A DNA stretch of 64,000 bases, from IMG/VR virus record IMGVR_UViG_3300033069_001940, positions 61,609 through 125,608 of that record, one strand, 5' to 3'. The translations under genes were made by a program, and so were the position numbers. Every line of letters starts with the position of its first letter. Position 1 is the stretch's first letter. Origin of the DNA: a virus. Its lineage: Duplodnaviria; Caudoviricetes. Under the pieces are notes generated by a model. That model saw only the letters and a list, made by a program, of their open reading frames with translations, had not been told where the DNA came from and searched no databases. Below are positions 1-64,000 of the stretch, in pieces.

Positions 1-1
1 T

Positions 2-565
2 ATGATTTACGATGCCGGAATCTTCGGAGAATTTGAAGGAAATACTATTTATTATTATATCGTTGAAAAAATGAAACCGTTGACTGGAAGGAATACAATT
101 TTAACCCAGAAAACGAAATATTATTTCATGACAATTTTTAGAATGATTTTTACTTATGCAGATGAAATGAGAGAAGAATTAAGATATAGAAAAGAAAATA
201 TATCAGATTTAGAAACTCATAAAGAGGTAAAACAAGAGATTAAAAATAAAGCTAGCAGAATATTAAAATTAGTAAAAGATGAATATGAAGATTTAAGAGA
301 GGTCAAAGAGATAGAGGCTAACAATACGGGGATGGATATAAGACTTCCTCCATTTGAAGAAGCTTTGAATGAAATATCTCAAGTTTCCGGTTTACATGGT
401 GATTGGTTTTTAGAATTAATTGAAGAAATATTAACAAAATATGTTACTAATAGAACAGATCTTCATGTTGGAAATTTAGGCGTAACTAGTTATGGTAAAT
501 TAAGATATTTTGATCCATCTTATGAAGGTTGGGTTTCACGATTTCCAGCAAATGTTTTTTGGTGA
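2..565 (+). CDS. Protein kinase-like fold protein (5' truncated by window edge)
   Basis: YIVEKM hinge, DLHVGNLG catalytic loop (DxHxxN), YFDP metal-binding Asp. Confidence 0.6.
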   Translation: MIYDAGIFGEFEGNTIYYYIVEKMKPLTGRNTILTQKTKYYFMTIFRMIFTYADEMREELRYRKENISDLETHKEVKQEIKNKASRILKLVKDEYEDLREVKEIEANNTGMDIRLPPFEEALNEISQVSGLHGDWFLELIEEILTKYVTNRTDLHVGNLGVTSYGKLRYFDPSYEGWVSRFPANVFW

Positions 566-568
566 AAA

Positions 569-976
569 ATGAATTATATAAATAAAATTGTAAAATTAGC
601 TGCTGAATTTGAAGAAATGATTCCAGAAACATTACGCACTCCTTATTCTTCTGAGTATTCATTCTCTACGCCTGTAGTCGAGACGGAGCTTAGCGATGAT
701 GTTTTAGAATTAAAAGATAATTTATCTGATTTAGAATCAAAAATAGATCCTTTATTTTATATTTTAAAAAATATTAAAGAAAATATACAGTCATCAAAAT
801 CTGCTTTAATAACATCTGATAAAGAACAATTATATTTAGATTTAGATACTTATTTATATAGTATTAAAAAATCTTTTTTATCATTTGAATCTTCTTTAAA
901 AAAGATGCCAGAAATTAAAAATAAAATTATTGAAGTAGCTAATATGCATGTTCAATTGGGGCAACAACAAGATTAA
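569..976 (+). CDS. Hypothetical coiled-coil protein with N-terminal KLAAEF peptide
   Basis: 135-aa ORF; N-terminus MNYINKIVKLAAEFEE resembles peptides in other putative late proteins. Confidence 0.7.
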   Translation: MNYINKIVKLAAEFEEMIPETLRTPYSSEYSFSTPVVETELSDDVLELKDNLSDLESKIDPLFYILKNIKENIQSSKSALITSDKEQLYLDLDTYLYSIKKSFLSFESSLKKMPEIKNKIIEVANMHVQLGQQQD

Positions 977-1034
977 TCAATTATATTGGCGAGTCGATCT
1001 AAATATAATTTAAAAAGCTCTTTAAAAGGCTAAC

Positions 1035-2495
1035 TTGAGTTTAATTTTGATTCATGGTAAAAATTGTGAAATAGTTGAAGAAAACGATATTAATTTTCTT
1101 CGAATGTTAGATGATGAATTATCATTTAAAATAATGGGCGCACAATATTCACGAGCATATATAGCTGGTCGATGGGACGGGATCTATCGTGTTTTAGAAC
1201 GAGATTTAACTTTTAGTTATGGATTGCTTTCAAGGGTAATTGATTTATATAAAAAAAATAATAAATCAGTTAGGATTATAGACCAAAGGCCAGAAAAATC
1301 TAAAGTCTCTTCAATAGATATTATTACCCCTTTGACACAAATGGGCAAACCCCCTTATCAACATCAATTAGAGGCTTTAGAAGCGGCTAAAAATAATGAT
1401 TGCGGCATTATTAGATCGGCAACAGGGTCAGGAAAAAGTTTAATTTCCGCTTTAGTTACTGCACATTTTGGAAAGAAGACTATTATTTATGTTATTGGAA
1501 CTGATTTATTGTATCAGTTTTATAAATTCTATCAGTCGATTTTTGGTCAAGATGTTGTCGGAATTGTTGGGGATGGATTATGTGAAATAAAAGATATTAA
1601 TATTGTGAGTATTTGGACCGCCGGTCAGGCTTTAGGTTTGAAAAAATCACAAATAGTATTAGATTCTAGTGATGAGGAAAAAACCGATCCATCAAAATAT
1701 GATCAAATCAGAGAACTTCTTAGAACAGCTAAAGTTCATCAATTAGATGAATGTCACTTAGCTAGTTGTGATACTATTCAAGAAATTAATAAGGCTATTA
1801 ATCCTGAATATATTTATGGAATGTCGGCCTCGCCTTGGCGTGATGATGGTTCTGATTTATTAATAGAATCGATTTTGGGTAAAAATATAATTGATATTTC
1901 TGCATCTTTGTTAATTGATCGCGGCATTTTGGTTAAACCAACTATTTTATTTAAAAAAGTTCCTTCTATGCGGATTAAAAAACAATATCAAACAGTTTAT
2001 AAAAATTATGTAATTAATAATGATGTAAGAAATAATATTATTGTTGATTCTACAATTCAATTAATAGAGCAAGGATACAAGCCATTAATTTTGTATAATA
2101 ATATTAATCATGGTAAAAATATTTTTGACAAAATTAAAAATAAAATACCTTGTGTTTTACTGTCCGGAGCAGATGATTTATTAATTAGACAGCAGGCTAA
2201 AGAAGATATTGAGTCCGGTAAAATTAAAGCAATTTTAGCTAGTAAGATATATGACATAGGTGTTGATATTCCATGTCTATCCGGTTTAGTTTTAGCAGGC
2301 AGTGGGAAGTCGAGCGTTAGAGCTTTACAAAGAATAGGTCGAGTAATTAGAAAGTACGAGACGCCTTCATACAAAAAGAAAAGAGCTGCTATTATAGATT
2401 TTAATGATGATGTTCATTATCTAAGAGAGCATTCAAAAGAAAGATATAAAATCTATTTATCAGAAAAAGGATTTGAAGTTTTGTGGTCCAAGTGA
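1035..2495 (+). CDS. Superfamily 2 DNA helicase (UvsW/XPB-like)
   Basis: Walker A ATGSGKS, DECH box, SAS motif III, QRIGRVIR motif VI; TTG start. Confidence 0.9.
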   Translation: MSLILIHGKNCEIVEENDINFLRMLDDELSFKIMGAQYSRAYIAGRWDGIYRVLERDLTFSYGLLSRVIDLYKKNNKSVRIIDQRPEKSKVSSIDIITPLTQMGKPPYQHQLEALEAAKNNDCGIIRSATGSGKSLISALVTAHFGKKTIIYVIGTDLLYQFYKFYQSIFGQDVVGIVGDGLCEIKDINIVSIWTAGQALGLKKSQIVLDSSDEEKTDPSKYDQIRELLRTAKVHQLDECHLASCDTIQEINKAINPEYIYGMSASPWRDDGSDLLIESILGKNIIDISASLLIDRGILVKPTILFKKVPSMRIKKQYQTVYKNYVINNDVRNNIIVDSTIQLIEQGYKPLILYNNINHGKNIFDKIKNKIPCVLLSGADDLLIRQQAKEDIESGKIKAILASKIYDIGVDIPCLSGLVLAGSGKSSVRALQRIGRVIRKYETPSYKKKRAAIIDFNDDVHYLREHSKERYKIYLSEKGFEVLWSK

Positions 2496-2517
2496 ATTTT
2501 AAGTTCGTGATAGTCTA

Positions 2518-2535
2518 CGAGGCTCTTGTTTTCAA
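2518..2535 (+). promoter_or_regulatory. Leader motif shared with 7769-7786
   Basis: CGAGGCTCTTGTTTTCAA vs CGAGCCTCTTGGTTTAAA (15/18), 38 and 36 nt before the ATG. Confidence 0.35.
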
Positions 2536-2555
2536 TTTGAAAATACGACACACAT

Positions 2556-3155
2556 ATGACAATTGAAAAAGAAGATAAATTAGTTCCATTACCAAATAAA
2601 TGGTGGGCGAATTTCTTTGAAAAATTCAAAGAAATAGAAACTTTGAAAATTTCTCAATGGAAAGAAATTCATCATTTAGCTTATATCTGTAAAAGATATA
2701 AAGATATTTATGGCCGCCAATTTTCATTTTCTTTTAAATCATCTCCGGGCAAATGCCCAGAGATGGTTTTGGTTAAAAGAATTGGCCCCATGATCGGAAC
2801 CTCTAATCAAAAAATAATCAAAGAGTATATTGATTGGGTTTTTGATGAGAAAATTATTCCTAAAAATATGCATCTCAGGTCTTTGGGTTTTCTGACATTA
2901 CCTGGATTAGGTAATGAATTTTTAGCAGCTAAAGCTAAAGCTAAAATAATTGATAAAACAACTATTCTTCCTAAAGAATATCAAGATATTGTCGATCGAT
3001 TCGAGCTTCCAATTCAGACTTATGGAGATTTAGCTTTTGCTAAAAATGCAATTGATGAAGCGCCAGAAGATGAATCTAGATTACCATATAAAAATATGTT
3101 AAATCAACTATATTGTATGGGGCTAGAGCCAAGCATTTTAAGTGGATTAAAATGA
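2556..3155 (+). CDS. Hypothetical protein at head of replication operon
   Basis: 199-aa ORF upstream of dnaC/dnaB-like genes, ATGA overlap with next gene. Confidence 0.75.
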   Translation: MTIEKEDKLVPLPNKWWANFFEKFKEIETLKISQWKEIHHLAYICKRYKDIYGRQFSFSFKSSPGKCPEMVLVKRIGPMIGTSNQKIIKEYIDWVFDEKIIPKNMHLRSLGFLTLPGLGNEFLAAKAKAKIIDKTTILPKEYQDIVDRFELPIQTYGDLAFAKNAIDEAPEDESRLPYKNMLNQLYCMGLEPSILSGLK

Positions 3156-3700
3156 TAGGACAAATAGTTAAGGTTTATCTGGTTAACGGAACTGGAGTAG
3201 ATGGCCGGTTAACAGAATTAAATAATAAAAGATTAATTCTTGATTCAATCGAATCAGAGGAACAATTAATGATTCTTAATCCTTATAAAAATATTATAAT
3301 GATTAGAACTTTTTCTTCTCTTAAAAAAGAAGTTGAGAAAAACAATCTTAATGTTAAAGAAACTTCTCCTTCTAAAAAAGAAGCTGTGGTGGAAAATGAA
3401 ATAGAAGAAAATGAAAGAGAAGAAACTGAAGATGAAATTTCCCCATTAGCTTTGAGGGCAAGAAACATTGCCGAGCTAAAAGCAATGGAAGCCAAAGCTG
3501 AAGCAGAGCAAATTGCGGCAGCGTTAAAAAAACAAGAGATTTTAGAAAATAGAAAAAATATAGACACTTACGAGGATAAATATGGGGAAATCGATTATGC
3601 CAAGTGTAGCTCTCAGAAACCTACCACAAAAAAAAGTAGTAGATATGATGGAAAGAACACTTCTAGATTGCCAGACGTGTTCTTCAAACAAAGAAAGTAA
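3152..3700 (+). CDS. Protein with N-terminal Hfq/Sm-like domain and charged tail
   Basis: Start 3152 by ATGA overlap; VKVYLVNGTGVDGRL...LIL...QLMI...YKNI resembles Hfq VSIYLVNGIKLQGQI...QMVYKHAI. Confidence 0.5.
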   Translation: MIGQIVKVYLVNGTGVDGRLTELNNKRLILDSIESEEQLMILNPYKNIIMIRTFSSLKKEVEKNNLNVKETSPSKKEAVVENEIEENEREETEDEISPLALRARNIAELKAMEAKAEAEQIAAALKKQEILENRKNIDTYEDKYGEIDYAKCSSQKPTTKKSSRYDGKNTSRLPDVFFKQRK

Positions 3701-4319
3701 TTTAACCAACGCCTGTGATCGTTGTAAAACAATTAATACTGCTTTAATTAGATATTCCGAAGCTAACATTCCGGTTAAATATTGGAATTTATCAGTGGCT
3801 CCAGAAGATTTTACTGGAGATAAGGTTCTTTTAAGTAAATATCAAGAAGTGGTAAAAGATATAAAAACCTCTTACCGAAAAGGTATTTGTTTATGTTTTG
3901 CGGGTGCTAATGGTCTTGGTAAAACATTAATTTCAACTTCAATTCTAAAGAGAGCCGTAGAAAAAGGTTATACGGCTTTATATACTACATTAAGCGATAT
4001 AGTTAATGTTTTAGTTTCTGCTTCTTCTGAAGAAAAGAATTTAGCAAGAAAAGAATTAATGCAAGTTGATTTTCTAGTAATTGACGAATTTGATCCTAGA
4101 CATATGGGTTCAGATAATGCAGCAGATTTATTTGGAAGAGTATTAGAAGATGTGTTAAGGAATAGAACTCAAAACACACTTCCTTTATTTTTATGTACCA
4201 ATTCGCCCTCTGTATTGGATTCTTTTTCCGGACCAATCAAAATGAGTATTGGTAGTTTAATGAATTATGTTACTACTGTTTCAGTTCTTGGCAAAGATCA
4301 AAGAAAACAAGGCAAATGA
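3582..4319 (+). CDS. dnaC: DnaC/IstB-like helicase loader ATPase
   Basis: SD GAGGA; N-terminal CxxC...CxxC; Walker A GANGLGKT; Walker B FLVIDE; directly upstream of dnaB. Confidence 0.85.
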   Translation: MGKSIMPSVALRNLPQKKVVDMMERTLLDCQTCSSNKESNLTNACDRCKTINTALIRYSEANIPVKYWNLSVAPEDFTGDKVLLSKYQEVVKDIKTSYRKGICLCFAGANGLGKTLISTSILKRAVEKGYTALYTTLSDIVNVLVSASSEEKNLARKELMQVDFLVIDEFDPRHMGSDNAADLFGRVLEDVLRNRTQNTLPLFLCTNSPSVLDSFSGPIKMSIGSLMNYVTTVSVLGKDQRKQGK

Positions 4320-5749
4320 TGGAAGAAGACTTAGACTTAATTATAGAAGAGCAAGACCTTAGAATCTTAAAATCAGTTACTTCAGATCTAAATTGTGGTT
4401 TAGAGTTTGCACAAACTTATAGTGAAGATTTATTTGTTGGCGACGCTAAAAAGTTAGCTAAACCTGTTTTATCTTATCTTAGAGCTTACAAAAATTTACC
4501 AACTGAACGTGTTTTAATTGAGCATTCTCGTACAAAAGAGGATAAGCAAGTTATTTCGCATTTATGGCAAGAAGTTCAGAAAACTGAATTTGATCAAAGC
4601 GAATTTAGGTATGAATTAGATAAGATTAAAAATAGATATACTGTAAATAAAATTCAATCTCTAAAAGATTTAGAGTTTGGAGAAGACTTAGAGCAAACTA
4701 TACGAAGAATTCAGACAGAATTAGAATCTGTCAAACAGATTCGTTCTGGTAAAGCGGCCACTTTTACTCAAAAAACATTAAAAAGTTACGTTCCAGAATT
4801 TAAAAAAGTTTACAATGATAAATATAACGATAAAACTTTAGGTCGTGGCATATTAACTGGGTATTCATTTTTAGATTATGTAAAGAACGGATTATTACCA
4901 TCTGATATGGTGGTAATAGGTGGAGAGACAGCTTCGGGAAAATCTGTGTTTTTAAACAATTTAGCTGTTCAAATGTGGATGCAGAAAAATACTCTTGATA
5001 CTCATCCTTCAGAGTTTACAAAAGGGTGCAATGTTCTGTATTTTTCATTAGAAATGCCATACGAGATGTGTGCTCGACGTACGTTTGGACGCTTGGCTGA
5101 TGTTCCCTTATATGCTTTAAGGGATTCTACTCTTAATCGCTCTGAAATGGAATCAATGGCCAAGGCAACTTCTTTTATTGAGAAGTATCCATTTGAATTT
5201 GAAATAGTTGATATTCCTAGAGGAGTAACGGTTGACCAAATTGAGGCTAGATTTTTAGATGCTCGTCAAAGATTTCAGCCAGATGTAATTGTCGTCGATT
5301 ATCTTGGTTTATTAGAAGACCATGAGGCTCAAGGTGATGATTGGTTAAAATTAGGTTTTATTGCTGGCAAACTTCATGAATTAGCTAGAGCTTATAATAT
5401 CGTGATGTTGACGGCTGTTCAACTTAATAGAATTAGTTCTAAAAATCCAGACCATAATGAAGTAGTTGGCATGCATAGAATTGGTCGATCATCATTAATC
5501 ATGCATAATGCTACAGTTGGAATTCAAATTGAAACCAGAAAAGACGAGCACTTATTTGCTGATTTTAGGTATCACATAATTAAGAATCGGGACGGCGCTT
5601 TGGGCGGCCATTCTCTTAAAAAGAATTTTAAAAATGCTTCACTGTTAGATACAGAATATGTTTCTGATGGCATTATTTCGACGGCTAGCGATAATGATGT
5701 GCAAGATATCTCAGACTTATTAGCTAAGTATAAATGGAATCAAAAATAA
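4316..5749 (+). CDS. dnaB: Replicative DNA helicase DnaB-like
   Basis: GETASGKS, YFSLEM, VVDYLGLL, AVQLNR, IIKNRDG motifs. Confidence 0.93.
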   Translation: MMEEDLDLIIEEQDLRILKSVTSDLNCGLEFAQTYSEDLFVGDAKKLAKPVLSYLRAYKNLPTERVLIEHSRTKEDKQVISHLWQEVQKTEFDQSEFRYELDKIKNRYTVNKIQSLKDLEFGEDLEQTIRRIQTELESVKQIRSGKAATFTQKTLKSYVPEFKKVYNDKYNDKTLGRGILTGYSFLDYVKNGLLPSDMVVIGGETASGKSVFLNNLAVQMWMQKNTLDTHPSEFTKGCNVLYFSLEMPYEMCARRTFGRLADVPLYALRDSTLNRSEMESMAKATSFIEKYPFEFEIVDIPRGVTVDQIEARFLDARQRFQPDVIVVDYLGLLEDHEAQGDDWLKLGFIAGKLHELARAYNIVMLTAVQLNRISSKNPDHNEVVGMHRIGRSSLIMHNATVGIQIETRKDEHLFADFRYHIIKNRDGALGGHSLKKNFKNASLLDTEYVSDGIISTASDNDVQDISDLLAKYKWNQK

Positions 5750-5949
5750 TGAACAACAAATGGAAACATAAAATAGTTGCCAAAGCAATTAGGGTAGAAG
5801 TTTCTCAAAAAAAAGATCAATTATTTTTGGTTTTTGAGATTGTGGACCAAGATTTTAAAAATCAAATTAAAAAGGATTGGTTGCAAGATATTGATTTAAA
5901 GTTAATTGATAAAGATTTGGTAGCGATGGATTACAACGAGGATAAATGA
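5749..5949 (+). CDS. Hypothetical protein
   Basis: Small ORF coupled to dnaB stop (TAATG). Confidence 0.65.
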   Translation: MNNKWKHKIVAKAIRVEVSQKKDQLFLVFEIVDQDFKNQIKKDWLQDIDLKLIDKDLVAMDYNEDK

Positions 5950-6416
5950 AAAAACGAATTATAACTAAAGATTCATATACAATTAAAAATTTACAAAAAG
6001 ATTCATATGAAGTTTCAAAATCCAAAGGTTTTTGGGAGGGTTTTGAAAGAGGTGATTTAGCAGCCCTTAGTGGCCAATTGCTTTTGATTCATTCCGAAGT
6101 CAGCGAGGCTTGTGAATTAGATAGAAAATCAAATCTTTTTAAAGAAGAGGGCTATGATATTCTGAAGCCGCTATATGAAGACACTGAAGGTGAATATACA
6201 GAAAAAGCAAGAGAAATAGTTCCAATTTCGGCTGACGGAAGTTATATTGAAATTAGACCAAATAAACCAGTTAGTTTGGGAAGTGAATTGGCTGATATTG
6301 TAATTAGAACCGCTCAATTAGCTGAACATCTAAATCTAGATTTAGATTTCTATATAAAAGAAAAGATGGTATATAACACATCTAGGAAAGTAAAGCATGG
6401 CGGAAAAAAGTATTAA
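5946..6416 (+). CDS. MazG-like NTP pyrophosphohydrolase
   Basis: IHSEVSEACE...ELADIVIR; C-terminal KM.YN..R..KHGGK. Confidence 0.85.
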   Translation: MKKRIITKDSYTIKNLQKDSYEVSKSKGFWEGFERGDLAALSGQLLLIHSEVSEACELDRKSNLFKEEGYDILKPLYEDTEGEYTEKAREIVPISADGSYIEIRPNKPVSLGSELADIVIRTAQLAEHLNLDLDFYIKEKMVYNTSRKVKHGGKKY

Positions 6417-6939
6417 TTTAGAAGAAAATTGGATTCAGACTTTTACAGGTAAATCATTTTTCCCATTATCTCCAAATTCAGAAGATGTCTGTATTGAAGA
6501 TATCGCTCATGCTTTAAGTTTAATTTGCAGATTTAATGGTCATTCTTTGGGATTTTATAGTGTGGCGCAACATTGTATTTTAGTTTCAAAATATTGCAGT
6601 GAGAAAAATAAGTTGGCAGGATTATTACATGATTCGGCAGAAGCATATATTTGTGATATTCCTAAGCCATTAAAACATAGTAAAGATTTTGCTAGATATA
6701 GATATATTGAGTCTATGGTAGAAGCATCTATCGCTTTTAAATTTGCAACTCATTGGGAAATTGAAGAAGTTAAAGATGTCGATTTTAAAATGTTAGCAAC
6801 TGAAAAAAGAGATTTGATGGCGCCCTCTCAAAAAGATTGGGGGTGGCTGCCAGAACCTTATCCAGAAAAAATAATTCCTTTATCCCCAAAGGAAGCTGAA
6901 GAATTATTTTTAAAAACATTTATTCAATTAAAAAGGTAA
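6397..6939 (+). CDS. HD-domain 5'-deoxynucleotidase (YfdR/YfbR-like)
   Basis: DIAHALS..CRFNGH, YSVAQH, LLHDSAEAY. Confidence 0.9.
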   Translation: MAEKSINLEENWIQTFTGKSFFPLSPNSEDVCIEDIAHALSLICRFNGHSLGFYSVAQHCILVSKYCSEKNKLAGLLHDSAEAYICDIPKPLKHSKDFARYRYIESMVEASIAFKFATHWEIEEVKDVDFKMLATEKRDLMAPSQKDWGWLPEPYPEKIIPLSPKEAEELFLKTFIQLKR

Positions 6940-6941
6940 AT

Positions 6942-7262
6942 ATGTTATATGATCATTTGTGCAGCGCTTGTAATACAGAATTTGAATTAGAATATTCTAT
7001 TAAAGAAGATCCGCCTACAAAATGTCCATTATGTGGCGTTGATGGGCAGGTTAAACGGTTGATTTCCTATGCTACTCCAGGCAAGGTTGAATTATATGGA
7101 AGAGAACTTCAAGAAAAGAATAAAGAAGACGCTAGGAAGATGGTTAGAGATGGTGGAGAGAATTTTGTGGCCAATATTCTTGGCGAAAGTAGATATAACT
7201 CTTTAGCTAGTAACGCCGACCAATCTCGCGGTAAAAAATCCACATTTAGAAGAACAAAATAA
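6942..7262 (+). CDS. FmdB-family zinc-ribbon protein
   Basis: YDHLCSAC...CPLCG...RLIS. Confidence 0.8.
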   Translation: MLYDHLCSACNTEFELEYSIKEDPPTKCPLCGVDGQVKRLISYATPGKVELYGRELQEKNKEDARKMVRDGGENFVANILGESRYNSLASNADQSRGKKSTFRRTK

Positions 7263-7269
7263 AGGAATA

Positions 7270-7746
7270 ATGTTTGAAGAAAAAGTTACAAATTATGAGG
7301 TTAAATCATTAGATGAATTAAATCAATTCGTTGAGCAGAAAAAATCTGAAGGGTATACGGAAATAATTCCTGCTGATAATGTTAGGGAATTTAAAAAAGG
7401 ATTTTTTGTTTCTGAGCCTTGGCCAGATATTAACGATCCTAAAAATAAAGAAAAAATAATTTCTAAAGAAGTGTTTTTTGTCAATAGTTTTTATGTTACA
7501 TATTCAATTTATCCAACAGCTAAAATTAATCCATGCCAATATGTTGAAGATGTCGAGGAAATTAAAAAATTATTAAATGCTTATTGGGGTAAATTACAAA
7601 AAGCTGACAATCCAAAACAGCTTAGGGCGGGTTTTGTTTGGTATGATTACGATAAGAATGAAATTAATTCTTTTGAATTTCATATGAAACATGTACGAGA
7701 ATTAAAAGATATTTTAATTAGAGATAATTTTTGGACTTATGGTTAA
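7270..7746 (+). CDS. Hypothetical protein
   Basis: 158-aa ORF with AAGGA SD. Confidence 0.7.
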   Translation: MFEEKVTNYEVKSLDELNQFVEQKKSEGYTEIIPADNVREFKKGFFVSEPWPDINDPKNKEKIISKEVFFVNSFYVTYSIYPTAKINPCQYVEDVEEIKKLLNAYWGKLQKADNPKQLRAGFVWYDYDKNEINSFEFHMKHVRELKDILIRDNFWTYG

Positions 7747-7804
7747 TTATTAAAGACTCTTAATACTTCGAGCCTCTTGGTTTAAAACCATAACTCTTTT
7801 AGTT

Positions 7805-8494
7805 ATGAGTTTAAAAAATATCCAAGAACAAAACGAAAAAGTAGAAAAAATAATAGATCAGTTTCTTCTTTTAAAGAAGAATTCAGTTAAATCTTTGGCC
7901 AACAAACAAGAATTTGAAAAATTTCAAAACTTTTGTATGAAAGAATTAAATTTTTTAGTTCAAAAAAGAGTTGCTAAATATAAAAAGTTTTCTAATTATC
8001 AAGATTTGCAACAAGATGGATATGAGGCTCTTCTTTATGCTCTTCGGACCTTTAAAAGAGAAAAAGGCTGCTTCTCTTGGTGGGCTGATAAGTATATTAG
8101 CACAAGAGTGTCGAGGGCTGCTAACACACATTCCACAATCCGTTTCCCTTTAAAAGTTACAAAAGAGTCAAAGCCTCATAAAATTAGTATTGATACTTCA
8201 TCAACGGATGAACAATCTCAAATTATATTTTCGCAGGAAACTTATCCTTCTTCAGCTTTTCTGTTAGAAAAAGCCGAAGAAAACGCTATAGTGGGAGTTT
8301 TGTTAAATAAAATTGACCAACCTTATCAAGATTTATTAAAATTGACATATGGATTGGCTAATGAGATGGCTTTGCCAGTATCAAAAATAATTAAACAATT
8401 TCAAATATCTAGGTCTCAATATCTAAGGCTTCTAGAGGAAGCTAAAACAAAATTTAAAAATTTGTTAGATAATTATGAATATTCTGACAAATAA
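7805..8494 (+). CDS. Phage-encoded sigma70-family sigma factor
   Basis: Region 2: DLQQDGYEALLYALRTF..EKGCFSWWA..YI, TIRFP; region 4-like LTYGL...ISRSQY..L..EA. Confidence 0.85.
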   Translation: MSLKNIQEQNEKVEKIIDQFLLLKKNSVKSLANKQEFEKFQNFCMKELNFLVQKRVAKYKKFSNYQDLQQDGYEALLYALRTFKREKGCFSWWADKYISTRVSRAANTHSTIRFPLKVTKESKPHKISIDTSSTDEQSQIIFSQETYPSSAFLLEKAEENAIVGVLLNKIDQPYQDLLKLTYGLANEMALPVSKIIKQFQISRSQYLRLLEEAKTKFKNLLDNYEYSDK

Positions 8495-8535
8495 TAACCT
8501 AAAGATTCTTTAGGTTAGTCATTCGGAGAAAATTA

Positions 8536-10404
8536 ATGCATTCTAATATTAACAGTACAGAAATATTAAGCGAAATTACAATATTTAATAAATACGCCAA
8601 GTATGTTCCAGAAATATACAGGAGAGAAACTTGGGAAGAGTTATGCGAAAGAAATATGAATATGCATATTAAAAAATATCCTGAATTGGAGAATGAAATA
8701 AGATATGTGTATGCGAATTTTGTTCTGAAAAAGAAAGTGCTACCAAGCATGAGATCAATGCAATTTGCTGGTAAGCCAATTGAACTATCACCAAATAGAA
8801 TTTTTAATTGTGCATTTTGTCCTATTGATGATTATCGTGTTTTTTCTGAAATAATGTTTCTTTTGCTTGGCGGTACGGGTGTTGGATATTCTGTACAAAA
8901 ACATCATGTAGCAAAGCTTCCTCCAGTTAAAAAACCAGTGCGTACACGTCGGTATGTAGTTAGTGATTCAATTGAAGGTTGGGCCGACGCTGTAAAGGCG
9001 TTGGTTGGAGCCTACTTAGCCGGAAAGGCTTTACCAGTTTTTGATTATTCAGATATTAGACCTAAAGGCGCCGCCCTTGTTACGTCTGGCGGTAAAGCCC
9101 CAGGCCCTGAGCCTTTAAAAGATTGCATTCATAATTTACAAAAAATATTTGATAGAAAAAATGACGGAGAACAACTTACTACACTTGAAGCTCATGATGT
9201 AACTTGTTTTATAGCCGATGCAGTTTTGGCTGGCGGTATTCGTAGAGCCGCTTTAATTTCTTTATTTAATATTGATGATGAAGATATGTTAAGTTGTAAG
9301 GCTGGAAATTGGTGGGAGTTGAACCCACAAAGAGCCAGGGCTAATAATTCAGCCGTTGTCATGAGACATAAAGTTACTAAAGAAGATTTTATGAATCTTT
9401 GGTCCAAAGTAAAAGCTTCAAGAAGTGGCGAGCCAGGAATCTTATTCTCAAATAATTCCGAGTGGGGCACGAATCCTTGCAGCGAAATAGGTTTAAGACC
9501 ATTCCAATTTTGTAATTTGGTTGAAATAAATCTTTCAAATATTGAATCTCAAGAAGATCTTAATGAAAGAGCTAAAGCAGTTTCTTTTATTGCAACACTT
9601 CAGGCGGGATATACTGATTTTCATTATTTAAGAGACGTTTGGAAAAGAACAACGGAAAAAGACGCTTTGTTAGGCGTATCTGGCACCGGAATAGCATCAC
9701 AAGCTTATCTCAAGTGTAATTTACAAGAAGCGGCTGAAATAGTAAAACAAGAAAATAAAAGGATTGCTAAAATTATTGGTATCAATACTGCTGCTAGACA
9801 GACTTGTGTAAAACCTTCTGGCACCTCATCACTTGTTCTTGGTACATCATCAGGAATTCATGCCTGGTTTGATAAATTTTATATTCGTCGAATGAAGCTT
9901 GGCAAAAATGAGCCACTTTATAAGTATTTAAAAGAAAAAATGCCAAACTTAATTGAAGATGATTTCTTTAAACCAAATTTAGATGCATTTGTAATGATTC
10001 CAGTGGCGGCACCAAAAGACGCTGTAATTGCTCCAAATGAATCTGCTTTAGATCTATTAGAAAGAATTAAACATTTTTCTGAAAATTGGGTTAAGCCTGG
10101 CCATGTTAAAGGTGATAATACTCATAATGTTTCTGCGACTGTTTATATTAAGGACCATGAATGGGAAAATGTAGCTGAATGGATGTGGAGTAATAGAGAC
10201 TCATATAATGGGCTAGCTGTATTGCCATTTGATGGTGGTACTTATACGCAGGCTCCACATGAATCAATTACAGAAGAAAAATATAACGAATTAGTTTCGT
10301 ATATCAAAAATATTGATTTATCTGAAGTTGTTGAATCTATTGATAATACCTCTAGAAGTCAAGAACTTGCTTGTGCTGGCGGGGTTTGTGAAATTCAATA
10401 TTAG
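8536..10404 (+). CDS. nrdJ: Class II (B12-dependent) ribonucleotide reductase, monomeric type
   Basis: FNCAF, GGIRRAALI, TNPCSEI, FCNL, VKPSGT, C-terminal CAGGVCEI; no radical subunit adjacent. Confidence 0.93.
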   Translation: MHSNINSTEILSEITIFNKYAKYVPEIYRRETWEELCERNMNMHIKKYPELENEIRYVYANFVLKKKVLPSMRSMQFAGKPIELSPNRIFNCAFCPIDDYRVFSEIMFLLLGGTGVGYSVQKHHVAKLPPVKKPVRTRRYVVSDSIEGWADAVKALVGAYLAGKALPVFDYSDIRPKGAALVTSGGKAPGPEPLKDCIHNLQKIFDRKNDGEQLTTLEAHDVTCFIADAVLAGGIRRAALISLFNIDDEDMLSCKAGNWWELNPQRARANNSAVVMRHKVTKEDFMNLWSKVKASRSGEPGILFSNNSEWGTNPCSEIGLRPFQFCNLVEINLSNIESQEDLNERAKAVSFIATLQAGYTDFHYLRDVWKRTTEKDALLGVSGTGIASQAYLKCNLQEAAEIVKQENKRIAKIIGINTAARQTCVKPSGTSSLVLGTSSGIHAWFDKFYIRRMKLGKNEPLYKYLKEKMPNLIEDDFFKPNLDAFVMIPVAAPKDAVIAPNESALDLLERIKHFSENWVKPGHVKGDNTHNVSATVYIKDHEWENVAEWMWSNRDSYNGLAVLPFDGGTYTQAPHESITEEKYNELVSYIKNIDLSEVVESIDNTSRSQELACAGGVCEIQY

Positions 10405-10409
10405 CAAAT

Positions 10410-10790
10410 ATGGATAAATTAGTCCTATCTAATAGAGAAGATATTCGTAAGATTGAAGAAATGGAGCGAATTAATTTTATTCGCTCCATTCTTCTCTCTA
10501 TGGAAATTCCAATAGAAAATTGTTTTCCAGAAAATGAAGAAGATGAATGGTCTACTGAAAATAAAATTGAATTGAGAAAAATTTTATCACAATTTAAAAT
10601 AGATTTAGTAGATGATTTTGATGGAGGAATTAAAATTTTCGTTGATAAAGAAGTCATCGCTGAATGGTTTAAGCCTGTGTTTTTGTTAAAAACAGATTTT
10701 TCCGAGCCTAACCCTAAAAATAGACTCTATGCCGAGATACATTTTAGAGCGCGGTCTCTTTTTGAAGAACAGGAATCAAATGCCAGTTGA
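10410..10790 (+). CDS. Hypothetical protein
   Basis: 126-aa ORF in operon order. Confidence 0.7.
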   Translation: MDKLVLSNREDIRKIEEMERINFIRSILLSMEIPIENCFPENEEDEWSTENKIELRKILSQFKIDLVDDFDGGIKIFVDKEVIAEWFKPVFLLKTDFSEPNPKNRLYAEIHFRARSLFEEQESNAS

Positions 10791-11022
10791 CAAAATAACT
10801 GATGAAGAATTAATGATATTGCATCAACTTTCATATAAACAAGAAATCTCGGCCAACAAAGCTGAGAATGCTTTGTTGGAATCGCAATTATCAGAAAAAG
10901 AAAAACAAATTTTTATATTAAATTTATATGTCAAATATCAATTGGATTCTTCTTATAGGATCCAAAATAATGGCGAAATTAAAAAAATAGAAATTAAAGA
11001 AAAGGAATCTAAAGATGAATAA
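10780..11022 (+). CDS. Hypothetical protein
   Basis: Probable start MPVDK after AGGA SD. Confidence 0.6.
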   Translation: MPVDKITDEELMILHQLSYKQEISANKAENALLESQLSEKEKQIFILNLYVKYQLDSSYRIQNNGEIKKIEIKEKESKDE

Positions 11023-11329
11023 AAAATTTGAATTATTAGCAGAATACGCCGGATTAGTTACGGTTAGAAATCATTTAATGACTTTATTGGAAACTTCTAG
11101 AACTTTATTTGCTAAAGGCGACCAAAATAAAATTGCCAACTTAGTAAGAGAAATGGATAAAGAGCTTCTTAAAGTAGCTCTGTCTCCTAATGACGTCGAG
11201 GAAAATGTTCAGCCAGTAGTAGTTGTTAAGACTCCGCAAGCTCCGGTCACTACGGAAAACATGCCTGTTGATGTAGTTGTTGAAGAAAAGACTAAAAAGT
11301 CTTCTTTTCGTCGTGCTGGTCAAGAATAA
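11015..11329 (+). CDS. Hypothetical protein
   Basis: 104-aa ORF overlapping both neighbours by a few nt. Confidence 0.65.
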   Translation: MNKKFELLAEYAGLVTVRNHLMTLLETSRTLFAKGDQNKIANLVREMDKELLKVALSPNDVEENVQPVVVVKTPQAPVTTENMPVDVVVEEKTKKSSFRRAGQE

Positions 11330-12099
11330 TGAATTTTAGAGAAACTAATTTTATTGTATTAAATACGACTGAAGATTTTTATCAAAATCAAAAGATAGCA
11401 GGTAGTTGTGTTAAAGCCTGTCTTAATAGATCAGAGGAATTAGCTAAACCAGGAATCTCCCTGAGAGAAATAGAATATGAATGTCTTTTGATTTTAAATG
11501 AATATAAATGCAAACCAACCTTTCTTGGTTATAAAGGTTTTCCAGGGGCTATTTGCGCTTCAGTTAATAATCAATTAGTTCACGGAACACCTTCCGATTA
11601 TATTTTGCAATCTGGGGATTTATTAAAAATAGATCTTGGAGCTACATATAATGGCGCTATTGCAGACGCTGCTAGAACTTTTATTGTTGATAAAGCTTTT
11701 TCAATAGAACATGTAGAGCTAGTTAATAAATGCAGACAAGCTTTGGACGTGGCTAAAACTAGTGTTCAAGTAGGTAAAAGAATTGGTTCTATTGGATATG
11801 CAATAGATCGTTTTGTTAAGAAAAATTGTAGATTTAGTTTGATTACTAATTATGGCGGACATGGAATTTCGTTAAATGAGCCGCACGCTCAGCCATTTGT
11901 GCCGAATAGATCTAACTCTGATGAAGGAATTAGAATTCAACCTGGACTGACTATTGCAATTGAGCCGATGCTTTCTTTAAGTTCTAATTATACAAAAGTA
12001 GCTTCAGACGGCTGGACAGTTTTGTCAGATGGTGTTAGTTCTCATTTTGAAGATACAATTTACATTAAAAATGATGGTTCGATTGAGGTTTTAACATGA
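11329..12099 (+). CDS. map: Methionine aminopeptidase type I
   Basis: F.GY.GFP..IC.SVN...VHG.P, KIDLG, DAART, GHGI...HAQP, AIEPM, HFEDT. Confidence 0.95.
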   Translation: MNFRETNFIVLNTTEDFYQNQKIAGSCVKACLNRSEELAKPGISLREIEYECLLILNEYKCKPTFLGYKGFPGAICASVNNQLVHGTPSDYILQSGDLLKIDLGATYNGAIADAARTFIVDKAFSIEHVELVNKCRQALDVAKTSVQVGKRIGSIGYAIDRFVKKNCRFSLITNYGGHGISLNEPHAQPFVPNRSNSDEGIRIQPGLTIAIEPMLSLSSNYTKVASDGWTVLSDGVSSHFEDTIYIKNDGSIEVLT

Positions 12100-12434
12100 A
12101 AAAGAAAAATTATGGAATAATAGTAACAATGCCGGGGATGCAAAAGGTTGGAGAATTTGATTCTTTTACGGCTGAAGATTGTTATGGTCGAAGAAGTTTG
12201 GCCGCTGTGAAATTAGAAGCTAATTTGTTTGATTTAAGCAGAAAGCAAAGCACAACAAATCAAACTTTAAAATTTTTGTATGCAGAAGAATTATCGCCAG
12301 GCAATTATCGTCAAATCGACGATCTTGGTTATGGATTATTAACTGGTGCTGCTATTGTTGATAATAAGCAGGTTTATTTACAATTAGCTGAATTTATTAA
12401 AGAACCTAAGAATACTAAATTGACAAAAAATTAA
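12096..12434 (+). CDS. Hypothetical protein
   Basis: 112-aa ORF, ATGA overlap. Confidence 0.65.
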   Translation: MKKKNYGIIVTMPGMQKVGEFDSFTAEDCYGRRSLAAVKLEANLFDLSRKQSTTNQTLKFLYAEELSPGNYRQIDDLGYGLLTGAAIVDNKQVYLQLAEFIKEPKNTKLTKN

Positions 12435-12443
12435 AAGGCAAAT

Positions 12444-13235
12444 ATGGTTTTACCTAAAGTTGGCGCAAGATTAGATCCGCCAAATGAAAATTATAAAAAA
12501 TTCGACAAATCAATGATCTCAAATTATCTTCCCATTTTAAATGGAAATGTTGATTTGAGAGAATTTACTTCGCCGAGACATAATCAAAGAAAAACAAGTA
12601 CATGTACTTGCCAAAGTGCTGTTAAGGCTTTAGAAATCAAAAGAATCATGAAATATGGTAAAGAAGCTCATGTTCCTTTATCAGTTATGGATCTTTATTA
12701 TGGCGCCAGAGACTTGATGGATCCTAAAGAAACAGATAGAGATGAGGGTACTTATCTTTATTTGGTTTGTGATGTTTTGAGAAGATTTGGAGTTTGTCGA
12801 GAGGAGTTAAATCCTTTTGATGAAAAAAACTTATTTGTGCCAACTCCAATTATGGCAACCAGAGAATCTTATATGAATAAGATTTCTGCTAATTATCGAA
12901 TTAGTTCAACCGGAAATGATCGCGTAGATGATGTTATTAATAATCTTAGAGTTGGTAATCCGGTTATTTTTGCCACAAGGGTGGGTATGAATTGGATGCT
13001 ATATAATTCTAATTCTAAACCATTAGAAATAACATCTATGGATAATTCTATCGGTAATCATGCTATTTGTATAGTAGGGTGGGTTGATGGAAAATTTGTG
13101 ATAGAAAACAGTTGGGGTAATGGCTGGGGAGATGATGGATTTGCTTACTTACAACCAGAAGTAATAGCTGATTGTGGAAGCGTAGATTTTTGGGTAATAG
13201 CGGAGGGATCGGAGGCTTGGTATGAAAAAGCTTAG
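12444..13235 (+). CDS. Papain-family (C1) cysteine peptidase
   Basis: VDLR, NQ..TSTC, NHAICIVG, ENSWGNGWGDDGF. Confidence 0.9.
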   Translation: MVLPKVGARLDPPNENYKKFDKSMISNYLPILNGNVDLREFTSPRHNQRKTSTCTCQSAVKALEIKRIMKYGKEAHVPLSVMDLYYGARDLMDPKETDRDEGTYLYLVCDVLRRFGVCREELNPFDEKNLFVPTPIMATRESYMNKISANYRISSTGNDRVDDVINNLRVGNPVIFATRVGMNWMLYNSNSKPLEITSMDNSIGNHAICIVGWVDGKFVIENSWGNGWGDDGFAYLQPEVIADCGSVDFWVIAEGSEAWYEKA

Positions 13236-13563
13236 TAGTTTTTTATTGTTTTTGATGTTATTAATTTTAATTCCATCTTGTATTGAAACGCAAAAGCCAG
13301 GCGTTTCTCCAACTGTACCAACAGATACGGCTTTTTGCCGGCCAGGATGTGAGCATTTGCAATCCTTAACTGGAAAAGACGGTAAATTATCCTGTGAAGA
13401 GGCAAGGCCATTACATATGCCAAGTGGAGAGATTATTTCTTGCGAAAAGTTTTGTCAAGATACTCAAAATGCAGGAAGAAACCTTTATCCAAGTTGTTGG
13501 CTAGAGGTTACTAGTTGTGATCAAATAGAAACATTTAGACTACGTAGTGGGCCATGCAAATGA
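13222..13563 (+). CDS. Cys-rich predicted lipoprotein
   Basis: MKK + hydrophobic stretch + IPSC lipobox-like; further Cys residues in the mature part. Confidence 0.7.
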   Translation: MKKLSSFLLFLMLLILIPSCIETQKPGVSPTVPTDTAFCRPGCEHLQSLTGKDGKLSCEEARPLHMPSGEIISCEKFCQDTQNAGRNLYPSCWLEVTSCDQIETFRLRSGPCK

Positions 13564-13739
13564 AAATTAATTTTGATAGTTCAGATGTTAATTATATAGA
13601 AATATATAAATCAGATAATGGAACAATAGGCGTCGTTATTTCGGCAAAGGATAATACTAAGCCTAATTCTAGTATTGTAAATTCTTGCTCTTTAAGCGTG
13701 GAACAATTTAATAAAATATTAGAGGAAATTAAAAAATGA
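13560..13739 (+). CDS. Hypothetical protein
   Basis: Small ORF, ATGA overlaps both sides. Confidence 0.6.
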   Translation: MKINFDSSDVNYIEIYKSDNGTIGVVISAKDNTKPNSSIVNSCSLSVEQFNKILEEIKK

Positions 13740-14047
13740 AATATAATGATTTTTTAAAAGATCTTAAAAATAAAGAGGCAATAGAACATCTTTTTAAGAT
13801 ATTTGGTAATTGTTGCGCTTATGATTTTCTTCCTTTATTATCTAGGGCAATAGAATTTAGAATTGAAGATTTGGAACAAACAAATAAAATGTTTACTCAA
13901 CGTTATTTGACAAATGATGGAATAATCATTTCAGTTACAGATCATGAAATTAAACAATTACAAAATTTAAAAGACGCTTTACGTTCTATAAACGTTTCTA
14001 AGTTTAAAGAAGAAAATGTCCGAGAGGACGAGAAATTAAATACTTAA
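13736..14047 (+). CDS. Hypothetical protein
   Basis: 103-aa ORF. Confidence 0.65.
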   Translation: MKYNDFLKDLKNKEAIEHLFKIFGNCCAYDFLPLLSRAIEFRIEDLEQTNKMFTQRYLTNDGIIISVTDHEIKQLQNLKDALRSINVSKFKEENVREDEKLNT

Positions 14048-14089
14048 CAAGTTATCTGCTAAGGAAGCAGAAAGGTAGGATACGTTAGA

Positions 14090-14401
14090 ATGATTGATAA
14101 AAGAGTAAAAGAGACTGTGCTAAAAATTAGCGCTCGCAAACTAAAGAACAATACTCAGAGAGCCCTCTTAGCTTTATTGAAAGCTGATGGTGAATGGGTT
14201 TCACGACGAAGTTTGCGTATTCCGTCAGTTGCAGCTAGATTACGAGATCTTCGTAAAGAACAATATGGGGAATTCGAAGTAGTTTGCAATGTAACTAGTA
14301 AAGATAACCCCTTTCAAAACAAAAGGGGTACATATTACAGAATTAACCCTAGATCTGTGACACTTAATCGTGTCCTTAAAGTTTTTGAGGGGGTGATATA
14401 A
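14090..14401 (+). CDS. Winged-helix DNA-binding protein
   Basis: GEWVS...SVAARLRDLRK..YG...V...YYRI pattern. Confidence 0.65.
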   Translation: MIDKRVKETVLKISARKLKNNTQRALLALLKADGEWVSRRSLRIPSVAARLRDLRKEQYGEFEVVCNVTSKDNPFQNKRGTYYRINPRSVTLNRVLKVFEGVI

Positions 14402-14435
14402 ACAAACAATTGTAGTACATAATTGTACGCTTTTT

Positions 14436-14468
14436 AAAAGCCGGGGAGAATTTCTCCCCGGCTTTTTT
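14436..14468 (+). terminator. Intrinsic (probably bidirectional) terminator
   Basis: AAAAGCCGGGGAGAA/TTCTCCCCGGCTTTT inverted repeat followed by T run. Confidence 0.9.
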
Positions 14469-14511
14469 CATTTGTCTTTTGAAAAAGATATATAGTACAA
14501 GAAAGGATAAG

Positions 14512-15165
14512 ATGAAAGAAAATTTTACAAAATATTTATGTCAATATTACCCTAAGTTTAAAGTAATTAATAAAGATCAATCATTATTAATGAAGTTATT
14601 TGTTAAATTATTATTTTTTAATAATTTTAATAAATTTGCTACTACGATTGGCTATACATGTTATCTTCCAGATAATTTTAATGATAATTATGATACATTA
14701 ACAGTTATTGCTCATGAATATCAGCATGCGAAAGATTACGGTAAATTAAAGCTTTTATTTCCAATAATTTATTTATTCCCACAATTATTATTTTTAGCGG
14801 TGGTATTGTTCCCAGTTATTAAATTCTGGTCATTAATATTTTTGTTATTTTTGCTTCCTTTGCCGGCTTATGGCAGAATGAAGTTGGAATTAAGAGGATA
14901 CGTAATGAGTTTATTTGCTTACACAATGATTTATAGATATCTGGGAATAGAAAATATTTCAGAAAGACAAATTAATCTGGTAAATACATTTGAAAAACAT
15001 TTTACTAGTTCCTCTTATTATTTTATGTGGCCATTTGGGGTAAGAAAATATTTGATACTTTCTCTTAACGAGATTAATTCTGATTCTATACTTGATGATG
15101 TTACATTTTTAGAAGTAAAAAATGCATTAGAATTAACTTTTGAGAATAATTCGTCAATCTCTTGA
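14512..15165 (+). CDS. Membrane-associated HExxH metallopeptidase-like protein
   Basis: Start after AAGGA SD; TTIG..., IAHEYQH, hydrophobic segment, ELRGY. Confidence 0.65.
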   Translation: MKENFTKYLCQYYPKFKVINKDQSLLMKLFVKLLFFNNFNKFATTIGYTCYLPDNFNDNYDTLTVIAHEYQHAKDYGKLKLLFPIIYLFPQLLFLAVVLFPVIKFWSLIFLLFLLPLPAYGRMKLELRGYVMSLFAYTMIYRYLGIENISERQINLVNTFEKHFTSSSYYFMWPFGVRKYLILSLNEINSDSILDDVTFLEVKNALELTFENNSSIS

Positions 15166-15200
15166 TATAGCTTCGTTGAAACTAACTATATTCGGAGATT

Positions 15201-16406
15201 ATGATAACATTAGATTGTGGAATTATTGGTGGTGGTGTTGCTGGTGTTTTTGCAGCCTTGCGTATTTCTGAAAATTATCCTAATTTAAAAACAATAATTT
15301 TTGATATTTCTGCTCCCGCCGCCAAGCGTAGAAGATTTTTAGAAGGTTGGTTGGGGTGCTTGCCTAATTCAAATGGCAGATTTTATGTTTCAGATTTTGA
15401 AAAATTAAGTAGTATGATTGATGGAAGAAAATCGCATCATATTTCTAAATGGGTTTTAGATCAATTAAAAAATATTTCAAATATAAAAGAGACAAAAAAT
15501 CAATCACCAACAGCTTCTTTACAAAAAAAAATAAAACAAGATGGATTTGAGATAAGCCACAGCAATTATTATCAATGGTATCCAGAGCAAATTCATTTAT
15601 TATCTAAAAATATTGTAGATAGAATGCAAGATAATAAAAATTTAATATTTTCTTTTGAAAATGAAGTTTATAAAATTTTAAAAAAGAAAAATTATTTTTT
15701 AGTTTCAACCTCTCAAGGAGATTTTGCTTGTAAAAAAATTCTACTTTGCGCTGGTAGAAGTGGTTGGAGATGGGTTAATAATTTATATAAAGAATTTGGA
15801 TTAGTTACAGAAGACCAGGGTAGTTTTGGTATTAGAGCAGAAATTGGTTCTCAATATATGAAAGAATTTAATCAATCTCATTGCACAATATCAAATGAAG
15901 AAATAGAAATTGGACCCTTGAATTGGTTTGGTACGGTGATACCAGAAGATCATGCGGATTTAGTTTTATCAGGATTTAGGTCTAATGAAGTTAGGTGGAA
16001 GAGTGATAAAGTTTCTTTTTCTATTTTAAATAAAAATTTATTTAAAAACGACGGCGTAAATCAAATAGATAGAATAGCCAAATTATCTTTTATCATTGCT
16101 AATGATAGGGTGGCAAAAGACAAAATAAAAAATATTTTAAATAAAAATTCTCAATTAAATTTACTACCAGAATTTTCTTGGTTGACAGATACTTTAAATA
16201 AAGTTAATAACTTTATTCCAGAATTAATTTCAAAAGGTAGTTTTTTTATTCCAGAAGTGAATCCTCTTTGTTCTAAGATTAATATTAAAAATAACTTAGA
16301 GACAGATATAGAAGATTTTTTTGTAGCCGGAGAAAGTGCTGGTTATAAAGGTTTATTGTTCGCCGCCGCTTCTGGAGCAGCAGCGGCTGATTTTATTGGT
16401 AGGTGA
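15201..16406 (+). CDS. FAD-dependent oxidoreductase
   Basis: IIGGGVAG..AA Rossmann motif, AGRSG, ET....FFVAGESAG..GL..AAASG. Confidence 0.8.
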   Translation: MITLDCGIIGGGVAGVFAALRISENYPNLKTIIFDISAPAAKRRRFLEGWLGCLPNSNGRFYVSDFEKLSSMIDGRKSHHISKWVLDQLKNISNIKETKNQSPTASLQKKIKQDGFEISHSNYYQWYPEQIHLLSKNIVDRMQDNKNLIFSFENEVYKILKKKNYFLVSTSQGDFACKKILLCAGRSGWRWVNNLYKEFGLVTEDQGSFGIRAEIGSQYMKEFNQSHCTISNEEIEIGPLNWFGTVIPEDHADLVLSGFRSNEVRWKSDKVSFSILNKNLFKNDGVNQIDRIAKLSFIIANDRVAKDKIKNILNKNSQLNLLPEFSWLTDTLNKVNNFIPELISKGSFFIPEVNPLCSKINIKNNLETDIEDFFVAGESAGYKGLLFAAASGAAAADFIGR

Positions 16407-16409
16407 AAT

Positions 16410-16760
16410 ATGCAAGAAGATAAAGTAAAATATTTGTATCAAGACGATGAATTATTAAATGAATCTAAAGGCATTAGTTTTCATCAGCTTAAAGCTGATA
16501 ACGAATTGTTTCAGGAAGAGGATTATGTTCCTCAAACATTAATAAACGTTAAGAGAGTTACTTCTAAACGAGAGACAAAAGAAGATTGGGTAATCTACCA
16601 AGATAAAAAAATTGTTTTGAGATTAAAGGGAAATAGATTTTCTACCAAAGAAAAACAATTTTTAAGAACTGTTGATGGAATGAAATTTATTATTTCAGAA
16701 TATAAAAATGGTTTAAAATCTATTAATGCTTTTAAAAATAAATTAAAGGAAATTTTATGA
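16410..16760 (+). CDS. Hypothetical protein
   Basis: 116-aa ORF. Confidence 0.7.
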   Translation: MQEDKVKYLYQDDELLNESKGISFHQLKADNELFQEEDYVPQTLINVKRVTSKRETKEDWVIYQDKKIVLRLKGNRFSTKEKQFLRTVDGMKFIISEYKNGLKSINAFKNKLKEIL

Positions 16761-16900
16761 TTATATTTAAAGGGTTTAAAATTAAAGATAAAATACCTCA
16801 TATTTTATTTGAATCTAATGGTATCATTATAGAAGTTCCTATTGATATTGTAACCGCTGATAGAATTTCTGGATATTTAAATAAAATAACAACTAAGTGA
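16757..16900 (+). CDS. Small hypothetical protein (47 aa, not in ORF track)
   Basis: MIIFKGFKIKDKIPHILFESNG...KITTK; AAGGA SD, ATGA overlap; stop codon supplied by the mini-IS. Confidence 0.6.
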   Translation: MIIFKGFKIKDKIPHILFESNGIIIEVPIDIVTADRISGYLNKITTK

Positions 16901-16947
16901 ACACTCTCTCGCCTAAAGGCGAGAGCTTTTCGATTTCTGTAAGAAGG
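16897..16947 (-). mobile_element. 51-bp non-autonomous mini-derivative of the tnpB element (right end fused to left end)
   Basis: First 40 nt match the element right end 53367-53406 (38/40); last 11 nt match left end 54582-54592 (9/11); followed by ATAAA (TTTAT on element strand). Confidence 0.9.
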
Positions 16948-17064
16948 ATAAATATAAACTAAAAATTTAAATTGTGAAATGCAATTATTTATGACTTTAC
17001 AATATATTAACTTACACTTATCATTAAGCTGATATCAATTGATATCTAAGGTGAATAGATATTT

Positions 17065-17727
17065 ATGGAAAATGTAGGTTATACAATTTATGTGTGTGAC
17101 ACAGAAACAACATCGTTAAATCCAGAAACGGGCGACGTCATAGAGGTGTCTATGTGCCGTCTTCTTATTTCTAAAGATGGAAAACATGAGCGTGAGCAAA
17201 AAACTTGGTTAATCAAAGCTTTAAATCCGGCCGGAATTGAAGATGAAGCTTTGGCTGTTAGCGGTCATAAGAGAGAAGATATTACTCATTTCTCTAAATT
17301 TGGTAAAGAGAATTATCGTTTAGCGGCTGATGTAGTTGCTGAAATTGAAGAATGGATTGCTTGCGATGATGTTAGCGCAATAGATAGAATTTTCGCTGGA
17401 CAGAATCCGATGTTTGATGTTTCGCATCTTCAAGCTTTATGGAGAAAAGTTGGCTGCGAAAATACTTTTCCTTTTGCTTTGGAAAAAGGAAATCGAATTA
17501 TTGATACTAGACAGATTGCGATTCTTATTGATCTTTGTACCGGCCGCCGCCGACAATATTATAACTTATCGTCTTTGGTTAAAGCTTTTGGCGTTAAAAA
17601 AGGCAAAGCGCATCAGGCGGCTGAAGACGTTCGAATGACCACTGATTTGTTATTAGCTTATCTAGAGCCATTAATAAGCATTATTGTCGAGAAGTTTAGT
17701 AACTGTTATCCTGATTCTGAGGAATAA
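17065..17727 (+). CDS. DEDDh 3'-5' exonuclease (DnaQ-like)
   Basis: VCDTETT, AGQN..FD, IDT, AHQAAEDV. Confidence 0.9.
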   Translation: MENVGYTIYVCDTETTSLNPETGDVIEVSMCRLLISKDGKHEREQKTWLIKALNPAGIEDEALAVSGHKREDITHFSKFGKENYRLAADVVAEIEEWIACDDVSAIDRIFAGQNPMFDVSHLQALWRKVGCENTFPFALEKGNRIIDTRQIAILIDLCTGRRRQYYNLSSLVKAFGVKKGKAHQAAEDVRMTTDLLLAYLEPLISIIVEKFSNCYPDSEE

Positions 17728-17744
17728 ATTATTTGGTGTTTAGG

Positions 17745-18059
17745 ATGGATAAAAAGAATATTGCAATTATTAGTTTAATTTTAGCTAAAGTTTCTGGTAT
17801 TGCTGGTGTAGTTTTAGGATTTACTTCTGGAATTACTAGATTAATGGGTGGCGGTTTACTTGGATTAGCAGCAGTATTTTTAGTTAATTGTTTTATATTT
17901 TGCATTTTAGAAATGAAAAAGAATAATTCTGTCGATGAGCAAGAAGATGCGCTCCAGAAAAATATTTTAAAATTACAAAATACATTAAAGCTGACTAAGC
18001 TGGAATTAGAAGGATTGCAAGCTAAAAGAGACTTAGCTAAGTTTATGTCAAAGATGTGA
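17745..18059 (+). CDS. Two-TM membrane protein with C-terminal coiled coil
   Basis: Two hydrophobic segments then heptad-rich tail. Confidence 0.65.
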   Translation: MDKKNIAIISLILAKVSGIAGVVLGFTSGITRLMGGGLLGLAAVFLVNCFIFCILEMKKNNSVDEQEDALQKNILKLQNTLKLTKLELEGLQAKRDLAKFMSKM

Positions 18060-18991
18060 AAATATTATATTCAGTTAGAGATAGTTTTAGCGCCGTTGAA
18101 CAATTAAGGTTTTTCAAAAAAGAACATGATTGTAAAACAATGGGATTTTATAATTCAATCAAACAACTAGAAGTGGTTGATTGGTTGTTAGATGGTTTGT
18201 ATTTAAATTCTTCTCCAAAAGAATCATTGTTTTTAACTAAAAAATATAAATGTAAATTGCCTAAAGTTAACGCTAATTTATTTGATCTTTTATTACAAGA
18301 TATTGAAAAATATAAACCAAACCTAATAATTTCAGATTTAGAGCCGGTTTCAGCTTTCATCGCTAAAATATTAGATATTCCTTATTGGAAAGTTAGTTCT
18401 TTGCATATCATAGATCATGCAAAATTACCAAAAGGTCTTTTAAATAAAAAAATATTTAATAATATAAATTATCATCTGCGAGCTTTGCCAAAATCTGATA
18501 GAACTTTAATAATATCTCCTTTCGCAGATTTTTATGAACTTGAATTAAGTCAAGAAGCAGAGTGGCTTTGTCCTCATTATGATAAAAATAATGAAATTCA
18601 AAGTGAAAACTTTACAGTAATTCATCAATCAAGAAAAAATTTACAACAAAGTTTAAGCGATTATGGATTAGATGTATATGATAATTGTGAAAATTTAGAT
18701 TTTGAAAATTGTAATTGGATTTTAACCGATGGATTAAACTCAAATATTTCAAAAGCTTTATATGCAGGTTTAGGTAATATCTATTCGACTTATAGTCCTA
18801 AAGATTTAGAAACTCAGATTAATTCATTTTTAATAGAGTATTTAGATTTGGGTAAAAGTTTTTCAGACTGGAATAAAGCTCCTGAAAAAATTTCAGATTA
18901 TCTTTATCATTTAGAACAATTAAAAATAATCAAACAAAGTCCGTCAGAATCATCCTATTATACATTAGGAGAAACTATAAATAACATATGA
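18056..18991 (+). CDS. Divergent glycosyltransferase-like protein (MJ1255/VC2487-like)
   Basis: MKILYSV start and KPNLIISDLEPVSAFIA...IP segment typical of this GT-B family. Confidence 0.5.
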   Translation: MKILYSVRDSFSAVEQLRFFKKEHDCKTMGFYNSIKQLEVVDWLLDGLYLNSSPKESLFLTKKYKCKLPKVNANLFDLLLQDIEKYKPNLIISDLEPVSAFIAKILDIPYWKVSSLHIIDHAKLPKGLLNKKIFNNINYHLRALPKSDRTLIISPFADFYELELSQEAEWLCPHYDKNNEIQSENFTVIHQSRKNLQQSLSDYGLDVYDNCENLDFENCNWILTDGLNSNISKALYAGLGNIYSTYSPKDLETQINSFLIEYLDLGKSFSDWNKAPEKISDYLYHLEQLKIIKQSPSESSYYTLGETINNI

Positions 18992-19629
18992 GAAAATTTA
19001 TTTTTGATGTAGGAAATGTTCTTTTTCATGTTAATTTTGATAAATTTAACAAAAGATTAAATGATTTAAATATTCATTTTCAAAATACCTCCAAATTGAA
19101 AACATTTGTAGACGATATTCAGGCTCATCAAGATTTGGGAATTGTTAATTTGGAGCAAGCTTTAAGGCATCACCTTGGAGTAGATGATAAATTCATTCCC
19201 GCTTTAGTAGAAGAATGGAATAATTGTTTGCAACCTAATATAAAAATGATTGATTTTTTTGAAAAAATTAAATCGAGTAAGTTTTATAATGAATTCAGAT
19301 TAATTGATCCTAAAGTCGCAATAGCTTCTAATATGGGTGTGGATCATTATAATTTCTTAAGAAATCAGTATCCAAATTTATTTAAAGGAATAGATGTATT
19401 TATTTCATCAAAAATTGGCGCTAGAAAACCTTCTAATTTATTTTTTCAATCCATAATTTTAGACTATCCAGCATACAGAGGGGCGTTATTTATTGACGAT
19501 CGAAAAGAAAATTTAGAAACAGCTTCTGGATATTTTCAAACTTATCATTTTGATTTACAACAATTATCCAATTCATCTAAACTAGATTCAGCTTTAGATC
19601 AATTATCAATGACAATTAAGAGTATGTAA
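18988..19629 (+). CDS. HAD-superfamily phosphatase (YihX-like)
   Basis: IFDVGNVL, IASN, RKP, FIDDRKENL. Confidence 0.85.
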   Translation: MRKFIFDVGNVLFHVNFDKFNKRLNDLNIHFQNTSKLKTFVDDIQAHQDLGIVNLEQALRHHLGVDDKFIPALVEEWNNCLQPNIKMIDFFEKIKSSKFYNEFRLIDPKVAIASNMGVDHYNFLRNQYPNLFKGIDVFISSKIGARKPSNLFFQSIILDYPAYRGALFIDDRKENLETASGYFQTYHFDLQQLSNSSKLDSALDQLSMTIKSM

Positions 19630-20017
19630 TAAGAACGTAAAGAGTATAATTTCTGTTTTTAACAGTATTTTTTATTGATTGAAACATTCCTGGAACAAAA
19701 ATATTAAATCTGCTACTTTCTTTTCCTAACAAGTTTGTAACATAATTAACTCTAGACTCATTAGTTTGGTATGGATTTTCTTCAAAGTTTCCAAATCTAA
19801 CAGCCAAACAGGGTTCTTTAAATAAAATGCCAACATCAGTTTCTGGGTCCGTAATGAAAACAGGAACTAAATCTCCTGGCTTTTGATTTTCTAAATATTG
19901 CCCCTCAGATCTGACTTTTTCAACTTTTTCATTTAATTTTAGAGCTAATGATTTAAAGTAACTAACCTTCTCAAAATCATCGGCTAATTTTACAAGGTTA
20001 TAATATTTATTTTTCAT
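19616..20017 (-). CDS. Hypothetical protein with N-terminal KLADDF peptide
   Basis: 133-aa ORF coupled to 20007-20879. Confidence 0.7.
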   Translation of the reverse strand: MKNKYYNLVKLADDFEKVSYFKSLALKLNEKVEKVRSEGQYLENQKPGDLVPVFITDPETDVGILFKEPCLAVRFGNFEENPYQTNESRVNYVTNLLGKESSRFNIFVPGMFQSIKNTVKNRNYTLYVLITYS

Positions 20018-20879
20018 TTTTAACCTTATATTTAGTAATTCCTGGAGTAACGGAAATGGCTTTGGCTATTTCTGGATTTTTCATAGCTTCTTCAAAACTC
20101 ATAGTTTGCCCGTTGTATTTAACTGTTCCTCCAACTAGCCTAGCTGAAGAAAGATATTCGGTATGTCCGGTGGTATCATGTGGTGTAAATGGTGAATGTT
20201 GAATAGGTTTACCATTTTTATCATAATAGCCGTATAAACTTAGTTTACCGTCTCTGGTTGGTTGAACAATATCTTTCATGTGGCCAGCAATTAATTTAGG
20301 AGGAGTATTGCCGTGTTGTTTTTTTAATTCCTCTTCGACTCTTTGATTGTATGCAACAGAGGTATCGGAATCTCCAATTTTTGTTGCTACAACTTGTTCT
20401 CCGGTATAATTTTTGCCACCAATTACTCCACCAGCACTTAAAGGTGCTGGCTGAATTTTTCCATCAGCCGCCGTCCAGATTTGTTTTGACATTTTGGTTG
20501 TGGGTAGATACATTCCAAAGTGGTTAGCTATTCTTTGGGCCGTCTGGCCGGTTAATGGAACTCGAATTCCATCAATAGTAAGATAGTCACTCATAACATA
20601 GTAGGTTAATTTGCCCCCGTCCGGCACTTGCACTGTAACAGGAACTAAGTTTTTAGGTGGCCCCATTTTGATTGCCTCTTGATAAATTAATTCTTCTCTT
20701 GCCGGCCCTTGAGGCATTTTAGCAAATTTATCTTTAAAACTTTCTGGCTTAGTTAAAGCGTCAATATTGGCGCCAAGTGGTTCTAATTTTTCTTTATTTT
20801 CAATAGCTTTATTAACCACATCCAGCAAAGCTGATTTCTTATAAAGCCTTTTCATTAATTCTAAGCGATAGTTACTCAT
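20007..20879 (-). CDS. Conserved hypothetical protein, possible cell-wall-acting enzyme
   Basis: DYL.I...RVPL...AQRIA...LPT.KM...IW, AGH.KDIV, YG....G.PIQ, H...Y....RLV; family function unknown to me. Confidence 0.6.
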   Translation of the reverse strand: MSNYRLELMKRLYKKSALLDVVNKAIENKEKLEPLGANIDALTKPESFKDKFAKMPQGPAREELIYQEAIKMGPPKNLVPVTVQVPDGGKLTYYVMSDYLTIDGIRVPLTGQTAQRIANHFGMYLPTTKMSKQIWTAADGKIQPAPLSAGGVIGGKNYTGEQVVATKIGDSDTSVAYNQRVEEELKKQHGNTPPKLIAGHMKDIVQPTRDGKLSLYGYYDKNGKPIQHSPFTPHDTTGHTEYLSSARLVGGTVKYNGQTMSFEEAMKNPEIAKAISVTPGITKYKVKNEK

Positions 20880-20974
20880 AACATAATGAAAATTTATTCA
20901 TAGAAAGAAAATTATGTACATTTTAAATCACCAATTACGATTCGTTTCAATTGATTTACCATTAAAGGTAAAAT

Positions 20975-21247
20975 ATGAATAGAGAAGAAAATGACCCAAT
21001 TTATTTAAATGCTTTATATGATGTTCTAGGCCGTCTAGGCGGGGATGATACACACGCGAGTCTTAGCAATTTGGACTATGAGTCTACTATTAAAGAAATT
21101 TTAAGTATGGTAGAGGCTCATGAAGAAATTGCCTCTAAACGTCATTGCAGGCTTTTAAGAAGAAAAGCGGCCAAGCTAGTTCTGCAAAAAGGCTTAGTTG
21201 AATTAGCAGAAGATATTCTAGAATTAGATTTATTAGAGGAAAAATAA
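20975..21247 (+). CDS. Hypothetical protein
   Basis: 90-aa ORF with AAGG SD. Confidence 0.6.
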   Translation: MNREENDPIYLNALYDVLGRLGGDDTHASLSNLDYESTIKEILSMVEAHEEIASKRHCRLLRRKAAKLVLQKGLVELAEDILELDLLEEK

Positions 21248-21250
21248 TTT

Positions 21251-22087
21251 ATGTCAAAAACTACAGCATTATACGCAATTTCGGCGGCACTACATAAAGC
21301 AGAAGAATTTGCCGAAGTCAAAGACTGGTATAGTAAAAATGATTTTCAAAAAGAATTTTTGGAAAAATTCTTTCCCAAAGACTCAGAGTCACAATACTTT
21401 ACTCCAGAAGAATTAGAATCAATCGCCTCTACTAGCGCCGAAGAAATTAATTCGTTTTTAAAAGAACGAGGTTTTGATTTAGAGTTAGGGCCAATTCCTC
21501 CATATGGTTTTGGGACGGCTGGGGTTATGCGGGTTTTGGTGAAATGGAAAAAAGCTGGAACGAAGATTAAAATTTTTAATAAAAATCGCAAAGAATATCC
21601 TGCTGCAAAGTTAGAAAATATAGCTATTTATGAAGTTAAAGGCTGGCCTAATTTGGTAGCGGAGATTGAATGCGAAAATAAAGATAAAGTTTATCTTACC
21701 AAAGCTGAGAAAGATTATTCTGGTTTCTGGTTTTTACCAGAACAACTTTTAGAAGAAAATAATTTCCTTCGCAAAGGATTTTACGAAATTAAATTTCCTT
21801 TTGTTGATTTAAATCAAATGGTTGATATATCTTTTCTTCAAAACATGGCACTAGAAAATCAATTTCAAATTGAAAAAGCAATTCAACAAACTAAATTCAG
21901 GATGAATCACCTTGGTGCAAAAGCGGAAAGTGCAGCGGCTTTTAAATATTTAAGATGTTGTAGCCAATCTCCTTCATTAATTTTTAATGAGCCTTTTCTA
22001 ATTTGGATGACTAGACCAGGATTATCTATGCCATATTTTGTTGGTTACATTACAGAAGATGACTGGAAGGATCCGGGTGATTTATGA
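21251..22087 (+). CDS. Serpin-like protein (shortened, 278 aa)
   Basis: EEINSFL, VKWK, KAIQQTKFRMNHLGAKAESAAA hinge, LIFNEPFLIWM, PYFVGYI. Confidence 0.65.
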   Translation: MSKTTALYAISAALHKAEEFAEVKDWYSKNDFQKEFLEKFFPKDSESQYFTPEELESIASTSAEEINSFLKERGFDLELGPIPPYGFGTAGVMRVLVKWKKAGTKIKIFNKNRKEYPAAKLENIAIYEVKGWPNLVAEIECENKDKVYLTKAEKDYSGFWFLPEQLLEENNFLRKGFYEIKFPFVDLNQMVDISFLQNMALENQFQIEKAIQQTKFRMNHLGAKAESAAAFKYLRCCSQSPSLIFNEPFLIWMTRPGLSMPYFVGYITEDDWKDPGDL

Positions 22088-22323
22088 AAATTTATCGAGT
22101 TAACGTACAAGTAGATCTTTTAGTCGAAGCAGAAGATGAAATTGATGCCGAAGAAGTTGCTTTAGATAATTTTAAAGAAGAAACGCCACAGATTTACTCT
22201 GCGGTACAGATAGATGATGTTAATGAACTTACTGAGGACGAACAATTATCACTCCCTTGGAGAAGTTGGAAAAGGCAAAATGAAGATGATCTGACCGTTA
22301 AAGAGATTTTAGAAAATGGATAA
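22084..22323 (+). CDS. Acidic hypothetical protein
   Basis: 79-aa ORF, VEAEDEIDAEE. Confidence 0.65.
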   Translation: MKIYRVNVQVDLLVEAEDEIDAEEVALDNFKEETPQIYSAVQIDDVNELTEDEQLSLPWRSWKRQNEDDLTVKEILENG

Positions 22324-22729
22324 AAAACAGGTACAATCAAATATTAGTAATTTGGAAGAATTAAATAGAGCCCTTTTTAATTCTCCTTTAATCGGTGATA
22401 CTATCTATTATCTAGAGAATTCTTTAAGTATTTTTGATTTGTCTAAATTTAAAGAAGGAGATGTTTTAAAATTAAATTTTACTCCAGAAATTAATAATGA
22501 GGTTAATCCGTCTTGGATAACTTTTAAACATTTCTTAGTAAAAGACGCTGTTTGTTATGTAAAGAATATTGTTTTCCATTATGGTAAATTTAGATGTGGA
22601 GTTATTTTCAAAAATGATAGTTATAAACATTTTGAAACAGGAGAATTGTTTCCAACAAAAGAAGATGATAAATTGATGTTTTATTTTAATGAGTGTGATC
22701 TTTCAATTTTAGAAAATGATCAATTTTAG
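22316..22729 (+). CDS. Hypothetical protein
   Basis: 137-aa ORF; C-terminus altered by the 17-bp duplication. Confidence 0.65.
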   Translation: MDKKQVQSNISNLEELNRALFNSPLIGDTIYYLENSLSIFDLSKFKEGDVLKLNFTPEINNEVNPSWITFKHFLVKDAVCYVKNIVFHYGKFRCGVIFKNDSYKHFETGELFPTKEDDKLMFYFNECDLSILENDQF

Positions 22730-22736
22730 AAAATGA
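22703..22736. repeat. 17-bp perfect tandem duplication
   Basis: TCAATTTTAGAAAATGA x2. Confidence 0.9.
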
Positions 22737-22894
22737 TAAAAAAATCATATAATTCATCTATAATAAAACTATCTTCAGTAGATTTAATTGAAGAATTTGC
22801 ATCGGCTTGTTCTATTGGTAACGAAATGGATAATAGAACTAGAATCGAAGAATTAAAAAAAGAATTATTGAGAAGGTTAGAAAAATGCAAATGA
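22733..22894 (+). CDS. Small hypothetical protein (53 aa, not in ORF track)
   Basis: MIKKSYNSS...RIEELKKELLRRLEKCK; fills gap, ATGA overlap with next gene. Confidence 0.6.
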   Translation: MIKKSYNSSIIKLSSVDLIEEFASACSIGNEMDNRTRIEELKKELLRRLEKCK

Positions 22895-23442
22895 ATTTTG
22901 AAAAAGGTGATTATGTTGAAATAACAAGTAAAATTGTCGAAGAACCAAACTCATTTTTAGCATTCTCTTATTCCGATCAATTATTTAAAGGTAAAAAATT
23001 AAAAGATTGTTCTAGAAATGATTTAGTTGGGTTACGAGGTATTTTAGTAGATCTCAACAGAGATGAAGCGGAGATAATTTGTCTATCAGAAGATTCTGCT
23101 TTTTCAATCTCTTTGCCTTTAAGACAATTACAACTGATAAACAAAGGAAAAGAAAGAGCCGCTTTCTTTACAAGATGCGCTCTTGAGGAATTTCATGAAA
23201 AATTAGAAGAAAAACGAATGAATGCTTATGCGGAAGAAAAACTGTCTAAAGTAGATACTACGGCATATCGATCATCATATGTAGAAGAAGAATATGAAAC
23301 TATTACAACTACCGGCAGGCCAGAAGAAAATCCAATTCGTCCCAATGGTTCAGGTTGGAGATTAGTTTCATCGGCGGCAGTAAACTCAAGTTCTATTTAT
23401 TGTTATGTTTGTTGGTATTGGGAAAGGCGTAAAAATGGGTGA
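22891..23442 (+). CDS. Hypothetical protein
   Basis: FEKGDYVEI N-terminus; start by ATGA overlap. Confidence 0.65.
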   Translation: MNFEKGDYVEITSKIVEEPNSFLAFSYSDQLFKGKKLKDCSRNDLVGLRGILVDLNRDEAEIICLSEDSAFSISLPLRQLQLINKGKERAAFFTRCALEEFHEKLEEKRMNAYAEEKLSKVDTTAYRSSYVEEEYETITTTGRPEENPIRPNGSGWRLVSSAAVNSSSIYCYVCWYWERRKNG

Positions 23443-23779
23443 ATATTTTGAATTTAAAATCGGGAAAATATCCGTATCAGAATTTAAAGATTTAATAGAT
23501 TCTTGCATTCCAAATGCATTTGAAGGGTGGGAATTTATTAAGTTACAAGTTGTACCTTGTGATATTAAAGACGATCGTTTAATTAAAATTGCAATATTAG
23601 ATATAAGATATCCAAATGCAGATGCAATTTTTTCAGTTTCATTGTTAAAGAATGGAAATTTAGAATCAAAATTAACCCCATGGGGTGGTAATTATTTTGG
23701 TGATGGCAAGCAGGAAAAATTATTAACAATTATTAAAAATAAGGTTAAGGATGGAAGCTTTAAGTTGGTTAAAATATAA
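23435..23779 (+). CDS. Hypothetical protein
   Basis: Probable start MGEYF. Confidence 0.6.
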   Translation: MGEYFEFKIGKISVSEFKDLIDSCIPNAFEGWEFIKLQVVPCDIKDDRLIKIAILDIRYPNADAIFSVSLLKNGNLESKLTPWGGNYFGDGKQEKLLTIIKNKVKDGSFKLVKI

Positions 23780-24068
23780 TAAAAATAGAGAATTTGCCGC
23801 TAATGCTTTTTCTAGAACAGAAGCTTTAAGCTTTATTAAAAAGCTTTATAAATTAGGAATTACTAGAGCAGAAATAGAAAGTTTTGGTTCTGAGCCAGAT
23901 TATTCAGATAGAATTTGTCTTAGTTTACCGGCATCTTTATCAGCTAGATTAGATATAGTTTCGTTTATATTTAGTTATAGATGGCCAGATGAAATTACTT
24001 CACACGAAGAATATGTAATTCCGGTCAAATGGAAAATTGATAAAAAAGTATATTTGTGGTGGGATTAA
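23751..24068 (+). CDS. Hypothetical protein (EAL.WL...FA.N.F...LWWD type)
   Basis: 105-aa ORF ending LWWD. Confidence 0.65.
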   Translation: MEALSWLKYNKNREFAANAFSRTEALSFIKKLYKLGITRAEIESFGSEPDYSDRICLSLPASLSARLDIVSFIFSYRWPDEITSHEEYVIPVKWKIDKKVYLWWD

Positions 24069-24124
24069 TTAATTAAATTATCCATATTTTGCTATTTAAA
24101 ATGTAAATAAGTAAACGGAGATAT

Positions 24125-24931
24125 ATGTCAGGTTTTTTTGGAAGAGGATCGGCGGGAGCGCAAGGGCCACAGGGGCCGCAAGGACCGGAAGGGCCGGCTG
24201 GTCCTCCTGGAGCGGGGGCATCACGATTAGTTGCATTGGATGAAAATGATTTAATACAATGGAAATTTAATGAGGTATCAGGCCCATTTCTTAATACTGG
24301 TTCTGGTGGAACTTGTTCACTGGCAGCGACTGGAAATATTACAACATCTGTTGTAAGTTTATTTAATACTGGTGTAGTTGTCAACGATTCTGCTGCTGCT
24401 AAATTATGTTCCGTAGATACGACTGTCGGAGAAGCGCCGGGAGGAGCCGTAACATTGCATGGTTGGGTTCATCCTTTGGGTTGGACTAATGCTGCTGGTG
24501 GATTCTGGAAATTAGCCGCTCAAACTGGTGGCGGCTGGCAACAGCCATATACTAGCCTTGGTTGGCAAATTGGAAGCAATAGCGGAATCTGGACGGCAGT
24601 TTGTGCTGTTGGTGGAGAACAAAAATATGGCACAGTTTCCCAATTCAATGCATTAAAGCTTAATATGTGGCAACATATAGCTGTTGTTCATAATGGTTTA
24701 AAATTAAAAGGTTATATTAATGGAAATTTAGCAATTGACGTTGATGCCGTAGGTGATACAGATTGGTCGGCTCATGGTCCGTGGTGTATTGGCGACAATG
24801 TTAATAATTCTGGGCAAACAATAAATATGATTTTTGATGATTGGCGTGTTAGATCGGTTGCTATGACTCAGGAAGAAATAGAAGAAATTTATCGACGTGC
24901 TCTTGGGTTATACCCCGCCAACGGAGAATAA
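24125..24931 (+). CDS. Collagen-repeat + LamG/concanavalin A-like protein (putative virion appendage)
   Basis: GxY repeats (GPQGPQGPEGPAGPPG); W.HIAVV..G.....YING, IG, DDWRV...A.T.EEI..IY; locally higher GC. Confidence 0.8.
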   Translation: MSGFFGRGSAGAQGPQGPQGPEGPAGPPGAGASRLVALDENDLIQWKFNEVSGPFLNTGSGGTCSLAATGNITTSVVSLFNTGVVVNDSAAAKLCSVDTTVGEAPGGAVTLHGWVHPLGWTNAAGGFWKLAAQTGGGWQQPYTSLGWQIGSNSGIWTAVCAVGGEQKYGTVSQFNALKLNMWQHIAVVHNGLKLKGYINGNLAIDVDAVGDTDWSAHGPWCIGDNVNNSGQTINMIFDDWRVRSVAMTQEEIEEIYRRALGLYPANGE

Positions 24932-24941
24932 ATAAACTTGT

Positions 24942-25331
24942 ATGAAATATACTAGTTTTGGGACTTTGAATTCAAAGTATGAAAATGGTATTACCAGAAT
25001 AGTTTTAGAAGTGGACTTAGAAATTGTTAATTTTGCTAGAGCTTTAGTTCCAAAATATTATAAATTAAATCGTCAAAAATATTCTCCGCATATAAGTGTG
25101 GTGAGGGAGTCTTTTCCAATAAAAAATATTTCTCAATTTAGCGGAGAGACTGTTATGTTTACATATGACTTTGACATTGTTTGTGGCGATGTTTATTGGT
25201 GGTTGTATGCAGAGAGTGCTCGTTTACGCGAGTTACGGCTGGAACTTGGATTACCAGAATTAGACTGGTATAATCGTCCGCCTGATAATAAAGACTGCTT
25301 TCATATTACTATAGGTAATCAAAAAATATAA
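24942..25331 (+). CDS. 2H phosphoesterase (Acb1/2'-5' RNA ligase-like fold)
   Basis: Two HxS/T motifs: PHISV and FHITIG. Confidence 0.75.
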   Translation: MKYTSFGTLNSKYENGITRIVLEVDLEIVNFARALVPKYYKLNRQKYSPHISVVRESFPIKNISQFSGETVMFTYDFDIVCGDVYWWLYAESARLRELRLELGLPELDWYNRPPDNKDCFHITIGNQKI

Positions 25332-25537
25332 TGGCACAAGAAAACGAAGAAAAAAAGCCGTGGTGGGTATTTAAATTTAACAAAGCATGCAAATTAAATT
25401 CTTTTGGATGTGAGTGTTGTGGTTATTTTCATGGTTCAAAAGATGAAAAAAGAGCAGGGCTGAAAATTGAGTTCGATGGAACCCGAGTAGTTACAAAAGA
25501 TAAAATATCAGAGGAATATGACAATTTATCAAAATAA
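25331..25537 (+). CDS. Small Cys-rich hypothetical protein
   Basis: 68-aa ORF, TAATG coupling. Confidence 0.55.
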   Translation: MAQENEEKKPWWVFKFNKACKLNSFGCECCGYFHGSKDEKRAGLKIEFDGTRVVTKDKISEEYDNLSK

Positions 25538-25835
25538 AGATATAGCTTATATGACCGTTGTTTTGGTTTTAAATGGCTGAAAAAGAGTTTCTTTAGATGA
25601 CTATGATGAATTTGTCAAACATCGCTCAGATATTTTAGATAGAATAACTTGGTGCGAAATTATTAATAAAAATGAGGCAAATAATCTTTGGACAAAAGAT
25701 AACGAAGAATTAGTAATTTATTAAAAAATCTCTTTACCAAGACGCAGATGTAAAAAGTATTTATTTTACTCTAGAAGAAGCTTTTGGCCGACAAGAAAAT
25801 CTATGATAGATTATAAAGAATATAAAAGAAACTGA
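25518..25835 (+). pseudogene. Decayed gene
   Basis: GAGGA SD + ATG 25518; in-frame TGA at 25578 followed by 47 sense codons, then apparent frameshift(s). Confidence 0.55.
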
Positions 25836-25841
25836 TTGATA

Positions 25842-26321
25842 ATGCTAACATATCAAGAATATTTAAATAAATATCCGAATGATAGATATTTAGGCTGGGC
25901 TAAAATGTGCAATAGCACAACTTGGCCCAAGGCTAAATTAATTAGCTCTGGATTTTTAGAGTTTACTCCGGAAACTGCTTGCTGCTGGGGCGGGCCATTT
26001 ACAGGCAATCATTGTTTATTTAGAATTCAAGATTTTACTTATGCAGATAGGCGTGGTGTTAATCTGATCGATTATCTAGAGCAATTAGAAATTAAAATGC
26101 GCCGTTCTGCGGAATTTTATCAAAAAGATTTTATTCCATTTAACGATCAGCCTAGTCGAGAAAAGCCGATTGCTTTTCAAATGTACGGTAACGACGACAC
26201 ATCTTACACGAAATTTTATTCATCATCAGAAAATGCCTTGGATGAATTGCAATTATTAATTGTCTGTGAGCCTTTAGATTTTCATGAGGTAATTGAGTTG
26301 GGATTCATATTTACAAATTAA
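25842..26321 (+). CDS. Hypothetical protein
   Basis: ORF containing YGNDDTSYTK. Confidence 0.65.
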   Translation: MLTYQEYLNKYPNDRYLGWAKMCNSTTWPKAKLISSGFLEFTPETACCWGGPFTGNHCLFRIQDFTYADRRGVNLIDYLEQLEIKMRRSAEFYQKDFIPFNDQPSREKPIAFQMYGNDDTSYTKFYSSSENALDELQLLIVCEPLDFHEVIELGFIFTN

Positions 26322-26325
26322 ATTT

Positions 26326-27132
26326 ATGAAAAAATCAGTTAAACAAACAGTTGCAGATATAGAAAAATCAAAGTCAAAAAAACAAATTAAAATAATTAAA
26401 GACTTTGGTTGGTTTGATACAAAAGTATCTTTACAGGAACTTTTAGATTTGGCGAATGGGCTAGACCCAGCCAAAGTATTTATTGAAGTTATTTACGATC
26501 AGCCTTATGATGAAAATGCAGATTTAATCTTATTTACAAATGAATTATCCTAAAGTAAAATACAAAAAACAAAAGATTGTTAAAATTAATTTAATACCAG
26601 ATGATAAACTGAACACTATTAAATTGAAAATAGAGAAACAAAACAAATCTCTAACAAATTTACAAAAGAAATTAATTGAATCAATTAAAAATTCTAAGTT
26701 GGAATGTTTTAATTGCAAAAACCAACATAAAATTGGTGAAATAGATTATGTCCAGCCATATCATTATAATTATGAAGCTTATTGTGAAGGCTTTGAACCA
26801 GACTCTAACGAAGGTTCTTTTTTATGTCCTCAATGTGAGTCATTGAATAGGTTTAATGATAAAGAGTTAATAAATTATAGATATTATTTTAAATCTATGG
26901 TTCAAAATTATTATGGGGTTAGAGCATACTAATGAAAATCAAAGATTATATTGAAGAGACTAGGAATTTAGAATTAAGACTTGGGGAGACGTTCGACGCA
27001 ATAGAATATTTAAAAATATTTGATGCTGTGGAAAACAGAATATTGGATATGGAAATTTTACTTAAGAACGGTTATTCGCTTGATGATGAAATGCCTGAGT
27101 TTCCAAACAGATTAATAGAAATTAAATGGTAA
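26326..27132 (+). other. Three small coupled hypothetical genes (26326-26553, 26540-26932 with CxxC..CxxC, 26932-27132)
   Basis: Overlapping stop/start junctions in ORF track. Confidence 0.6.
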
Positions 27133-27135
27133 TAA

Positions 27136-27573
27136 ATGAAAAATAAAAAATATGTTATAAAACACAGTAATACCAAAAATTATTGGTCAGTCTCTATTTA
27201 TCATACTAATGGCGGCATATGGGTAAATGATCTTGCTACGGCGTCAAAATTTTGTTCAAAATTTGAAGCCTTGAAAAGCATAGAAAATTTTTGTTTAGAT
27301 TGTGATAAGCTCAATTTCGATCTTAGATCGCTAATTAAATTAGTTAGATTAAAATCTTCTGGAATTAAAAAAGTAAAACCGGGTTTGGTGTTTAGATTTA
27401 TAGATGAAACAACTCCCTGTTTAGTAATTAAACCTATTGATAGTCGCATACTATTTGTTAATGCAAATAATGCTGAGTCAGAATATGCTTATGTAAACAG
27501 TTTTGATTCATCTAAAAAATTCTGGGAAAGTCTTAAAGCCGGCGAGATAGAAATTATTTGGCAACCGAGCTGA
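27136..27573 (+). CDS. Paralog family member (shared N-module + C-module A)
   Basis: YVIK..YW..W...A.KF.SK.EA...LVRLK then VKPGLVFRF...IEIIWQP. Confidence 0.7.
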   Translation: MKNKKYVIKHSNTKNYWSVSIYHTNGGIWVNDLATASKFCSKFEALKSIENFCLDCDKLNFDLRSLIKLVRLKSSGIKKVKPGLVFRFIDETTPCLVIKPIDSRILFVNANNAESEYAYVNSFDSSKKFWESLKAGEIEIIWQPS

Positions 27574-27605
27574 AAATGTCTTTTAAATTATATAAAGATT
27601 CTTAT

Positions 27606-27669
27606 GTGAACGCTCTCTCGCCTTTAGGCGAGAGCTTCTCGATTTCTCAAAGGATGCGTCCCCATCCTT
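27606..27669 (-). mobile_element. Orphan right end / partial reRNA scaffold of the tnpB element
   Basis: 58/64 identity to 53367-53430; no left end or tnpB adjacent. Confidence 0.85.
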
Positions 27670-27700
27670 GCTCTAAATGTGAAGATAGGATTCCAAGACC

Positions 27701-28504
27701 ATGATATTAAATAATTTTTATTGGGTTATTAAAGATAAAAATACTCAAGAGTATTACACTAATGCATTAAAACTTTGGTCTAATAGTATTAAAAACGCTT
27801 GGAAATTTAAATCAAGAGGACAGGCTTATTTAAAACTTGATTGTCTTGGGAATAATTTTAAAGTCGTTAAAATTAAGAAAAGTTTTTCTAAAACAAATTG
27901 TATTAAGTGTAATGAGAAAATTTTTGCTCCAAGTACAAGCCCTGGTGTCTGTCAAGCCTGTGATATTAATACTAGTTTTGAAATTGATTATGATGTAAAA
28001 TCAAGAGATTTTTTAACAATTCATATAGGCTCAGATAGATTTGTTTTTTTAGAAGATCACAAAGATTTTTGTGAGTTTTTATCTCTTCATAAACCTTTAA
28101 GAAATTCAAGTTGCTGGGCCGGAAGGGGTTGGTATACAACCTCTGGCTGTGTAATATCATTAGCGCGATTGATTAATAATTTAAAAAACGATAACGGATT
28201 AGATTACAAAAAAAGCATTTATAAAAAATTATACCAAAAGGATATTAAACAAAAAGGTCTTCATTCAGATCGATATGATTCAAACCCTGAAGAATTATTA
28301 TTTGCATTATTTTGGGATGAAACAAATAAATTTTCAAAAACTTTAGATTATTTGCTTTCCGATTCAAAAGATAATAAAATCAATCTAGATTCAGTCTCTG
28401 AAAGAGATAGACAAGTAGCCGCCACTGTAATACAATGGCTTGGTAGTCCGGTCGGTAATCTATTCCTAAAAGATTTAGGCTATTATAGAAAAAAGTTAGT
28501 ATAA
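27701..28504 (+). CDS. Multi-module hypothetical protein (shared N-module, CxxC finger, C-terminal AATVIQWLGS domain)
   Basis: YWVIKD...YY...W...AWKFKSR..A...VVKIK; CIKC..CQAC. Confidence 0.7.
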   Translation: MILNNFYWVIKDKNTQEYYTNALKLWSNSIKNAWKFKSRGQAYLKLDCLGNNFKVVKIKKSFSKTNCIKCNEKIFAPSTSPGVCQACDINTSFEIDYDVKSRDFLTIHIGSDRFVFLEDHKDFCEFLSLHKPLRNSSCWAGRGWYTTSGCVISLARLINNLKNDNGLDYKKSIYKKLYQKDIKQKGLHSDRYDSNPEELLFALFWDETNKFSKTLDYLLSDSKDNKINLDSVSERDRQVAATVIQWLGSPVGNLFLKDLGYYRKKLV

Positions 28505-28565
28505 TGGAAAATTTATTGATAAGTAATAAGCAAGGGTCTTTATTTAAAAATAATTTGAGGTTTTA

Positions 28566-29597
28566 ATGGATAAATTAATTACTATTTTCTTTTTAGGTGT
28601 ATTAATAGGGCTAACCGTAGCTCTTATTGCCAAGGTTGTAAATTATGAAAATAATAAAGAAGCTTGCAGATCTCTTGATCAAAATACATCAATGGATGTT
28701 AAAATGTTTTGTGAAGCTTTGAGCGCCAAAGACAACCAAGAATGTTTAAAACTTGAAAAACTAGATCAAAGAATGGCTTGTATGAAGTGGAGATTTTAAT
28801 GGATAGATATTTAAAGGTTGGAGATTATTTTAAATCCAAAAAAATTGGAGAAAAAGCAGTAGGACAAGCCATTTCAAAAAGCGAATATAAATTTGATGAA
28901 ATTCCAAATGAACCATTTGTTTCATTTAGCGTATTATCTTTATCAGATTATCCTTTTAAAACTTTAATTCATTATAAAATTGTAAAGGACGGATGGTATA
29001 AAAAATCTAATATAGAATTAAATACCACAGCTTCGCATTTAGAGCTTGAAGATCAAATTTTTTTTAGTAAAAAAAGTATCTTTTTGCGGTGGAAGTAATT
29101 CCACACATGACCCTTGGCCTGATGGACATTATGTCGAAGCGGAGTCTTTTCCTATTAATAAATACAATTTATCCTTTTACCAGTCAGGCTGTTTTAATGG
29201 ACTTCTTTTTCCAAAAGATATTGTTTTAGTTAAAGGCGCTTCTAATTTAATAGAAGCAAAAATTCAAATTCCGGATGATGATAATCTTTTCTTGGATAAA
29301 TTAAAAGACTTTTTAAGGACGCAAAAAGCAGAAATTAAGGATTTAAAAGTAGGTGAATAAATGAATAATGAAAAGGCTATTGATGTAATTGTTGCGTTGT
29401 TTATCGTTGGAGTCGTGGTATTTAGTTTAGATACTTGTTTTCCTAGCAGCCCTGTTCCTAAATTGGAAGTAGATGATGGGACTACTTCTAGTCAAATGAC
29501 CGGCGCTGGAGGATTCGCTGGTAATTTTGAAGGTTTGGGTGGAGAAGATGCCGGAAATGAAACGCAAACAGAATTAAATAACTCTTGTGGAATGTAA
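28566..29597 (+). other. Four small genes, two with N-terminal TM/signal segments (28566-28799, 29361-29597)
   Basis: ORF track; 28799-29098 and 29046-29360 overlap and could be one frameshifted gene. Confidence 0.5.
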
Positions 29598-29598
29598 T

Positions 29599-30153
29599 AT
29601 GGAAAAAGTAGTTTATGCCATTAAGTGTATTAAGGATGGGTCTTGGTTTTCTGAGGATGGCGATTGGCTTTATAATAAAAAATATAGAGTAGAGTTTGCT
29701 ACAAAATCAGAAGCTATTGGGCGCATTGAAAAGAATGGTTACGATCTTGATCTTTGTGAAATTTCAATTGTAAAAATTACAAAGAAAAAATTTAATCAAA
29801 GAATCGATGAATTATCTGAGAAATTAAATTTAGTTTCCAACAAGATTGCTGATATCGAAAATGATTTATCTAAAATAAAAGAACTGAAAAAACCAGAACC
29901 AAGTCAAAGTTTGACTTCTAGAAAAGTTATTACTCAATCTTTTCAAGAAGGGGATGTTTGGCAATGGACATCTGAACGTGAAGCAAAAGAATATGGTGCA
30001 AAAGTTGGAACCTATGTTTTCGTTGGTAATCAAGATAGTTTATATCATAAGAGATTTTTAGTTCGTTATGGCACAAAAGAAGATTCTTGGCTAGAAGACC
30101 TTACGGATGGGCTTAAATTAGTTGAGCGTAATGGAGAGCTTGTAAATGAGTAA
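29599..30153 (+). CDS. Paralog family member (N-module + coiled coil + C-module B)
   Basis: YAIK...WF...W...F.TKSEA..IVKI; FQEGDVWQW...VGTYVF...WLEDLTDGLKLVERNG. Confidence 0.7.
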   Translation: MEKVVYAIKCIKDGSWFSEDGDWLYNKKYRVEFATKSEAIGRIEKNGYDLDLCEISIVKITKKKFNQRIDELSEKLNLVSNKIADIENDLSKIKELKKPEPSQSLTSRKVITQSFQEGDVWQWTSEREAKEYGAKVGTYVFVGNQDSLYHKRFLVRYGTKEDSWLEDLTDGLKLVERNGELVNE

Positions 30154-30646
30154 ATATTATTACGTATTAAAAAACCAAAATTGGTATTGGTCTTCCAACG
30201 GACAATGGGATAATAAAGTTAACAGAAAACATTTCCTCTCAGAGGCAGCGGCTAGAGAGGAAGGATTAAAAGCGCTAATATTATTTAATAATATTCCTAC
30301 TGGTACAAAAATTGTGCGCGTTAACGTGAAAACAAAATCGCAAATTGTAGAAGATCGTCTTGGAAAAGAAATCGCTAATCTTAAAAAACAATTAGAAGAA
30401 TTAAAATCCGCAAATAAAAAAACAAATCTTAAATTTGAAGCAGGAGATGTTTGGCGATGGGTCGATGAAAAGGAAGCAAATGATCACGAAGCAGAAGTCG
30501 GAACATATGTTTTTATTTCTCATCCATGCACTTATTCTGAATCTAATAATGTTTTTGTTCGATATTCTTCTCGTGAAGATTATTGGCTTGAGGATGCAAT
30601 CGAAGGATTAGAATTAGTTGAACGTAGTGGAAAATTGGTTAAATAA
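30146..30646 (+). CDS. Paralog family member (N-module + coiled coil + C-module B)
   Basis: FEAGDVWRW...VGTYVF...WLEDAIEGLELVERSG, clearly paralogous to the preceding gene. Confidence 0.75.
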   Translation: MSKYYYVLKNQNWYWSSNGQWDNKVNRKHFLSEAAAREEGLKALILFNNIPTGTKIVRVNVKTKSQIVEDRLGKEIANLKKQLEELKSANKKTNLKFEAGDVWRWVDEKEANDHEAEVGTYVFISHPCTYSESNNVFVRYSSREDYWLEDAIEGLELVERSGKLVK

Positions 30647-30648
30647 TT

Positions 30649-30849
30649 ATGTATATAGTAAAATGGATAAATCTTTATTTAAAATTATCCAAATTAAAAT
30701 TTATCAAATATGAATTTGCTTCTCATCAAAAAGGCTGTATCAAATTTAAATCAAAATCCGAAGCGCAAAATGTTATTAACTCTTTAACATCAGAAATAAA
30801 ATATTTATTTCGTATAGTAAAATTAAAATCAAAATCTAGCAAGGTTTAA
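30649..30849 (+). CDS. Paralog family member (N-module only)
   Basis: MYIVK..NLYL...QK.C.KF.SKSEA...FRIVKLK. Confidence 0.7.
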   Translation: MYIVKWINLYLKLSKLKFIKYEFASHQKGCIKFKSKSEAQNVINSLTSEIKYLFRIVKLKSKSSKV

Positions 30850-30850
30850 A

Positions 30851-31246
30851 ATGTATATTGTAAAATATGAAAATTTGTATCTAAGATGCGCGGACGAAGC
30901 CAATGATTGTAAATTAGTTTCTAGGCAAAAGTATTGCACAAAATTCTCATCGAAATCTGAAGCAAAAGATGCCATCATTTTTTATGATGAAGAGGAAATG
31001 CAAAAGAAATTTAGAATAGTAAAATTAAAAAATAAATCAAAACTGCCAAAATTAGTTAAACCTGGAACCGTTTGGAGATTTGCTAACGCTATGGATAAAA
31101 ATAAAGTTTTTATTTGCACAGGCTATTCTAATTTTATAGAATATGTATCATCAACTGAGCCACATATAATAAAAATTTATGGAGGTTTAATTGATTTTCA
31201 AACAGATGTAGAAAATAAATATATAGAAATTATTTATGAGCCATAA
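30851..31246 (+). CDS. Paralog family member (N-module + C-module A)
   Basis: MYIVK..NLYL...KF.SKSEA...FRIVKLK then VKPGTVWRF...IEIIYEP. Confidence 0.7.
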   Translation: MYIVKYENLYLRCADEANDCKLVSRQKYCTKFSSKSEAKDAIIFYDEEEMQKKFRIVKLKNKSKLPKLVKPGTVWRFANAMDKNKVFICTGYSNFIEYVSSTEPHIIKIYGGLIDFQTDVENKYIEIIYEP

Positions 31247-31288
31247 AATAGTTAATTAAAATTTTGGTAATATTAAAGAATTTAAATT

Positions 31289-31705
31289 ATGAATTTGTTT
31301 AAATTTTCTAATTTTTTTTTCAATTCTTCAATTGAAGATTATTATATGCAAGAAGCTTGTGCTTATTTTGCAATTGCTTTAGCGAGAAAATTTGGATATA
31401 ATTTATGTATCCTTATAGATGATAATTCTTATTACGATGAAGATGAACAATATCCAGCTATTGCGCATGTATTTGCTAAATCAAAAAATAATAAATGCGT
31501 TGATATAAAAGGCGTCAGATCAATATCTGAAATCAAAAATGATTTTTGGGATCTTGATTCGCCCCATGTTATTGATGTAACAGAAGAAGAATTAAAAAAA
31601 TATATGGGAGAAGATGATAGTAAACCATTGTATCCATATAATGATAATGAGATTAATGATGCGCTTGTTATTATAAATGATAATGAAAACTTATATAAAT
31701 CATAA
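31289..31705 (+). CDS. Papain/transglutaminase-like fold protein (Cys-His-Asp)
   Basis: CAYFAIAL...AHVF...VDIKG; preceded by the putative late promoter motif. Confidence 0.5.
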   Translation: MNLFKFSNFFFNSSIEDYYMQEACAYFAIALARKFGYNLCILIDDNSYYDEDEQYPAIAHVFAKSKNNKCVDIKGVRSISEIKNDFWDLDSPHVIDVTEEELKKYMGEDDSKPLYPYNDNEINDALVIINDNENLYKS

Positions 31706-31735
31706 ATTAATATCTAATAAATATAGAGATTATTT

Positions 31736-32002
31736 ATGAGCCAAATTGAGATTAATATGGAAAATTCAAAAGATAAAGTTGTTAAAGGATGCATTAGAAT
31801 TATTGATGTTTTATTGGCTTCTGGCAGTGACGAAGACGCGCATTTGTGGGGTCTTAATCCAGAAGTTTCCGGAAAAGAAATTTTAAATTATATTGAAAAT
31901 ATAGAGAATGTGGACCGATTAATGAGTGATTTGCGACCTGTTATTTTTAAATGGTTAAAAATAACGGCCGAAGATTATATTGATTGTGCAAAAAAGTCTT
32001 GA
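31736..32002 (+). CDS. Hypothetical protein
   Basis: 88-aa ORF. Confidence 0.55.
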   Translation: MSQIEINMENSKDKVVKGCIRIIDVLLASGSDEDAHLWGLNPEVSGKEILNYIENIENVDRLMSDLRPVIFKWLKITAEDYIDCAKKS

Positions 32003-32026
32003 CTTATCAATAACTTGTTTTAATAT
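31999..32026 (+). promoter_or_regulatory. Sigma70-like promoter for hsp20
   Basis: TTGACT-N16-TAATAT; strong SD AAGGAGG downstream. Confidence 0.45.
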
Positions 32027-32063
32027 ATGCATGCAGCCTTGGCTGTTAAATTAAGGAGGAAAT

Positions 32064-32471
32064 ATGACTAATTTAGTTAAGAAAGATCCATTTGATATTT
32101 TTTCTAGATTTTTCACAGTTGATAACTTTTTTTCTAGGCCAACATTTGCTTCTTGGCCAGATTCAGATTGGGTATTAGATGGAGACAAATATCTTTTGAG
32201 ACTGGAAGTTCCAGGATTTTCTCAATCAGATTTAAAGGTTAACGTTTATCAAGAAAATAAAGTTAGAGTAGTCGGCTCAGTATCTATTGATAATAAATTT
32301 AGACATTCTAGTTCTAGTATAGATTATAGTTATTCGTTACCAGATAACTCTGACCCAGAAACATTAGAAGCCAGCTATCAATCTGGCGTTCTATTAATTT
32401 CTGTGACTCGAAAAACGTCGAGCGCGCGAGAGTTAACTATTAAATGTTCAGAGGAAAAAGAGAGTAAGTAG
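32064..32471 (+). CDS. Small heat-shock protein (Hsp20/alpha-crystallin)
   Basis: LEVPGF...DL.V, YSLP...D...LEASYQSGVLLI. Confidence 0.9.
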   Translation: MTNLVKKDPFDIFSRFFTVDNFFSRPTFASWPDSDWVLDGDKYLLRLEVPGFSQSDLKVNVYQENKVRVVGSVSIDNKFRHSSSSIDYSYSLPDNSDPETLEASYQSGVLLISVTRKTSSARELTIKCSEEKESK

Positions 32472-32493
32472 ATTTAAAATCTATTAAATAATA

Positions 32494-32522
32494 GAAAAGG
32501 GCTGTCAACGACAGCCCTTTTC
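32494..32522 (+). terminator. Intrinsic terminator
   Basis: GAAAAGGGCTGTC-AAC-GACAGCCCTTTTC. Confidence 0.85.
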
Positions 32523-32536
32523 CTTGAAAGGACATA

Positions 32537-33655
32537 ATGAATATTAGAGAAGCTCTTTGTGCAGACGATGTGTTGTTAGTTCCTAAATATAGTGAAATTA
32601 TATCTAGATCTCAAGTTGATCTTTCAGTAGATTTAGGTAAAGGTATTAAATTAAAATGCCCAATTGTCTCTGCGAATATGAGTAATATTTCTGGGCCCCA
32701 AATGGCAAAAGCTATCTCTGATTTAGGCGGATTAGCTTTACTTCATCGTTTTATGGAATATGAAGAAATAATGAAAACTTTTGTTTCATTAGTTGAAAAC
32801 GAGCCTTGGAGGAAAGATTTTATTGGTTGTTCTATTGGGGTTCAAGAAAAAGATAAAGAATTAGCCAAGAATTTGGTTTCAGCCGGATGTAAAATTATTT
32901 GTATTGATATTGCTCATGCCCATTCTAAAATGGGATTAGAGATGACAAAATATATTCATGAAACATATCCAGATGTTTTATTAATTGTAGGTAATGTTGC
33001 TACTTATTCAGGATATAAGGTGTTGTCGGATAACGGGGCAGATGTAGTTAAATGTGGCATTGGCTCGGGATCGATCTGCTCGACTAGGATTGAAACTGGT
33101 AACGGGGTTCCGCAATTAACCGCTTTAAGTGATATTTATGAACAAGCTATTCATAAAGAAAATATTATTAATGATTTGCACATATTAAACTGTTATGAAT
33201 CGGGTGGACCAAGTTATTTATTGATAAAAGATAGAATAACAAGACTCCAAAATGAAGCTGAAAATAGAGCTAAAATTATTGCAGACGGAGGAATTAGGCG
33301 CGCGGGCGACGCTTGCAAATATCTTTGTTTCTCAGATGCCGTAATGCTTGGTAATGTTCTTGCCGGAACCGATGAGGCGCCTGGAGATACTTTTGTCATT
33401 GATGGGGTGACGCATAAAACCTACGCAGGAAGCTCCACGCATAAGTCTAATCATATTGAGGGGGTGGTGGGCCTAGTTCCATCCAAAGGCCCTGTTAAAA
33501 AGGTTGTGGAGTCCTTCTTAGAGGGGATTCGTTCAGGTTGTTCGTACCAAGGAGTCTCCAATCTTGAAGATTTAAAAAAGAATCCAGAATTTGTTAGAAT
33601 TTCGTCCGCAGGATTAATTGAATCTCATCCTCATTCAGTAAAGATTGTCAAATGA
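32537..33655 (+). CDS. IMP dehydrogenase/GMP reductase family, no CBS domains (GMP reductase-like)
   Basis: [40 protein letters not shown], short flap YAGSS...EG. Confidence 0.88.
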
Positions 33656-34653
33656 TTAAAAAAATAGTAATTCAAATGTTTTCGGAAGATAATGGTATTG
33701 AAAATAAAGAAGAAATAATTTTAGATAATGTCTGTAGAGGAACCATTAACGAGACGACTAATTTTTCTGAAATTAGGGCGGTAGATGGTAATTTAGTTGG
33801 ATTCCAAAGCAATTATTATAATTTTAATTTATCGGTGGAATATAAAAAGAATAAATAAGAGAGGCGACGAATATTTTGATATATATTTATGCTATCAGAA
33901 TATGACGCTATTAAGACAGTTTTTGGTATTTTTAGAGCCGTAGACTACAAGCCAGAGAAAAGCGTAGTTTTAGCAAAAAGTTTATCTGGACAAACTATTG
34001 CGTCTTGGTTAGTTTGTCCAAGTGACGTTTTAGCAGGTAAGCAATATTGGAATTTTGATTACATGCCTTCAGGGGCTAGTCTTATTCTCTTATCCCCTGA
34101 AGGTAAAAAATCAACAGTTAAAAACTTTGTTATCTCGTGGGGTAAGTTTGTATTAAATGGGACCATATAGAAATAATCCAAAACAAATTTCAGCACCGAA
34201 AAAATCTAGTTTTTATCATAAATTAAAAACATACTTATTTAGCTCAACTTTCGATCTCTTGGAATTAAAGAGACAAGGTTATTGTCGAGTCTGTAGAAAT
34301 ATGTTGATTTCTTGTTCAGACGGATTAGAACGTGCTGAGTATCAGGTCCATTTGCGTTTATCTGGTAGATTACGAGGTTGTACATGTAAAATGACCGATG
34401 AGTGCAGAAGCGAATATTGCGTTTATTGTAAATAAAAGGAAGTATGGAAGAAACAAGAGAGTCGCTCAAAGAGTTTGAAGAAAAAATGAAAAATTTTGAA
34501 TTATATTTGGAAGAAAATGCTACAAAAATTCCACCAGATTTCTTAGAAAGTTTAAAAAATAATTTAGTTAAAATGAATGAATTATTTGAATTAATCAAAC
34601 AGCTTGTTGAAAGAAAAGAAAATTTGAAAAAAGAATGGGAAGATATTAAATGA
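33652..34653 (+). other. Four small hypothetical genes (33652-33858, 33889-34170, 34157-34435 Cys-rich, 34444-34653)
   Basis: ORF track, tight packing. Confidence 0.6.
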
Positions 34654-34700
34654 ATCTTGAAGAGATTAAGTATTTATATTCGTAATAAATAAGGTTTTGA

Positions 34701-35540
34701 ATGAATCAAGAAGAACAAAAATATTTAGAATTGATGCGCGATATCATTGCTAATGGCAAATTCTCTAATGATAGAACTGGAGATGGTTGTTATAGTCAAT
34801 TTGGAAGACAGCTTAGATTTTCTTTAGCTGATAATGTTGTACCAATGATAACAACAAAAAAATTATTTTATCGTGGAGCAATTGAGGAGCTTTTATTTTT
34901 TATTCGCGGAGAAACTAACACTAAATTATTAGAAGAAAAAGGCGTTAATATCTGGAAAGGCAATACTTCTAGAGAATTTCTTGACAGTCGTGGTTTAAAG
35001 CATTATCCGGAAGGCGAAATGGGTCCAATGTATGGATATGTTTGGAGAAATTGGCAAGGAATCGATCAATTAAATAACGCTTTAGATCTTATTAAAAATA
35101 ACCCCGCTAGTCGCCGTATTATGGTTACGGCATATGATCCCGCTTTATCTAGTAAATCAGTTTTAGATCCTTGCCATATGTTTTTTATGTTAAATGTGGA
35201 AGATGGTAAATTGAGCCTTCTCTGGTTTCAAAGGAGCGTGGATGAATTTTTAGGTTTTCCAATAAACTTATTAAGTTACGCAATTCTTACTAAACTATTA
35301 GCTAAAGCAGTAAAATTAGAACCTGGCGAGGTTATTTTTTCAGGAGGGAATTGTCATGTTTATAAACATCATGTTCCCGCCGTCACTGAACAAGTTAAAC
35401 GGGAACCTTATCCGTTTCCCAAATTGTATATTGATAAAGAAATATCTTCAATCGAAGACATGTGTAATTTAAAATTTGAAGATTTTAGAATAGAAAATTA
35501 TCAGTATCATCCACAAATAAAAGCTAGAATGAGTATATGA
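34701..35540 (+). CDS. thyA: Thymidylate synthase
   Basis: DRTG, TTKK, ELLFF, GPMYG..WR, SRR, PCH, QRSVD..LG.P.N, HVY. Confidence 0.96.
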   Translation: MNQEEQKYLELMRDIIANGKFSNDRTGDGCYSQFGRQLRFSLADNVVPMITTKKLFYRGAIEELLFFIRGETNTKLLEEKGVNIWKGNTSREFLDSRGLKHYPEGEMGPMYGYVWRNWQGIDQLNNALDLIKNNPASRRIMVTAYDPALSSKSVLDPCHMFFMLNVEDGKLSLLWFQRSVDEFLGFPINLLSYAILTKLLAKAVKLEPGEVIFSGGNCHVYKHHVPAVTEQVKREPYPFPKLYIDKEISSIEDMCNLKFEDFRIENYQYHPQIKARMSI

Positions 35541-35559
35541 TAGTGTTATATGCTTATGC

Positions 35560-36411
35560 ATGACTATCGGAATATATAAAATATCTAATAAAATAGACGG
35601 CAGATATTATATAGGGTCTTCAAAAAATATAGAAAAAAGATGGAAGACTCATAAAAGCCATTTAAAAAATAAAAAACATTGTAATATTTTCTTACAAAGA
35701 GCATATAATAAATATGGTATATCAAATTTTGAATTAACAATTCTTTTAGAATGCAGTAAAGACGATCTATTTAAAATAGAGCAAGATTATCTTAATCATT
35801 TAGATGATAATGCTTACAATTTAGCTAAACAAGCTAAAGGGGGTGATAATATAAGTTATCATTTAAATAGAAAGGAAATAATCGAAAAAATGAAAATTTC
35901 ATGCAAAAATGCATGGAGTAATTTTACACCAGAACAAAAAAGGCTTTTATCAGAATCTAGGTCTGGTGAAAATAATGGAATGTTTGGAAAACATCATTCC
36001 AAAGAAACAATAGAAAAAATTTCTTTCAAAATTAAAGAATATTATATTACACATGAGTCAATTAGAAAAGGAAAAAATTTTGATTCTATTTATACACCAG
36101 AAAAAGCAAAAGAATTAAGATCGAAATTTTCAAAAATAGCATCTCAAAGAGTTGGCGAGAAAAATCCATTTTATGGAAAAAAGCATTCTCAAGAGTTTAA
36201 ATTAAAATTAAGTGAATTGAGAAAAGGTCAATATAATGGATCGCAAAATATACCTTTCACTATAGATGGTGTTAGATATGAAAGCCTTTCGCAGGCCGCG
36301 AAGATTCTTAATTTGCATATTACTGTAATTAGGTGGAGATTACTTTCTAAAAATAAAAAGTTTGAAAATTATAAGTATTGCGAAAGAAATGAACAAGATG
36401 AAGAAAGTTAA
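35560..36411 (+). CDS. Free-standing GIY-YIG homing endonuclease with NUMOD3 repeats (I-TevI/Seg-like)
   Basis: GIYKI...YYIGSS...R; GENNGMFGKHHS and GEKNPFYGKKHS; C-terminal HTH. Confidence 0.92.
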   Translation: MTIGIYKISNKIDGRYYIGSSKNIEKRWKTHKSHLKNKKHCNIFLQRAYNKYGISNFELTILLECSKDDLFKIEQDYLNHLDDNAYNLAKQAKGGDNISYHLNRKEIIEKMKISCKNAWSNFTPEQKRLLSESRSGENNGMFGKHHSKETIEKISFKIKEYYITHESIRKGKNFDSIYTPEKAKELRSKFSKIASQRVGEKNPFYGKKHSQEFKLKLSELRKGQYNGSQNIPFTIDGVRYESLSQAAKILNLHITVIRWRLLSKNKKFENYKYCERNEQDEES

Positions 36412-36952
36412 AATTATTGCTTGTTGCGATATAAATGGTCTTATCGGCCGTGTGAATACAGGTGGTATGTCTGAAATTCCTTGGTCTTATCCAGAAGATC
36501 AAAAAAGATTCAAAGAATTAACCATGGGCACAACTTTGATTATGGGCCGTAAAACTTATGAATCACTTCCTACATCTAAATTGCCAGGAAGAACAATTCA
36601 TGTTATCACTAGAAATTACGATTATAAATCATCAGAAAAAGATAAAGTCTTTCAAAATATGAAAGATGCTATTATTCAAGCCAAAACTGATATTGTTTGG
36701 ATTGCTGGCGGCGCCGAAATTTATCAGGAAGCTTTGAATTTTGCCATGGCAACAGAAATCGATTTAACAGTAATCGACGGGATGCATGTTTTATTTGATC
36801 AAATAAAACATAATAAAACTATTTATTTCCCTCCAATTCCTTTATGTTATGTTCAAACAAAAAATGAATTAAATAAAAATGATAAAGCTCTTTATCATCG
36901 AACGTACGAGCTTATGACGAATTGGTATGGAGGTTGGGAATGGGAAAAGTAA
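36398..36952 (+). CDS. folA: Dihydrofolate reductase
   Basis: IPW..PED...F...T, IMGRKTYESL, LPGR, AGGAEIY. Confidence 0.92.
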   Translation: MKKVKIIACCDINGLIGRVNTGGMSEIPWSYPEDQKRFKELTMGTTLIMGRKTYESLPTSKLPGRTIHVITRNYDYKSSEKDKVFQNMKDAIIQAKTDIVWIAGGAEIYQEALNFAMATEIDLTVIDGMHVLFDQIKHNKTIYFPPIPLCYVQTKNELNKNDKALYHRTYELMTNWYGGWEWEK

Positions 36953-37296
36953 AATTAGATTTTTCATTATCCGGTGAAATTAAAAAAGACGATCCTAGAC
37001 AAGAAATTTGGAAAAAGCAAAGAGAAGAACGAGGCTTTGATGATACGGAGCTTTGGAATTTAGATGCAACTATAGCTGAATTTATTCTCCCAAGATTAAA
37101 AAGGTTTAGAGATATTGTAGTTGGATATCCAGGAAATTTAAACTCTCAAGATGAATGGTATGCTATTTTAGATAAAATGATTAAAGCATTAGAAATTACT
37201 ACTAGTAATATGAAATTATTATCTAATAAAGATCATGATTCGCAAGAAGAAGGTTTAAAATTATTTGCTGAATATTTTAACCATTTATGGTGGTAA
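36940..37296 (+). CDS. Conserved phage hypothetical protein
   Basis: GFDDTELWNLD...YP...W..IL..MI...GL.LF..YF..LWW. Confidence 0.7.
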   Translation: MGKVKLDFSLSGEIKKDDPRQEIWKKQREERGFDDTELWNLDATIAEFILPRLKRFRDIVVGYPGNLNSQDEWYAILDKMIKALEITTSNMKLLSNKDHDSQEEGLKLFAEYFNHLWW

Positions 37297-37297
37297 T

Positions 37298-37540
37298 ATG
37301 AAAATCTATGCATTATATAATCCAAATCATCTTCATTTAATCAAGAACATTTCTTTCTTTTCAACCAAAGAAAAAGCTTGTGCAGCCCTTGACGCTATGT
37401 ATAAAGGGATTAAATCCCGAGGTGGAGTTCATGAAATTAAAAAGTCAGAAACAGAATTCTCTTTTCTTTTTGGCTGGGAAGAGGCTCAAGTAGTTTGGAG
37501 AGTTGTGGAAATTGAATTAGACCAAGAGGAAAAATGTTAG
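37298..37540 (+). CDS. Hypothetical protein
   Basis: Probable start MKIYAL. Confidence 0.6.
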   Translation: MKIYALYNPNHLHLIKNISFFSTKEKACAALDAMYKGIKSRGGVHEIKKSETEFSFLFGWEEAQVVWRVVEIELDQEEKC

Positions 37541-38328
37541 AAAAAATTAAAGAATTACGCGCTAGAACTTTTTTAAGTATGAATGACTGCAAAATTGCTT
37601 TGGAGAAATCCGATTATGATGTAGAAAAAGCGATTGAATATTTACAAAAGAATGCTGGACTTAAAAAAGCAGATTCGTTATCTTTAGCTTTAGAAGGGAG
37701 AGTTTTAGCTAAGTCAAGCGGCAGCCTTGGGGCAATAGTAGAAGTTAATTGCCAGACTGATTTTGCCGCTAAGTCAGACTTATTTATAGAATTTGTAGAT
37801 AAGGTTGCTCAATCTTTAATGTCAGTCAAAAATGTTGACGTTTTATCTAGTAAAGACTATGAATTTATTGCGGCTCAATTGGGAGAGAAAGTTGTTTTTA
37901 GAAGGTCTAATGTGATTTACAATCAAAATCAGAATGCTAGATTAACCGCCTATAATCATTTAGGTGGTAAAATCGCTGTTCTTTTAGAAAGTTTAGTTTT
38001 GCTTGACTATAATCATTTGGCTTTAGAGAATGTTGCTATGCAAATCGCTGCAACCAAGCCTTTGGCTTTGGATAAAAAGTCTCTACCAAAAGAACTCGTG
38101 GAAAAACAAAAAGAAAAATTTCTTTCAGAGGTAGAAAATAAACCAGAATCAGTTAAAGATAAGATAGTCGCTGGTAAGATGGAGAAATGGTATTCTGAGG
38201 TTTGCCTCTTGAATCAAGACTGCATTTTCATTGAAGGGAATAAGAAAATGACAGTTGAAAATTATCTCAAAGAAAACAAGATTGAAAAAATTCAATCATT
38301 TTCAAGATATGAAAAAGGCGAATTATGA
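37534..38328 (+). CDS. tsf: Translation elongation factor Ts
   Basis: IKELRART...M.DCK.AL, EVNCQTDFAA, LGEK, AMQIAA..P, KP....KIV.GK..K...EVCLL.Q, RYEKGE. Confidence 0.95.
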   Translation: MLEKIKELRARTFLSMNDCKIALEKSDYDVEKAIEYLQKNAGLKKADSLSLALEGRVLAKSSGSLGAIVEVNCQTDFAAKSDLFIEFVDKVAQSLMSVKNVDVLSSKDYEFIAAQLGEKVVFRRSNVIYNQNQNARLTAYNHLGGKIAVLLESLVLLDYNHLALENVAMQIAATKPLALDKKSLPKELVEKQKEKFLSEVENKPESVKDKIVAGKMEKWYSEVCLLNQDCIFIEGNKKMTVENYLKENKIEKIQSFSRYEKGEL

Positions 38329-38841
38329 AATTGGAATTTCCAGATCAATGTTTGGAGAATAAACAGTCTCCTTTATTTGAAAGATTTCAGATAATATCTT
38401 ATCTGGTTGCAAAACCTAATGGAAATTGTTTAATTGATTTAGACATTTTCTTTGAAAAAGAAAAGATTAAAACTATAACAATTTATTCTGGGCCTCAAAA
38501 ATATGCTAAGGATCTTTTAAACGGCAATCTCTCTTGGAGAGATGTACAGGATCTTTTATAAAGGAATTAGTATGAACGTAAATTATGAGATTATGGAATG
38601 GTCAAGAAATTTAATCAATCGTTTAATGACGAAAGATAATGACCTAAACATACTTTATAAATTACAATTTGACGTAAAGCCTAATCCACTGGATTATGAT
38701 GGCATAGATGAGATTTCTTTGAAAATTCTTAGAGTTAATCAACATAATAAAGAAGTTTCTACATTATGGAGTTGTTCGCAAATTACGCCAGAAATCTTAA
38801 TAATAAAAACAGATGAATTTGCAGATGAATACACTAAATAA
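38325..38841 (+). other. Two small hypothetical genes (38325-38561, 38572-38841)
   Basis: ORF track. Confidence 0.55.
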
Positions 38842-39331
38842 GTTTTTGATAACTAAAATGATGAAAATTAAAAAGAAAAATCTTCCTTTTAAGATAAAAT
38901 CTATTTTAGTAGACAAAGGTTCTTGTTTTGTAGCAGAAATTAATTCTAAAAAAGTTGTAAAAGTAGCTTATAAAACTTCCAATATTAGGTGGCTATTTAA
39001 TATCTTAAAATATATTAAAACGAATCCAAATAACAGTACGGTTAAGATTTTTGATTATGGCTTAATTGGTAAAGATAAATATTATTATGTTATGGAGAGG
39101 TTGTATCCATTAAATAAACAACATATAAATCGTTTAATCAAAAATGGTTATGTTAGCTTTGTATGCAATAAACCTTTACATGATGCAAAATCTTATCCAA
39201 ATGAATCCGCTTTTATAAATGATATTTATCAACATAAATATTATCAATCAGACCCTAATTATGGAAATATTATGTTAACCAAAAATGGTAACTATAAATT
39301 TATAGACTTAGAAACATTTATAAAATTTTAA
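38825..39331 (+). CDS. Minimal protein kinase-like protein (start uncertain)
   Basis: VVKV, VKIFDYG, YYVMERL, DPNYGNIM, KFIDLE. Confidence 0.7.
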   Translation: MNTLNKFLITKMMKIKKKNLPFKIKSILVDKGSCFVAEINSKKVVKVAYKTSNIRWLFNILKYIKTNPNNSTVKIFDYGLIGKDKYYYVMERLYPLNKQHINRLIKNGYVSFVCNKPLHDAKSYPNESAFINDIYQHKYYQSDPNYGNIMLTKNGNYKFIDLETFIKF

Positions 39332-41559
39332 TTCCTAAATTGTTGAATAAAATTAATAGCTTCTTCTTTTGTCATAGCGGGATTTTCCAATAAAGCCTCT
39401 TTTAAGGCTTTGGTAACTTTGCCAACTTCGGGCCCCGGCTTTAGTCCTAGTATTGACATAATTTCTTTACCAGTAATTGGTGGAGCAATATCTTTTTTAC
39501 CACCAGTCATTTTAAGATATTCATCAATCATTTTTCCAAAACGATCGTACTTGGGATCTAGTTCAGATTTGGCTTTACCCATAGAATCGCCTTTAGACAT
39601 ATCAACTGACAAAAAGCTATCTTGTGGCCCTAAGTCTGTTACAAAGCTTCTAATGCTTTTATCTGAAACGTCTGAAGGCAATCCATGAAGTCTCATATGA
39701 TTCTTAATTAAAGAAACTACCCTATCTTTAATATCATTAGGGGCTTTTAAATCAGTAAGTATTTCTTCAGCCATCAACGCTGAAGAAACTTCATGTCCTC
39801 GGTAAGTATAATGTTCTGGGTTATCTTTTTGTTGTGAGCAAACATCACATTTGCCGCTGTCGTGGAGAAGCATTGCTAGATTTCTAACAATTTCATCTTT
39901 AACATCCATTTTCTTAGCAAAAGATAATCCAGATTCATCCATATGCTTAAGATATTCTAAAGCCTTCATAGTATGGTTCCAAACTGTTTCAGTATGGTGT
40001 GGATTGTTTTGTTCCATATCCCAATCAGGAGTAGGCTGATTAATATTCCATTTCTCCCCGCTAGCCCTATTTTTTCTGACTTCTTCTTGATGTCTTTCAT
40101 AGGCTCTTTGAATTTGTTCTAGATTTGGTTTTAAAATTAAATCTCTAATACCTAAATCTTTTAATAATCTAGCAGCGCGATCGAAGTTAGGGCCAATTAG
40201 TAAGCCGCGCTTCCAATTATCTTTTTCTTTTTGTCCAATTAATTCAGATAAAATTCTTTCTTTGGTAATCTTTTTGCTAAAACTTTCTTGTACCCTAGGA
40301 TCATTAGCAGCAGCGATTAAACCTGGGTCTAATTGTAGATCGTATTTAGCCGCAAATCGAACGGCTCTTAGAATTCTAAGAGGGTCTTCTAAATAAGTTT
40401 GCACCGGATCGATTGGTGTTCTAGCTACTTTATTTTCTAAATCGTCTATTCCTCCAACAAAATCTTCAACTTTATCTTCGTTGATATTATAAAATAAACT
40501 GTTGATAGTTAAATCACGACGTTTAGCATCTTCTTCGGCAGGAACACCAAATTCTACTTCTGGGTTTCTAGAATCATCATTATAAACATCTTTTCTTAAT
40601 TGAACAAAATCAACTGAAATTCCTAGAATTGGAATTTGTGCTGATTCTATATTTTTATTAGCCTCTGTATTAGCTTCGACAGTAGTAACTTCTTCGGCTG
40701 CTGGCATGCCTTGTTCTTTCATCCATTCTAAAACTAATTTAGCAAAAGCAACTCCTGTCATATTATCAATAGCAATATCAATATCATGGGATGCTTTGCC
40801 CAAAAGTTTATCGCGCACCCAGCCGCCAGCCGCTCTTAAAACGGTGCTTGGAGTTTTTTCACGAACTACGGCCATGAGAAGTTCGAATATTTCTTTTTCC
40901 CTTTCTGTTAAAGAGATTTGAGAAGATAACTTAGCTTCTTTGGTTATTTTGTAAGAAGATAATTTTTTCCAAAATTCACGAGAGGCACTGGCAATTTTTG
41001 ATTCTAAGGTTAACATTCCTATTCCTAATAAATTTGCATCTTTAATTGAATGACTATTTCTAACTACTGCATTTGACTTAGGGCCAGAGTTTCCTTCAAT
41101 TGAAGTAAAATTATTTCCATTTGAGGATTCAATGACGCCTATATGACCTAATCCAGAACCTTGTGGTCCGCGTGACCAAACAGCTATATTGCCTGGGATT
41201 AAATGTTTAGGCTCTATTTTATTTTTGGGGATCCAGAGATTAGCTTGAGCGAATTGATTACCAACTTCGCGGGCTCCAACTGCTCCTTTAATCGGGCTGC
41301 TTCCGGCTTCTAACATCCAACTAGAGACAGCGGCAGCGCACCAATCTTGTTTGGCGCCCATCCCAAAATGTTTAAAATATTCTCTTATTCTTTGACCGTC
41401 ATTTTTGCCGAGGTCTTCGGAAACACCAATGTCTGCTTGGGCATTGTGTAAGACAGCTAATCCATAGGAGCTTGGGTTGATTCTGTTTTCCGGATCAAAA
41501 TCTTCAAGATCGGGCAAATATTCTTCCATTGATGGTATATCTTTTTCAGGCATTATCAT
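39328..41559 (-). CDS. cca: Fusion: CHAP-domain amidase + class II tRNA nucleotidyltransferase (CCA-adding/poly(A) polymerase family) with HD domain
   Basis: CHAP: WCAAAVS, GHIGVI, IEGNS; CCA: GGWVRDKLLG, DIDIA, RRDLTINSLFYN, EDPLRILRAVRF, QNNPHH...VWNH, LLHDSGK, GHE. Confidence 0.9.
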   Translation of the reverse strand: MIMPEKDIPSMEEYLPDLEDFDPENRINPSSYGLAVLHNAQADIGVSEDLGKNDGQRIREYFKHFGMGAKQDWCAAAVSSWMLEAGSSPIKGAVGAREVGNQFAQANLWIPKNKIEPKHLIPGNIAVWSRGPQGSGLGHIGVIESSNGNNFTSIEGNSGPKSNAVVRNSHSIKDANLLGIGMLTLESKIASASREFWKKLSSYKITKEAKLSSQISLTEREKEIFELLMAVVREKTPSTVLRAAGGWVRDKLLGKASHDIDIAIDNMTGVAFAKLVLEWMKEQGMPAAEEVTTVEANTEANKNIESAQIPILGISVDFVQLRKDVYNDDSRNPEVEFGVPAEEDAKRRDLTINSLFYNINEDKVEDFVGGIDDLENKVARTPIDPVQTYLEDPLRILRAVRFAAKYDLQLDPGLIAAANDPRVQESFSKKITKERILSELIGQKEKDNWKRGLLIGPNFDRAARLLKDLGIRDLILKPNLEQIQRAYERHQEEVRKNRASGEKWNINQPTPDWDMEQNNPHHTETVWNHTMKALEYLKHMDESGLSFAKKMDVKDEIVRNLAMLLHDSGKCDVCSQQKDNPEHYTYRGHEVSSALMAEEILTDLKAPNDIKDRVVSLIKNHMRLHGLPSDVSDKSIRSFVTDLGPQDSFLSVDMSKGDSMGKAKSELDPKYDRFGKMIDEYLKMTGGKKDIAPPITGKEIMSILGLKPGPEVGKVTKALKEALLENPAMTKEEAINFIQQFRN

Positions 41560-41607
41560 TCCTTAATACATTTTAATGTTGATATATCGCTAGATTAATA
41601 AGACAAT

Positions 41608-41955
41608 ATGGCAAATAATAATCAAGAACCAAATAATCAAAATCCCAAAGAAAATTCATCTGAGAAAAATGAAGTAACGCCTCAAAATAACGCCGAAGTG
41701 CCTAAAAAGCAAGAGAAATTCGTCACTCCGGTTAAAAGATATTATACAGTCAAAGTGGAGACCTTAACTCCTGTGATATTTTCCTACAGGATTTTAGCCG
41801 AGTCTCCAGAGGAGGCAATTAAAATCTCTGCGGACACTTGGAAACAACCGTCACAAGTATCTCCTCCACAGATTCTTTCTGGTAAGATGAAAAGACTAAA
41901 AGCAACAGTTTATGAATATGGTACCAATTTAATTAAATTGGTTAAAGCTTTATAG
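41608..41955 (+). CDS. Hypothetical protein
   Basis: 115-aa ORF. Confidence 0.7.
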   Translation: MANNNQEPNNQNPKENSSEKNEVTPQNNAEVPKKQEKFVTPVKRYYTVKVETLTPVIFSYRILAESPEEAIKISADTWKQPSQVSPPQILSGKMKRLKATVYEYGTNLIKLVKAL

Positions 41956-41966
41956 GTATAAAATAA

Positions 41967-42428
41967 ATGCAAGATTACTTATTAACAGATTTGGATATTA
42001 AAAATTTTAGCGATTTTCTCTATAGATTAAAAAAATGCATTGAATACATTTTAGAAAAAACAATAGTTATTTGCGAACTAGGTTATAGACCTAATCTCGA
42101 TGTCAAGCTTGATGGTTCTTTCACAGAAACGTTTGACTATCAAATAGTAAGATTTCGCGCCCATTCATTAGGAATTTCTAGACTAGAGATTATTCACAAT
42201 GGAAAAACTATCGATCTGTCAAGAAATATTCCATTGCCTTTTATCACAGATCCTAATTTTGAGGAAAAAATAAAAATTGGACGCAAATTATATTTAGATT
42301 CAATTATGGAAGCTCAAAACCTTCAACTGAAAAAATCAGAGCTATTAAAAAATGCAAAGAATAAACTTACCGTAGAAGAATTTAATGAATTGCGTAAAGA
42401 TATAATTGAAGATTACAGAAAAGATTGA
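41967..42428 (+). CDS. Hypothetical protein
   Basis: 153-aa ORF. Confidence 0.7.
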   Translation: MQDYLLTDLDIKNFSDFLYRLKKCIEYILEKTIVICELGYRPNLDVKLDGSFTETFDYQIVRFRAHSLGISRLEIIHNGKTIDLSRNIPLPFITDPNFEEKIKIGRKLYLDSIMEAQNLQLKKSELLKNAKNKLTVEEFNELRKDIIEDYRKD

Positions 42429-42441
42429 AAGGTATAAAAAA

Positions 42442-42498
42442 ATGGCGGGATTAAAGTATTTTATTATTGATACAGCTAGCATTTTTCCAGTTTGTTAG
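42442..42498 (+). pseudogene. Stranded 5' end of the exonuclease gene
   Basis: MAGLKYFIIDT.. vs MSGLKYFILDVET at 43580; both preceded by ATTGAAAGG. Confidence 0.85.
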
Positions 42499-43527
42499 TA
42501 TTAAATTTAGTTCATTAATTGTTGCATTATTTTTACAGCAATTAGCTATTGAAGATATTATTTGAACATTACCTTTTACATAGCCTAAATTATTATCAAT
42601 TCTGTCTAGTGTGGCTGAATATTTGCTATTTGCCTTTGTGCCAAATACAAATTTTTCACCAGTTAAAGGACAGCGGTTATCTAAAGGCCAGATTGATTTT
42701 AAATAATTCTCATCAATATTAAACTCCAAATTTTTCTTTGTAGCTCTTTTTTTAGCTCTATTTATTAAACCATTTTCCAAATGCAGCATAATATATTTCA
42801 TAGCCCTCGTTGGCGCGCTTTTCTCAACAAAAGCCATTCTGTCCGCAATAATATTTGACATAGTGACATCATCTATATTATGCGTCTCTATTTTGTATGT
42901 TTTAAGATTGTTTACTATTTTTTCAAAAAGTTTTAAATCAGAATTTGATTTTATTAAATTGGCCCTATAAGATATTATTTGAATATTTTCTTTTGTATAT
43001 CCTTTAGATGAATCTATTCTATCTATGGATGGAGAGTTATCATGCGCTTTATTATTACTTCCTTTTTGGAATTGGACATTTCGCAAAATACAGCGCTCTG
43101 TATTTTGTAATAGTAATTTAATATCTTCTTCTGTTATTGTAAATTCGAGACCAGATTTTCTAGCCCTTTGTCTGGCCGATGAGAATAAGAAATATTCCGG
43201 CCTATTGATTGTCCGATTTTTATCATATTGTAATAAACGCTCATGATTTTTATCAGTGTATTCTTTTCTCCAATTTTTATAAGCTTCATAATTTTCTTTT
43301 CTAGATTTGGCTTTAGATAACCGCTGACGCTCCCTGATTTTATCTAGGTTTTTATTACGATATCTTTGTTTACTAGCCTGTAATTTTTCTGGGCTGTTTT
43401 GTTTGAAGTTATTAGCATAAATCTGATACTTTTGCCGACACACTTGACATCTTTTATATGTTCTGTTGGTGCCTAGAAATTCTTCTAAATCAAATTCTTT
43501 TTTACAAATAGTACAATTTTGTTTCAT
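42451..43527 (-). CDS. HNH-type (His-Me finger) endonuclease with N-terminal Zn ribbon and two nuclease domains
   Basis: CxxC..CxxC; SIDRIDSSKGYTKENIQIISYRANLIK and TLDRIDNNLGYVKGNVQIISSIANCCK. Confidence 0.85.
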   Translation of the reverse strand: MKQNCTICKKEFDLEEFLGTNRTYKRCQVCRQKYQIYANNFKQNSPEKLQASKQRYRNKNLDKIRERQRLSKAKSRKENYEAYKNWRKEYTDKNHERLLQYDKNRTINRPEYFLFSSARQRARKSGLEFTITEEDIKLLLQNTERCILRNVQFQKGSNNKAHDNSPSIDRIDSSKGYTKENIQIISYRANLIKSNSDLKLFEKIVNNLKTYKIETHNIDDVTMSNIIADRMAFVEKSAPTRAMKYIMLHLENGLINRAKKRATKKNLEFNIDENYLKSIWPLDNRCPLTGEKFVFGTKANSKYSATLDRIDNNLGYVKGNVQIISSIANCCKNNATINELNLILTNWKNASCINNKIL

Positions 43528-43579
43528 ATGTCACTCTCCGTATCTCATATATAAAATTATTGAAAGGTTTTAAGTAAAA

Positions 43580-44158
43580 ATGTCAGGATTAAAATATTTT
43601 ATTTTGGATGTAGAAACTAATGGTTTATCTGCTCAAATACACGAGGTTAGTCAATTATCTATAATTAGGTGTTCGGATTTGGTTCAACTTAGCCGATATG
43701 TTAAAATTGAACATCCAGAGAAAACCTCCCGTGAAGCGCTAATAAAGACCGGAAGAACTTACAAAGATTTACTTAAAGGCGACGCAAAATTAGAAGTTAT
43801 AGATAGAGTAGAAAAATTCTTAGCGGAGGATGGGTCGCATCCAGACGAGCGTTGTGGAATCGGGCATAATGTAAGTTTTGATCGCCGCTTTCTTAAAGCC
43901 ATGTGGGAATCCGTTGGTAAAAAGTTTCCAGTCAATAATTGGCTTGACACTAGACCGATGGCGAAAAAATATGCCATGAAACTAGGTCTAGAAAAACCCT
44001 CCATGACATTAGAGAACATTTTAAAATTTGCAGAAATTAAAGGATTTGCTAATTTTCATAATGCCATTGACGATACAAGAAATCTTTATCTGTTTTGGAA
44101 AAAGTCAGTAGATCTAGGAATAGATTATCTAGATTGTATTAAACGCGATGAAGACTAA
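43580..44158 (+). CDS. DEDDh 3'-5' exonuclease (DnaQ-like), second copy
   Basis: LDVETNG, GHNVSFD, LDT, FHNAIDD. Confidence 0.9.
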   Translation: MSGLKYFILDVETNGLSAQIHEVSQLSIIRCSDLVQLSRYVKIEHPEKTSREALIKTGRTYKDLLKGDAKLEVIDRVEKFLAEDGSHPDERCGIGHNVSFDRRFLKAMWESVGKKFPVNNWLDTRPMAKKYAMKLGLEKPSMTLENILKFAEIKGFANFHNAIDDTRNLYLFWKKSVDLGIDYLDCIKRDED

Positions 44159-44666
44159 GCAAGAATTAATCAATTTAATTGAACGCGGTTCGTTGGAAAA
44201 CAAAAATCATAATATTCTTAATGAAGAAGCAGAGCAGGTCATATCTAAAATTATAGATATATCAAAAAATAATCCAAAATTATTATTTGAATCCTTATTA
44301 GAAGCCAAACTAAATACTCATTTAGTTACATATATTACACCTATTTTATTAGCTTTATTAATTAGTTACTCAGACCCGCTTAAATGGAAGAATGAAGAGC
44401 AATTTTTAGATTTGTTATCTAGATTTGATGCTTCTTTAATGTTAGAATTTTCGCTTTACTTTAAAAATCGTTGGTTTGGTGCTGGTTTAGGTTCTTCGCT
44501 TCAAAAAGCTATTAAAAAAGCTGTTGAGAATTGGAGTGATTCTATATTGGAAATGCATTTGGTTAATCAAAGAAAAGAATCTTATTCTTTGTTTAAAATA
44601 GTTCATCCTAAATTTAAAGGTAATAAGGCTAAATTAGTCAAAGAAAAATTATTCAACTTTGACTAG
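44148..44666 (+). CDS. Short TROVE/Ro60-like protein
   Basis: FGAGLGSSLQKAI...W...LFKIVHPK resembles TROVE G.GR..RKA...W...LLRL.HPK. Confidence 0.45.
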   Translation: MKTKQELINLIERGSLENKNHNILNEEAEQVISKIIDISKNNPKLLFESLLEAKLNTHLVTYITPILLALLISYSDPLKWKNEEQFLDLLSRFDASLMLEFSLYFKNRWFGAGLGSSLQKAIKKAVENWSDSILEMHLVNQRKESYSLFKIVHPKFKGNKAKLVKEKLFNFD

Positions 44667-44719
44667 CAATAATCAGCCATACAATTAAGAAAGAAACTGC
44701 TATTTTGAAAAGGACACTT

Positions 44720-44959
44720 ATGAGCACTCAAGCTGCCGTGCAATTATATAATGAAGCAGATTCTAATAATTATGATAATGAAACTAAACATCCTAGAATA
44801 GTTAATCTAGTAAAAATACAAAATAAATTAAATTCTTTTAAAGACTTAATGAAAAATTTAAAAAAAGAAATAAACGGATGTTTAGCTTCCAGTCAAGAAG
44901 CTGTTAAGACTGTTGGAGAGATCAATGACCACCTTAAAGGAGAAAAACGAAAGCCTTGA
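44720..44959 (+). CDS. Hypothetical coiled-coil protein
   Basis: Start after AAGGA SD. Confidence 0.6.
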   Translation: MSTQAAVQLYNEADSNNYDNETKHPRIVNLVKIQNKLNSFKDLMKNLKKEINGCLASSQEAVKTVGEINDHLKGEKRKP

Positions 44960-45371
44960 AAAATACATAAATGAAGAGTTGGCCGAAGAAGCCGAGACTA
45001 TTCAAGAGATCTCTGAACAAATCCAGCAATTATTAGAAGAAACAAAAGAAAGTCAAGTTGAGTTTGCGGTTTTAAATGCAAATTTAAAACATTTTGTTGA
45101 AGACTTAAAAGAACTCTCAACCATTATAAAAGGTGATGCGAATAATATTTCTCTCTTGACAAAGATAGCTCTCATCACTAAGTCTATAGCAGACATAGAA
45201 GAGTGGATGAAGCAAGAGAAAGAAAAACAAAAATCTGACAAAAAAGATAGTTCAGCCGTAGCAGTGGCTGAAAAAACTGGTCGCTGGCAATTAATGACGG
45301 CAACAGTTACAGGAACTCTTGGGTTAATTGCTTCTATTGTAACAATAATTGTTAATTTTTATAAACACTAA
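44925..45371 (+). CDS. Coiled-coil protein with C-terminal TM helix
   Basis: GGAG SD; heptads then hydrophobic tail. Confidence 0.65.
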   Translation: MTTLKEKNESLEKYINEELAEEAETIQEISEQIQQLLEETKESQVEFAVLNANLKHFVEDLKELSTIIKGDANNISLLTKIALITKSIADIEEWMKQEKEKQKSDKKDSSAVAVAEKTGRWQLMTATVTGTLGLIASIVTIIVNFYKH

Positions 45372-45376
45372 ACTTA

Positions 45377-45468
45377 GGGTAACGCGAAGTATCATTGTTG
45401 TATTTTTTGTGATATATTAAAATTCGTTACCTCATGAAGGCTGGCTAGTGAAATACTTCCAGCCTTCA
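45377..45468 (+). ncRNA. Candidate structured intergenic/leader RNA
   Basis: GGGTAACG/CGTTACCT stem; TGAAGGCTGG/CCAGCCTTCA 10-bp stem with GTGAAATAC loop; no U-tract. Confidence 0.4.
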
Positions 45469-45487
45469 GTTAATTTACGGAGAAAAT

Positions 45488-45670
45488 ATGTATTACGAAT
45501 ATAAATGTGAATCTTGTCAAAAAGAATGGGAAGAAGAGCAAAAAATTACAGATTCGGCACTAACTAAATGTCCGTTTTGTCAACAAGAGACAGCTAAAAG
45601 ATTAATTTCTGGCGGAAATTTTATTTTAAAGGGCGGCGGTGTTGGCTGGGGTAGTAACGGATATTCATGA
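45488..45670 (+). CDS. FmdB-family zinc-ribbon protein
   Basis: YEYKCESC...CPFC...RLIS...FILKGGG.GW...GY. Confidence 0.88.
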   Translation: MYYEYKCESCQKEWEEEQKITDSALTKCPFCQQETAKRLISGGNFILKGGGVGWGSNGYS

Positions 45671-45671
45671 A

Positions 45672-46532
45672 ATGATCTTAAATCATAAAGAAGCTATTGA
45701 TTTTATTAGCGATTGGATAAAAAAATATGCCAAGGAGCATAATAAAAATAATTTGATTGTCGGGCTGTCGGGCGGCGTTAATTCCGCCTTAACAGCCCTA
45801 CTTTGTCAAAGAAGTGGTATTTATACTAAATGTTATATAATTGATTGCTATTCTAGCGATTACGCGATTACATTGGCTCAAAGATTTGCGAAAGATTTTA
45901 ATTTAATCCAGTCAACCATCAATGCCTGTAAATCAATGATGGAAATAGATGGTAATCCTCAATATTTGAGATTTGCTCTACTTAATAGTATTGCTAATTC
46001 TTGCAATGGATTAAATGTTGGGACTATTGACCGTTCAGAATATCGATTAACACGAGATTTTGTCAAGCATGGAGATGGGGCGGTAGATATTGCACCATTA
46101 GCCGATCTTTACAAATCAGAAATTTATGAATTATTTGAATATCTTGTTTGCAATGGTGGAAAATTTAACCAAATTATTTCAGCAGAAGAATCATTTACAG
46201 AGATAAAAGAATCAGCAGAAGATATTTATTTAGCTAAACCAAATAAAGACTTGGATGGTAGATATGAGTTGGATGGTAGATATGAGGAAGTTCCTACGGA
46301 GCAGATATTAGGATTTACTTATGATGAGCTAGAGTGGGCAGATCGCGAAGACTCTCAAAGTTTTATCATTAGCAATGATCCGAGCCCAGTGACTCATTAT
46401 AATTGGATACGATACACGGGTAGGCAAAAAGAAGTAATAGCTCAATTGTTTCAAATCGAGAAACAAACAAGAAATAAAATTAATCCAAATTTGCCTTTCC
46501 CTTCTTTAAGAAAAGAAAGATTTATAAGATAA
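45672..46532 (+). CDS. nadE: NAD+ synthetase (NadE)-like, divergent
   Basis: GLSGGVNSA (D>N), GT.DRSE, KHGDGAVDIAPLADLYKSEIYEL, E..LGFTYDELE. Confidence 0.8.
   Translation: MILNHKEAIDFISDWIKKYAKEHNKNNLIVGLSGGVNSALTALLCQRSGIYTKCYIIDCYSSDYAITLAQRFAKDFNLIQSTINACKSMMEIDGNPQYLRFALLNSIANSCNGLNVGTIDRSEYRLTRDFVKHGDGAVDIAPLADLYKSEIYELFEYLVCNGGKFNQIISAEESFTEIKESAEDIYLAKPNKDLDGRYELDGRYEEVPTEQILGFTYDELEWADREDSQSFIISNDPSPVTHYNWIRYTGRQKEVIAQLFQIEKQTRNKINPNLPFPSLRKERFIR
46251..46286. repeat. 18-bp in-frame tandem duplication in nadE
   Basis: TTGGATGGTAGATATGAG x2 (LDGRYE x2). Confidence 0.9.
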
Positions 46533-46939
46533 TGCTTAGAATAATAGAAGCTAATGAAAATCCAGTAACGTATCATGTTGATAAAAATGCCACTTTTAAT
46601 CCAGGCAATATAGCTATGTTAAAATTAACAAAAGACTGCTTGGTAGCAACTGTTTCTGACGGACTTTATCCGATAGGTGTTATTGATGATATTAAAAATG
46701 ATGAAATAGATACGACAGAGGTTTCCGGACGCATTGTTATTTGGAATAAAAAATTTACTGGTGCGATTGATTGTTTTGAAAAAGATCAAGCTTATCGTTC
46801 CGGAGATAAATTATATGTTTCTCCAAACTCCGAGTTAACAACCAAAAAATACACAAATTTTTCCCCTTGTGTCGGGGAGGTTGTAAGTTTAGTTTCTACT
46901 AACTGCTTAGAATTTATTTGGTACGGTGATAAATCATGA
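46532..46939 (+). CDS. Hypothetical beta-rich protein, possibly capsid-decoration-like
   Basis: F.PG.IA.L, SDG..PIGVIDD, SGRI.IW, LYVS....LTT. Confidence 0.45.
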   Translation: MLRIIEANENPVTYHVDKNATFNPGNIAMLKLTKDCLVATVSDGLYPIGVIDDIKNDEIDTTEVSGRIVIWNKKFTGAIDCFEKDQAYRSGDKLYVSPNSELTTKKYTNFSPCVGEVVSLVSTNCLEFIWYGDKS

Positions 46940-48393
46940 GCTCAAATTTAGAAAAAAAATTAGATTTTTGGATTAAAAACAATTACAATGTTTTGTTTGT
47001 TGGTAAGGCGGGCGCCGGCAAAACTAGCATGATTAAAGAGGCTTTTACCAAAGCTTTTGGAGATAAATGGAAATATTTTTCAGCATCCACAATGGATCCA
47101 TGGGTTGATTTCGTCGGCGTTCCTAAGGAACGAGAAGATGAGAAAGGTCCATATTTAGATTTAATTCGCCCCAAAGAGTTTAGAGATGATGAAATCGAAG
47201 GATTGGTCTTTGATGAATATAATCGCGGATCAAAAAAAGTGAAAAACGCGGTAATGGAATTAATTCAATTTAAATCTATTAATGGAAGAAAGTTTAACAA
47301 CTTAAAAGTAGTGTGGGCTGCTGTTAATCCGGACGATGATGAAGATCAAAAATATGACGTTGAGCCAATCGACCCGGCTCAATTAGACAGATTTCATATT
47401 AAATGTGCGGTTCCTTATGAGCCCTACCTTCCCTATTTTAAAAATAAATTTGGCGCAGATATAGCTAAAGCAGCTATAAGCTGGTGGAAAGATTTAGATT
47501 CAAAACAGAAGAATTCAGTTTCTCCTCGGAGATTAGACTATGCCCTTGATTCATATTCTAATGGAGGAGATCTTAGAGATGTTTTGCCGTCCAGTACAAA
47601 TATTAGTAAATTAATAATGGAATTATCTTCTGGACCTATTTCCGAAAAAATTAAATCAATTTTTGATTCTAAAAATAAAGAAGAGGCAGAAAAGTTTTTA
47701 ATTAACGAAAATAATTATACTTCATCAATAAATAAGATTATTTCAAATAAAGAATATTTAAGATTCTTTTTACCATTAGTTAGCGATGAGAAATTATTAT
47801 CATTAATGAGTGATAATAATGTTCAAAAAGATATATTAGCAAATATTTCTGATTATTACGCTAAACTTTATCCTATTATTAAAAATATTCAATCTTCTAG
47901 GATAAAAAAGAATTTTGTTAAAAATTTGTTAAAAGAGTTAACCAATCATCACAAAAAAATAAATCCAGTTAATAAAACTATAGCCACTGGAGCCGTAAAT
48001 CCTACATCTCCAGCAGATATTAAAATTTATTATAATCCAGCATCTTCTTTGTATGATTTTAAGAATGAGATTTTATCTTGGAGAGTTCCTAGTCGCAATA
48101 CCGCACAAAGATATAAAAATTATAATAGTTTAGAAACTAATATTTGTAGTGATATTGGTTTAATTGAAATAATGGATTCATTTAAAATGATAGCAGATTT
48201 AATTGCTGCTTCGCAGGCAAATTATTCTTTAAAAACTAAGTTTAATAAACTTGGACAAATTATTAATTTTTTGATTCAAAAATCTGATGAATTAGGCGTT
48301 AATGGAATTGAAATGTTAAAGAAACATATTCCGTCTTATAACAACTCAAAATTATTATCTTTAAAAGATTTTGCGTATTACGATAAATTATGA
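46936..48393 (+). CDS. MoxR-like AAA+ ATPase
   Basis: GKAGAGKT, VFDEYNR, AAVNP, DPAQLDRF, SPR. Confidence 0.88.
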   Translation: MSSNLEKKLDFWIKNNYNVLFVGKAGAGKTSMIKEAFTKAFGDKWKYFSASTMDPWVDFVGVPKEREDEKGPYLDLIRPKEFRDDEIEGLVFDEYNRGSKKVKNAVMELIQFKSINGRKFNNLKVVWAAVNPDDDEDQKYDVEPIDPAQLDRFHIKCAVPYEPYLPYFKNKFGADIAKAAISWWKDLDSKQKNSVSPRRLDYALDSYSNGGDLRDVLPSSTNISKLIMELSSGPISEKIKSIFDSKNKEEAEKFLINENNYTSSINKIISNKEYLRFFLPLVSDEKLLSLMSDNNVQKDILANISDYYAKLYPIIKNIQSSRIKKNFVKNLLKELTNHHKKINPVNKTIATGAVNPTSPADIKIYYNPASSLYDFKNEILSWRVPSRNTAQRYKNYNSLETNICSDIGLIEIMDSFKMIADLIAASQANYSLKTKFNKLGQIINFLIQKSDELGVNGIEMLKKHIPSYNNSKLLSLKDFAYYDKL

Positions 48394-49622
48394 TATTTTC
48401 AGAAGAAGAATTTTTATCCTTATCTCAAGGATTAGAACAAAATCATTCTATTTTTTCACAAATGTGGAGGCTGGGTAAGCCTTTATTTTGTGAAGAAATT
48501 GAAACGGCTCAAGTAGTTTTTGATGAGACCGGAAAATGTATTAATTTTGAAATTAATTATAATTTCTGGAAAGATAAATCGTCAGCAGAAAAATCTTTTA
48601 TTATTAGTCATGAGTGCCTTCATGTTTTACTTAATCATGGCTCTAGGTTAGTAGAAATGGTTGATCAGCAGATTGCCGGAATAGCTGTTGATTTAGTTGT
48701 TAATCAAATGTTAATTACTAATTTTGGTTTTAATAAACAAGACGTAGACCCTAATAATCAATATTATTGGATTGATTCTATTTTCCCTCCAGAAATGCCT
48801 AAAAATAAATCGGCCGAATTTTATTATAAAGAATTAGAAGTTCTTATTAAGAATATGCCGCAGATTATTCAGGGAAATACTGTAGATAAACATAATCAGC
48901 TTCCAAATGTTTTTGATTTCTTAAATGAAGATGATCATTTATATCAAGCTATTAGCGGTTTATCAGGTCAAGAAAAAAATAGTTTAGCAAATTTAATCTC
49001 TCCGCATAACGCAGAAAACCAAAAAGCCGGCACAGGGGTTGGTGGATTATTAAAAATCCTTAATATACCAATTGTTCAGAAAAAAAGAAAATGGGAAACG
49101 GTTATTAAAAATTGGGCCAAATCTGCAATTAAATTTAAAGAAGAAGATCAATGGGTAATGACCAATCGAAGATATGTTATGCTATCCAAAGATTTAATTT
49201 TACCCTCAGAAGCAGAATTAGAATTTTCTGAAAAAGATAGAATTCAAGTATGGTTTTTTCAAGACACTTCCGGTTCTTGTTACCATTTAGCTGAACGCTT
49301 CTTTAAAGCAGCTTTATCTTTACCAGAAGATAAATTTGATGTACGTGGTTTTTGTTTTGATACCAGAGTTTATCCGGTTGATTTAAAGAAGCATGAAATT
49401 AGGGGCGGCGGCGGAACAAGTTTTACTTGTATTGATCATTACATTAATAAAACTGTAGCAGAAGAAAATATTAAATATCCTACCTGTTTTATTATCACTG
49501 ATGGCATGGGTGATCACGTCTATCCGCCTAATCCAAAATGCTGGCATTGGTTTTTATCCTATAATTATACTGGATGTATTCCTAAAGAATCTTATATTTA
49601 TAATTTATCTAATTTTGAATAA
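48390..49622 (+). CDS. Metallopeptidase + VWA-like protein (DUF2201-type)
   Basis: HECLHVL..H, DTSGS MIDAS, FDT, GGGGTSF, ITDG. Confidence 0.88.
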   Translation: MIFSEEEFLSLSQGLEQNHSIFSQMWRLGKPLFCEEIETAQVVFDETGKCINFEINYNFWKDKSSAEKSFIISHECLHVLLNHGSRLVEMVDQQIAGIAVDLVVNQMLITNFGFNKQDVDPNNQYYWIDSIFPPEMPKNKSAEFYYKELEVLIKNMPQIIQGNTVDKHNQLPNVFDFLNEDDHLYQAISGLSGQEKNSLANLISPHNAENQKAGTGVGGLLKILNIPIVQKKRKWETVIKNWAKSAIKFKEEDQWVMTNRRYVMLSKDLILPSEAELEFSEKDRIQVWFFQDTSGSCYHLAERFFKAALSLPEDKFDVRGFCFDTRVYPVDLKKHEIRGGGGTSFTCIDHYINKTVAEENIKYPTCFIITDGMGDHVYPPNPKCWHWFLSYNYTGCIPKESYIYNLSNFE

Positions 49623-50001
49623 ACAAAAAAATAAAAATTTAATAAGTATAAAGGCTTATTTACCAGATTTACCTATTGAAGAGATAATTAAATCTTGTCA
49701 ATTGGAGTCATATTCTAATTGGAGATACTGGGTAGATCAATTAGGAAATGTTCTTTACGTTAATGACCAGAAAAAGTTTTTTATTTCTCTAAATAAAGAA
49801 AGCATTAATATTACCGATATCTACCTACTATCTCCAATAGAGTTTTTAAAATCTATTAGCTTGAAAAATTTTATCAATGATGTAAAATTTTATTCTTTTG
49901 ATTCTAAAAATATTCTTAGGATTAGAGAAATGGAAAACAATAAAAATATTATGCCTTTAGAGCTAGGTGTAAAAGAATTATTTTCTTTGTTTAATCCATA
50001 A
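49615..50001 (+). CDS. Hypothetical protein (probable TTG start)
   Basis: Open frame between VWA gene and next gene. Confidence 0.5.
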   Translation: MNKQKNKNLISIKAYLPDLPIEEIIKSCQLESYSNWRYWVDQLGNVLYVNDQKKFFISLNKESINITDIYLLSPIEFLKSISLKNFINDVKFYSFDSKNILRIREMENNKNIMPLELGVKELFSLFNP

Positions 50002-50015
50002 TTTATTATTTGGTT

Positions 50016-50771
50016 ATGGAAAAAGACGTAATTATAACTTGTTTCGCTTGCAGTGCTCAGGCTCCGTGTAAAGATTTTGCTAAAAAATATTTTACAGATG
50101 AGCCTATAATAATTAATGTGCCGGGAGGTAGTGGGTCTAGTTTTAGAGCTAAAGCTATTCAATGGGCTAAAACGGGTGACGCTTTCGCAGCAGCTTTAAA
50201 AGAAAACGGATATAAAGACGTTACTATTAAAAGAAGAGGTTTGGTCACATTTTCTGTCGGCTGGAGTTTTGCTGATGAGCTTTTTAAATTTCAAAATGAA
50301 ATTGATAAGCTAAATGCTTATATTCTTTTAGACGGCTGTCATACTTCCAATTTAGATAATTGGATTAATTTTGCAACAAAAGCGGCTAATGCTGAAGCTT
50401 GGATGACAATGGCTCATACGGCAATTATTCCTCCTAATTTCCCTAGCACTACTAGTACAAATACTAGTTTATTTAAGACGGCCTGTTCAAATAATGACGC
50501 CAATGAGCAAGCGCCAAAGATGGAAACTAATTTACCAGACTATATTCTTCAAGCGCAATTACCGCCCAATGGTATTGATATTTCGTTAGGGTCTTCGCCA
50601 GGCATGCAAGCGTCTAAAAAACATTGGGTTACAGACCCTTTGGTTTCAAGTATGAATCGAGGATACTTGACTAAATTAGGTTATTCTGGCAATAGGCCAA
50701 CTGATCATGTTTATGTGGCGTGGCATGTAGCTCCTCGATTATGGAATTTGTTAGGTGATTTTTGGGGTTAG
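50016..50771 (+). CDS. Alpha/beta-hydrolase-like protein
   Basis: TFSVG nucleophile-elbow-like motif, LLDG, late DH; upstream late-type motif. Confidence 0.5.
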   Translation: MEKDVIITCFACSAQAPCKDFAKKYFTDEPIIINVPGGSGSSFRAKAIQWAKTGDAFAAALKENGYKDVTIKRRGLVTFSVGWSFADELFKFQNEIDKLNAYILLDGCHTSNLDNWINFATKAANAEAWMTMAHTAIIPPNFPSTTSTNTSLFKTACSNNDANEQAPKMETNLPDYILQAQLPPNGIDISLGSSPGMQASKKHWVTDPLVSSMNRGYLTKLGYSGNRPTDHVYVAWHVAPRLWNLLGDFWG

Positions 50772-51493
50772 ACTTTTAATGAAACTAATTGTTTTACAGC
50801 CTCCTCAATATAAGCTAAATCTAAACCAATAGCGTCAATTTTTTCTTTAGTTATGTTATAATGATTTAATAATCCGAAATAATTTTCTAGATTGTTTATG
50901 GCTGTTTTAATATATCCATTTTCATTTTTAGGAAACTCTGGTTTAATTTTTGGAAAAGCGTGACAAAAAGCTCCCAAAAGTAAAATTAAACTTGCAACTT
51001 GAGCTTTGGTTGGCTGAAAGCATTTTAATTTTTGTCCATGAATAATATCTGTGGTTGTTTCATGATGACAGGCGTTATTACTTTTAACTTTTAAATCAGA
51101 ATATAGATCTTCATTTTTCCAAGCTTCGGGGTGGTAACAAATTTCAACACCGGGGCCTAAATTATTAAAAGGTTTTTGAGACCAACCTCCATCTTTAACA
51201 TCTAGGCATTGGTAAATGGTAGCTAATCCATCACTATCACAATCATCATCAATCATAAAATTGACGCTAAGCCCTCTAGCGATTAAACCTGTATATGTCT
51301 CTTTGGCGGTATAAGTAACAGAGTGATGAATTACAAAATGTTGAATTCTATTTTGTAGTTCATCAAAATTATCTTGATGCGGATTAAATCTTTGTTCTTT
51401 CTTGTAAAAAGAATATCCATTTTGATCTAGATAGGTTACAACAGGGCAGCCAACTGTAAATTCTTTTCCAGCAATGATAATAGATCTATTCAT
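50768..51493 (-). CDS. N-acetylmuramoyl-L-alanine amidase (Amidase_2)
   Basis: VIHHS, SVNFMID, GVEI, AQ..SL..L, H.....KID; start MNRSII supported by upstream motif. Confidence 0.82.
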   Translation of the reverse strand: MNRSIIIAGKEFTVGCPVVTYLDQNGYSFYKKEQRFNPHQDNFDELQNRIQHFVIHHSVTYTAKETYTGLIARGLSVNFMIDDDCDSDGLATIYQCLDVKDGGWSQKPFNNLGPGVEICYHPEAWKNEDLYSDLKVKSNNACHHETTTDIIHGQKLKCFQPTKAQVASLILLLGAFCHAFPKIKPEFPKNENGYIKTAINNLENYFGLLNHYNITKEKIDAIGLDLAYIEEAVKQLVSLKV

Positions 51494-51522
51494 AACTATA
51501 ATCCATATTATGGCATGCAATT

Positions 51523-51999
51523 ATGCAGATTCAAATTGGCGATGAATTAAAATTAATCTATCTTAAAAGGTCTCAATATCAATTCAAAGTTTGTTGGGAT
51601 TTGCCGGAACAACAAAATAGAATAACTTTGCCTGACGAAGATCATCCTTTGGTGGTCGTAGTTGGCTGGCAAGAATGTTATTATTCTAGATCCACTAAAG
51701 AAATTGTAATAGCAGTTAAACCACTTTTATCTAGGTTTAAATGTGAAAAAGGTTATGATTGGGAGGCTATTTTTGTTCAAAATAGTTTGAAAAATTTAGA
51801 ACATTTAGATAGAATATTAGGAGAAAAATTATCAGATGATGGGTATTGGTTTGAATTCATTTTAGATGAATGTATTGAAAGCATTACTCCTAGAAAAGAA
51901 TTAACTTGTAAATTTTGTTCGAGAATAGTTAAACCTACAGATGAGGGTATCTGTTATGATTGTTGGAGAGATGACCATTTTAGAAAGTTAGGAATTTAA
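51523..51999 (+). CDS. Hypothetical protein with C-terminal CxxC..CxxC
   Basis: 158-aa ORF. Confidence 0.65.
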   Translation: MQIQIGDELKLIYLKRSQYQFKVCWDLPEQQNRITLPDEDHPLVVVVGWQECYYSRSTKEIVIAVKPLLSRFKCEKGYDWEAIFVQNSLKNLEHLDRILGEKLSDDGYWFEFILDECIESITPRKELTCKFCSRIVKPTDEGICYDCWRDDHFRKLGI

Positions 52000-52089
52000 G
52001 ATGGATCTATTATTGAAAATATTTATATTTACAACCAATATTATTAATTCTTATAAAATAAGAAAAAAATGGAAGCCATGATTAGTTTC

Positions 52090-52118
52090 TTGACACAAAG
52101 TTTCCAAGCGTTTAGGAT
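52090..52118 (+). promoter_or_regulatory. Sigma70-like promoter, probably leaderless transcript
   Basis: TTGACA-N17-TAGGAT, ATG 6 nt after the -10 box. Confidence 0.7.
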
Positions 52119-52124
52119 AGTCTT

Positions 52125-53174
52125 ATGAAAAAACTAGACACGGATTGGATTGTTAAGGCTTCTGGACAACCGAATAAAGACGATCTATTAAATGACAATT
52201 ACCCCACTGGAGGTGGACATTTAAAAATATTCCAACATCAACATATTGTCATGATTATGGGTTTAATGGCTAGTGGCAAATCCTCGATGTCAAAATTCTA
52301 TATCGATCAAGGATATGTTTGGATTAATAGAGACGCTTTAGGTGGCACTATTAAGGGTTTAGAAAAATATGTTAGAGCGGCTTTGAAAGAAAAGAAATCA
52401 GTTGTATTAGATAATACTTTTCCAACCAAAAAGTCTAGAGAACTTTTTGTTAATTTAGCTAAAGAATATAATATTCCTATTGATTGTATTCATTTAAATA
52501 CATCTTTAAATGATGCTGAAAGAAATTACTGTCACAGAATGTTGTCAATAACTGGCAAAGCTCTTTCTTATGAAGAGATGAAAAAACTTAAACATCCAAA
52601 TGTTTTTGACCCATATGTTCTGACTAATTATCTAAAAAATCTAGAACTACCTTCTTTGGAAGAAGGTTTTTCTACCGTCAGAACAATGTCATTCGTTAGA
52701 AAAATTGATCCGGAGTATAAAAATAAGGCAATAATCTTTGATTATGACGGTACTTTAAGAATTACAAATAATGGCGGAATGTATCCAACCGATCCTTCTC
52801 ATGTAGGAATTCTTCCAGGTAGAAAAGAAAAACTTCAAGAGTTAAAGGAAGATGGATACATTTTATTAGGCATTAGCAATCAGTCTGGTATTGCTACTTG
52901 GAAATTAACAATGGAGCAGGCAAAGGCTTGTTTTGATAAAACTAATGAATTATTAGGGCAAAAGATTGATTATCTATTTTGCCCTCACCCTTCTTGGCCC
53001 ATTAAATGTTGGTGCCGTAAGCCGCATCTATTTAATGCCGTTCAATTTATTGAGAAGTATAAATTAGATGTTTCTCAAACATTTTTTGTTGGCGATTATA
53101 AAACCGATCAAGAAATGGCGGAAAAGATTGGTTTTAAATATTACGATCAAAAAGATTTTTTTAAGGAGATTTAA
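52125..53174 (+). CDS. Polynucleotide kinase/3'-phosphatase (P-loop kinase + HAD)
   Basis: GLMASGKS, INRD, VLDNT...R; FDYDGTL, SNQSG, CRKP, VGD..TD. Confidence 0.88.
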   Translation: MKKLDTDWIVKASGQPNKDDLLNDNYPTGGGHLKIFQHQHIVMIMGLMASGKSSMSKFYIDQGYVWINRDALGGTIKGLEKYVRAALKEKKSVVLDNTFPTKKSRELFVNLAKEYNIPIDCIHLNTSLNDAERNYCHRMLSITGKALSYEEMKKLKHPNVFDPYVLTNYLKNLELPSLEEGFSTVRTMSFVRKIDPEYKNKAIIFDYDGTLRITNNGGMYPTDPSHVGILPGRKEKLQELKEDGYILLGISNQSGIATWKLTMEQAKACFDKTNELLGQKIDYLFCPHPSWPIKCWCRKPHLFNAVQFIEKYKLDVSQTFFVGDYKTDQEMAEKIGFKYYDQKDFFKEI

Positions 53175-53366
53175 AAATGCCAGAAGGTCCAGAAGTTTTT
53201 CTAGCCAGGGACTTCCTACAAAAATTTGTCGGGAAAAAGATAGTTAATGCTAAAACATTAAAAAATTCTCGTTATGGAGAAAAGGATTTTGATTTAAAAA
53301 ATTTAGTTATCAAGAGTATTAAATGCAAAGGGAAGTTTATGTTTTGGGGTTTCGAAAATTGTATTG

Positions 53367-53463
53367 GTGAACGCTCTCTCGCCTAAAGGCGAGAGCTTCT
53401 CGATTTATCAAAGGATACGTTCCTATCCTTCCTTGGATTGCAAGCGATAGCTTGCAATCCAAG
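53367..53463 (-). ncRNA. Predicted TnpB reRNA (omegaRNA) scaffold, 3' part
   Basis: Three hairpins, including a perfect 14-bp CTTGGATTGCAAGC/GCTTGCAATCCAAG stem; overlaps tnpB 3' end as known for reRNAs; 5' limit unknown. Confidence 0.7.
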
Positions 53464-54534
53464 ATTAAGTATATTAAGACTAGCGTTATAATCTCGATCT
53501 ATATTTAAATTGCATTTGTTGCAAATATAAATCCGATCAGATAAAGTTAAATCTTCTTTGATATTTTTGCAACAATAACACATCTTTGATGTGTTCTTGG
53601 GCGGAACTTTAATATGCGTCTTATCAGCGTATTCTGCTTTATAAGATAACATTTCATTAAACTTTCCAAATGACACGTCATGCATATGACGTCTCATTGC
53701 TCGGCCTTTATGATTATCTTTTGATACCATCGATTTTACGTCTAAATCTTCCGTAATAATTACGTCGTATTCTTTGATTAATTTAGTCGTAATTTTATGT
53801 AAAAAATCGTTTCTACAGTTTAAAATCTTATGATTTAAACGAGACAATCGATGTTTATTTCCGTTAGAAGGTTTCTTTTGAAATCTTCGACTTAATTTAG
53901 CTAATTTTTCAAGATGTTTATTTAAAAACTTGGGGGAGGCTATCGCCTCCCCATCGCTTGTAGAAATGAAAGTTTTAACTCCTAAATCTATTCCGACTGT
54001 TTTATTAGTTTTTTGAAGCGGTTGCTTTTCGACTTCTGTCGAAAAGCATACATACCAATGATTCAAATTATCTTTAGTAATCGTACAAGTTTTAATTTTA
54101 CCAATGATTTCTCGATGTTGTAATATTTTGATTGCACCTATCTTTGATAGGTGCAATCTATTACCAACAATTTTAAATCCAGACTGAGTATATGTAAAAC
54201 TATTGTATCGATCTTTGCCGAGAAACCTGGGAAAGCCAGGTTTCTCGCCTGACTTAACACGACGAAAGAAACTACTATAAGATTTATCAAGGCGTTTTAA
54301 TACATCTTGAAGAATTTGTGAATATATTTCGCCATACTCAGAGAAATCTTCTTTCAATTCTGAAAGAAGATTTGCTTGATCGACGTAGGTACGAGACTTA
54401 TGATAGCGTTTATAGTAAGACTTTCTCTCTTCTAGAGAAGCGTTGTATAAATTTCTGCACAAATCAATTGTCTTCAAGAGCTTTTGCTCTTGAAGACAAT
54501 TCGGATACAGTCGAAATTTATACGTTTTTATCAC
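53383..54534 (-). CDS. tnpB: RNA-guided endonuclease TnpB
   Basis: Probable GTG start; YKFRLYP, GIDLG, EDL, TSKMCYCC..CNKC, DRDYNASLNI; RuvC D-E-D intact. Confidence 0.95.
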   Translation of the reverse strand: MIKTYKFRLYPNCLQEQKLLKTIDLCRNLYNASLEERKSYYKRYHKSRTYVDQANLLSELKEDFSEYGEIYSQILQDVLKRLDKSYSSFFRRVKSGEKPGFPRFLGKDRYNSFTYTQSGFKIVGNRLHLSKIGAIKILQHREIIGKIKTCTITKDNLNHWYVCFSTEVEKQPLQKTNKTVGIDLGVKTFISTSDGEAIASPKFLNKHLEKLAKLSRRFQKKPSNGNKHRLSRLNHKILNCRNDFLHKITTKLIKEYDVIITEDLDVKSMVSKDNHKGRAMRRHMHDVSFGKFNEMLSYKAEYADKTHIKVPPKNTSKMCYCCKNIKEDLTLSDRIYICNKCNLNIDRDYNASLNILNLGLQAIACNPRKDRNVSFDKSRSSRL

Positions 54535-55188
54535 GAAATTATACGAGAATATACATATGATTAACAAAAATAATTCAATATTTGCAAGAAGGATAAATTT
54601 TTATCATGCACTTTCGGAATGACTGGTCAATGGTCGGAAACCAATAATGGGCACGGCTGTCTCGAAATGTCTTTTGAAGACGGCTCCGTTCTTTATTATA
54701 ATGATATTAGACATTTTGGAACATTAAAAATAATTACCAATCAAGAACTTCAAAAGAAATTATCTAGTTTGGGTTGGAATCCATTAATGACATTACATAC
54801 ATCTTATCTAAATTTTCTTAGATCGAAGCTAAAATCTGAAAAACAAATTGGAGAATTATTATTAGATCAATCTATTTTCTGCGGAGTAGGTAATTATATT
54901 CGAGCAGAGGCTTTGTTTCAAGCAAAAATTAATCCATTTACTTCTGCTAAAAATTTAACTAATAAACAAATAGATGTTCTTTGTGAAGCCGTTAGGGATG
55001 TAATGATTAAATCTTATCATCTGCAAGGAGCTTCATTTTTAACTCATAAAACTTCTACCGGAGAAAAAGGCAATTATTCTAATTTTTTTCAAGTTTATGG
55101 TCAAACCAAAACGCCTCAACATTTAAATGTTGAAAAAAGGTCGTGTGGTGGCAGAAGTATTTTCTGGTGCCCAGAAGTGCAAGGTTAA

Positions 55189-56569
55189 AATGAAATTTAT
55201 CAATGATAATAATGAAGGAATCTGGGTATTACAATCAGATTTGGGATGGAAATTTTCAACAGAAAAGGAAATAGAACTTCCAAAAATAATTTTGCATGGT
55301 ACTTCTGAATTTCTAGCATCTGAAATCGAAGATATTCGAGAAACCGCTCCAATTAAATCCGGTTTTATAACCGGACTGCTTTCAGGCAGTAAATTTTTAT
55401 GTGATGTTATTTCTATTGATAATGATGTTGTATCCGTTATTTTTAGTTTACTAGTATTTACCCGCACTGTTGCTGAAAAGCAATTGCATTTAAAAGATCT
55501 TGTTTTCCATAAAATGGAAATAGCAAAAAATGACCCAATTCTTAGAATGACAGAGCGGGCCAAAAAAGATATACAAAATCAATGCGATGAAGAGCTTTTT
55601 GGTGAAATACGAGGAAAAAATTGAATTATACGGCTGAAGAAATAATTGATTACTTAATAAATTATTCCCATACAAAAGATTGCGCTACAAAAGCTATTCC
55701 TATTGCTAATTGTGGCTGCTTACGTGAAGCAGCTCTTAAGTATAAATTAAATGAATTAAAATCATCATTACTTGTTCTTACGCAAAAAATAAATAGAAGA
55801 AAAACTCATTTTACTGGATATTTTTGTGGAACAAAAAATAGATTTTATGAAACATTAAATTTTAATGACGTTACTTGTTCTCATTGTTTAAAAGGAATTG
55901 CTAGAAAACCCGCTTTAATTGTTCCAATTGTAGCCGACCCAGCTTAAATCAGATCTAAGTGTTTAAAATTCTTAGCATAATTGAATATCCTGATGAAGGA
56001 GACATCTATGGCTAAATATGAAGAAGTAGAAGCTGAATTAAACCAAGAAGTTATTCATGATTACATCAATCAACTTAAGGAAGCCATTGATTTAGTCTCG
56101 GATAAGCATAATGCTGATACTAGTCTAGAGTTATTAACTGTTTTACTGTCTTTTGCGGCACAAGTAGGTCAAGAAATTCAAATTGAAGATAAAAGTTATT
56201 TTTCTCTTGCAAAAGAGTTTTTTAATGATGCCGCAAAAAATAATGAAAAATACGAAGAAGACAAAGAAGAATTGATCAATACGTTTTCAAAAAACGACAA
56301 AAAACAATTAAATTAAAATGAAATATAAAGAAGCCAAACAACTTTTGAGAAGTTATTATAGATATTATTATTTAATTACAAACAATGCAGATGATCTTTT
56401 AATAGATTTTGAAAAAAATATTTTAAAATCTAAAATTAATAATTTAAATAAAAATGACCAAATTAAAATTTTAGAACAAGTTGAGGTTTATATAAAAAAT
56501 CAAAATCTTTTGCAAGAAATTGCAGATGAAGCTTTTGAAAAGCAATTAAAAATTAACAATAACTACTAA
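55189..56569 (+). other. Four hypothetical genes (55189-55624, 55621-55947, 56008-56316, 56318-56569)
   Basis: ORF track, tight packing. Confidence 0.6.
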
Positions 56570-56586
56570 TAATTCGGCCTTTAAGC

Positions 56587-57123
56587 ATGAATAGAAGTAT
56601 CATCTTAGAGGCCGCAATTGCATTTGAGGAAGCAATCAACAAAACCGCCGGAAAATCAAAGGTTTCCCGGAATGGTATTTCAAAGAATATTGAAAAATCC
56701 AAAAAAACTTATAAAAATTTAAAATCTAAATTAGATCTTTTAGAAAAAGAAGATGCTAAAAGACAAAAAGAACTGAATGAATTACGCTCACAAGTGGCTT
56801 CATTAAAAAAGACAATTGGTAATTCGCATAAAGTTTTGCAAAATTTAGATGTAGCTAATGCTGATGATGCCGTATTTTATAATGATTCAGATGATGTTGG
56901 ATATATTATTGATGGCGGTGAATATCATTTAGAAGTCAAAGATGACGGGGAATTAGAACTTACTCCAATGAGACAGTGGCGTCGTTCTAAAAAGCTGGAA
57001 AAAGCTAGCGTTGAAGAAGAGGGCGAGAAAGAAAATGTTTCAGAGGACGAAGACACTTCAGAAGAAGAAAAAGACGACGATACAAATGAAGTAATAGATT
57101 TTCTTAATGCTTACGTAGGTTAA
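56587..57123 (+). CDS. Coiled-coil protein with acidic tail and N-terminal EAAIAFEEAINKTA peptide
   Basis: 178-aa ORF, TAATAAT 20 nt before ATG. Confidence 0.7.
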   Translation: MNRSIILEAAIAFEEAINKTAGKSKVSRNGISKNIEKSKKTYKNLKSKLDLLEKEDAKRQKELNELRSQVASLKKTIGNSHKVLQNLDVANADDAVFYNDSDDVGYIIDGGEYHLEVKDDGELELTPMRQWRRSKKLEKASVEEEGEKENVSEDEDTSEEEKDDDTNEVIDFLNAYVG

Positions 57124-57124
57124 C

Positions 57125-57460
57125 ATGTTTAATCCTCCGGCATTAATTTTGGTTAATTCAGACTTGACTGATAATGTAATTAATTATTTAAAGCGTCAAC
57201 TTTTCTTAGATAAGGTTTTGGATGGCTATGCCTGGGATCAAGAATTACAAAATGACCCAGATATAAAAGAAACTATCAAAACTAAAAATCAAAGAATCAT
57301 GGTTTATAAAAATCTTTTAGAACAAGAGAACCGTGATGTATTTGATCTAGTTTTATTTGTTAGTCAAGGGCAAGTTTATATTTTAGTTAACAAGTTTGGT
57401 CCACCGGGATTATGCTATTCGATAACTAAATTAACTTGGAATAAGTTAGGTTTTTCTTGA
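57125..57460 (+). CDS. Hypothetical protein
   Basis: 111-aa ORF. Confidence 0.7.
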   Translation: MFNPPALILVNSDLTDNVINYLKRQLFLDKVLDGYAWDQELQNDPDIKETIKTKNQRIMVYKNLLEQENRDVFDLVLFVSQGQVYILVNKFGPPGLCYSITKLTWNKLGFS

Positions 57461-57484
57461 CATCTACGCATAATGTGGTATTAT
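57457..57484 (+). promoter_or_regulatory. Sigma70-like promoter
   Basis: TTGACA-N16-TATTAT with TGn extension. Confidence 0.55.
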
Positions 57485-57507
57485 ATCCTACCCTATAAAG
57501 GATATAA

Positions 57508-58002
57508 ATGTTCTTAGAGCTAATATTGTCATTAACAATTAATTTTTTATCTACCGATTTAAAACAACCAAAAACACTAACTCCAGTTAATAAATATGAA
57601 ATAGTCCAGGTAATGGAAGATACTCATCAATCAGTTTTCCAAAAACCTGCTAAAACAAACAGAATTGCGATGGCTTGGGCTCAAATTGCATTAGAAAATG
57701 CTCAATTCCAAAAAGTTTATTCTTTTAATTTTGGCAATATCGGTTCTTCTACCGATGTGCCTCATTATATTTTAGGTGGTCATCGATTTAGAGCTTTTCC
57801 AGAACCCAAATCTGGAATGGAATATTATTGGAAAACTATTAATAATATGTGCAGTATGGCGTTTAAATATTTTGACGCCGGATTGCCAGAAGAAGCTTCT
57901 TATCAACTTCATCGTTGTGGGTACTTTAGGTCAGACCCAGAAGTTTATGCCAAAAATTTAAGAAGCTTATATTTCTATGCCCTTTCGAAAATAATCAAAT
58001 AA
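57508..58002 (+). CDS. GH73/glucosaminidase-like peptidoglycan hydrolase with N-terminal hydrophobic segment
   Basis: AQIALEN, NFGNI, FRAF, GYF..DP..Y. Confidence 0.7.
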   Translation: MFLELILSLTINFLSTDLKQPKTLTPVNKYEIVQVMEDTHQSVFQKPAKTNRIAMAWAQIALENAQFQKVYSFNFGNIGSSTDVPHYILGGHRFRAFPEPKSGMEYYWKTINNMCSMAFKYFDAGLPEEASYQLHRCGYFRSDPEVYAKNLRSLYFYALSKIIK

Positions 58003-58050
58003 ATTAAACCCAACTATACATAGTAAAACATATGTTTAGTTGAGGTGATA

Positions 58051-58752
58051 ATGTATAACGAAAAACCAAATGACCCATTATTTGTTGATGATTTTTTAAC
58101 TCCATTAACAGAAGAACAAGCTGCCGCTGTTTTACGTTCTGCTTTCAAAAATTTAACTGGTAATTATCCAAGTCTTGATAGTTTAGCTATATTATGGGCG
58201 CAGTCAGCTTTAGAAACTGGAAGATGGAAATCTATACATGCTAATAATTGGGGAAATATTAAAAAGTTACCAGACATCAGATATACCTCGTTTAAATGCT
58301 CAGAATTATTAGATGGTAAGAATCAGTGGTTTTATCCTTATCACCCTCAAACTTTTTTTGCCGCATGGGATACGGCAGAAGAAGGCGCAGAGGCTTATCT
58401 TAATTTTCTTACCAAGAAGAAACGTTACGCTAATGCTTGGAAAGAAGTTTTAAATGGCAACCCAATTAAATATTGTGCCTGTATTAAAACGGCCGGATAT
58501 TTTACCGCAGATCTAATTCAATACACTAAGGGGGTAGTTTCTTTAACTGAAGAATTTAAAAGAAAGTTTTCTAATTATAGTTGGCCTGAAGAGGTTGAGG
58601 TTGATACTTCAGAATTAGATGAGCTTCCTCGAACAGAGATTATCCCTCCCGCTCTTGACCAAGAAATACCAGCACCTTCGCCGCAACCAGAGGAAATAAA
58701 ATTAGATATGTTTTCATCCATTTTAGAATTTTTGAAAAATTTCTTTAAATGA
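58051..58752 (+). CDS. GH73/glucosaminidase-like peptidoglycan hydrolase
   Basis: AQSALETG, NNWGNIK, F.A......G...Y..FL....RY, GYFTAD...Y. Confidence 0.78.
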   Translation: MYNEKPNDPLFVDDFLTPLTEEQAAAVLRSAFKNLTGNYPSLDSLAILWAQSALETGRWKSIHANNWGNIKKLPDIRYTSFKCSELLDGKNQWFYPYHPQTFFAAWDTAEEGAEAYLNFLTKKKRYANAWKEVLNGNPIKYCACIKTAGYFTADLIQYTKGVVSLTEEFKRKFSNYSWPEEVEVDTSELDELPRTEIIPPALDQEIPAPSPQPEEIKLDMFSSILEFLKNFFK

Positions 58753-59165
58753 TTGATTTAATTTTATTAATTGCAGCATTAATCTTATCTGTTAATTCAT
58801 TAATTAATAAAGAATTAGCAGATAAGATTAATTATTTTACAATTCAATTATATTCATCTATTTTTTCTATATTTTTAATACCAATCTGGTATTTTCTTAG
58901 TCAAAGTCATTTAAAAGAAGAAATTGTTTCAATCAAGAGCGTTTTTTTAATTTTTTTATCTTCGGCATTAAACGTTTTAGTTTTTATAATAATATTGTTT
59001 TGTTTAAAATTTAAACCTGCATATTATGTGAATTTTTATCTTTCAATTTATCCGATTTTTGTTCTAATATATTCTTGTTTAATTGGATTAGAAAAATTTA
59101 CTTTAAATAAATTATTGGCAATTATTTTTATATCAATTGGCATTTTCTTTTTAAGAAAACAATAG
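58749..59165 (+). CDS. EamA/DMT-like membrane protein
   Basis: About five TM segments; YP.F..I.....GLEK.T......I..I.IG. Confidence 0.7.
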   Translation: MIDLILLIAALILSVNSLINKELADKINYFTIQLYSSIFSIFLIPIWYFLSQSHLKEEIVSIKSVFLIFLSSALNVLVFIIILFCLKFKPAYYVNFYLSIYPIFVLIYSCLIGLEKFTLNKLLAIIFISIGIFFLRKQ

Positions 59166-59185
59166 ACATTAACTCGAATTATAAT

Positions 59186-59566
59186 ATGCAAAAATATTCT
59201 TCTCTTTTATTTGCAAGCTCTAAATTCTTAAAATTAGCCCAAAATAATGTTAATACACAATATTCGGGAGAGCAAGCTAAAAATGAAATTAAAACATTAG
59301 TTACTAACAAATTAGCTGAACTTTGTTCTCAATTATCACAACAAGGAGTCCAATGTACTTATATTGGCGTTACGGTTGATGTAACAAATGGCCAGCCGTC
59401 TTTTGAAGTTGATACAATGGCTGTTTCAGATGATGCCAAAATGAAATATAATCAGGAAAGTTTAAAAATTCTTAATTCTTTAAATCTTAAAGTTCAAAAA
59501 ATACTTAAAAAACATAATATAAAAGATTCATTTAAATTTGGAATAGAAGTAACTCCAACAGTTTAA
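59186..59566 (+). CDS. Hypothetical protein with N-terminal ASSKFLKLAQ peptide
   Basis: 126-aa ORF; upstream late-type motif. Confidence 0.7.
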   Translation: MQKYSSLLFASSKFLKLAQNNVNTQYSGEQAKNEIKTLVTNKLAELCSQLSQQGVQCTYIGVTVDVTNGQPSFEVDTMAVSDDAKMKYNQESLKILNSLNLKVQKILKKHNIKDSFKFGIEVTPTV

Positions 59567-59642
59567 TTTTGTCGAGGTGAATGGTATTAAATTTCTAAGA
59601 AGAGCGGTTGTACTACAACCGCTCTTTGTTTTTAAGGAAATT

Positions 59643-60524
59643 ATGAACGAACTCGAAAAAAATGCGCAGCTTAAAAAACGTTTAGAAGAATTATTAAAAT
59701 TAGCCGAAGAAAAAAGAATTGAAGAGGAAAATCTTCTTTTAGAAGAAAAGATTAAATTATTAGAATCTCAACTTCAAACCAAAGATTCAAAAAATATAAT
59801 TGAAGAGATTGTTGGCCCTCAAAAACTTCCATTTGAAGTTGAGAGTTTGCTTCTTTCATTGAAAGAAAAGCCATTAGTTAAGACCGATAACTTCCCAATT
59901 CCACTAGCAGTTAATTTGGCAACCCAAACTTTTCAAGAGCTTCTCCCTTCTCTTTTAGAAGGGTCTGTGTCGGTTAATGACCCGGATATTTTACAAGACT
60001 TTGAAATTCAATCAATTGCTAAGAGGTTAGATACCAAATCAATTAGAGCAGTTTTGAATAATTCTCATGGCGCTTCTCGTTTGCAAGAAATTATAGTTAA
60101 TAAGCAATTAAATTCTCAAATACTTTATTTAAAAGGAAAGAAAAATCTTTCATTTAAATGGTTAAACGAATTTACTTGCGATAATAAAAGATATGATTTC
60201 GAATTTAGTAATGATGATTATAAATCCACCCCTTTTACCATTGATTGTAAATGCATTACCGTGATTACTAATAATCTTTTAATTCCCAAAGATAAATTAC
60301 AAGATCCATCCAGAATGGCAGATATTTATATTTTGCATTATCTTTACTTATCAGATGACAACAAAACTTTACATTTTAAATGTCGCGGTTGGCAAGATGC
60401 CAAAACTTTAACTTGGATAATTAATCATAAAGATCAATTAAGCAATCCTGCTAATGAATTGGTCTTTCAATTCCCAGAAGGTTTAAAAATTAAACCAGCT
60501 ATCTTGAGAAATTACATGGAGTAA
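59643..60524 (+). CDS. Coiled coil + possible PD-(D/E)xK nuclease domain
   Basis: AAGGA SD before 59643; YDF...TIDCK, ADIYIL, GW. Confidence 0.5.
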   Translation: MNELEKNAQLKKRLEELLKLAEEKRIEEENLLLEEKIKLLESQLQTKDSKNIIEEIVGPQKLPFEVESLLLSLKEKPLVKTDNFPIPLAVNLATQTFQELLPSLLEGSVSVNDPDILQDFEIQSIAKRLDTKSIRAVLNNSHGASRLQEIIVNKQLNSQILYLKGKKNLSFKWLNEFTCDNKRYDFEFSNDDYKSTPFTIDCKCITVITNNLLIPKDKLQDPSRMADIYILHYLYLSDDNKTLHFKCRGWQDAKTLTWIINHKDQLSNPANELVFQFPEGLKIKPAILRNYME

Positions 60525-62381
60525 AGAGCATTTTTTAAAGAATTTTTTTGTTTCTTGAGCGATTCTTCTCATATTATAATAATCACTATCTAATGATTCT
60601 GGTTTTGCTCTGATATTTTCAATTTCAAATCCCATAGCTTCTGGAATTCTATCGTAAACATCTTTATTTCTATCAGGGATCCTGTCCCATTTTTCTTGTT
60701 GCATTTTAAAGCTAGTTAAATAAATAGGTTTCCCAATTTTATTTCCAAACTTTCTTAGCATATCTAATAAGGTAGTTAGCCAAAATTTCTTAATCGTGTT
60801 AGCCCACCAAGCGGCATTCGGCTTTTCGATATTTAAATTTTGACTGTCTAGGTCAGTTTGTAAGTTATCTACGATAATATTTCCATTGCTTTCGGAAAGT
60901 CTGGCATAACCTAAAGCTCCTGGATGATGACCTATCTTAGCAAGATGTTTTTTATAATACTCTCTGGCGCCCGAAGAGCAAGATTCTGCATATTCTAATA
61001 ATAACTCTGAAGGATAAATGACAAAAGAAGTTCCACCATGACCTAATGCGCCTGGTTCAATTTTAAAATTAACCGGAAACATTCTTAATTCTTTACCATA
61101 TAATTTTTTAGTGCGCGCGTTTTCTTCTAATTGCTTTTCACATGCCTTAATTGCGCGATCAATTCCTTCGGAAATTGGAGATTGGCTGCTGAAAAGAAAT
61201 TGAGAAATTAAATTAGGTATAAAAATTTTAGCTTCTTTATTTTGTAATCTTTTTTCTATAAAATTAACAATTTCTTCTACGCCTGAAAAAGTTTTTTTAG
61301 AAGCCAAAATCAAAATAGGAAGAATAGATTTAGAGATGGTATTGCTGTCAAACGGGATTCTGTAATCAGTAGATTCAGACATAATCACATTATGTGCCGC
61401 TCTTTGATCTTGTTTATTTAATTCTTTGGCGTCAGAATATTCTTCGAAGCAATCTCTACAATAAGCCTCTCCATCATCAGTCACGAAAACATTATCATTA
61501 CTTACTTCCGCATTGCATTCGTAGCAATTTGTAAAATATTCATTATAACATTGTGAACAATAATTATCACCATTTTCAGAAGTAATTTTATCATCATTTG
61601 TAAATATTGTTGAGCAACTTTGACATTCAAATGAATGTTCTTTGCAATAATAATGATCGTTGACAATATAAAAATCTTCCTCATCTAATGATGTAAATTC
61701 ACATTCATCTTCGTTGCAATAAATGGTATTTTCTTCAATGCAATCTAAGCAAATAGGCAAAGACTCTATATAGTGTTGGTGAAATTCTTCTTTTTTACCA
61801 ATATGATTAGCCAAATCTTGTATTTTATTTTTTAATTTTTGGGTTAATGCAATTACAATTTTCGAAACTTCTTTCATTTTATCTGAAACAGTTTTATTAG
61901 GGTCTGCGAAATAATAAAAATTTTCATAGACTAATTGTGATAGAGCATATTTGTTAATATCGACGTTTTTTGAAATTTCGTTAAGATTGTTGGTATCGGC
62001 CAAATCAAAAAAATCTTTAAAAGAATTATAAATTAATTCAATAATTTGAAAGCTGCTAAAATTATTAGTGCCAGAATATTTATTAAAATAATTTTCTAAA
62101 TAACTAAGAGATTTTCTAACGCACCTTTGTAAAGTTAGCTCTAAAACATTAATATCATAAGATGTTATTTCTATTCCGGTATAACCCTCTTCGTTATAAT
62201 ATTTTTCATAATCTGGATGTTTTTCCTCAGGTAAATCTTTAGGATTAGTGATAATATTACCGAATTCATCAGTTATTTTTTTACCGCAGATAGCACAATC
62301 CCAACCATAAGTATTAGGAACAATTTTTCTGCTAAGTTGTCCGGGTTCGTTTTGAATAAATGGAAAAGCTCTTTGAGTCAT
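60483..62381 (-). CDS. Large protein with repeated CxxC Zn fingers and C-terminal GYAR...DNLQTD domain
   Basis: ATG 62381 supported by upstream motif; multiple C..C repeats. Confidence 0.8.
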   Translation of the reverse strand: MTQRAFPFIQNEPGQLSRKIVPNTYGWDCAICGKKITDEFGNIITNPKDLPEEKHPDYEKYYNEEGYTGIEITSYDINVLELTLQRCVRKSLSYLENYFNKYSGTNNFSSFQIIELIYNSFKDFFDLADTNNLNEISKNVDINKYALSQLVYENFYYFADPNKTVSDKMKEVSKIVIALTQKLKNKIQDLANHIGKKEEFHQHYIESLPICLDCIEENTIYCNEDECEFTSLDEEDFYIVNDHYYCKEHSFECQSCSTIFTNDDKITSENGDNYCSQCYNEYFTNCYECNAEVSNDNVFVTDDGEAYCRDCFEEYSDAKELNKQDQRAAHNVIMSESTDYRIPFDSNTISKSILPILILASKKTFSGVEEIVNFIEKRLQNKEAKIFIPNLISQFLFSSQSPISEGIDRAIKACEKQLEENARTKKLYGKELRMFPVNFKIEPGALGHGGTSFVIYPSELLLEYAESCSSGAREYYKKHLAKIGHHPGALGYARLSESNGNIIVDNLQTDLDSQNLNIEKPNAAWWANTIKKFWLTTLLDMLRKFGNKIGKPIYLTSFKMQQEKWDRIPDRNKDVYDRIPEAMGFEIENIRAKPESLDSDYYNMRRIAQETKKFFKKCSLLHVISQDSWFNF

Positions 62382-62432
62382 ACTTGTAAGCAAAATTATT
62401 AGTTTATCATAGTAATATTAAGTCATTTTAGC
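62382..62432. promoter_or_regulatory. Back-to-back putative late promoters
   Basis: TAATA begins exactly 20 nt before each divergent ATG (62413 on +, 62401 on -). Confidence 0.65.
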
Positions 62433-64000
62433 ATGAAAGCAAAACAAGTTAATTTTCCATTTGTAGCAAATGAACTAATTAAAAATAAAAATAAGCATAG
62501 ACTTCATGGCGGGCACGGTTGGGAATGCGCTTCTTGTGGCAAAAAGATCACTGATGAAAATGGCGAAATCATTACCAATATAGATGAACTTCCAGAATAT
62601 CATCCTGATTATGTTTTTCCTAGACGAGAAATTACATATACTGATAAAAAAATATCAGCTAATGATATTAATGCTTTGGAGAATGTATTAAGAAAATGTT
62701 CTTTAAAAATTTTTAATTATATTTACGACAATGAATATAATGAAGAAGAACAATATCGACTATATGATCTTAGAAGAAAAATAGTTGAAGTTTTTGGAGA
62801 GATAAATGACTTATTTCAAGAATATGCTCAAAAGTATCAAATTGTTTTATCTCATTATAATATATTTGAAAATGTTTATAACTACTACAAAAAAGAAGTA
62901 AAGCAAATAATTAATGATGTAATTGAACAATGCAAACAAAATATACAAGATATTGCAAATAAAATTAATAAACAAGAAAGATTTGAAAATAATTATTTAG
63001 AAGAACTTCCTTTATGTTTAGAATGTAGAAATAAAACTCCGATTAATTGCGAAGAATCCGGCTGTGATTTTCAATCTCTTGATATAGAAGATTTTATTTT
63101 ACTAGAAGATAAATCTGGTAAAGATTTGCCCTATTGCGAAGAACATGCCCAAGAATGTAAAGGTTGCCAGAAAAATTTTCACATTCAAGATATGGAATTT
63201 GCAACTAATAGTAATGAATGGTATTGTAAAGAATGCTTTTGGGATGTATTTACAGTTTGTCATCAGTGTAACACTGTTATTTATCGCGAAGATGCACTTT
63301 ATGACGAAGATGATGAGGAAGAATATTGTCAAAATTGTTACGAAGCAAGCAACCGCCGAGAAAAAGGAATAGATAGCGAATTAACAAAAGAAGAAGAAAA
63401 TATAGCTGAAGATTTTGTTAATAATATAAATCAAAATCAATATTTCCCATTAGATGAAAATACTTTACTTAAATCAGTTATTCCGACATTTAAATTAGCT
63501 GCTAATAAATCTTTTAAATCCATTAATGATTTGTTAAACTTTTTAGAAAAAAGAATACAATCTAAAGATGCCAAAGCTGCTATTTTAGCGATACTAAATG
63601 AACAGACAGACCCAAAATCAGCAATTGACTTCGCTCTATCAAATTTTGAAAAACAAATACAAGAATATCAGTCTCAGAAGGAAATTTACGGAAAGCCATT
63701 AAGAATGTATCCAGTTAAATTTAAGCTGGAAGCCGGAAAAATGCACGGAGGCCATGTATTTGCTATTTATCCAACTAATCAGTTTCTTAATTATGCTGAC
63801 GCTTTAGTGCCTGGTGCTAAAGCTTTTTATTTGAGCACATTAAATCATAAAGGGCATCATAAAGGAGCCTTAGCTTATGCCAGATTCTCAATTAGTAATG
63901 ATGTAATTGTGGTAGATAATTTACAAACTGATTTGGATTCTCAAAGTCTAGGAGAACGTCCTGAGGAAAAGTATTGGGCAACAACGATTAAAAAGTTTTG
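62433..64000 (+). CDS. Paralog of 60483-62381 (runs off window; missing from ORF track)
   Basis: GWECASCGKKITDENGEIITN..ELPEYHPDY vs GWDCAICGKKITDEFGNIITN..DLPEEKHPDY; ALAYARF...VVDNLQTDLDSQ. Confidence 0.88.
   Translation, partial: MKAKQVNFPFVANELIKNKNKHRLHGGHGWECASCGKKITDENGEIITNIDELPEYHPDYVFPRREITYTDKKISANDINALENVLRKCSLKIFNYIYDNEYNEEEQYRLYDLRRKIVEVFGEINDLFQEYAQKYQIVLSHYNIFENVYNYYKKEVKQIINDVIEQCKQNIQDIANKINKQERFENNYLEELPLCLECRNKTPINCEESGCDFQSLDIEDFILLEDKSGKDLPYCEEHAQECKGCQKNFHIQDMEFATNSNEWYCKECFWDVFTVCHQCNTVIYREDALYDEDDEEEYCQNCYEASNRREKGIDSELTKEEENIAEDFVNNINQNQYFPLDENTLLKSVIPTFKLAANKSFKSINDLLNFLEKRIQSKDAKAAILAILNEQTDPKSAIDFALSNFEKQIQEYQSQKEIYGKPLRMYPVKFKLEAGKMHGGHVFAIYPTNQFLNYADALVPGAKAFYLSTLNHKGHHKGALAYARFSISNDVIVVDNLQTDLDSQSLGERPEEKYWATTIKKF

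Follow-up and report, generated by a model that had tools for sequence, protein, structure and literature searches.

In this uncultured huge phage and in related ones, an amphipathic helix of 14 residues is a real and portable tag, since at least 10 unrelated protein families carry it right at their N terminus. Most genes of huge phages lack an assigned role, and the phages themselves are hardly known outside metagenomes; a conserved, portable leader found on so many unrelated accessory proteins offers a single entry point to a whole functional class, and whatever the tag binds, its carriers must act or travel together. Our preferred reading, held tentatively at a probability of roughly 0.4, is that it may load cargo into the virion, in analogy with the capsid targeting sequence of phage T4 but without homology to it.

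To describe the tag, a 14-column matrix was trained on kinase homologues taken solely from other metagenomes, with every sequence of this genome left out; the consensus is [DNS]-x-[LI]-L-K-L-[AS]-x-x-[FY]-[EL]-K-[LR]-A, with its first position at residues 3 to 8. Every position in the 141 proteins called on the 125.6-kb contig was scored (37,311 positions), and the best four were all N-terminal, beginning at residues 1 to 6. These were in kinase g58502 (13.1), the protein encoded at 59186 (12.1), kinase g59656 (10.6) and the protein encoded at 20017 (9.9). Shuffled controls (n = 200) contained a mean of 0.01 proteins with an N-terminal score of at least 10. Chance is disfavoured, since a matrix trained elsewhere picked two unrelated proteins here, in both cases at the N terminus, against that expectation. 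The bare tripeptide K-L-A is not in excess in the proteome (15 observed versus 15.1 expected), and six of its 15 occurrences fall at residues 9 to 18 of a protein.

Six true carriers were found in this genome, three tandem kinases and the proteins at 569, 20017 and 59186. Positions below refer to the window, the 64,000-nucleotide stretch of DNA that was analysed, unless marked as genome positions; the tags were located with the matrix.

1..565, + strand: C-terminal portion of the last kinase-like protein in a tandem of three paralogues (genome 60878-62173)
Genome 58502, 59656 and 60878, upstream of the window: tags of the three kinase paralogues
569..976, + strand: 135-aa acidic, mostly helical protein directly 3' of the kinases; weaker carrier (score 3.7)
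581..622, + strand: 14-residue tag of the 569 protein, residues 5-18
19616..20017, - strand: 133-aa carrier; its 5' end overlaps the 3' end of the 290-aa gene upstream
19961..20002, - strand: 14-residue tag of the 20017 protein, residues 6-19
59186..59566, + strand: 126-aa carrier, not related to the kinases, second in the proteome
59198..59239, + strand: 14-residue tag of the 59186 protein, residues 5-18

The strongest carriers are kinases that lie just upstream of the window, outside the stretch read for the preliminary description. The three paralogues are 27 to 40% identical to one another, and the tag of kinase 60878 scores 7.3. The 569 protein, which ranks in the top 20 of the 37,311 positions, matches the L-K-L-A-x-x-F core, and the start of a small ORF in another huge phage (L005:5429-5695, score 13.9) resembles it. 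Behind its tag, the 20017 protein has a conserved alpha/beta domain some 100 aa long (AlphaFold2 pLDDT 93), for which structure searches gave no clear fold match and the ESM Atlas was also empty; remote relatives of this protein (24 to 42% identity) keep the tag on linkers of 0 to 75 residues. Homologues of the 59186 protein at 71 to 90% identity keep it as well. A further tagged ORF, L016:2906-3259(-), resembles the 59186 protein by eye and was not grouped with its family at E < 1e-4. Searches of the small carriers against Pfam, PHROGs and PDB sequences gave no matches, and PHROGs returned nothing useful for the other carriers.

The preliminary description had collected eight peptides from the window as one motif. 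All eight are present at the genes named, and three of them belong together, those of the 20017, 59186 and, more weakly, 569 proteins. The remaining candidates are as follows.

31289..31705, + strand: doubtful candidate with a Phe/Asn-rich N terminus (score 4.9, top 13 of 37,311)
20007..20879, - strand: 290-aa gene with its 3' end overlapping the 5' end of the 20017 carrier; N terminus not supported as a tag (score 0.1)
56587..57123, + strand: 178-aa coiled-coil-like protein; quoted peptide not supported as a tag (score -2.7)
40957..40998, - strand: linker peptide between CHAP and CCA-adding domains; not a tag (score about -6)
60531..60569, - strand: C-terminal peptide of a zinc-finger protein, the 62381 gene; not a tag (score about -5)

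The 31289 protein is doubtful as a carrier. The N terminus of the 290-aa protein (top 125 of 37,311), for which searches found no family, and the 56587 peptide (top 497 of 37,311) were rejected, as were the interdomain linker and the 62381 C terminus, whose scores are at chance level. A proposed link to an upstream motif at fixed position fell too: TAATA at -23 to -18 precedes eight of the 141 genes and none of the six true carriers. The first reading is thus corrected, in that half of its listed instances and its promoter link are lost, while its observation that metabolic genes lack the tag was borne out.

The idea of a portable N-terminal leader on unrelated proteins is supported by the relatives. 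Loci totalling 434 kb, together with the genomes of three related huge phages, yielded 80 distinct carriers. With the tag removed they fall into 14 sequence groups, and among them are kinases, peptidoglycan-binding proteins, ADP-ribosyltransferase-like proteins and small proteins. In these 80, the tag starts at residues 1 to 9, mostly at 4 to 7. Among 43 matches scoring at least 9.8 in the 434 kb of related loci, 39 begin 0 to 8 codons past the start codon of an ORF that is 45 codons or longer (100 codons or longer in 37 of them); of the other four, three lie in spurious frames of at most 22 codons and one is a shifted copy of a true tag. Counting against packaging, a few strong matches lie 15 to 47 residues away from the called start. 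Within the kinase family, positions L3, L4, L6, A7, F10, K12 and A14 of the tag are conserved, and conservation collapses across residues 15 to 21, right after it. At least two independent families keep the tag down to 24 to 35% identity while the flanks have diverged, and the linkers joining tag and body vary in length and are often variable or disordered. AlphaFold2 models place a helix at residues 3 to 16 followed by a segment with pLDDT below 50. Since the codons of the tag differ between copies, selection acts at the level of the peptide. The tag exists, is specific to the N terminus, is conserved across unrelated families and is modular.

Two broader searches define how far the motif can be recognized by other means. 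When stretches of 27 residues from the start, middle and end of every protein were compared pairwise and de novo, non-paralogous tag pairs ranked no better than some chance pairs; this comparison by itself would not have established the tag, and it found no C-terminal motif common to the proteins. A DNA-pattern search of IMG/VR with the strict core returned mostly chance internal matches in unrelated viruses; the only two N-terminal matches were both in huge-phage contigs (179 and 459 kb).

As a helix, the tag is amphipathic and spans two heptads; small Ala/Ser residues, conserved at positions 7 and 14, occupy the middle of its hydrophobic face. Its mean hydrophobic moment is 0.42, versus 0.30 for random internal 12-mers, the 14-mer has a net charge of +0.6 and the next ten residues one of -0.4, and position 11 is Glu in 41 of the 80 carriers. 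These values of charge, Glu11 and Ala/Ser differ from those of the cationic, bulky-faced type of membrane-targeting helix. A Sec or Tat signal peptide was rejected since K5, E11 and K12 fall within the 12-residue core, leaving no uninterrupted hydrophobic stretch of about 8 or more residues. Cleavage at K-x-A, suggested earlier, is not supported: no residue or motif is conserved in the 10 positions past A14 in the kinase alignment or the 80 carriers, and K12 and A14 are conserved positions of the helix.

The main cargo family has recognizable features. The kinases share invariant G-x-G-x-x-G, V-L-K lysine, D-L-H-x-G-N and F-D-P motifs, and these motifs together with Foldseek matches to APH(2'') and PknB (E about 3e-4) support the kinase fold of this family. 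With T7 gp0.7, hhalign aligned only the Gly-loop and Lys region (probability 4.8%, E = 0.008) and did not demonstrate homology. The G002 protein at 62346 contains a peptidoglycan-binding domain at 24.7 bits, against a Pfam cut-off of 23, and two more members are below threshold. These carriers have neither a signal peptide nor a catalytic domain and so need a route to the cell wall. One carrier has a weak PARP-type match and an H-G-T motif. Apart from the one domain match above the cut-off, the peptidoglycan-binding and ADP-ribosyltransferase assignments are weak and should be read as putative.

The three kinase carriers sit right after a TubZ-like tubulin gene, and against the syntenic relatives G005 and G004 the block of kinases and 569 forms an insertion that separates the tubulin gene from its neighbour. 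No homologues of the 569, 20017 and 59186 carriers were found in G005 and G004, and the sole kinase relative among the compared genomes is in G002. Carriers cluster, lying no more than 5 to 10 kb from one another, and appear from gene content to occupy accessory islands, which we count in favour of packaging. Adjacency to tubulin was rejected as a feature of the tag: it is not conserved in other loci, and the tubulin genes of G005 and G004 have no tagged neighbour. No head genes were found on this 125.6-kb contig, which begins in the tail module. In the complete 459-kb relative G005, whose head module lies at about 220 to 256 kb, no head-module protein is tagged, which counts against packaging, and a more distant 383-kb phage contig, C75, showed no head-module enrichment for the tag (p = 0.59). 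C75, which had been binned with a Chitinophagales genome, seems to lack the tag system. One of its genes encodes a head-maturation-protease domain in a protein of 1140 aa, and the G005 counterpart of this gene by gene order is a 1135-aa gene. K-I-A-like N termini clustered around this C75 protease caught the eye and were dropped on that result with the pre-defined matrix.

The cargo-loading reading draws on the N-terminal position and spread of the tag, its conservation, modularity and selection at the peptide level, and on the cargo types, the accessory islands and the N-terminal leaders known from other phages. A short N-terminal amphipathic helix on a flexible linker would dock its carriers, a varied and fast-changing set of kinases, ADP-ribosyltransferase-like enzymes, peptidoglycan binders and small proteins, onto a common assembly partner. 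This partner would most likely be the procapsid scaffold or core, and the carriers would be enclosed in the virion and delivered with the DNA into the next host. We infer the binding to a protein partner, the place of that partner in the virion and the injection of the carriers. Judged from their sequences, the spectrum of carriers (kinases, ADP-ribosyltransferase-like proteins, peptidoglycan binders that have no signal of their own and small accessory proteins) is a plausible fit to injected cargo. In T7, however, kinases of this kind are early, non-virion proteins.

Docking could also involve a common partner outside the virion, such as a host hub, a phage chaperone or organiser, or the tagged proteins themselves, joined into one complex by their heptad-like helices. 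We consider this the main rival, unlikely though far from negligible. Two heptads with Ala/Ser at mid-face suit helix-helix packing, carrier genes adjoin one another, and the untagged head-module proteins and the position of carriers directly after the tubulin gene in this genome would both fit such a partner. Plain docking does not require the extreme N terminus, yet that position is nearly universal across families; a cytoplasmic hub is at odds with peptidoglycan-binding carriers, and the tubulin adjacency is lost elsewhere, including in G005 and G004. An amphipathic helix might instead place the carriers on the inner membrane. N-terminal membrane-binding helices exist in bacteria, for example in MreB, the hydrophobic moment is raised, and a membrane location could suit the peptidoglycan-binding proteins. 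This is nevertheless improbable, given the near-neutral charge, the common Glu at position 11 and a sequence conserved far beyond the usual need of membrane helices; strictly conserved Ala/Ser at two positions of the hydrophobic face point to steric packing on a protein rather than insertion into lipid.

N-terminal protease-recognition signals also exist, and a degradation or regulatory signal could limit the lifetime of potentially toxic takeover enzymes, since kinase and ADP-ribosyltransferase-like carriers could harm the infected cell late in infection. We regard this as very improbable: a 14-residue helix with seven conserved positions exceeds what such a signal needs, the small non-enzymatic and peptidoglycan-binding carriers would be left unexplained, and to our knowledge the tag is unlike known short degrons. 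Strongly disfavoured is the absence of any function, with the similarity left over from common ancestry or produced by chance or AT-rich codon bias. Three carriers are indeed tandem paralogues, the others resemble one another no more than some chance pairs do, and the bare 12-residue core occurs internally by chance in unrelated viruses. Against this stand the two unrelated N termini picked by the foreign-trained matrix, the retention of the tag in two families despite diverged flanks and its presence in 14 sequence groups.

If packaging is indeed its role, the tag would join that of T4 as a second capsid-targeting system that spans families, evolved independently and in a different phage lineage. 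It is possible, though short of an even chance, that this clade of huge phages uses a signal readable from sequence, by which any protein beginning with the 14-residue helix would be loaded and injected. The injected first-strike proteins of uncultured phages could then be identified from sequence alone, the full and rapidly changing effector set (kinases, ADP-ribosyltransferase-like enzymes, cell-wall binders and small inhibitors) could be read from metagenomes, and the tag could be used for loading foreign proteins.

Among known systems, the membrane-targeting helices of MinD, FtsA and MreB are short, terminal, amphipathic, cationic and tolerant of sequence change, whereas the tag is near neutral and conserved both in its small residues and in its sequence. 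Cargo peptides of bacterial microcompartments and encapsulins are closer in layout: a short terminal amphipathic helix or peptide on a poorly conserved linker directs unrelated enzymes to the interior of a shell. The terminal helix at residues 3 to 16, the low-pLDDT segment after it and the linkers of 0 to 75 residues have the same arrangement; those shells, however, are cellular organelles, and their cargo peptides may be N- or C-terminal. The giant phages SPN3US and phiKZ package many proteins, with N-terminal regions thought to target the prohead, and the ejection proteins gp53 and gp54 share an identical N terminus (PMC5694885). Their propeptides are mostly longer than 100 residues, are cut at A/S/G-x-E and have no common short consensus, whereas the tag here has 14 residues and is common to many families. 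In P1, the first 30 residues of DarB are enough to bring a reporter into the capsid (PMC9024508). Here too the signal is N-terminal, and its bearer is an anti-defence protein that is injected; as described, the signal differs in belonging to one protein, in contrast to a consensus over many families.

In T4, a capsid targeting sequence on IPI, IPII, IPIII and Alt binds the scaffold core and loads these proteins into the head for injection (PMC3012670, PMC5694885), and Alt is a precedent for a packaged ADP-ribosyltransferase (PMC5694885). The T4 leaders, of the M-K-T-Y-Q-E-F-I-A-E type as read from NC_000866, have no likeness in sequence to the tag, and the IPI, IPII and IPIII N termini score -7.6 to -10.1 with our matrix. 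The T4 leader ends in a protease site and is removed, whereas no conserved site follows the tag; the clade here is unrelated to T4, and packaging in it is a prediction. The likeness lies in the design. In both, a leader of 10 to 20 residues at the extreme N terminus is common to unrelated, fast-evolving accessory proteins, and the T4 cargo, a host-modifying enzyme (Alt) and small anti-defence proteins, is comparable with the carriers described here.

All eight peptides that the preliminary description had united as one motif were present at the places it gave. The tripeptide K-L-A shows no overall excess in the proteome (15 occurrences seen, 15.1 expected); six of these are located between residues 9 and 18 of their protein, and three of those six proteins are encoded by tandem paralogous kinase-like genes at genome positions 58502, 59656 and 60878, just upstream of the window. 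Because circular reasoning had to be avoided, the scoring matrix was derived from 37 kinase homologues gathered from other metagenomes, mostly 30-39% identical, using a Gibbs sampler to find the best 14-mer shared within their first 45 residues. This recovered [DSN]-x-L-L-x-L-A-x-x-F-x-K-x-A in approximately 30 of the 37, starting at residue 3-8. When the external matrix was run over all proteins called on the contig (37,311 positions), the four best scores all fell at residues 1-6:

Genome 58502, kinase: 13.1
Window 59186, 126-aa protein unrelated to the kinases: 12.1
Genome 59656, kinase: 10.6
Window 20017, 133-aa protein unrelated to the kinases: 9.9

Shuffled proteomes gave 0.01 such N-terminal high-scoring proteins per run. 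The 569 protein, with 3.7, ranks in the top 20 and matches the L-K-L-A-x-x-F core; the 31289 protein (4.9) is a doubtful carrier of the tag. Scores were at background level for the N-termini of the 20879 and 56587 proteins, for the linker between the CHAP and CCA domains and for the peptide at the C-terminus encoded by the 62381 gene. The single motif thus holds for 59186, 20017 and, more weakly, 569, and by the matrix the last four instances are noise. Two further proposals were not borne out. The tie to a fixed upstream motif fails, as TAATA stands at about -20 before 8 of 141 genes and before none of the six true carriers, and the suggested K-x-A cleavage lacks a conserved site, K12 and A14 belonging to the helix.

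The general occurrence of the tag was assessed on 434 kb of loci around kinase homologues, where 43 positions matched at a cut-off of 9.8 or more. Thirty-nine of these lie 0-8 codons past the start codon in ORFs of 45 or more codons (100 or more in 37 cases); the others are three matches in spurious frames of at most 22 codons and one shifted copy of a true tag. More carriers were found in three whole relatives:

G005: complete genome, 459 kb, syntenic with the contig from the tail genes to its end
G004: 179 kb
G002: 153 kb

An alternative downstream start accounts for some apparent internal matches in these relatives, with three unaccounted for. Together with the study contig, the loci and relatives yielded 80 distinct carriers, which form 14 single-linkage groups after tag removal, including:

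Kinases: n = 56
20017 family
59186 family
Family with an additional conserved Y-G-D-R-K-S-F-L stretch and a C-terminal peptidoglycan-binding domain, two members sub-threshold in Pfam
G002 62346: singleton with a peptidoglycan-binding domain as in the Y-G-D-R-K-S-F-L family (24.7 bits, Pfam cut-off 23)
Smaller protein, kinase-like by eye, no Pfam family
Carriers with an H-G-T motif: n = 2, one with a weak PARP-type match
Several singletons

The H-G-T carriers, G005 184902-185864 (L093:3951-4910) and 268971-269708, have Y-H-G-T / L-Y-H-G-T right behind the tag, and the PARP catalytic-domain match of one has E = 0.017; they may be H-Y-E type ADP-ribosyltransferases, an assignment that lies below curated thresholds, as do two of the three peptidoglycan-binding assignments. 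A profile search with the 20017 family returned 11 cluster representatives. Nearly all of its remote members (24-42% identical) start with the tag, followed by a linker of 0 to approximately 75 residues, Lys/Pro-rich in one, and a conserved C-terminal domain.

The tag consensus is [DNS]-x-[LI]-L-K-L-[AS]-x-x-[FY]-[EL]-K-[LR]-A, in which two heptad-like halves, h-h-K-L-A-x-x, can be recognized; the 569 and 20017 proteins carry K-L-A in the first of these, the kinases and the 59186 protein in the second. Codons differ between tag copies, so selection acts on the peptide. Strong conservation in the kinase alignment covers L3, L4, L6, A7, F10, K12 and A14, all 31 sequences have F or Y at position 10, and conservation falls over residues 15-21, ahead of the N-domain. 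On a helical wheel, as we read it, the consensus places two conserved small residues in the middle of the hydrophobic face. AlphaFold2 predicts a helix at kinase residues 3-16 (pLDDT approximately 72), a segment below 50 and then the folded body. In the 20017 protein, which lacks a linker, a long helix is predicted, and the tag makes up its first half. The predicted model of that 133-aa protein is confident (pLDDT 93), and its best PDB match, at Z 5.9, is not a clear one. The end of a 290-aa gene, for which no family was detected, overlaps the start of its gene, and the pair (window 19616-20879, minus strand) is antisense to its neighbours.

The contig (125,608 bp, approximately 31% G+C, the window being its second half) begins inside a contractile-tail module, followed by a sugar-gene island, a tubulin gene and replication and nucleotide-metabolism genes. 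Our home-made gene calls number 141, with no head genes among them. Against the GenBank phage collection the kinase found no matching record and the tail sheath distant partial matches only (26-27% identity). Features referred to here are:

Genome 8217: tail sheath gene
Genome 57108-58436 (L001:7109-8434), just upstream of the window: TubZ-like tubulin gene (Pfam Tubulin 7e-18, TubZ-like_C 2e-9)
Genome 58502-62173 and window 1-976: accessory island of three tandem kinase-like paralogues and a 135-aa gene, not present at this position in two syntenic relatives
G001:C75 (L102-L121): 383,427-bp, 28% G+C huge-phage-like contig, binned in a Chitinophagales (Bacteroidota) metagenome-assembled genome

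Many gene starts window-wide lack a Shine-Dalgarno sequence, and some have a clear GGAG/AGGAG. The word G-G-T-A-A-T-A-T-T, resembling an extended -10 element, recurs ahead of several genes (genome 8217, 60878, 92897). One ORF (window 39328-41559, minus strand) fuses a CHAP domain with a CCA-adding enzyme carrying an HD domain; the head modules of G005 and C75 each encode a short protein (approximately 240-250 aa) matching its CCA part.

In the study phage a strong hairpin terminator closes the tubulin gene, and the tagged kinase island comes next. G005 and G004 have the homologue of window gene 1035-2495 directly after the tubulin gene, which makes the three kinases and the 569 gene an inserted island. 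The paralogues are 27-40% identical to one another, the last extending into window 1-565. Their kinase fold is supported, and homology to T7 gp0.7 could not be demonstrated with hhalign (probability 4.8%). Of the three relatives only G002 has a kinase relative, and none has homologues of the small carriers 569, 20017 and 59186. Carrier genes occur in clusters. The study genome has four in a row, G004 has three within 9 kb and L044 three within 5 kb; in L035 and L037 kinases are paired with cell-wall binders, in L038 a kinase adjoins a truncated ORF from the same family, and G005 has a divergent pair.

The tag is strictly N-terminal, tethered, conserved at its small residues and spread over unrelated families, features pointing to a docking helix for one common protein partner. 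By analogy, the best-supported partner would be the assembling virion (probability roughly 0.4). The tag would dock carriers there, and they would be packaged as injected first-strike proteins, which their cargo mix resembles. Peptidoglycan-binding carriers lack a signal peptide and must reach the cell wall by some route; ejection from the particle would supply one. No tag was seen on head-module proteins of G005, and the system is not evident in the more distant C75, head-module proteins included. C75 encodes a homologue of the kinase and has a head module, and its binning is a hint that the wider group has a Bacteroidota host. Its head maturation protease domain (phrog_18299, residues approximately 105-257) is N-terminal in a 1140-aa protein (L110:4939-8358), with a 1135-aa gene at the corresponding position of the G005 head module (239873-243280); usual prohead proteases are far shorter.

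That the tag instead binds a non-virion hub, or that carriers associate mutually, is possible if somewhat unlikely. The hydrophobic moment (0.42; random internal 12-mers give 0.30) describes an amphipathic helix, but its near-neutral charge (+0.6, with -0.4 over the next ten residues) and conserved Ala make a membrane helix improbable; a degron we regard as quite improbable. Chance or ancestry is a very improbable explanation.

For docking on the virion, the comparison is with phage leaders of this kind, known so far only as capsid-targeting signals, in T4 (PMC3012670, PMC5694885) and P1 DarB (PMC9024508). The T4 leaders do not match the tag matrix, and the relation of the tag to T4 capsid targeting is one of analogy, not membership.

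Follow-up and report, generated by a model that had tools for sequence, protein, structure and literature searches.

A full canonical serpin core measures about 350–400 aa and contains helices A to I. The hinge consensus published for P17–P9 is ExGTEAAAA (Spence 2021). A review names cysteine proteases, caspases and papain-like enzymes among them, as further enzymes that serpins can inhibit. Among viral serpins, CrmA has been termed a 'minimal serpin' and, with caspases and granzyme B as targets, a cross-class inhibitor. Serpins of bacteriophages are absent from the accessible part of a comprehensive published serpin phylogeny and from the literature searched, in which no description of the mini-serpin family treated here was found. 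The window, i.e., the whole stretch of 64,000 nucleotides that was analysed, carries a phage gene whose product is a true serpin homologue, drastically shortened.

Gene and predicted fold of the phage mini-serpin

The sequence-only reading had reported a minimal serpin-like protein of a bacteriophage, and an ORF of 278 aa lies exactly at the position that it gave, on the + strand (Table 1). All motifs quoted there are found in the translation: NHLGAKAESAAA as residues 219–230, FKYLRCCSQS as 231–240, FNEPFLIWM as 245–253, PYFVGYI as 261–267, INSF as 66–69, and KW as 98–99. The shortfall of about 100 aa claimed in relation to typical serpins also agrees with the length of 278 aa, as the serpin chains used as targets have 320–390 residues. 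The choice of the ATG as the start is supported by the M-S-x-T N-terminus of the protein, which is the conserved start of the family. The mini-serpin lacks a signal peptide, and a cytoplasmic location is indicated by the family, in which 173 of 219 members have their start no more than 10 residues away from this conserved N-terminus. The base composition of the gene is phage-like, with GC3 of 0.233 versus 0.209 ± 0.037 for the phage, and contigs of four runs from two studies contained no sequence differences over the covered parts of the gene. Promoter matches (11 versus 14.8 ± 4.2 by chance) and terminator matches (2 versus 1.9 ± 1.3) were at or below chance.

The Pfam Serpin profile PF00079 matches the protein with E 7.1e-5 and 22.6 bits, residues 197–267 being aligned to profile positions 296–367 of 370; this score is below the curated cut-off of 27 bits, which is an operational threshold and not a structural criterion. 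Several relatives score above it (34.7, 32.8, 32.3, and 30.1 bits), and 26 of 32 aligned relatives match PF00079 at E <= 0.01, the best of them with E 6.9e-10. A family profile built from 32 sequences matched PAI-1 with E 5.1e-8 (profile 128–279 versus chain 212–377) and neuroserpin with E 8.8e-6 (35–278 versus 119–391). As a single sequence, the phage protein had no significant match in PDB (alpha-1-antitrypsin, E 0.57). In PHROGs, only weak matches to families of unknown function were obtained (E 0.011 and 0.14), and there was no match in NCBIfam. PADLOC at E <= 0.01 returned nothing for the mini-serpin, for five of six relatives scanned, and for four neighbours; one relative had a weak and implausible REase_II match (E 0.009). 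The entry 9hbk_C, 'Superinfection exclusion protein', reached by the family profile with E 1.7e-3, was rejected as a phage lead on account of its poxviral origin: a paper on a monkeypox entry complex contains the code, and the sister entry 9hl2 bears the title A56/K2 of vaccinia virus.

The AlphaFold2 model of the mini-serpin has a mean pLDDT of 91.6 and pTM of 0.79. Foldseek found 123 PDB matches to it at E <= 0.001, those listed being serpins at probability 1.00, and VIA-align superposed it on thermopin 1mtp_A with Z 14.7 and rmsd 3.1 Å over 224 residues. A second AlphaFold2 model, of an archaeal family member, reached Z 18.8 and rmsd 3.4 Å with 261 residues aligned. The sequence-only reading had proposed AlphaFold and Foldseek as a check, which returned a predicted serpin fold, with cleaved serpins matched at Z 14.7; the serpin-like character is thus confirmed by homology (PF00079, family profile versus PAI-1) and by fold (Foldseek, VIA-align).

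The elements s5A, hinge/loop, s1C, s4B, and s5B are present in the model in serpin order. The s5A strand is aligned with its counterparts in PAI-1 and alpha-1-antitrypsin, and s5A and the hinge are the most conserved parts of the family, block 211–220 having the lowest mean column entropy (1.01 bits) of 28 ten-residue blocks. The C-terminal strand region is matched by alpha-1-antitrypsin 319–389, with F249 and P261 invariant, and Trp272 of the tail that follows is near-invariant in family alignment A1. The strand ending in Trp99, a residue invariant in alignments A1, A2, and A4, is presumably s3A of sheet A, judging by general serpin topology and by the order of the elements. With 278 aa, the protein falls short of the full canonical core and is a reduced variant rather than a typical serpin. 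Helix A is absent, residue 48 being the first of alpha-1-antitrypsin that the structural alignments cover, and the model contains no more than four helices and one strand of three or more residues before the presumed s3A. A 25-sequence profile of the N-terminal part of about 140 residues gave no serpin match at E <= 10 among nine PDB sequences; structural alignment placed the N-terminal 130 residues on a cluster of canonical serpins with TM 0.67.

Table 1. Features of the mini-serpin gene and of the C1 peptidase gene, in window positions
Feature	Position	Strand	Support
Likely ribosome-binding site GAGG	21236..21239	+	11 nt before ATG, read from the sequence
Mini-serpin gene	21251..22087	+	ATG start, 278 codons and stop; Pfam, profile, AF2, and VIA-align
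Long strand, residues 87–99, ends in Trp99 ('KW')	21509..21547	+	Model strand E87–99; assigned s3A
Strand s5A, residues 205–219, A-x-Q-Q-T-K-F-x-M-N	21863..21907	+	Model strand E205–218
Hinge P17–P7, residues 220–230, H-L-G-A-K-A-E-S-A-A-A	21908..21940	+	Conservation across 219 members
Distal reactive-centre loop, residues 231–242, F-K-Y-L-R-C-C-S-Q-S-P-S	21941..21976	+	Block 231–240 entropy 2.94 bits, indels
Likely scissile bond R235-C236, or one residue later	21953–21958	+	Family pattern and structural alignment
C-terminal strands s1C, s4B, s5B, residues 243–267, L-I-F-N-E-P-F-L-I-W-M ... P-Y-F-V-G-Y-I	21977..22051	+	Model strands E249–253, E263–267
Family-specific C-terminal tail, residues 268–278, T-E-D-D-W-K-D-P-G-D-L	22052..22084	+	Alpha-1-antitrypsin alignment stops at residue 268
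Papain-family (C1) peptidase, 263 aa, without N-terminal signal-like segment	12444..13235	+	PF00112 E 1.3e-12

Genome context and distribution of the family

The phage origin of the gene, also part of the sequence-only reading, is borne out by the virus record of 125,608 bases, on which tail sheath and baseplate genes and a PhuZ-like tubulin are coded. Helicases, ribonucleotide reductase, thymidylate synthase, and homing endonucleases are encoded on the same record. The nearest deposited phages have less than 30% identity in the DnaB-like helicase. No tRNA genes were found in the 64-kb window.

Mini-serpin is here an accessory gene without a conserved neighbour, as indicated by its sporadic occurrence, with none in 50,697 deposited phage records and four loci only in IMG/VR. 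The one related phage fragment found, 15% complete, is without it. When ORFs of 58 loci and the window were clustered all against all, no neighbour family was common except to close relatives from Thorarchaeota; apart from these, the largest ORF clusters consisted of antisense ORFs within the serpin gene. When 13 window neighbours and the C1 peptidase were used as tblastn queries, a single one of 81 other loci was matched (L059), and this locus had been chosen via one of those neighbours. Among 105 and 80 neighbour ORFs scanned with Pfam, no protease recurred.

An exhaustive search yielded 1207 cluster representatives of mini-serpins with a median length of about 295 aa. They are found in huge-phage contigs and also on genuine cellular chromosomes, namely those of Asgard archaea, Dependentiae, and CPR bacteria, and because of these cellular members the ancestral role is not one directed against a host. 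A large family with cellular members had not been part of the sequence-only reading. Thorarchaeota genomes carry several copies, and mini-serpins occur without any canonical serpin in genomes of Dependentiae and CPR bacteria; taken with the number of representatives, this suggests that mini-serpins may be the predominant kind of serpin in a number of poorly known lineages. In some relatives, the mini-serpin is fused to a domain of the ribosomal L7/L12 C-terminal type.

Hinge and reactive-centre loop

In the hinge, Gly222 (P15) is invariant in all 219 distinct members. P14 is Ala in 184 of them, P12 is Val or Ala in 194, P10 is Ser in 207, P9 is Ala in 196, and P8 is Val or Ala in 199. Charged residues are placed at the outward-facing P13 and P11, and small or hydrophobic ones at P14, P12, P10, and P8. 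Merely eight of 219 members have a charged residue or Pro at one of these four inward-facing positions, and 211 are free of both there and free of Pro throughout P15–P6. The hinge G-A-K-A-E-S-A-A-A of the phage protein is accordingly composed like that of inhibitory serpins and is predicted to permit strand insertion. P17 counts against an inhibitory reading, as the phage protein has His there and 132 of the 219 members have Glu.

The distal loop is one of the four most variable of the 28 ten-residue blocks. Between the phage mini-serpin and its nearest relative, identity is 88% outside the loop, while five of 12 loop positions are shared, with a 2-residue indel, and tandem paralogues within single Thorarchaeota genomes have K versus A at the candidate P1 position. 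No general acceleration of loop evolution was seen in 61 close pairs (conservation of 0.72 in the loop versus 0.75 in the rest, lower in the loop in 28 of 61).

Residue 13 after the invariant Gly is R in 65 and K in 23 members (88 together), L in 42, A in 19, and F in 13, and the residue directly after it is usually small (G 45, C 34, S 29; n = 219 for both positions). This order, with Arg, Lys, or Leu first and a small residue second, is that of a P1-P1' pair. 'P1 Arg or Cys', as suggested earlier by hinge counting, is a reasonable proposal: a count from Gly222 as P15 leads to C236 and the family pattern to R235, so that Arg235 lies one position to the hinge side of P1 as canonically counted. 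The structural alignment stops at model residue 235–236, facing alpha-1-antitrypsin residue 358, the P1 of that serpin. Cys makes up 4.7% of the distal loop versus 0.88% elsewhere, i.e., it is about fivefold enriched, and Cys-Cys occurs in the loop of 26 of 219 mini-serpins including that of the phage. There is no Asp or Glu from P6 to P5' in the phage loop; one subclade near it has a loop with small-x-Glu and then Cys-Cys.

Proposed function and known counterparts

The phage mini-serpin could well be a cytoplasmic suicide inhibitor of the serpin type acting on an Arg-specific host protease, although we would stop short of calling this probable. The protease would attack the exposed bait loop at the likely scissile bond or one residue later, and the acyl or thioacyl intermediate would be trapped while hinge residues 222–235 insert beside s5A (205–218), leaving the enzyme covalently bound and distorted. 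The target would be a cytoplasmic, Arg-specific host protease harmful to infection, e.g., the protease arm of a defence or suicide response. A metastable native state, inhibition as such, the bond that is cut, and the host identity of the target are what we infer as most likely. The loss of about 100 residues from the scaffold counts against inhibition. Further points against the proposal are the offset of Arg235 from the canonical P1, the unaccelerated evolution of the loop, the lack of a recurrent protease near the gene, the empty PADLOC and NCBIfam scans, and the presence of the family on cellular chromosomes. A broader version of the proposal, which we regard as unlikely, is that mini-serpins are a widespread intracellular module of protease control in archaea, bacteria, and their large viruses, in which the phage copy would be the counterpart of CrmA in a bacterial virus. 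As an anti-defence serpin, it would trap a suicide protease of the host that is Arg-specific and either caspase-like (metacaspase or CHAT-type) or trypsin-like, and would so block protease-triggered abortive infection; the scaffold of about 280 aa would then demonstrate that the spring works with far fewer elements than supposed.

The protein might instead be, as the sequence-only reading had allowed for, a non-inhibitory one with a serpin fold, in which the hinge is permanently inserted as in latent serpins, the variable segment is a surface loop, and the function is that of a binding or scaffold protein or of a plain decoy substrate. We consider this somewhat doubtful. In both AlphaFold2 models the hinge is already inserted as a strand beside s5A (E222–235 in the phage protein and E249–260 in the archaeal member), and the best structural matches of both are cleaved or latent serpins; if the modelled state were the native one, the protein could not inhibit. 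The conformational state chosen by AlphaFold2 is, however, a prediction and says nothing on the native state. The heavily reduced scaffold without helix A and the unaccelerated evolution of the loop in close pairs fit a structural role as well, and the L7/L12-type fusions hint at docking, but a purely structural strand needs no invariant P15 Gly together with Glu at P17 in most members, which is the inhibitory consensus. The Arg/Lys/Leu-then-small pattern and the fivefold enrichment of Cys at one loop position likewise look like those of a protease bait.

If the mini-serpin is an inhibitor, a candidate target encoded by the phage itself would be the C1 peptidase of Table 1, which could be restrained until needed. 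This peptidase, like the mini-serpin, has no signal-like N-terminus, and Y-L-R in the loop is a hydrophobic residue followed by Arg, the classical preference of the papain family. Papain-like proteases can be inhibited by serpins according to the review mentioned above. The two genes are, however, 8 kb apart and their co-occurrence is poor. The proposal of the sequence-only reading that the peptidase is the target is weakened by the finding of a mini-serpin in none of 12 C1-bearing huge-phage records, three of them at least 90% complete, in a search that recovered five of five known mini-serpin carriers. Conversely, the peptidase is present in only two of five serpin-bearing records and in one of the two complete virus records among them. 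It is also widely conserved, with 223 homologues in huge-phage contigs at E <= 1e-5 and 45–85% identity across many contigs, whereas the mini-serpin is sporadic. Regulation of the phage's own peptidase is therefore judged quite unlikely. Still less probable, and in our view very improbable, is a block on the protease of a competing phage, such as a capsid-maturation protease, which would serve superinfection exclusion in phages and antiviral inhibition in cells. T4-like and phiKZ-like prohead proteases have after-Glu cleavage motifs. The loop of the near subclade may resemble these motifs, and mini-serpins are found in cells and phages alike, but Glu is absent from the phage mini-serpin's own loop, and the 125.6 kb fragment yielded no prohead protease for comparison.

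If the mini-serpin is inhibitory, no working serpin scaffold smaller than this one would be known; it would be a natural experiment on the elements needed by the stressed-to-relaxed spring, and protease traps could be engineered on it as a compact chassis. If it is aimed at a host protease, it would extend the CrmA strategy of poxviruses to bacterial viruses and indicate protease-dependent host defences. If not inhibitory, it would be a clean case of a serpin fold put to another use.

Among known systems, the canonical inhibitory serpins alpha-1-antitrypsin, PAI-1, neuroserpin, and thermopin (1mtp) are homologous to the mini-serpins in the C-terminal half, from s5A to s5B, and share with them the overall fold (Z 14.7–18.8), P15 Gly, and small inward-facing hinge residues. 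Mini-serpins differ from them by being about 100 residues shorter, by the absence of helix A, and by fewer helices before s3A, and in their N-terminal 140 residues no similarity to any solved serpin is detectable by sequence. The likely P1 is one residue closer to the hinge, and the C-terminal tail with its conserved Trp is their own. T4 PinA, a phage-encoded inhibitor of the host protease Lon, shares the proposed logic of a phage protein neutralising a cytoplasmic host protease; its fold and mechanism are unrelated. M152R of myxoma virus (Serp-3) is also a short viral serpin-like protein, 273 aa long (BFVD E 1.4e-7, TM 0.48–0.49), but it belongs to a poxvirus of animals and is only 11% identical to the mini-serpin, so that the reduction arose independently in the two.

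According to the review mentioned above, SerpinB9 has a cysteine pair. The intracellular clade B serpins, to which it belongs, resemble the mini-serpin in having no signal peptide and, presumably through this pair, in the Cys-Cys of the loop; they differ in their full-length scaffold and are eukaryotic. CrmA of cowpox virus is, like the mini-serpin, a virus-encoded, intracellular, shortened serpin, and it is among the fold matches of the model (1f0c_A, E 6.0e-9; also 1m93_B). Its cleaved main chain alone, with 297 residues in 1f0c_A, is nevertheless longer than the whole mini-serpin of 278 aa. Its caspase and granzyme B targets imply an acidic P1, whereas the P1 candidate of the phage protein is Arg or Cys, and the host of CrmA is an animal, while that of the phage mini-serpin is a bacterium.

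The mini-serpin gene and its fold

The gene proposed by the sequence-only reading is present on the + strand with an ATG start, and all motifs quoted for it occur in the translation of 278 aa (the query; see table). GAGG sits 11 nt 5' of the ATG. The gene is the second of a co-oriented run of small unknown genes that starts past a divergent intergenic gap, and its stop codon overlaps the start of the following gene. Its GC is 0.336 versus 0.319 +/- 0.043 in 20 other phage ORFs, and its GC3 is 0.233 versus 0.209 +/- 0.037; because both match, the gene is no recent arrival in the phage. The contig sequence was identical in three runs of one study; in a second study, one riverine run contains it as fragments.

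Coordinates of the features discussed (nt in the window; residues of the query translation; nt in other loci where named)
Feature	Position	Strand	Remarks
Mini-serpin ORF	21251..22087	+	
Divergent intergenic gap	20879-20975		
INSF	residues 66-69		
KW	residues 98-99		
Hinge NHLGAKAESAAA	residues 219-230		
FKYLRCCSQS	residues 231-240		loop
FNEPFLIWM	residues 245-253		
PYFVGYI	residues 261-267		
M24 peptidase	11329-12099		methionine-aminopeptidase-type
C1 peptidase	12444-13235	+	papain family, PF00112, E 1.3e-12
Collagen-like/lectin protein	24125-24931	+	268 aa; PF13385, E 1.9e-13
HSP20	32064-32471		small heat-shock protein
EF-Ts	37534-38328		
CHAP fusion protein	39328-41559	-	743 aa, single ORF
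NAD synthase-like protein	45639-46532		
Transposase-like gene	53383-54567	-	IS200/IS605-type, phrog_506, E 4.7e-107
Locus L036, tandem mini-serpins	4852-5751, 5935-6864		
Locus L011, tandem mini-serpins	5971-6852, 7383-8285		
Locus L006	2281-5214, 6001-6873, 6905-7780, 8077-9021		

From the query sequence alone, the case for a serpin is marginal: the Pfam Serpin model matches residues 197-267 only (E 7.1e-5, 22.6 bits, curated cut-off 27), and among PDB chains the top match is alpha-1-antitrypsin, at E 0.57. The case is solid once relatives are included. PF00079 was matched at E <= 0.01 by 26 of 32 aligned family members, and the family profile recognized PAI-1 (E 5.1e-8, profile positions 128-279) and neuroserpin (E 8.8e-6, positions 35-278). 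The AlphaFold2 model of the query, built with the 32-row alignment, has mean pLDDT 91.6, with pTM 0.79 (scores of 91.6, 91.2, 79.6, 78.1, and 76.0 over all five models). Foldseek gave 123 PDB matches at E <= 0.001, and those listed are serpins with probability 1.00 and TM 0.47-0.61 by query. When aligned in VIA-align, thermopin had Z 14.7 (rmsd 3.1 A, 224 residues), followed by about 50 more serpin entries at Z of at least 13.8. An independent Atlas model of the same sequence (pTM 0.83) reached TM 0.75 to a canonical serpin cluster, and 0.67 with the first 130 residues only. AlphaFold2 was also applied to a Thorarchaeota family member that shares about 31% identity with the query; this model (pLDDT 83.3) had Z 18.8-18.6 against cleaved CBG and PAI-1, with 261-263 residues aligned. 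Because family-level sequence matches and structural alignments agree, the query is almost certainly a serpin-superfamily protein, and the earlier proposal of a serpin-like protein is borne out.

In the structural alignments, residue 1 of the query model corresponds to residue 48 of alpha-1-antitrypsin, and the end, model residues 235-236, to residue 358. Since the alignments open at residue 48, helix A has no counterpart in the model. The C-terminal half is nearly full length, as 152 profile positions face 166 chain residues in the PAI-1 profile alignment, and most of the scaffold loss precedes the strand ending in the invariant Trp99. Before this strand, the model has four helices (7-21, 31-40, 44-49, and 63-72) and one strand (55-60); in canonical serpins, this region comprises helices B to F, five in all, as well as three strands. 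A profile of the first ~140 residues gave no serpin match by sequence.

Reactive-centre loop and candidate targets

Loops were compared in 219 members (242 proteins, 222 of them 250-345 aa long, 219 after removal of identical sequences). Conservation peaks in strand s5A and the hinge, whose blocks have entropies of 1.01 and 1.34 bits. Gly222, P15 in reactive-centre-loop counting, is invariant (219/219); two residues before it, Glu is found in 132 members and His in the query. The inward-facing positions are P14 Ala (184 members), P12 Val/Ala (194), P10 Ser (207), and P8 Val/Ala (199), with a charged residue or Pro in only 8, while P13 and P11, which face outward, carry charged or polar residues. 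Such a hinge follows the logic of the published inhibitory serpin consensus at P17-P9, ExGTEAAAA (Spence et al. 2021).

Block 231-240 contains indels and has an entropy of 2.94 bits; it ranks within the top four of the 28 blocks by variability. The residue at Gly+13 is R in 65 members, L in 42, K in 23, A in 19, C in 15, and F in 13, and that at Gly+14 is G in 45, C in 34, S and E in 29 each, and T in 27. Of 127 cases of R or K, 42 have C as the following residue, 28 have G, 23 have S, and 12 have T. This pattern is read as P1 followed by a small P1', and the query bond would be R235-C236; P1 at Gly+13 would therefore make the N-terminal side of the loop one residue shorter than in the canonical count. 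Strict counting and the structural alignments place P1 at C236, so the two residues offered earlier, Arg or Cys, both keep a line of evidence. Cys represents 4.7% of distal-loop residues versus 0.88% elsewhere; it occurs in the loop of 95 members, and as Cys-Cys in 26, the query among them. Since SerpinB9 has a conserved loop cysteine pair and is inactivated by a vicinal disulfide, a redox switch is conceivable by analogy. A simple arms-race picture is not favoured by 61 close pairs with 60-97% identity outside the loop: identity within the loop was 0.72 versus 0.75 for the rest, and was lower in only 28 pairs. An exception is the query with its nearest relative: they are 88% identical elsewhere, with 5/12 loop residues shared, a 2-residue indel, and the Arg lost.

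The family is cytoplasmic: 173 of the 219 members begin within 10 residues of a conserved M-S-x-T N-terminus, and an extension resembling a signal peptide is present in only about two. The favoured reading, at slightly less than an even chance, makes the query a putative suicide inhibitor that was acquired as an accessory counter-measure and would trap an Arg-specific host protease in the cytoplasm. Serpins cross-inhibit caspases and papain-like proteases according to a review, CrmA is a viral minimal serpin, and metacaspases cleave after Arg. The chief doubt is the state of the loop: a non-inhibitory, latent-like protein is less likely but stays a serious rival, because the hinge is already inserted in both AlphaFold2 models and the scaffold is heavily reduced.

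The other target named earlier was the phage's own C1 peptidase. It has no signal-like segment at its N-terminus and 223 homologues at E <= 1e-5 (45-85% identity), many on 100-435 kb contigs. This peptidase thus looks cytoplasmic and is conserved across many huge-phage contigs, and its role appears unexplained. No mini-serpin was found in the 12 of 19 C1-bearing IMG/VR records searched (those of at least 131 kb, one twin dropped), 3 of which are at least 90% complete; the same search recovered 5/5 known carriers. Among 5 serpin-bearing records, 2 hold a C1 peptidase. Because of these counts, the peptidase is not a regular partner of the mini-serpin; a lineage-specific pairing is conceivable, and control of the phage's own peptidase by the query has a low probability. 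Inhibition of a protease of a competitor phage has only a slight chance. None of the window neighbours recurs beside mini-serpins at 81 other loci, and no neighbour family is common across loci except among close Thorarchaeota relatives.

The surrounding phage genome

Gene content confirms that the surroundings belong to a large tailed phage. The window encodes two helicases, ribonucleotide reductase, thymidylate synthase, DHFR, homing endonucleases, and a transposase, together with EF-Ts, HSP20, and M24 and C1 peptidases; the rest of the virus record (125,608 bases in all) contributes baseplate proteins, a tail sheath, a PhuZ-like tubulin, and glycosyltransferases. The DnaB-like helicase is <30% identical to that of any deposited phage. 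EF-Ts, HSP20, the M24 peptidase, and the NAD synthase-like protein form a translation and proteostasis set typical for huge phages. The one related phage fragment found, only 15% complete, has a 54%-identical neighbour gene and no mini-serpin.

An unusual ORF joins CHAP, a peptidoglycan amidase/peptidase domain, to a tRNA nucleotidyltransferase/poly(A) polymerase head and an HD domain. Another has a collagen-like Gly-Pro-X run at its start, then a Laminin_G_3/concanavalin-like lectin domain, and is probably a fibre or receptor-binding protein located outside the tail module. The transposase-like gene lies within the phage genome.

Distribution and relatives of mini-serpins

When 1.84 billion cluster representatives were searched exhaustively with HMMER, 1207 matched at E <= 1e-3; of these, 847 reached E <= 1e-10 and 250 reached E <= 1e-30. 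The 180 family proteins collected have a median length of 295 aa (149 within 280-319 aa). No mini-serpin was found in 50,697 deposited phage records, and the only BFVD matches at E <= 0.001 are 6 structures, all from viruses of eukaryotes. IMG/VR has four loci, whose contigs measure 26 to 435 kb. Uroviricota is the commonest labelled phylum in the Atlas clusters, with labels for only 11 and 29 members. Searches on phage serpins, small or truncated serpins, and anti-defense serpins found no paper on a phage serpin or prokaryotic mini-serpin in the literature text covered, and the text of the comprehensive serpin phylogeny of Spence et al. (2021) has 0 occurrences of 'phage' and 0 of 'truncat'. 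The family is partly recognised by annotation pipelines, as one member bears the automatic NCBI name 'serpin family protein', yet it is not described as far as searched.

A pattern scan of GTDB with one genome per species gave 54 loci, all from uncultured or MAG records: 17 are labelled Asgard (15 Thorarchaeota), 13 CPR, and 4 Dependentiae or Babeliales. Several are clearly chromosomal and not mis-binned phage. The gene follows the S13-S11-S4-RpoA-L17 operon in two Dependentiae, is flanked by LepA and GrpE/SSB on a 1.7-Mb chromosome, and adjoins a Ras-family GTPase and an LRR protein on a Thorarchaeota contig. Five genomes with chromosomal copies have 1-3 each, and PF00079 found no other serpin in them.

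In the maximum-likelihood tree (66 rows, careful search), the query is paired with metagenomic relative P0002 (100/100), and the 7-row clade around this pair (99/86) is made up of metagenomic proteins without labels. Asgard members form a 23-row clade that includes tandem paralogues; its SH-aLRT was 99 in the quick tree. The closest non-trivial relatives of the query, P0004 (380 aa) and P0039 (375 aa), are 43-45% identical to it and have a C-terminal domain of the ribosomal L7/L12 C-terminal type (PF00542, E 2.7e-13 and 9.5e-11, respectively). This fold class also takes in the Clp adaptor ClpS; through such a fusion, the serpin may thus be docked on a protease machine or on a translation GTPase. 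In family representative P0114 (367 aa), residues 139-206 match a WGR domain (PF05406, E 1e-5), with the mini-serpin match in two stretches. On a Pseudomonadales-labelled MAG contig (L006), a mini-serpin is followed by a second copy so diverged that no branch of the tree is longer. On either side of the two lie an SMC_N/AAA_21 ATPase of 978 aa and an M14-like carboxypeptidase, and the setting could be defence-island-like.

Tandem paralogues are present at L036, L011, L045, and L056, in Thorarchaeota genomes plus one labelled CPR. The Thorarchaeota genomes carry 2-3 mini-serpin copies without a canonical serpin, and their tandem paralogues differ at the putative P1 (K versus A). Classical serpin gene clusters likewise consist of tandem paralogues that differ at P1.

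Follow-up and report, generated by a model that had tools for sequence, protein, structure and literature searches.

The window analysed here is a stretch of 64,000 nucleotides from the record of an uncultured huge phage (125.6 kb, estimated to be 29% complete). It contains a gene whose predicted product joins a CHAP peptidoglycan hydrolase domain to a class II tRNA nucleotidyltransferase with an HD domain (Table 1). The original prediction described this gene as a single 743-aa ORF lying antisense to its neighbours, and both statements are borne out: the ORF is one unbroken minus-strand reading frame, and the same orientation is kept in relatives. An AAGGA Shine-Dalgarno sequence is located upstream of the second ATG, and the 741-aa form may therefore be the true product. 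The N-terminus is acidic and predicted to be disordered, without the signal or SAR-type feature of a canonical endolysin. The neighbouring genes in the window encode DHFR, EF-Ts, an exonuclease and NAD synthase, functions of nucleotide metabolism and translation, and the fusion gene is located outside head or tail modules. EF-Ts and small genes are inserted between the DHFR gene and the fusion gene in the window. A head protease was not found in the record, which is an estimated 29% complete.

The gene had also been credited with a late-type motif. This proved to be an AT-rich hexamer whose generalised pattern was found 7 times against 6.8 expected by chance. Neither a sigma-70-like minus-strand promoter nor a significant shared motif was detected in the 48-bp upstream region, and the sole signal from 6-mer enrichment in upstream regions was rejected as a coding-sequence artefact.

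Table 1. Features of the CHAP-CCA gene and its surroundings, in window coordinates.
Feature	Coordinates	Strand	Remarks
Whole ORF (P0001)	39328..41559	-	743 aa + stop codon; uninterrupted
Alternative start (second ATG)	41553	-	741-aa product
N-terminal region, residues 1-53	41401..41559	-	acidic, predicted disordered
CHAP peptidoglycan hydrolase domain, residues 54-181	41017..41400	-	Cys74, His139, Glu155/Asn157
Flexible linker, residues 182-212	40924..41016	-	low pLDDT; single weak helix at 188-202
Class II tRNA nucleotidyltransferase head/neck/body, residues 213-516	40012..40923	-	motifs A-E intact
HD phosphohydrolase + CCA-enzyme C-terminal tail domain, residues 517-743	39331..40011	-	
Upstream divergent intergenic region	41560..41607	.	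48 bp
RNase_T-family DEDDh exonuclease gene	43580..44158	+	syntenic neighbour of slot, conserved in relatives
DHFR gene	36362..36952	+	conserved syntenic marker on slot's other side

Domains and predicted fold of the CHAP-CCA protein

Pfam searches identified CHAP (PF05257) at residues 70-157 (31.1 bits, cut-off 26), the PolyA_pol head (PF01743) at residues 242-379 (98.5 bits, cut-off 23), HD (PF01966) at residues 527-626 (24.6 bits, cut-off 22) and tRNA_NucTran2_2 at residues 688-735. The assignments made originally, a CHAP domain with its catalytic Cys and His and a class II tRNA nucleotidyltransferase with an HD domain, were thus confirmed. Cys74, His139 and Glu155/Asn157 of the CHAP domain are present and are kept in all four CHAP-type homologues, and the CHAP module is matched by 181 library proteins at E up to 1e-10. 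Across 106 relatives, GGxVRD and DxD (motif A), RRD (motif B) and EDxxR (motif D) are invariant, as are the HD residues His529, His566-Asp567, His589, His621 and Asp658. Both halves therefore look catalytically competent, judged by their sequences.

The AF2 model consists of two independently folded modules with a low-confidence linker between them, and pLDDT exceeds 90 over residues 213-743. In Foldseek the model matches full-length CCA enzymes (9kma, E 2e-22, TMt 0.71), and the model and these matches indicate that the neck, body and tail domains, which hold the tRNA, are present in the CCA module. The best solved matches, over residues 209-459, are eukaryotic-type class II enzymes from Arabidopsis (9kma) and S. 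pombe (cca1/cca2, 9ns2/9ns4) at E ~1e-55; unlike the CHAP-CCA protein, eukaryotic-type CCA enzymes have neither an HD domain nor a hydrolase module. The CCA module is 45-60% identical to ~100 metagenomic phage proteins, and its cellular bacterial relatives reach at most 30% identity.

Residues 1-53 hold a degenerate copy of an N-terminal peptide (acidic-x-L-hydrophobic-x-x-L-hydrophobic-G type). In CHAP, M23 and M15 relatives this peptide stands ahead of the hydrolase, and in this hydrolase family it is followed by a 40-90-residue acidic or low-complexity spacer. The linker occupies the position of a junction helix, where M23 relatives carry an LSKKA-type border motif; in the M23-CCA fusions, LSKKA(E/Q) lies exactly at the M23 border. 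A recurring peptide had been proposed for this linker. The helix is clear in relatives, but in the protein studied here it is degenerate and poorly amphipathic, with a hydrophobic moment of 0.15 compared to 0.35-0.56 in relatives. Many stand-alone CCA forms have a ~20-residue amphipathic N-terminal leader only. An HMM of the junction/leader helix gave nothing significant among the ORFs of this genome. A loose regular expression for the same helix placed 8 of its 17 matches in this genome within the first 30 residues (p ~0.001), an enrichment that weakens to p 0.01-0.09 after paralogous kinases and doubtful ORFs are collapsed.

Authenticity and recurrence of the fusion

The CHAP-CCA fusion is genuine and not an assembly or sequencing error. 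The linker, where the original prediction had asked for the reads to be checked, is spanned by contigs of two studies. One is an identical contig (X1) and the other a ~95% identical variant (X4/X5) from a separate 2018 wastewater study; both pass through the linker with no net frame break, and 26 of the 32 listed substitutions of the variant fall at third codon positions. The same architecture is found in homologues of the fusion at 87% identity (one) and 58% identity (several), and altogether in ~30 homologues. Homologues are mostly fused, contrary to the proviso that they might always be separate. Nothing was found in favour of an artefact in which misassembly or a frameshift had run two genes together. 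It is contradicted by the independent assemblies, by the homologues at both levels of identity and by the many further fusions; its probability is practically nil, and we regard it as already refuted.

Among 29 N-terminally extended homologues, the added domain is M23 in 17, M15/VanY in four, CHAP in four and PTPase in one. The fused forms are polyphyletic in the CCA tree, with two origins each for the CHAP and M15 fusions and at least two for those with M23. Where the two genes are split, that for M23 either overlaps the CCA gene or sits 10 nt upstream of it. In relatives, the antisense slot flanked by the RNase_T-like and DHFR/Thy genes is occupied by CHAP alone, CHAP-CCA, M23-CCA or M23-HExxH. 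By this comparison, the hydrolase is the constant part of the slot in this lineage and the C-terminal enzyme its exchangeable cargo. The replacement of CHAP by M23 and M15 at orthologous positions suggests that the job of the N-terminal module is peptidoglycan hydrolysis. These comparisons support a fusion architecture that is recurrent and probably selected; what is new here is the exchange of the wall hydrolase among relatives (CHAP, M23 and M15), the several origins of the fusion, the split forms, the varied contents of the one antisense slot, and the CCA-HD modules in polyproteins and a MuF fusion of other phages.

Several searches around the family were negative. Neither megablast against GenBank phages, with 5 kb surrounding the gene as query, nor a close-relative scan of IMG/VR returned anything near, and the hydrolase modules were not found in the five more distant IMG/VR huge-phage genomes searched. 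The N-terminal extensions of 200-345 residues on the CCA enzymes L090-L114 had no PHROGs or Pfam match. The 541-aa gene upstream of P0011, the closest stand-alone relative, was considered as a hydrolase and is not recognisable as one. This genome lacks a homologue of the membrane HExxH protein encoded after the split forms.

In other phages, CCA-HD modules are found in TerL-portal-adjacent polyproteins of 1,400-2,600 aa, in each of which 5-7 copies of LSKRA lie at the borders between modules. Another CCA-HD module is part of a 2,230-aa fusion with the head protein MuF, adjoining head protease and major capsid genes. A virion/packaging-gene context or a MuF/portal/zincin fusion is found only in the distant homologous modules L100, L102, L092 and L151. 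The protein studied here has no clear LSKRA-type site, its border having a loosely similar S-K-I-A only, and no nameable protease site; a looser form of LSKRA, degenerate at four of five positions, has one match in the 45,770 residues of this genome.

Virion delivery and competing explanations

Polyvalent proteins, in which wall hydrolases are combined with cytoplasmic effectors, have been predicted to enter the cell by injection (Iyer, Burroughs, Anand, de Souza & Aravind 2017, PMC5512222). Like them, the CHAP-CCA protein is a phage-encoded single polypeptide with a peptidoglycan-attacking domain and a cytoplasm-acting enzyme; it has the at least two domains of disparate biochemistry in one chain by which polyvalent proteins are recognised, and MuF fusions and portal-adjacent giant proteins contain CCA-HD modules related to its own. 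In contrast to polyvalent proteins, it has two modules only, lacks MuF, portal and zincin peptidase domains, and does not lie in a packaging operon here. The text of PMC5512222 mentions neither a CCA-adding enzyme nor the CHAP/M23 combination. The earlier statement that no example had been described stands within the literature searched, and the general idea is that of the published polyvalent-protein concept (PMC5512222). Stand-alone phage CCA enzymes (PHROG 2244; PMC7824862; PMC7162821) are the same class II enzyme with HD, and have been read as acting in tRNA 3'-end repair or maturation (PMC7824862; PMC7162821) and, in jumbo phages, as RNA repair enzymes (PMC7824862). These are ~500-aa single enzymes, whereas the CHAP-CCA protein has a wall hydrolase and junction peptides in front.

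A lytic domain within a larger, non-endolysin protein is a feature that the CHAP-CCA protein shares with virion-associated peptidoglycan hydrolases. These include T7 gp16 with its N-terminal transglycosylase, T5 Pb2 with its C-terminal peptidase, and staphylococcal HydH5 (see PMC3150257). In addition, one PHROG hit of the CHAP-CCA protein belongs to a baseplate hub/tail lysozyme family. The partner domains of the virion-associated hydrolases are structural or channel-forming, whereas the partner in CHAP-CCA is an RNA repair enzyme.

Our best reading, held tentatively and slightly more doubted than believed, is that the CHAP-CCA protein is delivered by the virion in the manner of polyvalent proteins. 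The original interpretation, a virion-packaged polyprotein cut in the linker, is partly supported. Virion delivery is suggested by the swapping of hydrolases and cargo, by the split forms and by the CCA-HD modules in portal-adjacent polyproteins and in the MuF fusion. One module would be a wall-hydrolase carrier, made up of the N-terminal peptide, spacer, CHAP domain and junction helix, and the other, a complete class II CCA-adding enzyme that includes an HD phosphohydrolase, would rebuild damaged tRNA 3' ends. Virions would carry the protein as they would a small polyvalent protein. When infection begins, the hydrolase would assist in opening the wall, and the CCA/HD enzyme, made in advance, would pass into the cell alongside the DNA and restore the tails of tRNAs, for example against tail-cutting immunity. 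Because split versions occur in nature, the two halves may come apart at the junction. The delivery topology is unexplained by this reading, since a wall hydrolase that reached the cytoplasm together with the DNA would have no use there. Points counting against virion delivery are the non-structural gene context, the missing MuF, portal and zincin domains, the lack of a clear LSKRA-type site and the weak linker helix.

The protein might instead be the lineage's endolysin-type lysin, cytoplasmic late in infection, with the attached CCA/HD enzyme working there meanwhile and with neither a virion role nor cleavage. Canonical endolysins wait in the cytoplasm, so that the two activities working in different compartments, as originally stressed, is no paradox in itself. 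The hydrolase that stays constant in the slot is small and is also found by itself at 225-273 aa, residues 35-251 are matched by PHROG endolysin families, and shuffling of CHAP, M23 and M15 is typical for endolysins. A search of the 125-kb record found no further lysozyme, SLT or amidase, and the position of the gene outside structural modules is also in keeping with a lysin. Some Gram-negative endolysins have C-terminal amphipathic helices, which those of the stand-alone hydrolases resemble. However, no holin-like or other membrane protein is encoded within three genes on either side (six ORFs, no hydrophobic segments), and the conserved N-terminal peptide with its long spacer is atypical of an endolysin. 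The repeated independent covalent fusions to the same cargo would be left without a reason, and the CCA-HD homologues inside portal-adjacent polyproteins would not be accounted for. We consider the endolysin explanation a serious rival, though a rather unlikely one.

A neutral 'Rosetta-stone' fusion of co-transcribed neighbours with unrelated jobs, linked by co-expression only, would fit the alternation of split and fused forms in close relatives and the two separate folds of the AF2 model. It is made improbable by at least five to six independent fusions of three unrelated hydrolase folds to the same partner family in the same order, and by the conservation of the junction and N-terminal peptides. 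Quite improbable, too, is that one of the activities has been misread, the nucleotidyltransferase making poly(A), adding CC only or A only, or acting on other RNA, or CHAP cutting a non-wall amide. CCA-, CC- and A-adding enzymes are inseparable by sequence alone, among the best solved relatives is the S. pombe cca1/cca2 pair, between which the reaction is split, and the 125-kb record has no tRNA genes; against this, the enzyme has every class II motif as well as the body and tail domains, and CHAP is replaced by M23 and M15, whose sole common substrate is peptidoglycan.

Virion delivery can be extended to a broader proposal, which we think unlikely. The wall-hydrolase carrier, with its N-terminal peptide and amphipathic junction helix, would be a general cargo-loading device of this huge-phage lineage, stocking the capsid with effectors, tRNA-tail repair enzymes among them, and rescuing translation from the first seconds of infection against CCA-clipping immunity such as Cas12a3, which cleaves tRNA CCA tails (PMC12851939). 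In that proposal, stand-alone CCA enzymes and unrelated proteins of this genome would carry the junction helix too, as their N-terminal leader.

tRNA is increasingly recognised as a target of bacterial immunity, including by CCA-clipping enzymes. If a pre-made CCA/HD enzyme is carried in, hitched to a wall-opening enzyme, it would represent a new class of injected counter-defence, and delivery would explain the repeated evolution of the same fusion. If the endolysin explanation is right, the finding would be a gene-fusion curiosity. Whatever the mechanism, the family offers a natural experiment, with three hydrolase folds, fused, split and cargo-swapped versions of one slot, and motif-punctuated polyproteins, and it could reveal how the capsids of huge phages are loaded with enzymes.

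Integrity of the CHAP-CCA fusion

The virus record spans 125,608 bp, with the window as its right half, and, at a CheckV completeness of 29%, represents only part of a huge-phage genome. The G+C content is ~30%, and no tRNA gene was found in either the window or the record. The ORF at 39328-41559 (-) encodes 743 aa without interruption. A second ATG (41553) has AAGGA 6 nt ahead of it, and the protein is listed in the database at 741 aa, so that translation starts at either 41559 or 41553. Its G+C content is 0.36 (40001-42000) vs ~0.30 in the surrounding genome. The CHAP, PolyA_pol head and HD domains exceeded the curated Pfam cut-offs while the tail domain fell below, and an AlphaFold2 model was built from a 106-sequence alignment (see table). 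Among solved structures, the enzyme half is most closely related to CCA enzymes from Arabidopsis and S. pombe. Within this half (39331-40923 (-)), the head and neck matched eukaryotic enzymes at E ~1e-55 (S. pombe, Arabidopsis) vs ~1e-17 for solved bacterial ones, whereas the HD domain is of bacterial type.

The linker was spanned by an identical contig and by a variant of ~95% identity recovered in another study (wastewater, 2018). The contig comparison revealed a single compensating pair of indels, elsewhere in the gene, and 26 of the 32 listed substitutions in the variant fell at third codon positions of the fusion frame (one diverged patch excluded; p ~4e-8). Three homologues (87% identity in one, 58% in two) shared this architecture, alongside other hydrolase-CCA fusions. 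An assembly or sequencing artefact is refuted by the independent contig, the third-position bias and these homologues. The original prediction of a CHAP domain joined to a complete CCA-adding enzyme in one ORF was thus borne out, as were its catalytic sites: the CCA and HD residues and those of the CHAP, M23 and M15 hydrolases are conserved among homologues. Collectively, sequence comparison indicates a real, selected and apparently bifunctional protein.

Table. Features of the fusion protein, its slot and related loci (window positions unless a locus is named; C1, whole virus record; L, loci of other phages; P, homologous proteins)
Feature	Location	Detail
CHAP	residues 70-157	Pfam, above cut-off
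PolyA_pol head	residues 242-379	Pfam, above cut-off
HD	residues 527-626	Pfam, above cut-off
tRNA-nucleotidyltransferase tail domain	residues 688-735	Pfam, 25.2 bits, just below cut-off 27
Acidic disordered region	residues 1-53	AlphaFold2
Folded CHAP domain	residues 54-181	AlphaFold2
Linker	residues 182-212	AlphaFold2, low confidence, single weak helix
CCA/HD enzyme	residues 213-743	AlphaFold2, very confident
Slot: CHAP-CCA	this window, L002	
Slot: M23-CCA	L003	
Slot: M23 + CCA	L165	split genes
Slot: M23 then HExxH modules	P0130-P0135; L167/L168	1-3 modules (L167:8001-10250), without CCA
Slot: CHAP protein alone	L170/L171	225 aa
Portal-adjacent polyproteins	L100:2885-10693; L102:4683-11783; L092:5374-12206	
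Leader-peptide proteins	C1:58451-62584 (window ~-3150 to 976); 19616-20017 (-); 59186-59566 (+)	
HExxH membrane proteins	L165:7545-8036; L166:2907-3386	~160 aa, multi-pass
Extended CCA enzymes	L090, L091, L094, L096, L098, L101, L106, L109, L107, L114 (~7000-8100 each)	other IMG/VR huge phages
EF-Ts homologue	37534-38328 (+)	PF00889, E 4e-42
Homing-endonuclease-type genes	42451-43527 (-); 35560-36411 (+)	
Intein-interrupted IMPDH, WGR/PARP-type ADP-ribosyltransferase	L165:10362-12602; L002:19739-21262; L003:21076-22202	relatives, near slot

Exchange of hydrolases and cargo in one slot

Long N-terminal extensions were found in 29 of the best 120 homologues, and comprised Peptidase_M23 (17), M15/VanY (4), CHAP (4; three by Pfam, P0005 by homology), PTPase (1) or no assigned domain (3). 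Two homologues carry the automatic JGI name 'tRNA nucleotidyltransferase / murein endopeptidase'. A tree of the CCA core contained a large clade of phage sequences only, with cellular relatives at no more than 30% identity. Fused forms were dispersed over this tree with stand-alone enzymes between them: CHAP fusions appeared twice, once nested within an M23 clade, M23 fusions at least twice and M15 fusions twice. Two nominally stand-alone enzymes, P0021 and P0020, are immediately preceded on their own strand by an M23 gene (8-nt overlap or 10-nt gap), which makes them split counterparts of the fusion. By these sequence relationships the fusion is recurrent and its hydrolases are swappable. In other huge phages, CCA enzymes bear extensions of 200-345 residues, most without a Pfam or PHROG match; one matches an unnamed PHROG.

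The antisense slot, flanked by an RNase_T-family exonuclease gene and by DHFR, thymidylate-synthase and IMPDH genes, is conserved in relatives, where fused, split and cargo-swapped versions share it. Its contents across phages show that the hydrolase module stays constant while the C-terminal enzyme varies as cargo. The HExxH modules, ~270 residues each and without a Pfam match, lie behind the same N-terminal peptide and M23 module. In the two split-gene phages, an HExxH membrane protein gene overlaps the CCA gene by 4 nt or starts 5 nt after it; no homologue was found in the window's genome. The EF-Ts gene lies two genes from the fusion gene, at a position where relatives have other genes. 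Endonuclease genes flank the region: one is HNH/endonuclease VII, its C-terminus also matching a PHROG named Srd anti-sigma factor, and the other is GIY-YIG/NUMOD3. A GIY-YIG gene also lies directly upstream of the M23-CCA gene of L003.

Conserved peptides and head-module polyproteins

Every hydrolase module opens with a short conserved acidic/amphipathic peptide, degenerate in the window's protein, followed by a low-complexity spacer. The recurring linker peptide of the original prediction was partly upheld: an amphipathic K-h-A-x-x-h helix is present in the linker of fusions, but that of the window's protein is only weakly amphipathic. The helix also forms the C-terminus of stand-alone CHAP proteins and heads some two dozen stand-alone phage CCA enzymes as an N-terminal leader of ~20 residues. 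Similar leaders (S/N-K-h-h-K-L-A-x-E/D) are carried in the window's genome by three paralogous kinases and by three or more small, unrelated proteins; enrichment statistics were modest after paralogues were collapsed. Capsid targeting, membrane binding or docking are possible roles.

In other phages, homologous CCA-HD modules belong to far larger head-module proteins. In L102, L100 and L092, terminase and portal genes are followed by a 1,400-2,600-aa polyprotein containing topoisomerase IB, 2H phosphoesterase and CCA-HD modules. LSKRA occurs 5-7 times in each, at borders of recognised domains including just ahead of the CCA module, and is probably a processing signal. A looser pattern, degenerate at four of five positions, matched once in 45,770 ORF residues of the window's genome. 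In L151, a 2,230-aa MuF-HATPase-CCA-HD protein is encoded upstream of the genes for the head protease and the major capsid protein. In most M23-CCA fusions, LSKKA plus a following E or Q marks the exact end of the M23 domain; at the equivalent border the window's protein offers no more than S-K-I-A, which is loosely similar.

Possible delivery by the virion

We tentatively propose, at somewhat less than an even chance, that the fusion protein is delivered by the virion. The hydrolase module would carry its cargo into virions; on infection, the delivered CCA/HD enzyme would repair tRNA 3' ends. The proposal matches the published concept of polyvalent proteins (PMC5512222), which join wall hydrolases to effectors acting in the cytoplasm and for which injection is predicted. 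Cas12a3 systems, which clip CCA tails from tRNA (PMC12851939, whose text does not mention CCA-adding enzymes), would offer a plausible target for tail repair. Counting against delivery, the gene lies outside any structural module in the window's phage, and no protease or cut site could be named for the CHAP-CCA fusion. The predicted 'late-type motif' was no commoner than chance.

The strongest rival, which we consider less likely, casts the hydrolase as the endolysin of this lineage, which would wait in the cytoplasm carrying a useful enzyme. The 225-aa stand-alone hydrolases would fit an endolysin, as would the absence of other lysins from this incomplete record, but no holin lies nearby, and further arguments against it are the fusion's repeated independent origins and an N-terminal peptide and spacer of unusual type. 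A neutral fusion seems improbable, and misassigned activities slightly more so.

Our literature search did not find this fusion, in agreement with the original prediction. The architecture, which is real and widespread among metagenomic huge phages, is undescribed as far as could be searched. The concept extends those of polyvalent proteins and virion-associated lysins; the main new result is the comparative anatomy of the fusion among relatives, with swapped hydrolases, fused and split forms, and one slot with variable cargo.

Follow-up and report, generated by a model that had tools for sequence, protein, structure and literature searches.

An antisense HNH endonuclease gene flanked by two copies of an exonuclease gene start in an uncultured phage

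Endonuclease genes and the genes beside them

Free-standing homing endonucleases shape phage genomes. In phage Aeh1, mobE is said to split nrdA, leaving 'genes in pieces'. There an HNH-type endonuclease gene sits at a conserved enzyme gene whose function is kept, through two expressed halves. The splitting of a nucleotide reductase gene by a homing endonuclease gene is documented in PMC10448857. The free-standing endonuclease genes of T4-like phages (Seg and Mob; 'intronless homing') lie beside, not inside, a conserved gene, occur sporadically among close relatives and have flanks that are co-converted and mosaic. Their slots can also exchange one endonuclease gene for another, as with segH/hef and mobC/mobE (PMC2988022). 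In fungal mitochondria, mobile endonuclease ORFs (mORFs) associated with duplicated gene ends have been described at atp6 of Allomyces and at atp6, atp9, cox2 and nad3 of Glomus. In these elements an ORF for a LAGLIDADG or GIY-YIG nuclease stands between two pieces of the target gene, one used and one silent, and the gene remains intact with no splicing; the duplication concerns the 3′ end of the gene, with a foreign piece in service and the native one displaced (PMC3630166).

We analyzed a 64,000-nucleotide stretch of phage DNA (the window) in which an antisense endonuclease gene lies between two copies of the start of an exonuclease gene. The source phages are uncultured, and both the exonuclease family and the endonuclease family come from large phages. 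As with Seg and Mob, the endonuclease gene is found beside a conserved gene, is sporadic among close relatives and has mosaic flanks; unlike them, its product has tandem PacI-like domains that lack the catalytic His, and it is encoded antisense. As at mobE/nrdA, an HNH-type gene adjoins a conserved enzyme gene with its function kept, but the window holds one whole gene and a dead stump only. The parallel with organellar elements that had been drawn in the original prediction is borne out by the mORFs: an endonuclease ORF between two copies of a target piece is present both in the window and in a second locus, L003. The differences are that the window nuclease is of the HNH type, that the duplicated piece is a 5′ end with its ribosome-binding site, and that the piece in use is that of the empty allele. 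Judged against the endonuclease-free relative L002, the mORF pattern of a foreign piece in use and a native piece displaced does not apply. In the papers on phage endonuclease genes that we consulted, we found no description of a cassette whose far side bears a truncated direct repeat of the 5′ end of its target. On the account we favor, the arrangement is a new phage version of an element type already known in fungal mitochondria.

Anatomy of the locus

The upstream gene (41967-42428, plus strand, from the ORF list) encodes 153 amino acids; its function is unassigned and it gave no Pfam or PHROG match. Its TGA stop codon at 42426-42428 lies inside copy 1, a dead exonuclease 5′ end on the plus strand at 42424-42475 that was identified by direct reading and by a local-alignment scan. 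Copy 1 consists of ATTGAAAGG, a spacer, an ATG at 42442, ten more codons (MAGLKYFIIDT) and a G at 42475. Copy 2 (43559-43613, plus strand) consists of ATTGAAAGG, a spacer, an ATG at 43580 (MSGLKYFILDV) and the G of GAA; comparison with L002 identifies it as the functional ribosome-binding site and first 11 codons of the exonuclease, and it continues as an intact gene for a 192-aa DEDDh 3′-5′ exonuclease (43580-44158, plus strand; PF00929, E 5.7e-16). Residues D10 and E12 of this protein align with Exo motif I (DxE) of PolC-type and DEDDh exonucleases (PDB 2p1j alignment). Between the copies, on the minus strand, are the 358-aa endonuclease gene (42451-43527) and its leader (43528-43558), which holds a 12-mer, AGATACGGAGAG, that is unique in the window and common to the L003 cassette. 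A promoter and terminator scan gave counts that did not differ from those of shuffled sequences, with zero terminators found.

The duplicated start that had been predicted on both sides of the HNH gene can thus be read directly at 42424-42475 and 43559-43613. The two copies are diverged direct repeats, 79% identical and with no exact match of more than 10 bases in common, and no other allele is as close to copy 1. When the exonuclease 5′ end was used as query, copy 1 scored 23.5, against 12.2 +/- 1.4 (maximum 16.5) for shuffled queries. As had also been noted, copy 1 keeps only the first base of the DxE Glu codon before it breaks off, and the HNH frame terminates inside it, with its stop codon at 42451-42453; downstream of 42475 the alignment to the exonuclease start is gone entirely. 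The x codon of the motif is ACA in copy 1 and GTA in copy 2. TTGAAAGG is too rare, with only four occurrences across the 64 kb, to be a generic ribosome-binding site, and ATTGAAAGG was likewise ruled out in that role, its four occurrences matching chance expectation. Copy 1 is without a coding role. The last eight sense codons of the endonuclease gene are antisense to copy 1, and this run of the frame into the repeat is incidental: the L003 endonuclease ends at its junction, the family's tails beyond a conserved NW vary, and the last three residues of the copy-1-derived tail have a pLDDT under 50 in the predicted structure. A functional role for this eight-residue tail was accordingly rejected. 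An exact search of IMG/VR for a copy-1-type allele found no match.

The endonuclease has an N-terminal Cys4 ribbon followed by a long helical region and two tandem PacI-like HNH (His-Me finger) domains. It matches phrog_3322 ('endonuclease', E 7.6e-58), phrog_1035 and phrog_3118; a Pfam search gave no endonuclease match even at E 10. A profile built from 21 family members, which share 51 invariant columns, had its best match in PacI (PDB 3ldy; His-Me finger group 20) at E 0.0027, with the family's SLDRIDstKGY...N aligned to VDRSDSFEGY...N of PacI. The D, R, G, Y and N of this DRxD...GY...N motif are invariant in both tandem domains, and the catalytic His is absent. In PacI-type enzymes a loop Tyr fills the general-base role of that His (PMC5714182), and the sequence suggests that the same holds here. 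An AlphaFold model of the protein (pLDDT 90) is predicted to have the beta-beta-alpha-metal fold of the PacI-like group: its best Foldseek match is 3ldy (probability 1.00, E 0.019, TM (target) 0.47), and weaker matches are to the HNH domains of Cas9 and colicin. The motif and the N-terminal Cys ribbon are common to both proteins; PacI, however, is a 142-aa single-domain homodimeric restriction enzyme. The similarity is modest by profile and by fold, and identity is low, about 21%.

Relatives and recombination boundaries

The original prediction had proposed a search for relatives with an empty allele, and such an allele was found. In L002, whose exonuclease is 96% identical and was read on six contigs, the 153-aa gene and the exonuclease gene are immediate neighbors and the endonuclease gene is missing. 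In L004 the same slot is occupied by a LAGLIDADG_3 gene (E 2.1e-10), a swap comparable to those of T4-like slots; the endonuclease is also absent from L005, L006, L110 and L111. These observations support the proposed mobility of the endonuclease cassette. The gene is present, in antisense orientation, in the window, L003 and L007-10, and co-oriented with the exonuclease in L011, L012, L093, L095, L096 and L108/109. Family members, at 46-58% identity, stand at the 5′ end of the exonuclease family in every locus whose DNA or called genes extend far enough; P0016 has the L007 layout on a contig that stops short of the exonuclease side. This directly observed presence/absence polymorphism, at a fixed position beside a conserved gene, is as for a free-standing homing endonuclease gene. 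In the tree, the antisense endonucleases fall into a single clade (support 93/96) whose tips are long, about 0.57 changes per site, and to which P0022 is sister; those of the window and L003 are 57% identical. The endonuclease also behaves as a horizontally moving gene: its identity is 48-58% while exonuclease identity in the same genome pairs ranges from 28% to 81%. In IMG/VR, neither the exonuclease nor the 153-aa protein found a relative when used as a single-protein query; the endonuclease family profile matched 80 loci there, all of them distant, most matched over part of the length only, and none next to this exonuclease. A scan of GTDB genomes gave no matches. A blastn search against GenBank phages gave a single short match, unrelated.

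The repeat itself was found only in the window and L003, with a score of 23.5 in each against about 12 +/- 1.3 for shuffles. L003 has the same layout as the window, with a dead 5′ copy of its own that stops at the same DxE codon: the break falls after GATACAG in the window and after GATACT in L003, so that a break point common to two lineages is directly established. The repeat is absent from six endonuclease-free alleles, so that, in keeping with the original prediction, a duplicated 5′ end is seen only together with the endonuclease; it is also absent, despite the endonuclease, from L007/L008, L011, L012, L093, L095, L096 and L108/109. Each copy 1 resembles copy 2 of its own genome (79% in the window, 72% in L003) more than the two copies 1 resemble each other (66%), and each has its own copy 2's lineage-specific features, such as whether codon 2 is present and whether the residues read YFI or YYV.

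Comparison with L002 places the edges of the imported segment. Over 42023-42417 only 3 of 395 bases differ between the two; three differences then fall within 42418-42425, divergence across copy 1 is about 20%, and identity returns exactly at the TGAAAGG of copy 2, which from there on equals the L002 start save for one base in an A run. The left boundary therefore lies at 42396-42418 and the right boundary at 43559-43567. With a segment start between 42396 and 42418, the last 11-33 or so bases of the 153-aa gene belong to the imported segment, and the diverged dead copy is contiguous with this foreign tail. The exonuclease gene is itself mosaic, its 5′ third being L002-like and its 3′ part, from about 43880, L004-like by binned identities. 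Sharp recombination boundaries with co-conversion of flanks, as expected of a free-standing homing endonuclease gene, are thus present.

Origin of the duplicated start

We judge it somewhat probable that the cassette is a free-standing PacI-like HNH homing endonuclease gene and that copy 1 is a product of the break repair that moved it. Rather than a cut-proof replacement, the duplication is most probably a scar left by gene conversion under the endonuclease, or a homology arm for it, and copy 1 likely marks the break point of DNA repair. We infer that the endonuclease would break endonuclease-free alleles at or beside the DxE codons. One such break would have been repaired one-sidedly: at the right end, the exonuclease start and the endonuclease gene would have been copied from the donor; the left end, still bearing the ribosome-binding site and 11 codons, would have been joined just past the endonuclease gene. 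The resulting repeat may give the cassette target homology on both sides, with copy 1 as the left arm and the exonuclease body as the right. Ordinary homologous repair could then be enough for the cassette to spread, also into genomes with a different upstream gene, and local sequence could serve anew as the template for copy 1 at each transfer. For efficient homing, about 50 bp of homology reportedly suffices, a figure attributed to Parker et al. 1999. A precedent for the first step is T4 td intron homing (Parker, Belisle and Belfort 1999), for which the summary in PMC2988022 describes one-sided illegitimate repair with junctions at ectopic sites. As summarized there, homology on one side still allows the element to be acquired, which predicts a retained recipient end up to the break; those products are laboratory constructs, whereas the window would hold a natural product that persisted and spread. 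Microhomology at the window junction could not be established. Copy 1 is probably not an old relic, being still so similar to its own copy 2 despite the long endonuclease tips.

Several observations weigh against this account. The repeat is present in two loci only and their endonucleases belong to one clade, so the shared break point could reflect a single event. In the last transfer, copy 1 seems to have come from a donor with a foreign upstream tail and is not simply a remnant of the recipient. Both boundaries relative to L002 lie at the junction of stop codon and ribosome-binding site, not at the DxE codons, and a cut site at that junction fits the last transfer at least as well. Moreover, the DxE region of endonuclease-bearing genomes is uninterrupted and the same as in endonuclease-free ones, which does not explain how self-cutting would be avoided. 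The modest similarity to PacI is a further weakness. A more specific form of the break-repair account is possible, though less likely than not: copy 1 would be a carried homology arm, rebuilt from the recipient at each transfer and freeing the element from its upstream context, its break point would record the cleavage site at the active-site codons, and the element would be a phage 5′ counterpart of the mitochondrial ORFs.

The original prediction had instead proposed that the endonuclease was inserted at the DxE codons together with a recoded, cut-proof replacement 5′ end, giving splicing-free homing. We consider this unlikely. The layout does mirror that of mitochondrial elements carrying a spare gene end (PMC3630166), a transfer starting at the DxE codons would bring the donor's copy 2, and the copies do differ at the x codon. 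However, the supposedly immune working start is that of endonuclease-free L002 save for the one A-run base, and copy 2 with the gene body gives an uninterrupted DxE region equal to that of the empty allele. The codons GAT ACN GAA AC occur at this position both with the endonuclease (L003, L012, L108) and without it (L005, L006, L111), the L003 working copy retains GAT ACA GAA, and there is no consistent DxE codon difference between endonuclease-bearing and endonuclease-free alleles. The piece in use is L002-like, and it is the dead copy that has diverged and is joined to the foreign tail of the upstream gene, the opposite of the mitochondrial pattern. What survives of this model is the mobile cassette, the tie between repeat and cassette, and the intact gene; the recoded, immune start is not supported.

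Alternatively, the endonuclease might not be selfish at all and might assist the exonuclease as an accessory protein, as in a nick-then-degrade scheme, and be gained and lost along with it by ordinary phage recombination, with the repeat as a by-product of one such rearrangement. Its place next to the exonuclease family in all judgeable loci, across very distant phages, the 51 invariant residues kept by the family, and the overlap of endonuclease stop with exonuclease start in the co-oriented L011, L012 and L108/109, which suggests co-expression, would all suit such a role. We nevertheless find it quite improbable, given close relatives that have an intact exonuclease without the endonuclease, the LAGLIDADG gene in the same slot, the antisense orientation in one clade, and a divergence of the endonuclease that is decoupled from that of the exonuclease.

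There is also little probability that the exonuclease gene was long ago duplicated in tandem and that copy 1 is what remained of the first gene after the endonuclease gene had overwritten most of it, with the break point dating from that single event. The repeat is direct and in the same orientation, the antisense endonucleases are one clade, and the junction is no more than about 20 bases away from the conserved C-terminal NW of the endonuclease both in the window and in L003. But a neutral 50-base remnant should be unrecognisable at the endonuclease identity and tip lengths given above, each stump follows its own genome's allele, and no relative has a tandem exonuclease pair at this position.

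An independent contig assembly contains the entire stretch with zero differences, and runs from two studies yielded identical pieces spanning the left boundary and the junction between endonuclease start and copy 2; the junction of copy 1 with the endonuclease gene is covered only by the full-length contig. Contigs of four runs contained neither a joint nor an endonuclease-free form, and pieces of the endonuclease-bearing allele occur in two studies; no RNA run was among those listed as containing the sequence. A high-depth loose end at 42440, considered as a third allele, proved to be a chance 30-base match to an unrelated, higher-GC phage (L113/L114). Although low-depth contigs end near the singly spanned junction, it is extremely improbable that the repeat is a chance resemblance, as it scores about 8 sd over shuffles, or an assembly chimera of endonuclease-bearing and endonuclease-free strains, as L003 has the same architecture in an unrelated sample and assembly, the endonuclease frame is clean across the junction, and exact matches between the copies do not exceed 10 bases, so that the repeat is unlikely to have misled the assembler.

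Free-standing endonucleases cut at a distance from where their genes are inserted, which makes their cleavage sites difficult to deduce from sequence; here the truncated target copy, which ends at one and the same codon in both lineages, may be a direct pointer to the cut site. The repeat also suggests a route by which such an element could spread where the upstream genes are not conserved. Finally, the comparison defines a family of tandem-domain PacI-like HNH proteins associated with a single exonuclease gene of large, uncultured phages, and if the enzyme is specific, this family would be a new homing-endonuclease scaffold.

Anatomy of the repeat and its flanks

The window belongs to an IMG/VR virus record of 125.6 kb, rated 29% complete by CheckV, and therefore to a fragment of a large phage genome. 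On its plus strand, a gene encoding 153 aa of unknown function (41967-42428) ends in a TGA stop inside the first occurrence of a ATTGAAAGG block (42424-42432). After a spacer, this block is followed by a coding piece, copy 1, which consists of an ATG at 42442, ten more codons (MAGLKYFIIDT in all) and a G at 42475; past 42475 no resemblance to the exonuclease remained in alignment. A 358-aa endonuclease ORF lies on the minus strand (42451-43527), its stop and last 8 sense codons being the antisense of copy 1. The second ATTGAAAGG starts at 43559 and precedes the working start, copy 2, of an intact plus-strand gene (ATG at 43580) for a 192-aa DEDDh exonuclease (PF00929, E 5.7e-16), whose D10 and E12 (DxE) line up with Exo motif I of solved exonucleases. 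The match between the copies scored 23.5, against 12.2 +/- 1.4 for shuffled queries, and the 8-mer TTGAAAGG common to both is not a frequent ribosome-binding site (RBS) in the window's genome. The anatomy described in the original prediction, a repeat flanking an antisense HNH gene and breaking at DxE, was therefore correct throughout.

An independent contig assembly reproduced 41900-44300 with zero differences, and in runs from two studies both the left boundary and the junction of endonuclease start and copy 2 are spanned by identical pieces; junction 42475/42476 is covered only by the full-length contig. The same architecture is present in L003, a relative's locus from an unrelated sample, where an antisense endonuclease homologue and its own dead 5′ copy lie behind an unrelated 52-aa gene. 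There the break follows GAT ACT, at the codon where copy 1 of the window also breaks, and the start codon of the dead copy has decayed to ATT. Copy 1 of the window retains a good RBS and ATG, and 42442-42498 could be read as an 18-aa peptide (MAGLKYFIIDTASIFPVC) on the strand opposite the endonuclease 3′ end; given the decayed ATG of L003, a conserved peptide product is unlikely. Just 5′ of the endonuclease start, a 12-base leader block, AGATACGGAGAG (43534-43545, minus strand), occurs once in the 64-kb window and is kept in L003 (~4938-4949) despite a protein identity of just 57%; the cassette may use it as a signal for its own expression.

The endonuclease and its relatives

A Pfam search with the endonuclease ORF gave no match. 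PHROG matches were strong (best 7.6e-58) and fell in two stretches, to families that carry the annotations endonuclease, endonuclease VII and HNH endonuclease. When 21 full-length relatives were aligned, 51 columns were invariant, and the alignment revealed a Cys4 ribbon at the N terminus, a long helical part and two tandem copies of the motif C-P...F..G...S..DRID..KGY...N......AN..K. The profile of this alignment matched the restriction enzyme PacI (E 0.0027), placing the motif opposite PacI DRSD...GY...N, and PacI was also the best fold match (probability 1.00, E 0.019) of an AlphaFold model with pLDDT 90. In His-Me finger nucleases of the PacI type, the usual catalytic histidine is missing and a tyrosine in the loop takes its place (PMC5714182). 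Profile and fold thus lend modest support to the HNH label for this predicted nuclease, and the label stands at the superfamily level.

Relatives of the exonuclease were found at 96, 82, 81, 75, 55% identity and lower. In the closest locus, L002 (96%, the protein being present in six contigs read), the 153-aa gene is followed by 17 bases and then by the exonuclease, and the endonuclease gene is absent. It is also absent from L005 and L006, where the upstream gene differs from the window's. In L004, the slot that separates the 153-aa gene from the exonuclease, used by the endonuclease gene in the window, holds a plus-strand LAGLIDADG_3 gene (E 2.1e-10; L004:1129-1998), whose 3′ end provides the exonuclease RBS. 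The L004 exonuclease (1999-2577) is a mosaic, its C-terminal half identical to the window's and its N-terminal half like that of L003 (exonuclease 81%). Its motif-I region is unusually recoded (GGT GAT AGC GAG ACG CTT GGG; YYVGDSETLGLD); should a recoded target site exist among these alleles, this one would be the candidate.

Other members of the endonuclease family, at 46-58% identity, lie at the 5′ edge of a same-family exonuclease wherever this could be judged, that is, where fetched DNA or called genes extend far enough beyond the endonuclease. They are antisense in L007-10 and co-oriented in L011, L012, L093, L095, L096 and L108/109, with the endonuclease stop overlapping the exonuclease start in L011, L012 and L108/109. 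The family member P0016 has the L007 layout on a contig that ends before the exonuclease side, and in L094, L097 and L098 the locus is cut off by the end of the contig. L110 and L111, from the second phage group, to which these other members belong, are empty. More distant IMG/VR endonuclease relatives, mostly partial-length matches, do not adjoin this exonuclease. Among the loci compared, the dead-copy repeat occurs only in the window and L003: a scan found none in six endonuclease-free loci and none in the remaining endonuclease-bearing loci. The second phage group also carries further selfish elements, a GIY-YIG/NUMOD3 homing endonuclease two genes upstream of the exonuclease (L111:1328-2239) and, near the exonuclease, IMPDH genes with intein/Hint matches (L012:7069-8035 and L110:5454-6627).

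The surrounding region varies as well. L002 has ~770 extra bases with three small genes (L002:3745-4510) between a 114/115-aa gene and the 153-aa gene (window 41955-41967), and one of the three, of 115 aa, may duplicate the 115-aa gene; L003 has a different small-gene set upstream, and L005 and L006 lack the 153-aa gene. Sequence comparison shows hypervariability upstream of the exonuclease. Inside an 858-aa gene whose product matches Intein_splicing, L002 contains ~1.16 kb (8185-9344) that is missing from the window homologue (~47190-47230), and thus an intein presence/absence polymorphism separates near-identical phages. A 743-aa fusion of CHAP and a CCA-adding/poly(A) polymerase-type nucleotidyltransferase (window 39328-41559, minus strand) is kept in L002 (1108-3333) and L003 (1-1138); it is therefore a stable feature of the phage group, and misassembly was rejected as its source.

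Mobility and the probably foreign copy

Four lines of comparison agree that the endonuclease gene is mobile, as had been proposed. Its presence among close relatives is sporadic, and its slot can hold another endonuclease gene (LAGLIDADG_3, L004). Endonuclease identity stays at 48-58% irrespective of exonuclease identity (28-81%) in the same genome pairs; between the window and L003 the values are 57% and 81%, whereas distant pairs show the reverse. Finally, the boundaries are sharp. Against L002, only 3 of 395 bases differ over 42023-42417, the next 3 differences fall within 42418-42425, divergence is ~20% through copy 1, and identity restarts exactly at TGAAAGG of copy 2. The window exonuclease is itself mosaic, L002-like to ~43760 and 98-100% L004-like from ~43880. 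Sporadic presence, slot exchange, sharp boundaries and a mosaic target are the pattern known from the free-standing homing endonucleases that T4-type phages carry (PMC2988022, PMC10448857).

The proposal that copy 2 is a recoded, immune replacement start was not supported, since copy 2 equals the empty L002 allele but for one A-run base. At the DxE codons, alleles with and without the endonuclease did not differ consistently, GAT ACN GAA AC being present in both. The diverged copy is the dead copy 1, which is contiguous with a foreign form of the upstream gene's final three codons (RKD vs KND). Import of 42418-43558 (upstream-gene tail, copy 1, endonuclease gene and leader) into an L002-like genome would therefore be the simplest single event. 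Alternatively, with 5 differences in ~200 bases, the L002-like stretch right of the insert could be donor DNA merely resembling L002. In fungal mitochondrial elements the working piece is the foreign one and the native piece is displaced (PMC3630166); the window reverses this pattern, its displaced copy being diverged and its working start that of the empty allele.

Possible renewal of the dead copy and a proposed model for its origin

The antisense endonucleases group into a single clade (support 93/96) whose tips are unresolved and long, at ~0.57 changes per site, and a neutral 50-base stump dating from the clade's origin should be beyond recognition by now. Each dead copy is closer to its own genome's working start (79% in the window, 72% in L003) than to any other allele, the two dead copies are 66% identical, and each has the lineage traits of its own working start (codon 2 present or absent, YFI vs YYV). 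The copies were therefore either made independently or renewed; on either account, a recurring process would link this endonuclease to breakage at the DxE codons.

We propose that the enzyme would break alleles lacking the endonuclease at the DxE codons, or close to them, and that one-sided repair, a documented outcome of T4 intron homing when homology is limited (PMC2988022, citing Parker et al. 1999), would have made the repeat. The right end would copy from the donor the start of the exonuclease as well as the endonuclease gene; the left end, with RBS and 11 codons, would be joined just past the latter. The cassette would thereby gain target homology on both sides for ordinary homologous repair, and could move despite differing upstream genes, as they do in the window and L003; with every transfer, copy 1 could be re-templated from the 3′ tail of the recipient itself. 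Counting against this mechanism, only two loci have the repeat, the last transfer into the window had both boundaries at the stop/RBS junction rather than at DxE, and endonuclease-bearing genomes retain an intact DxE region and would somehow have to avoid self-cutting. On sequence and model grounds, the locus is that of a free-standing PacI-like HNH homing endonuclease, with putative cleavage, whose gene adjoins the 5′ end of a DEDDh exonuclease gene. That the cassette is accompanied by a truncated direct repeat of its target's start is a real finding.
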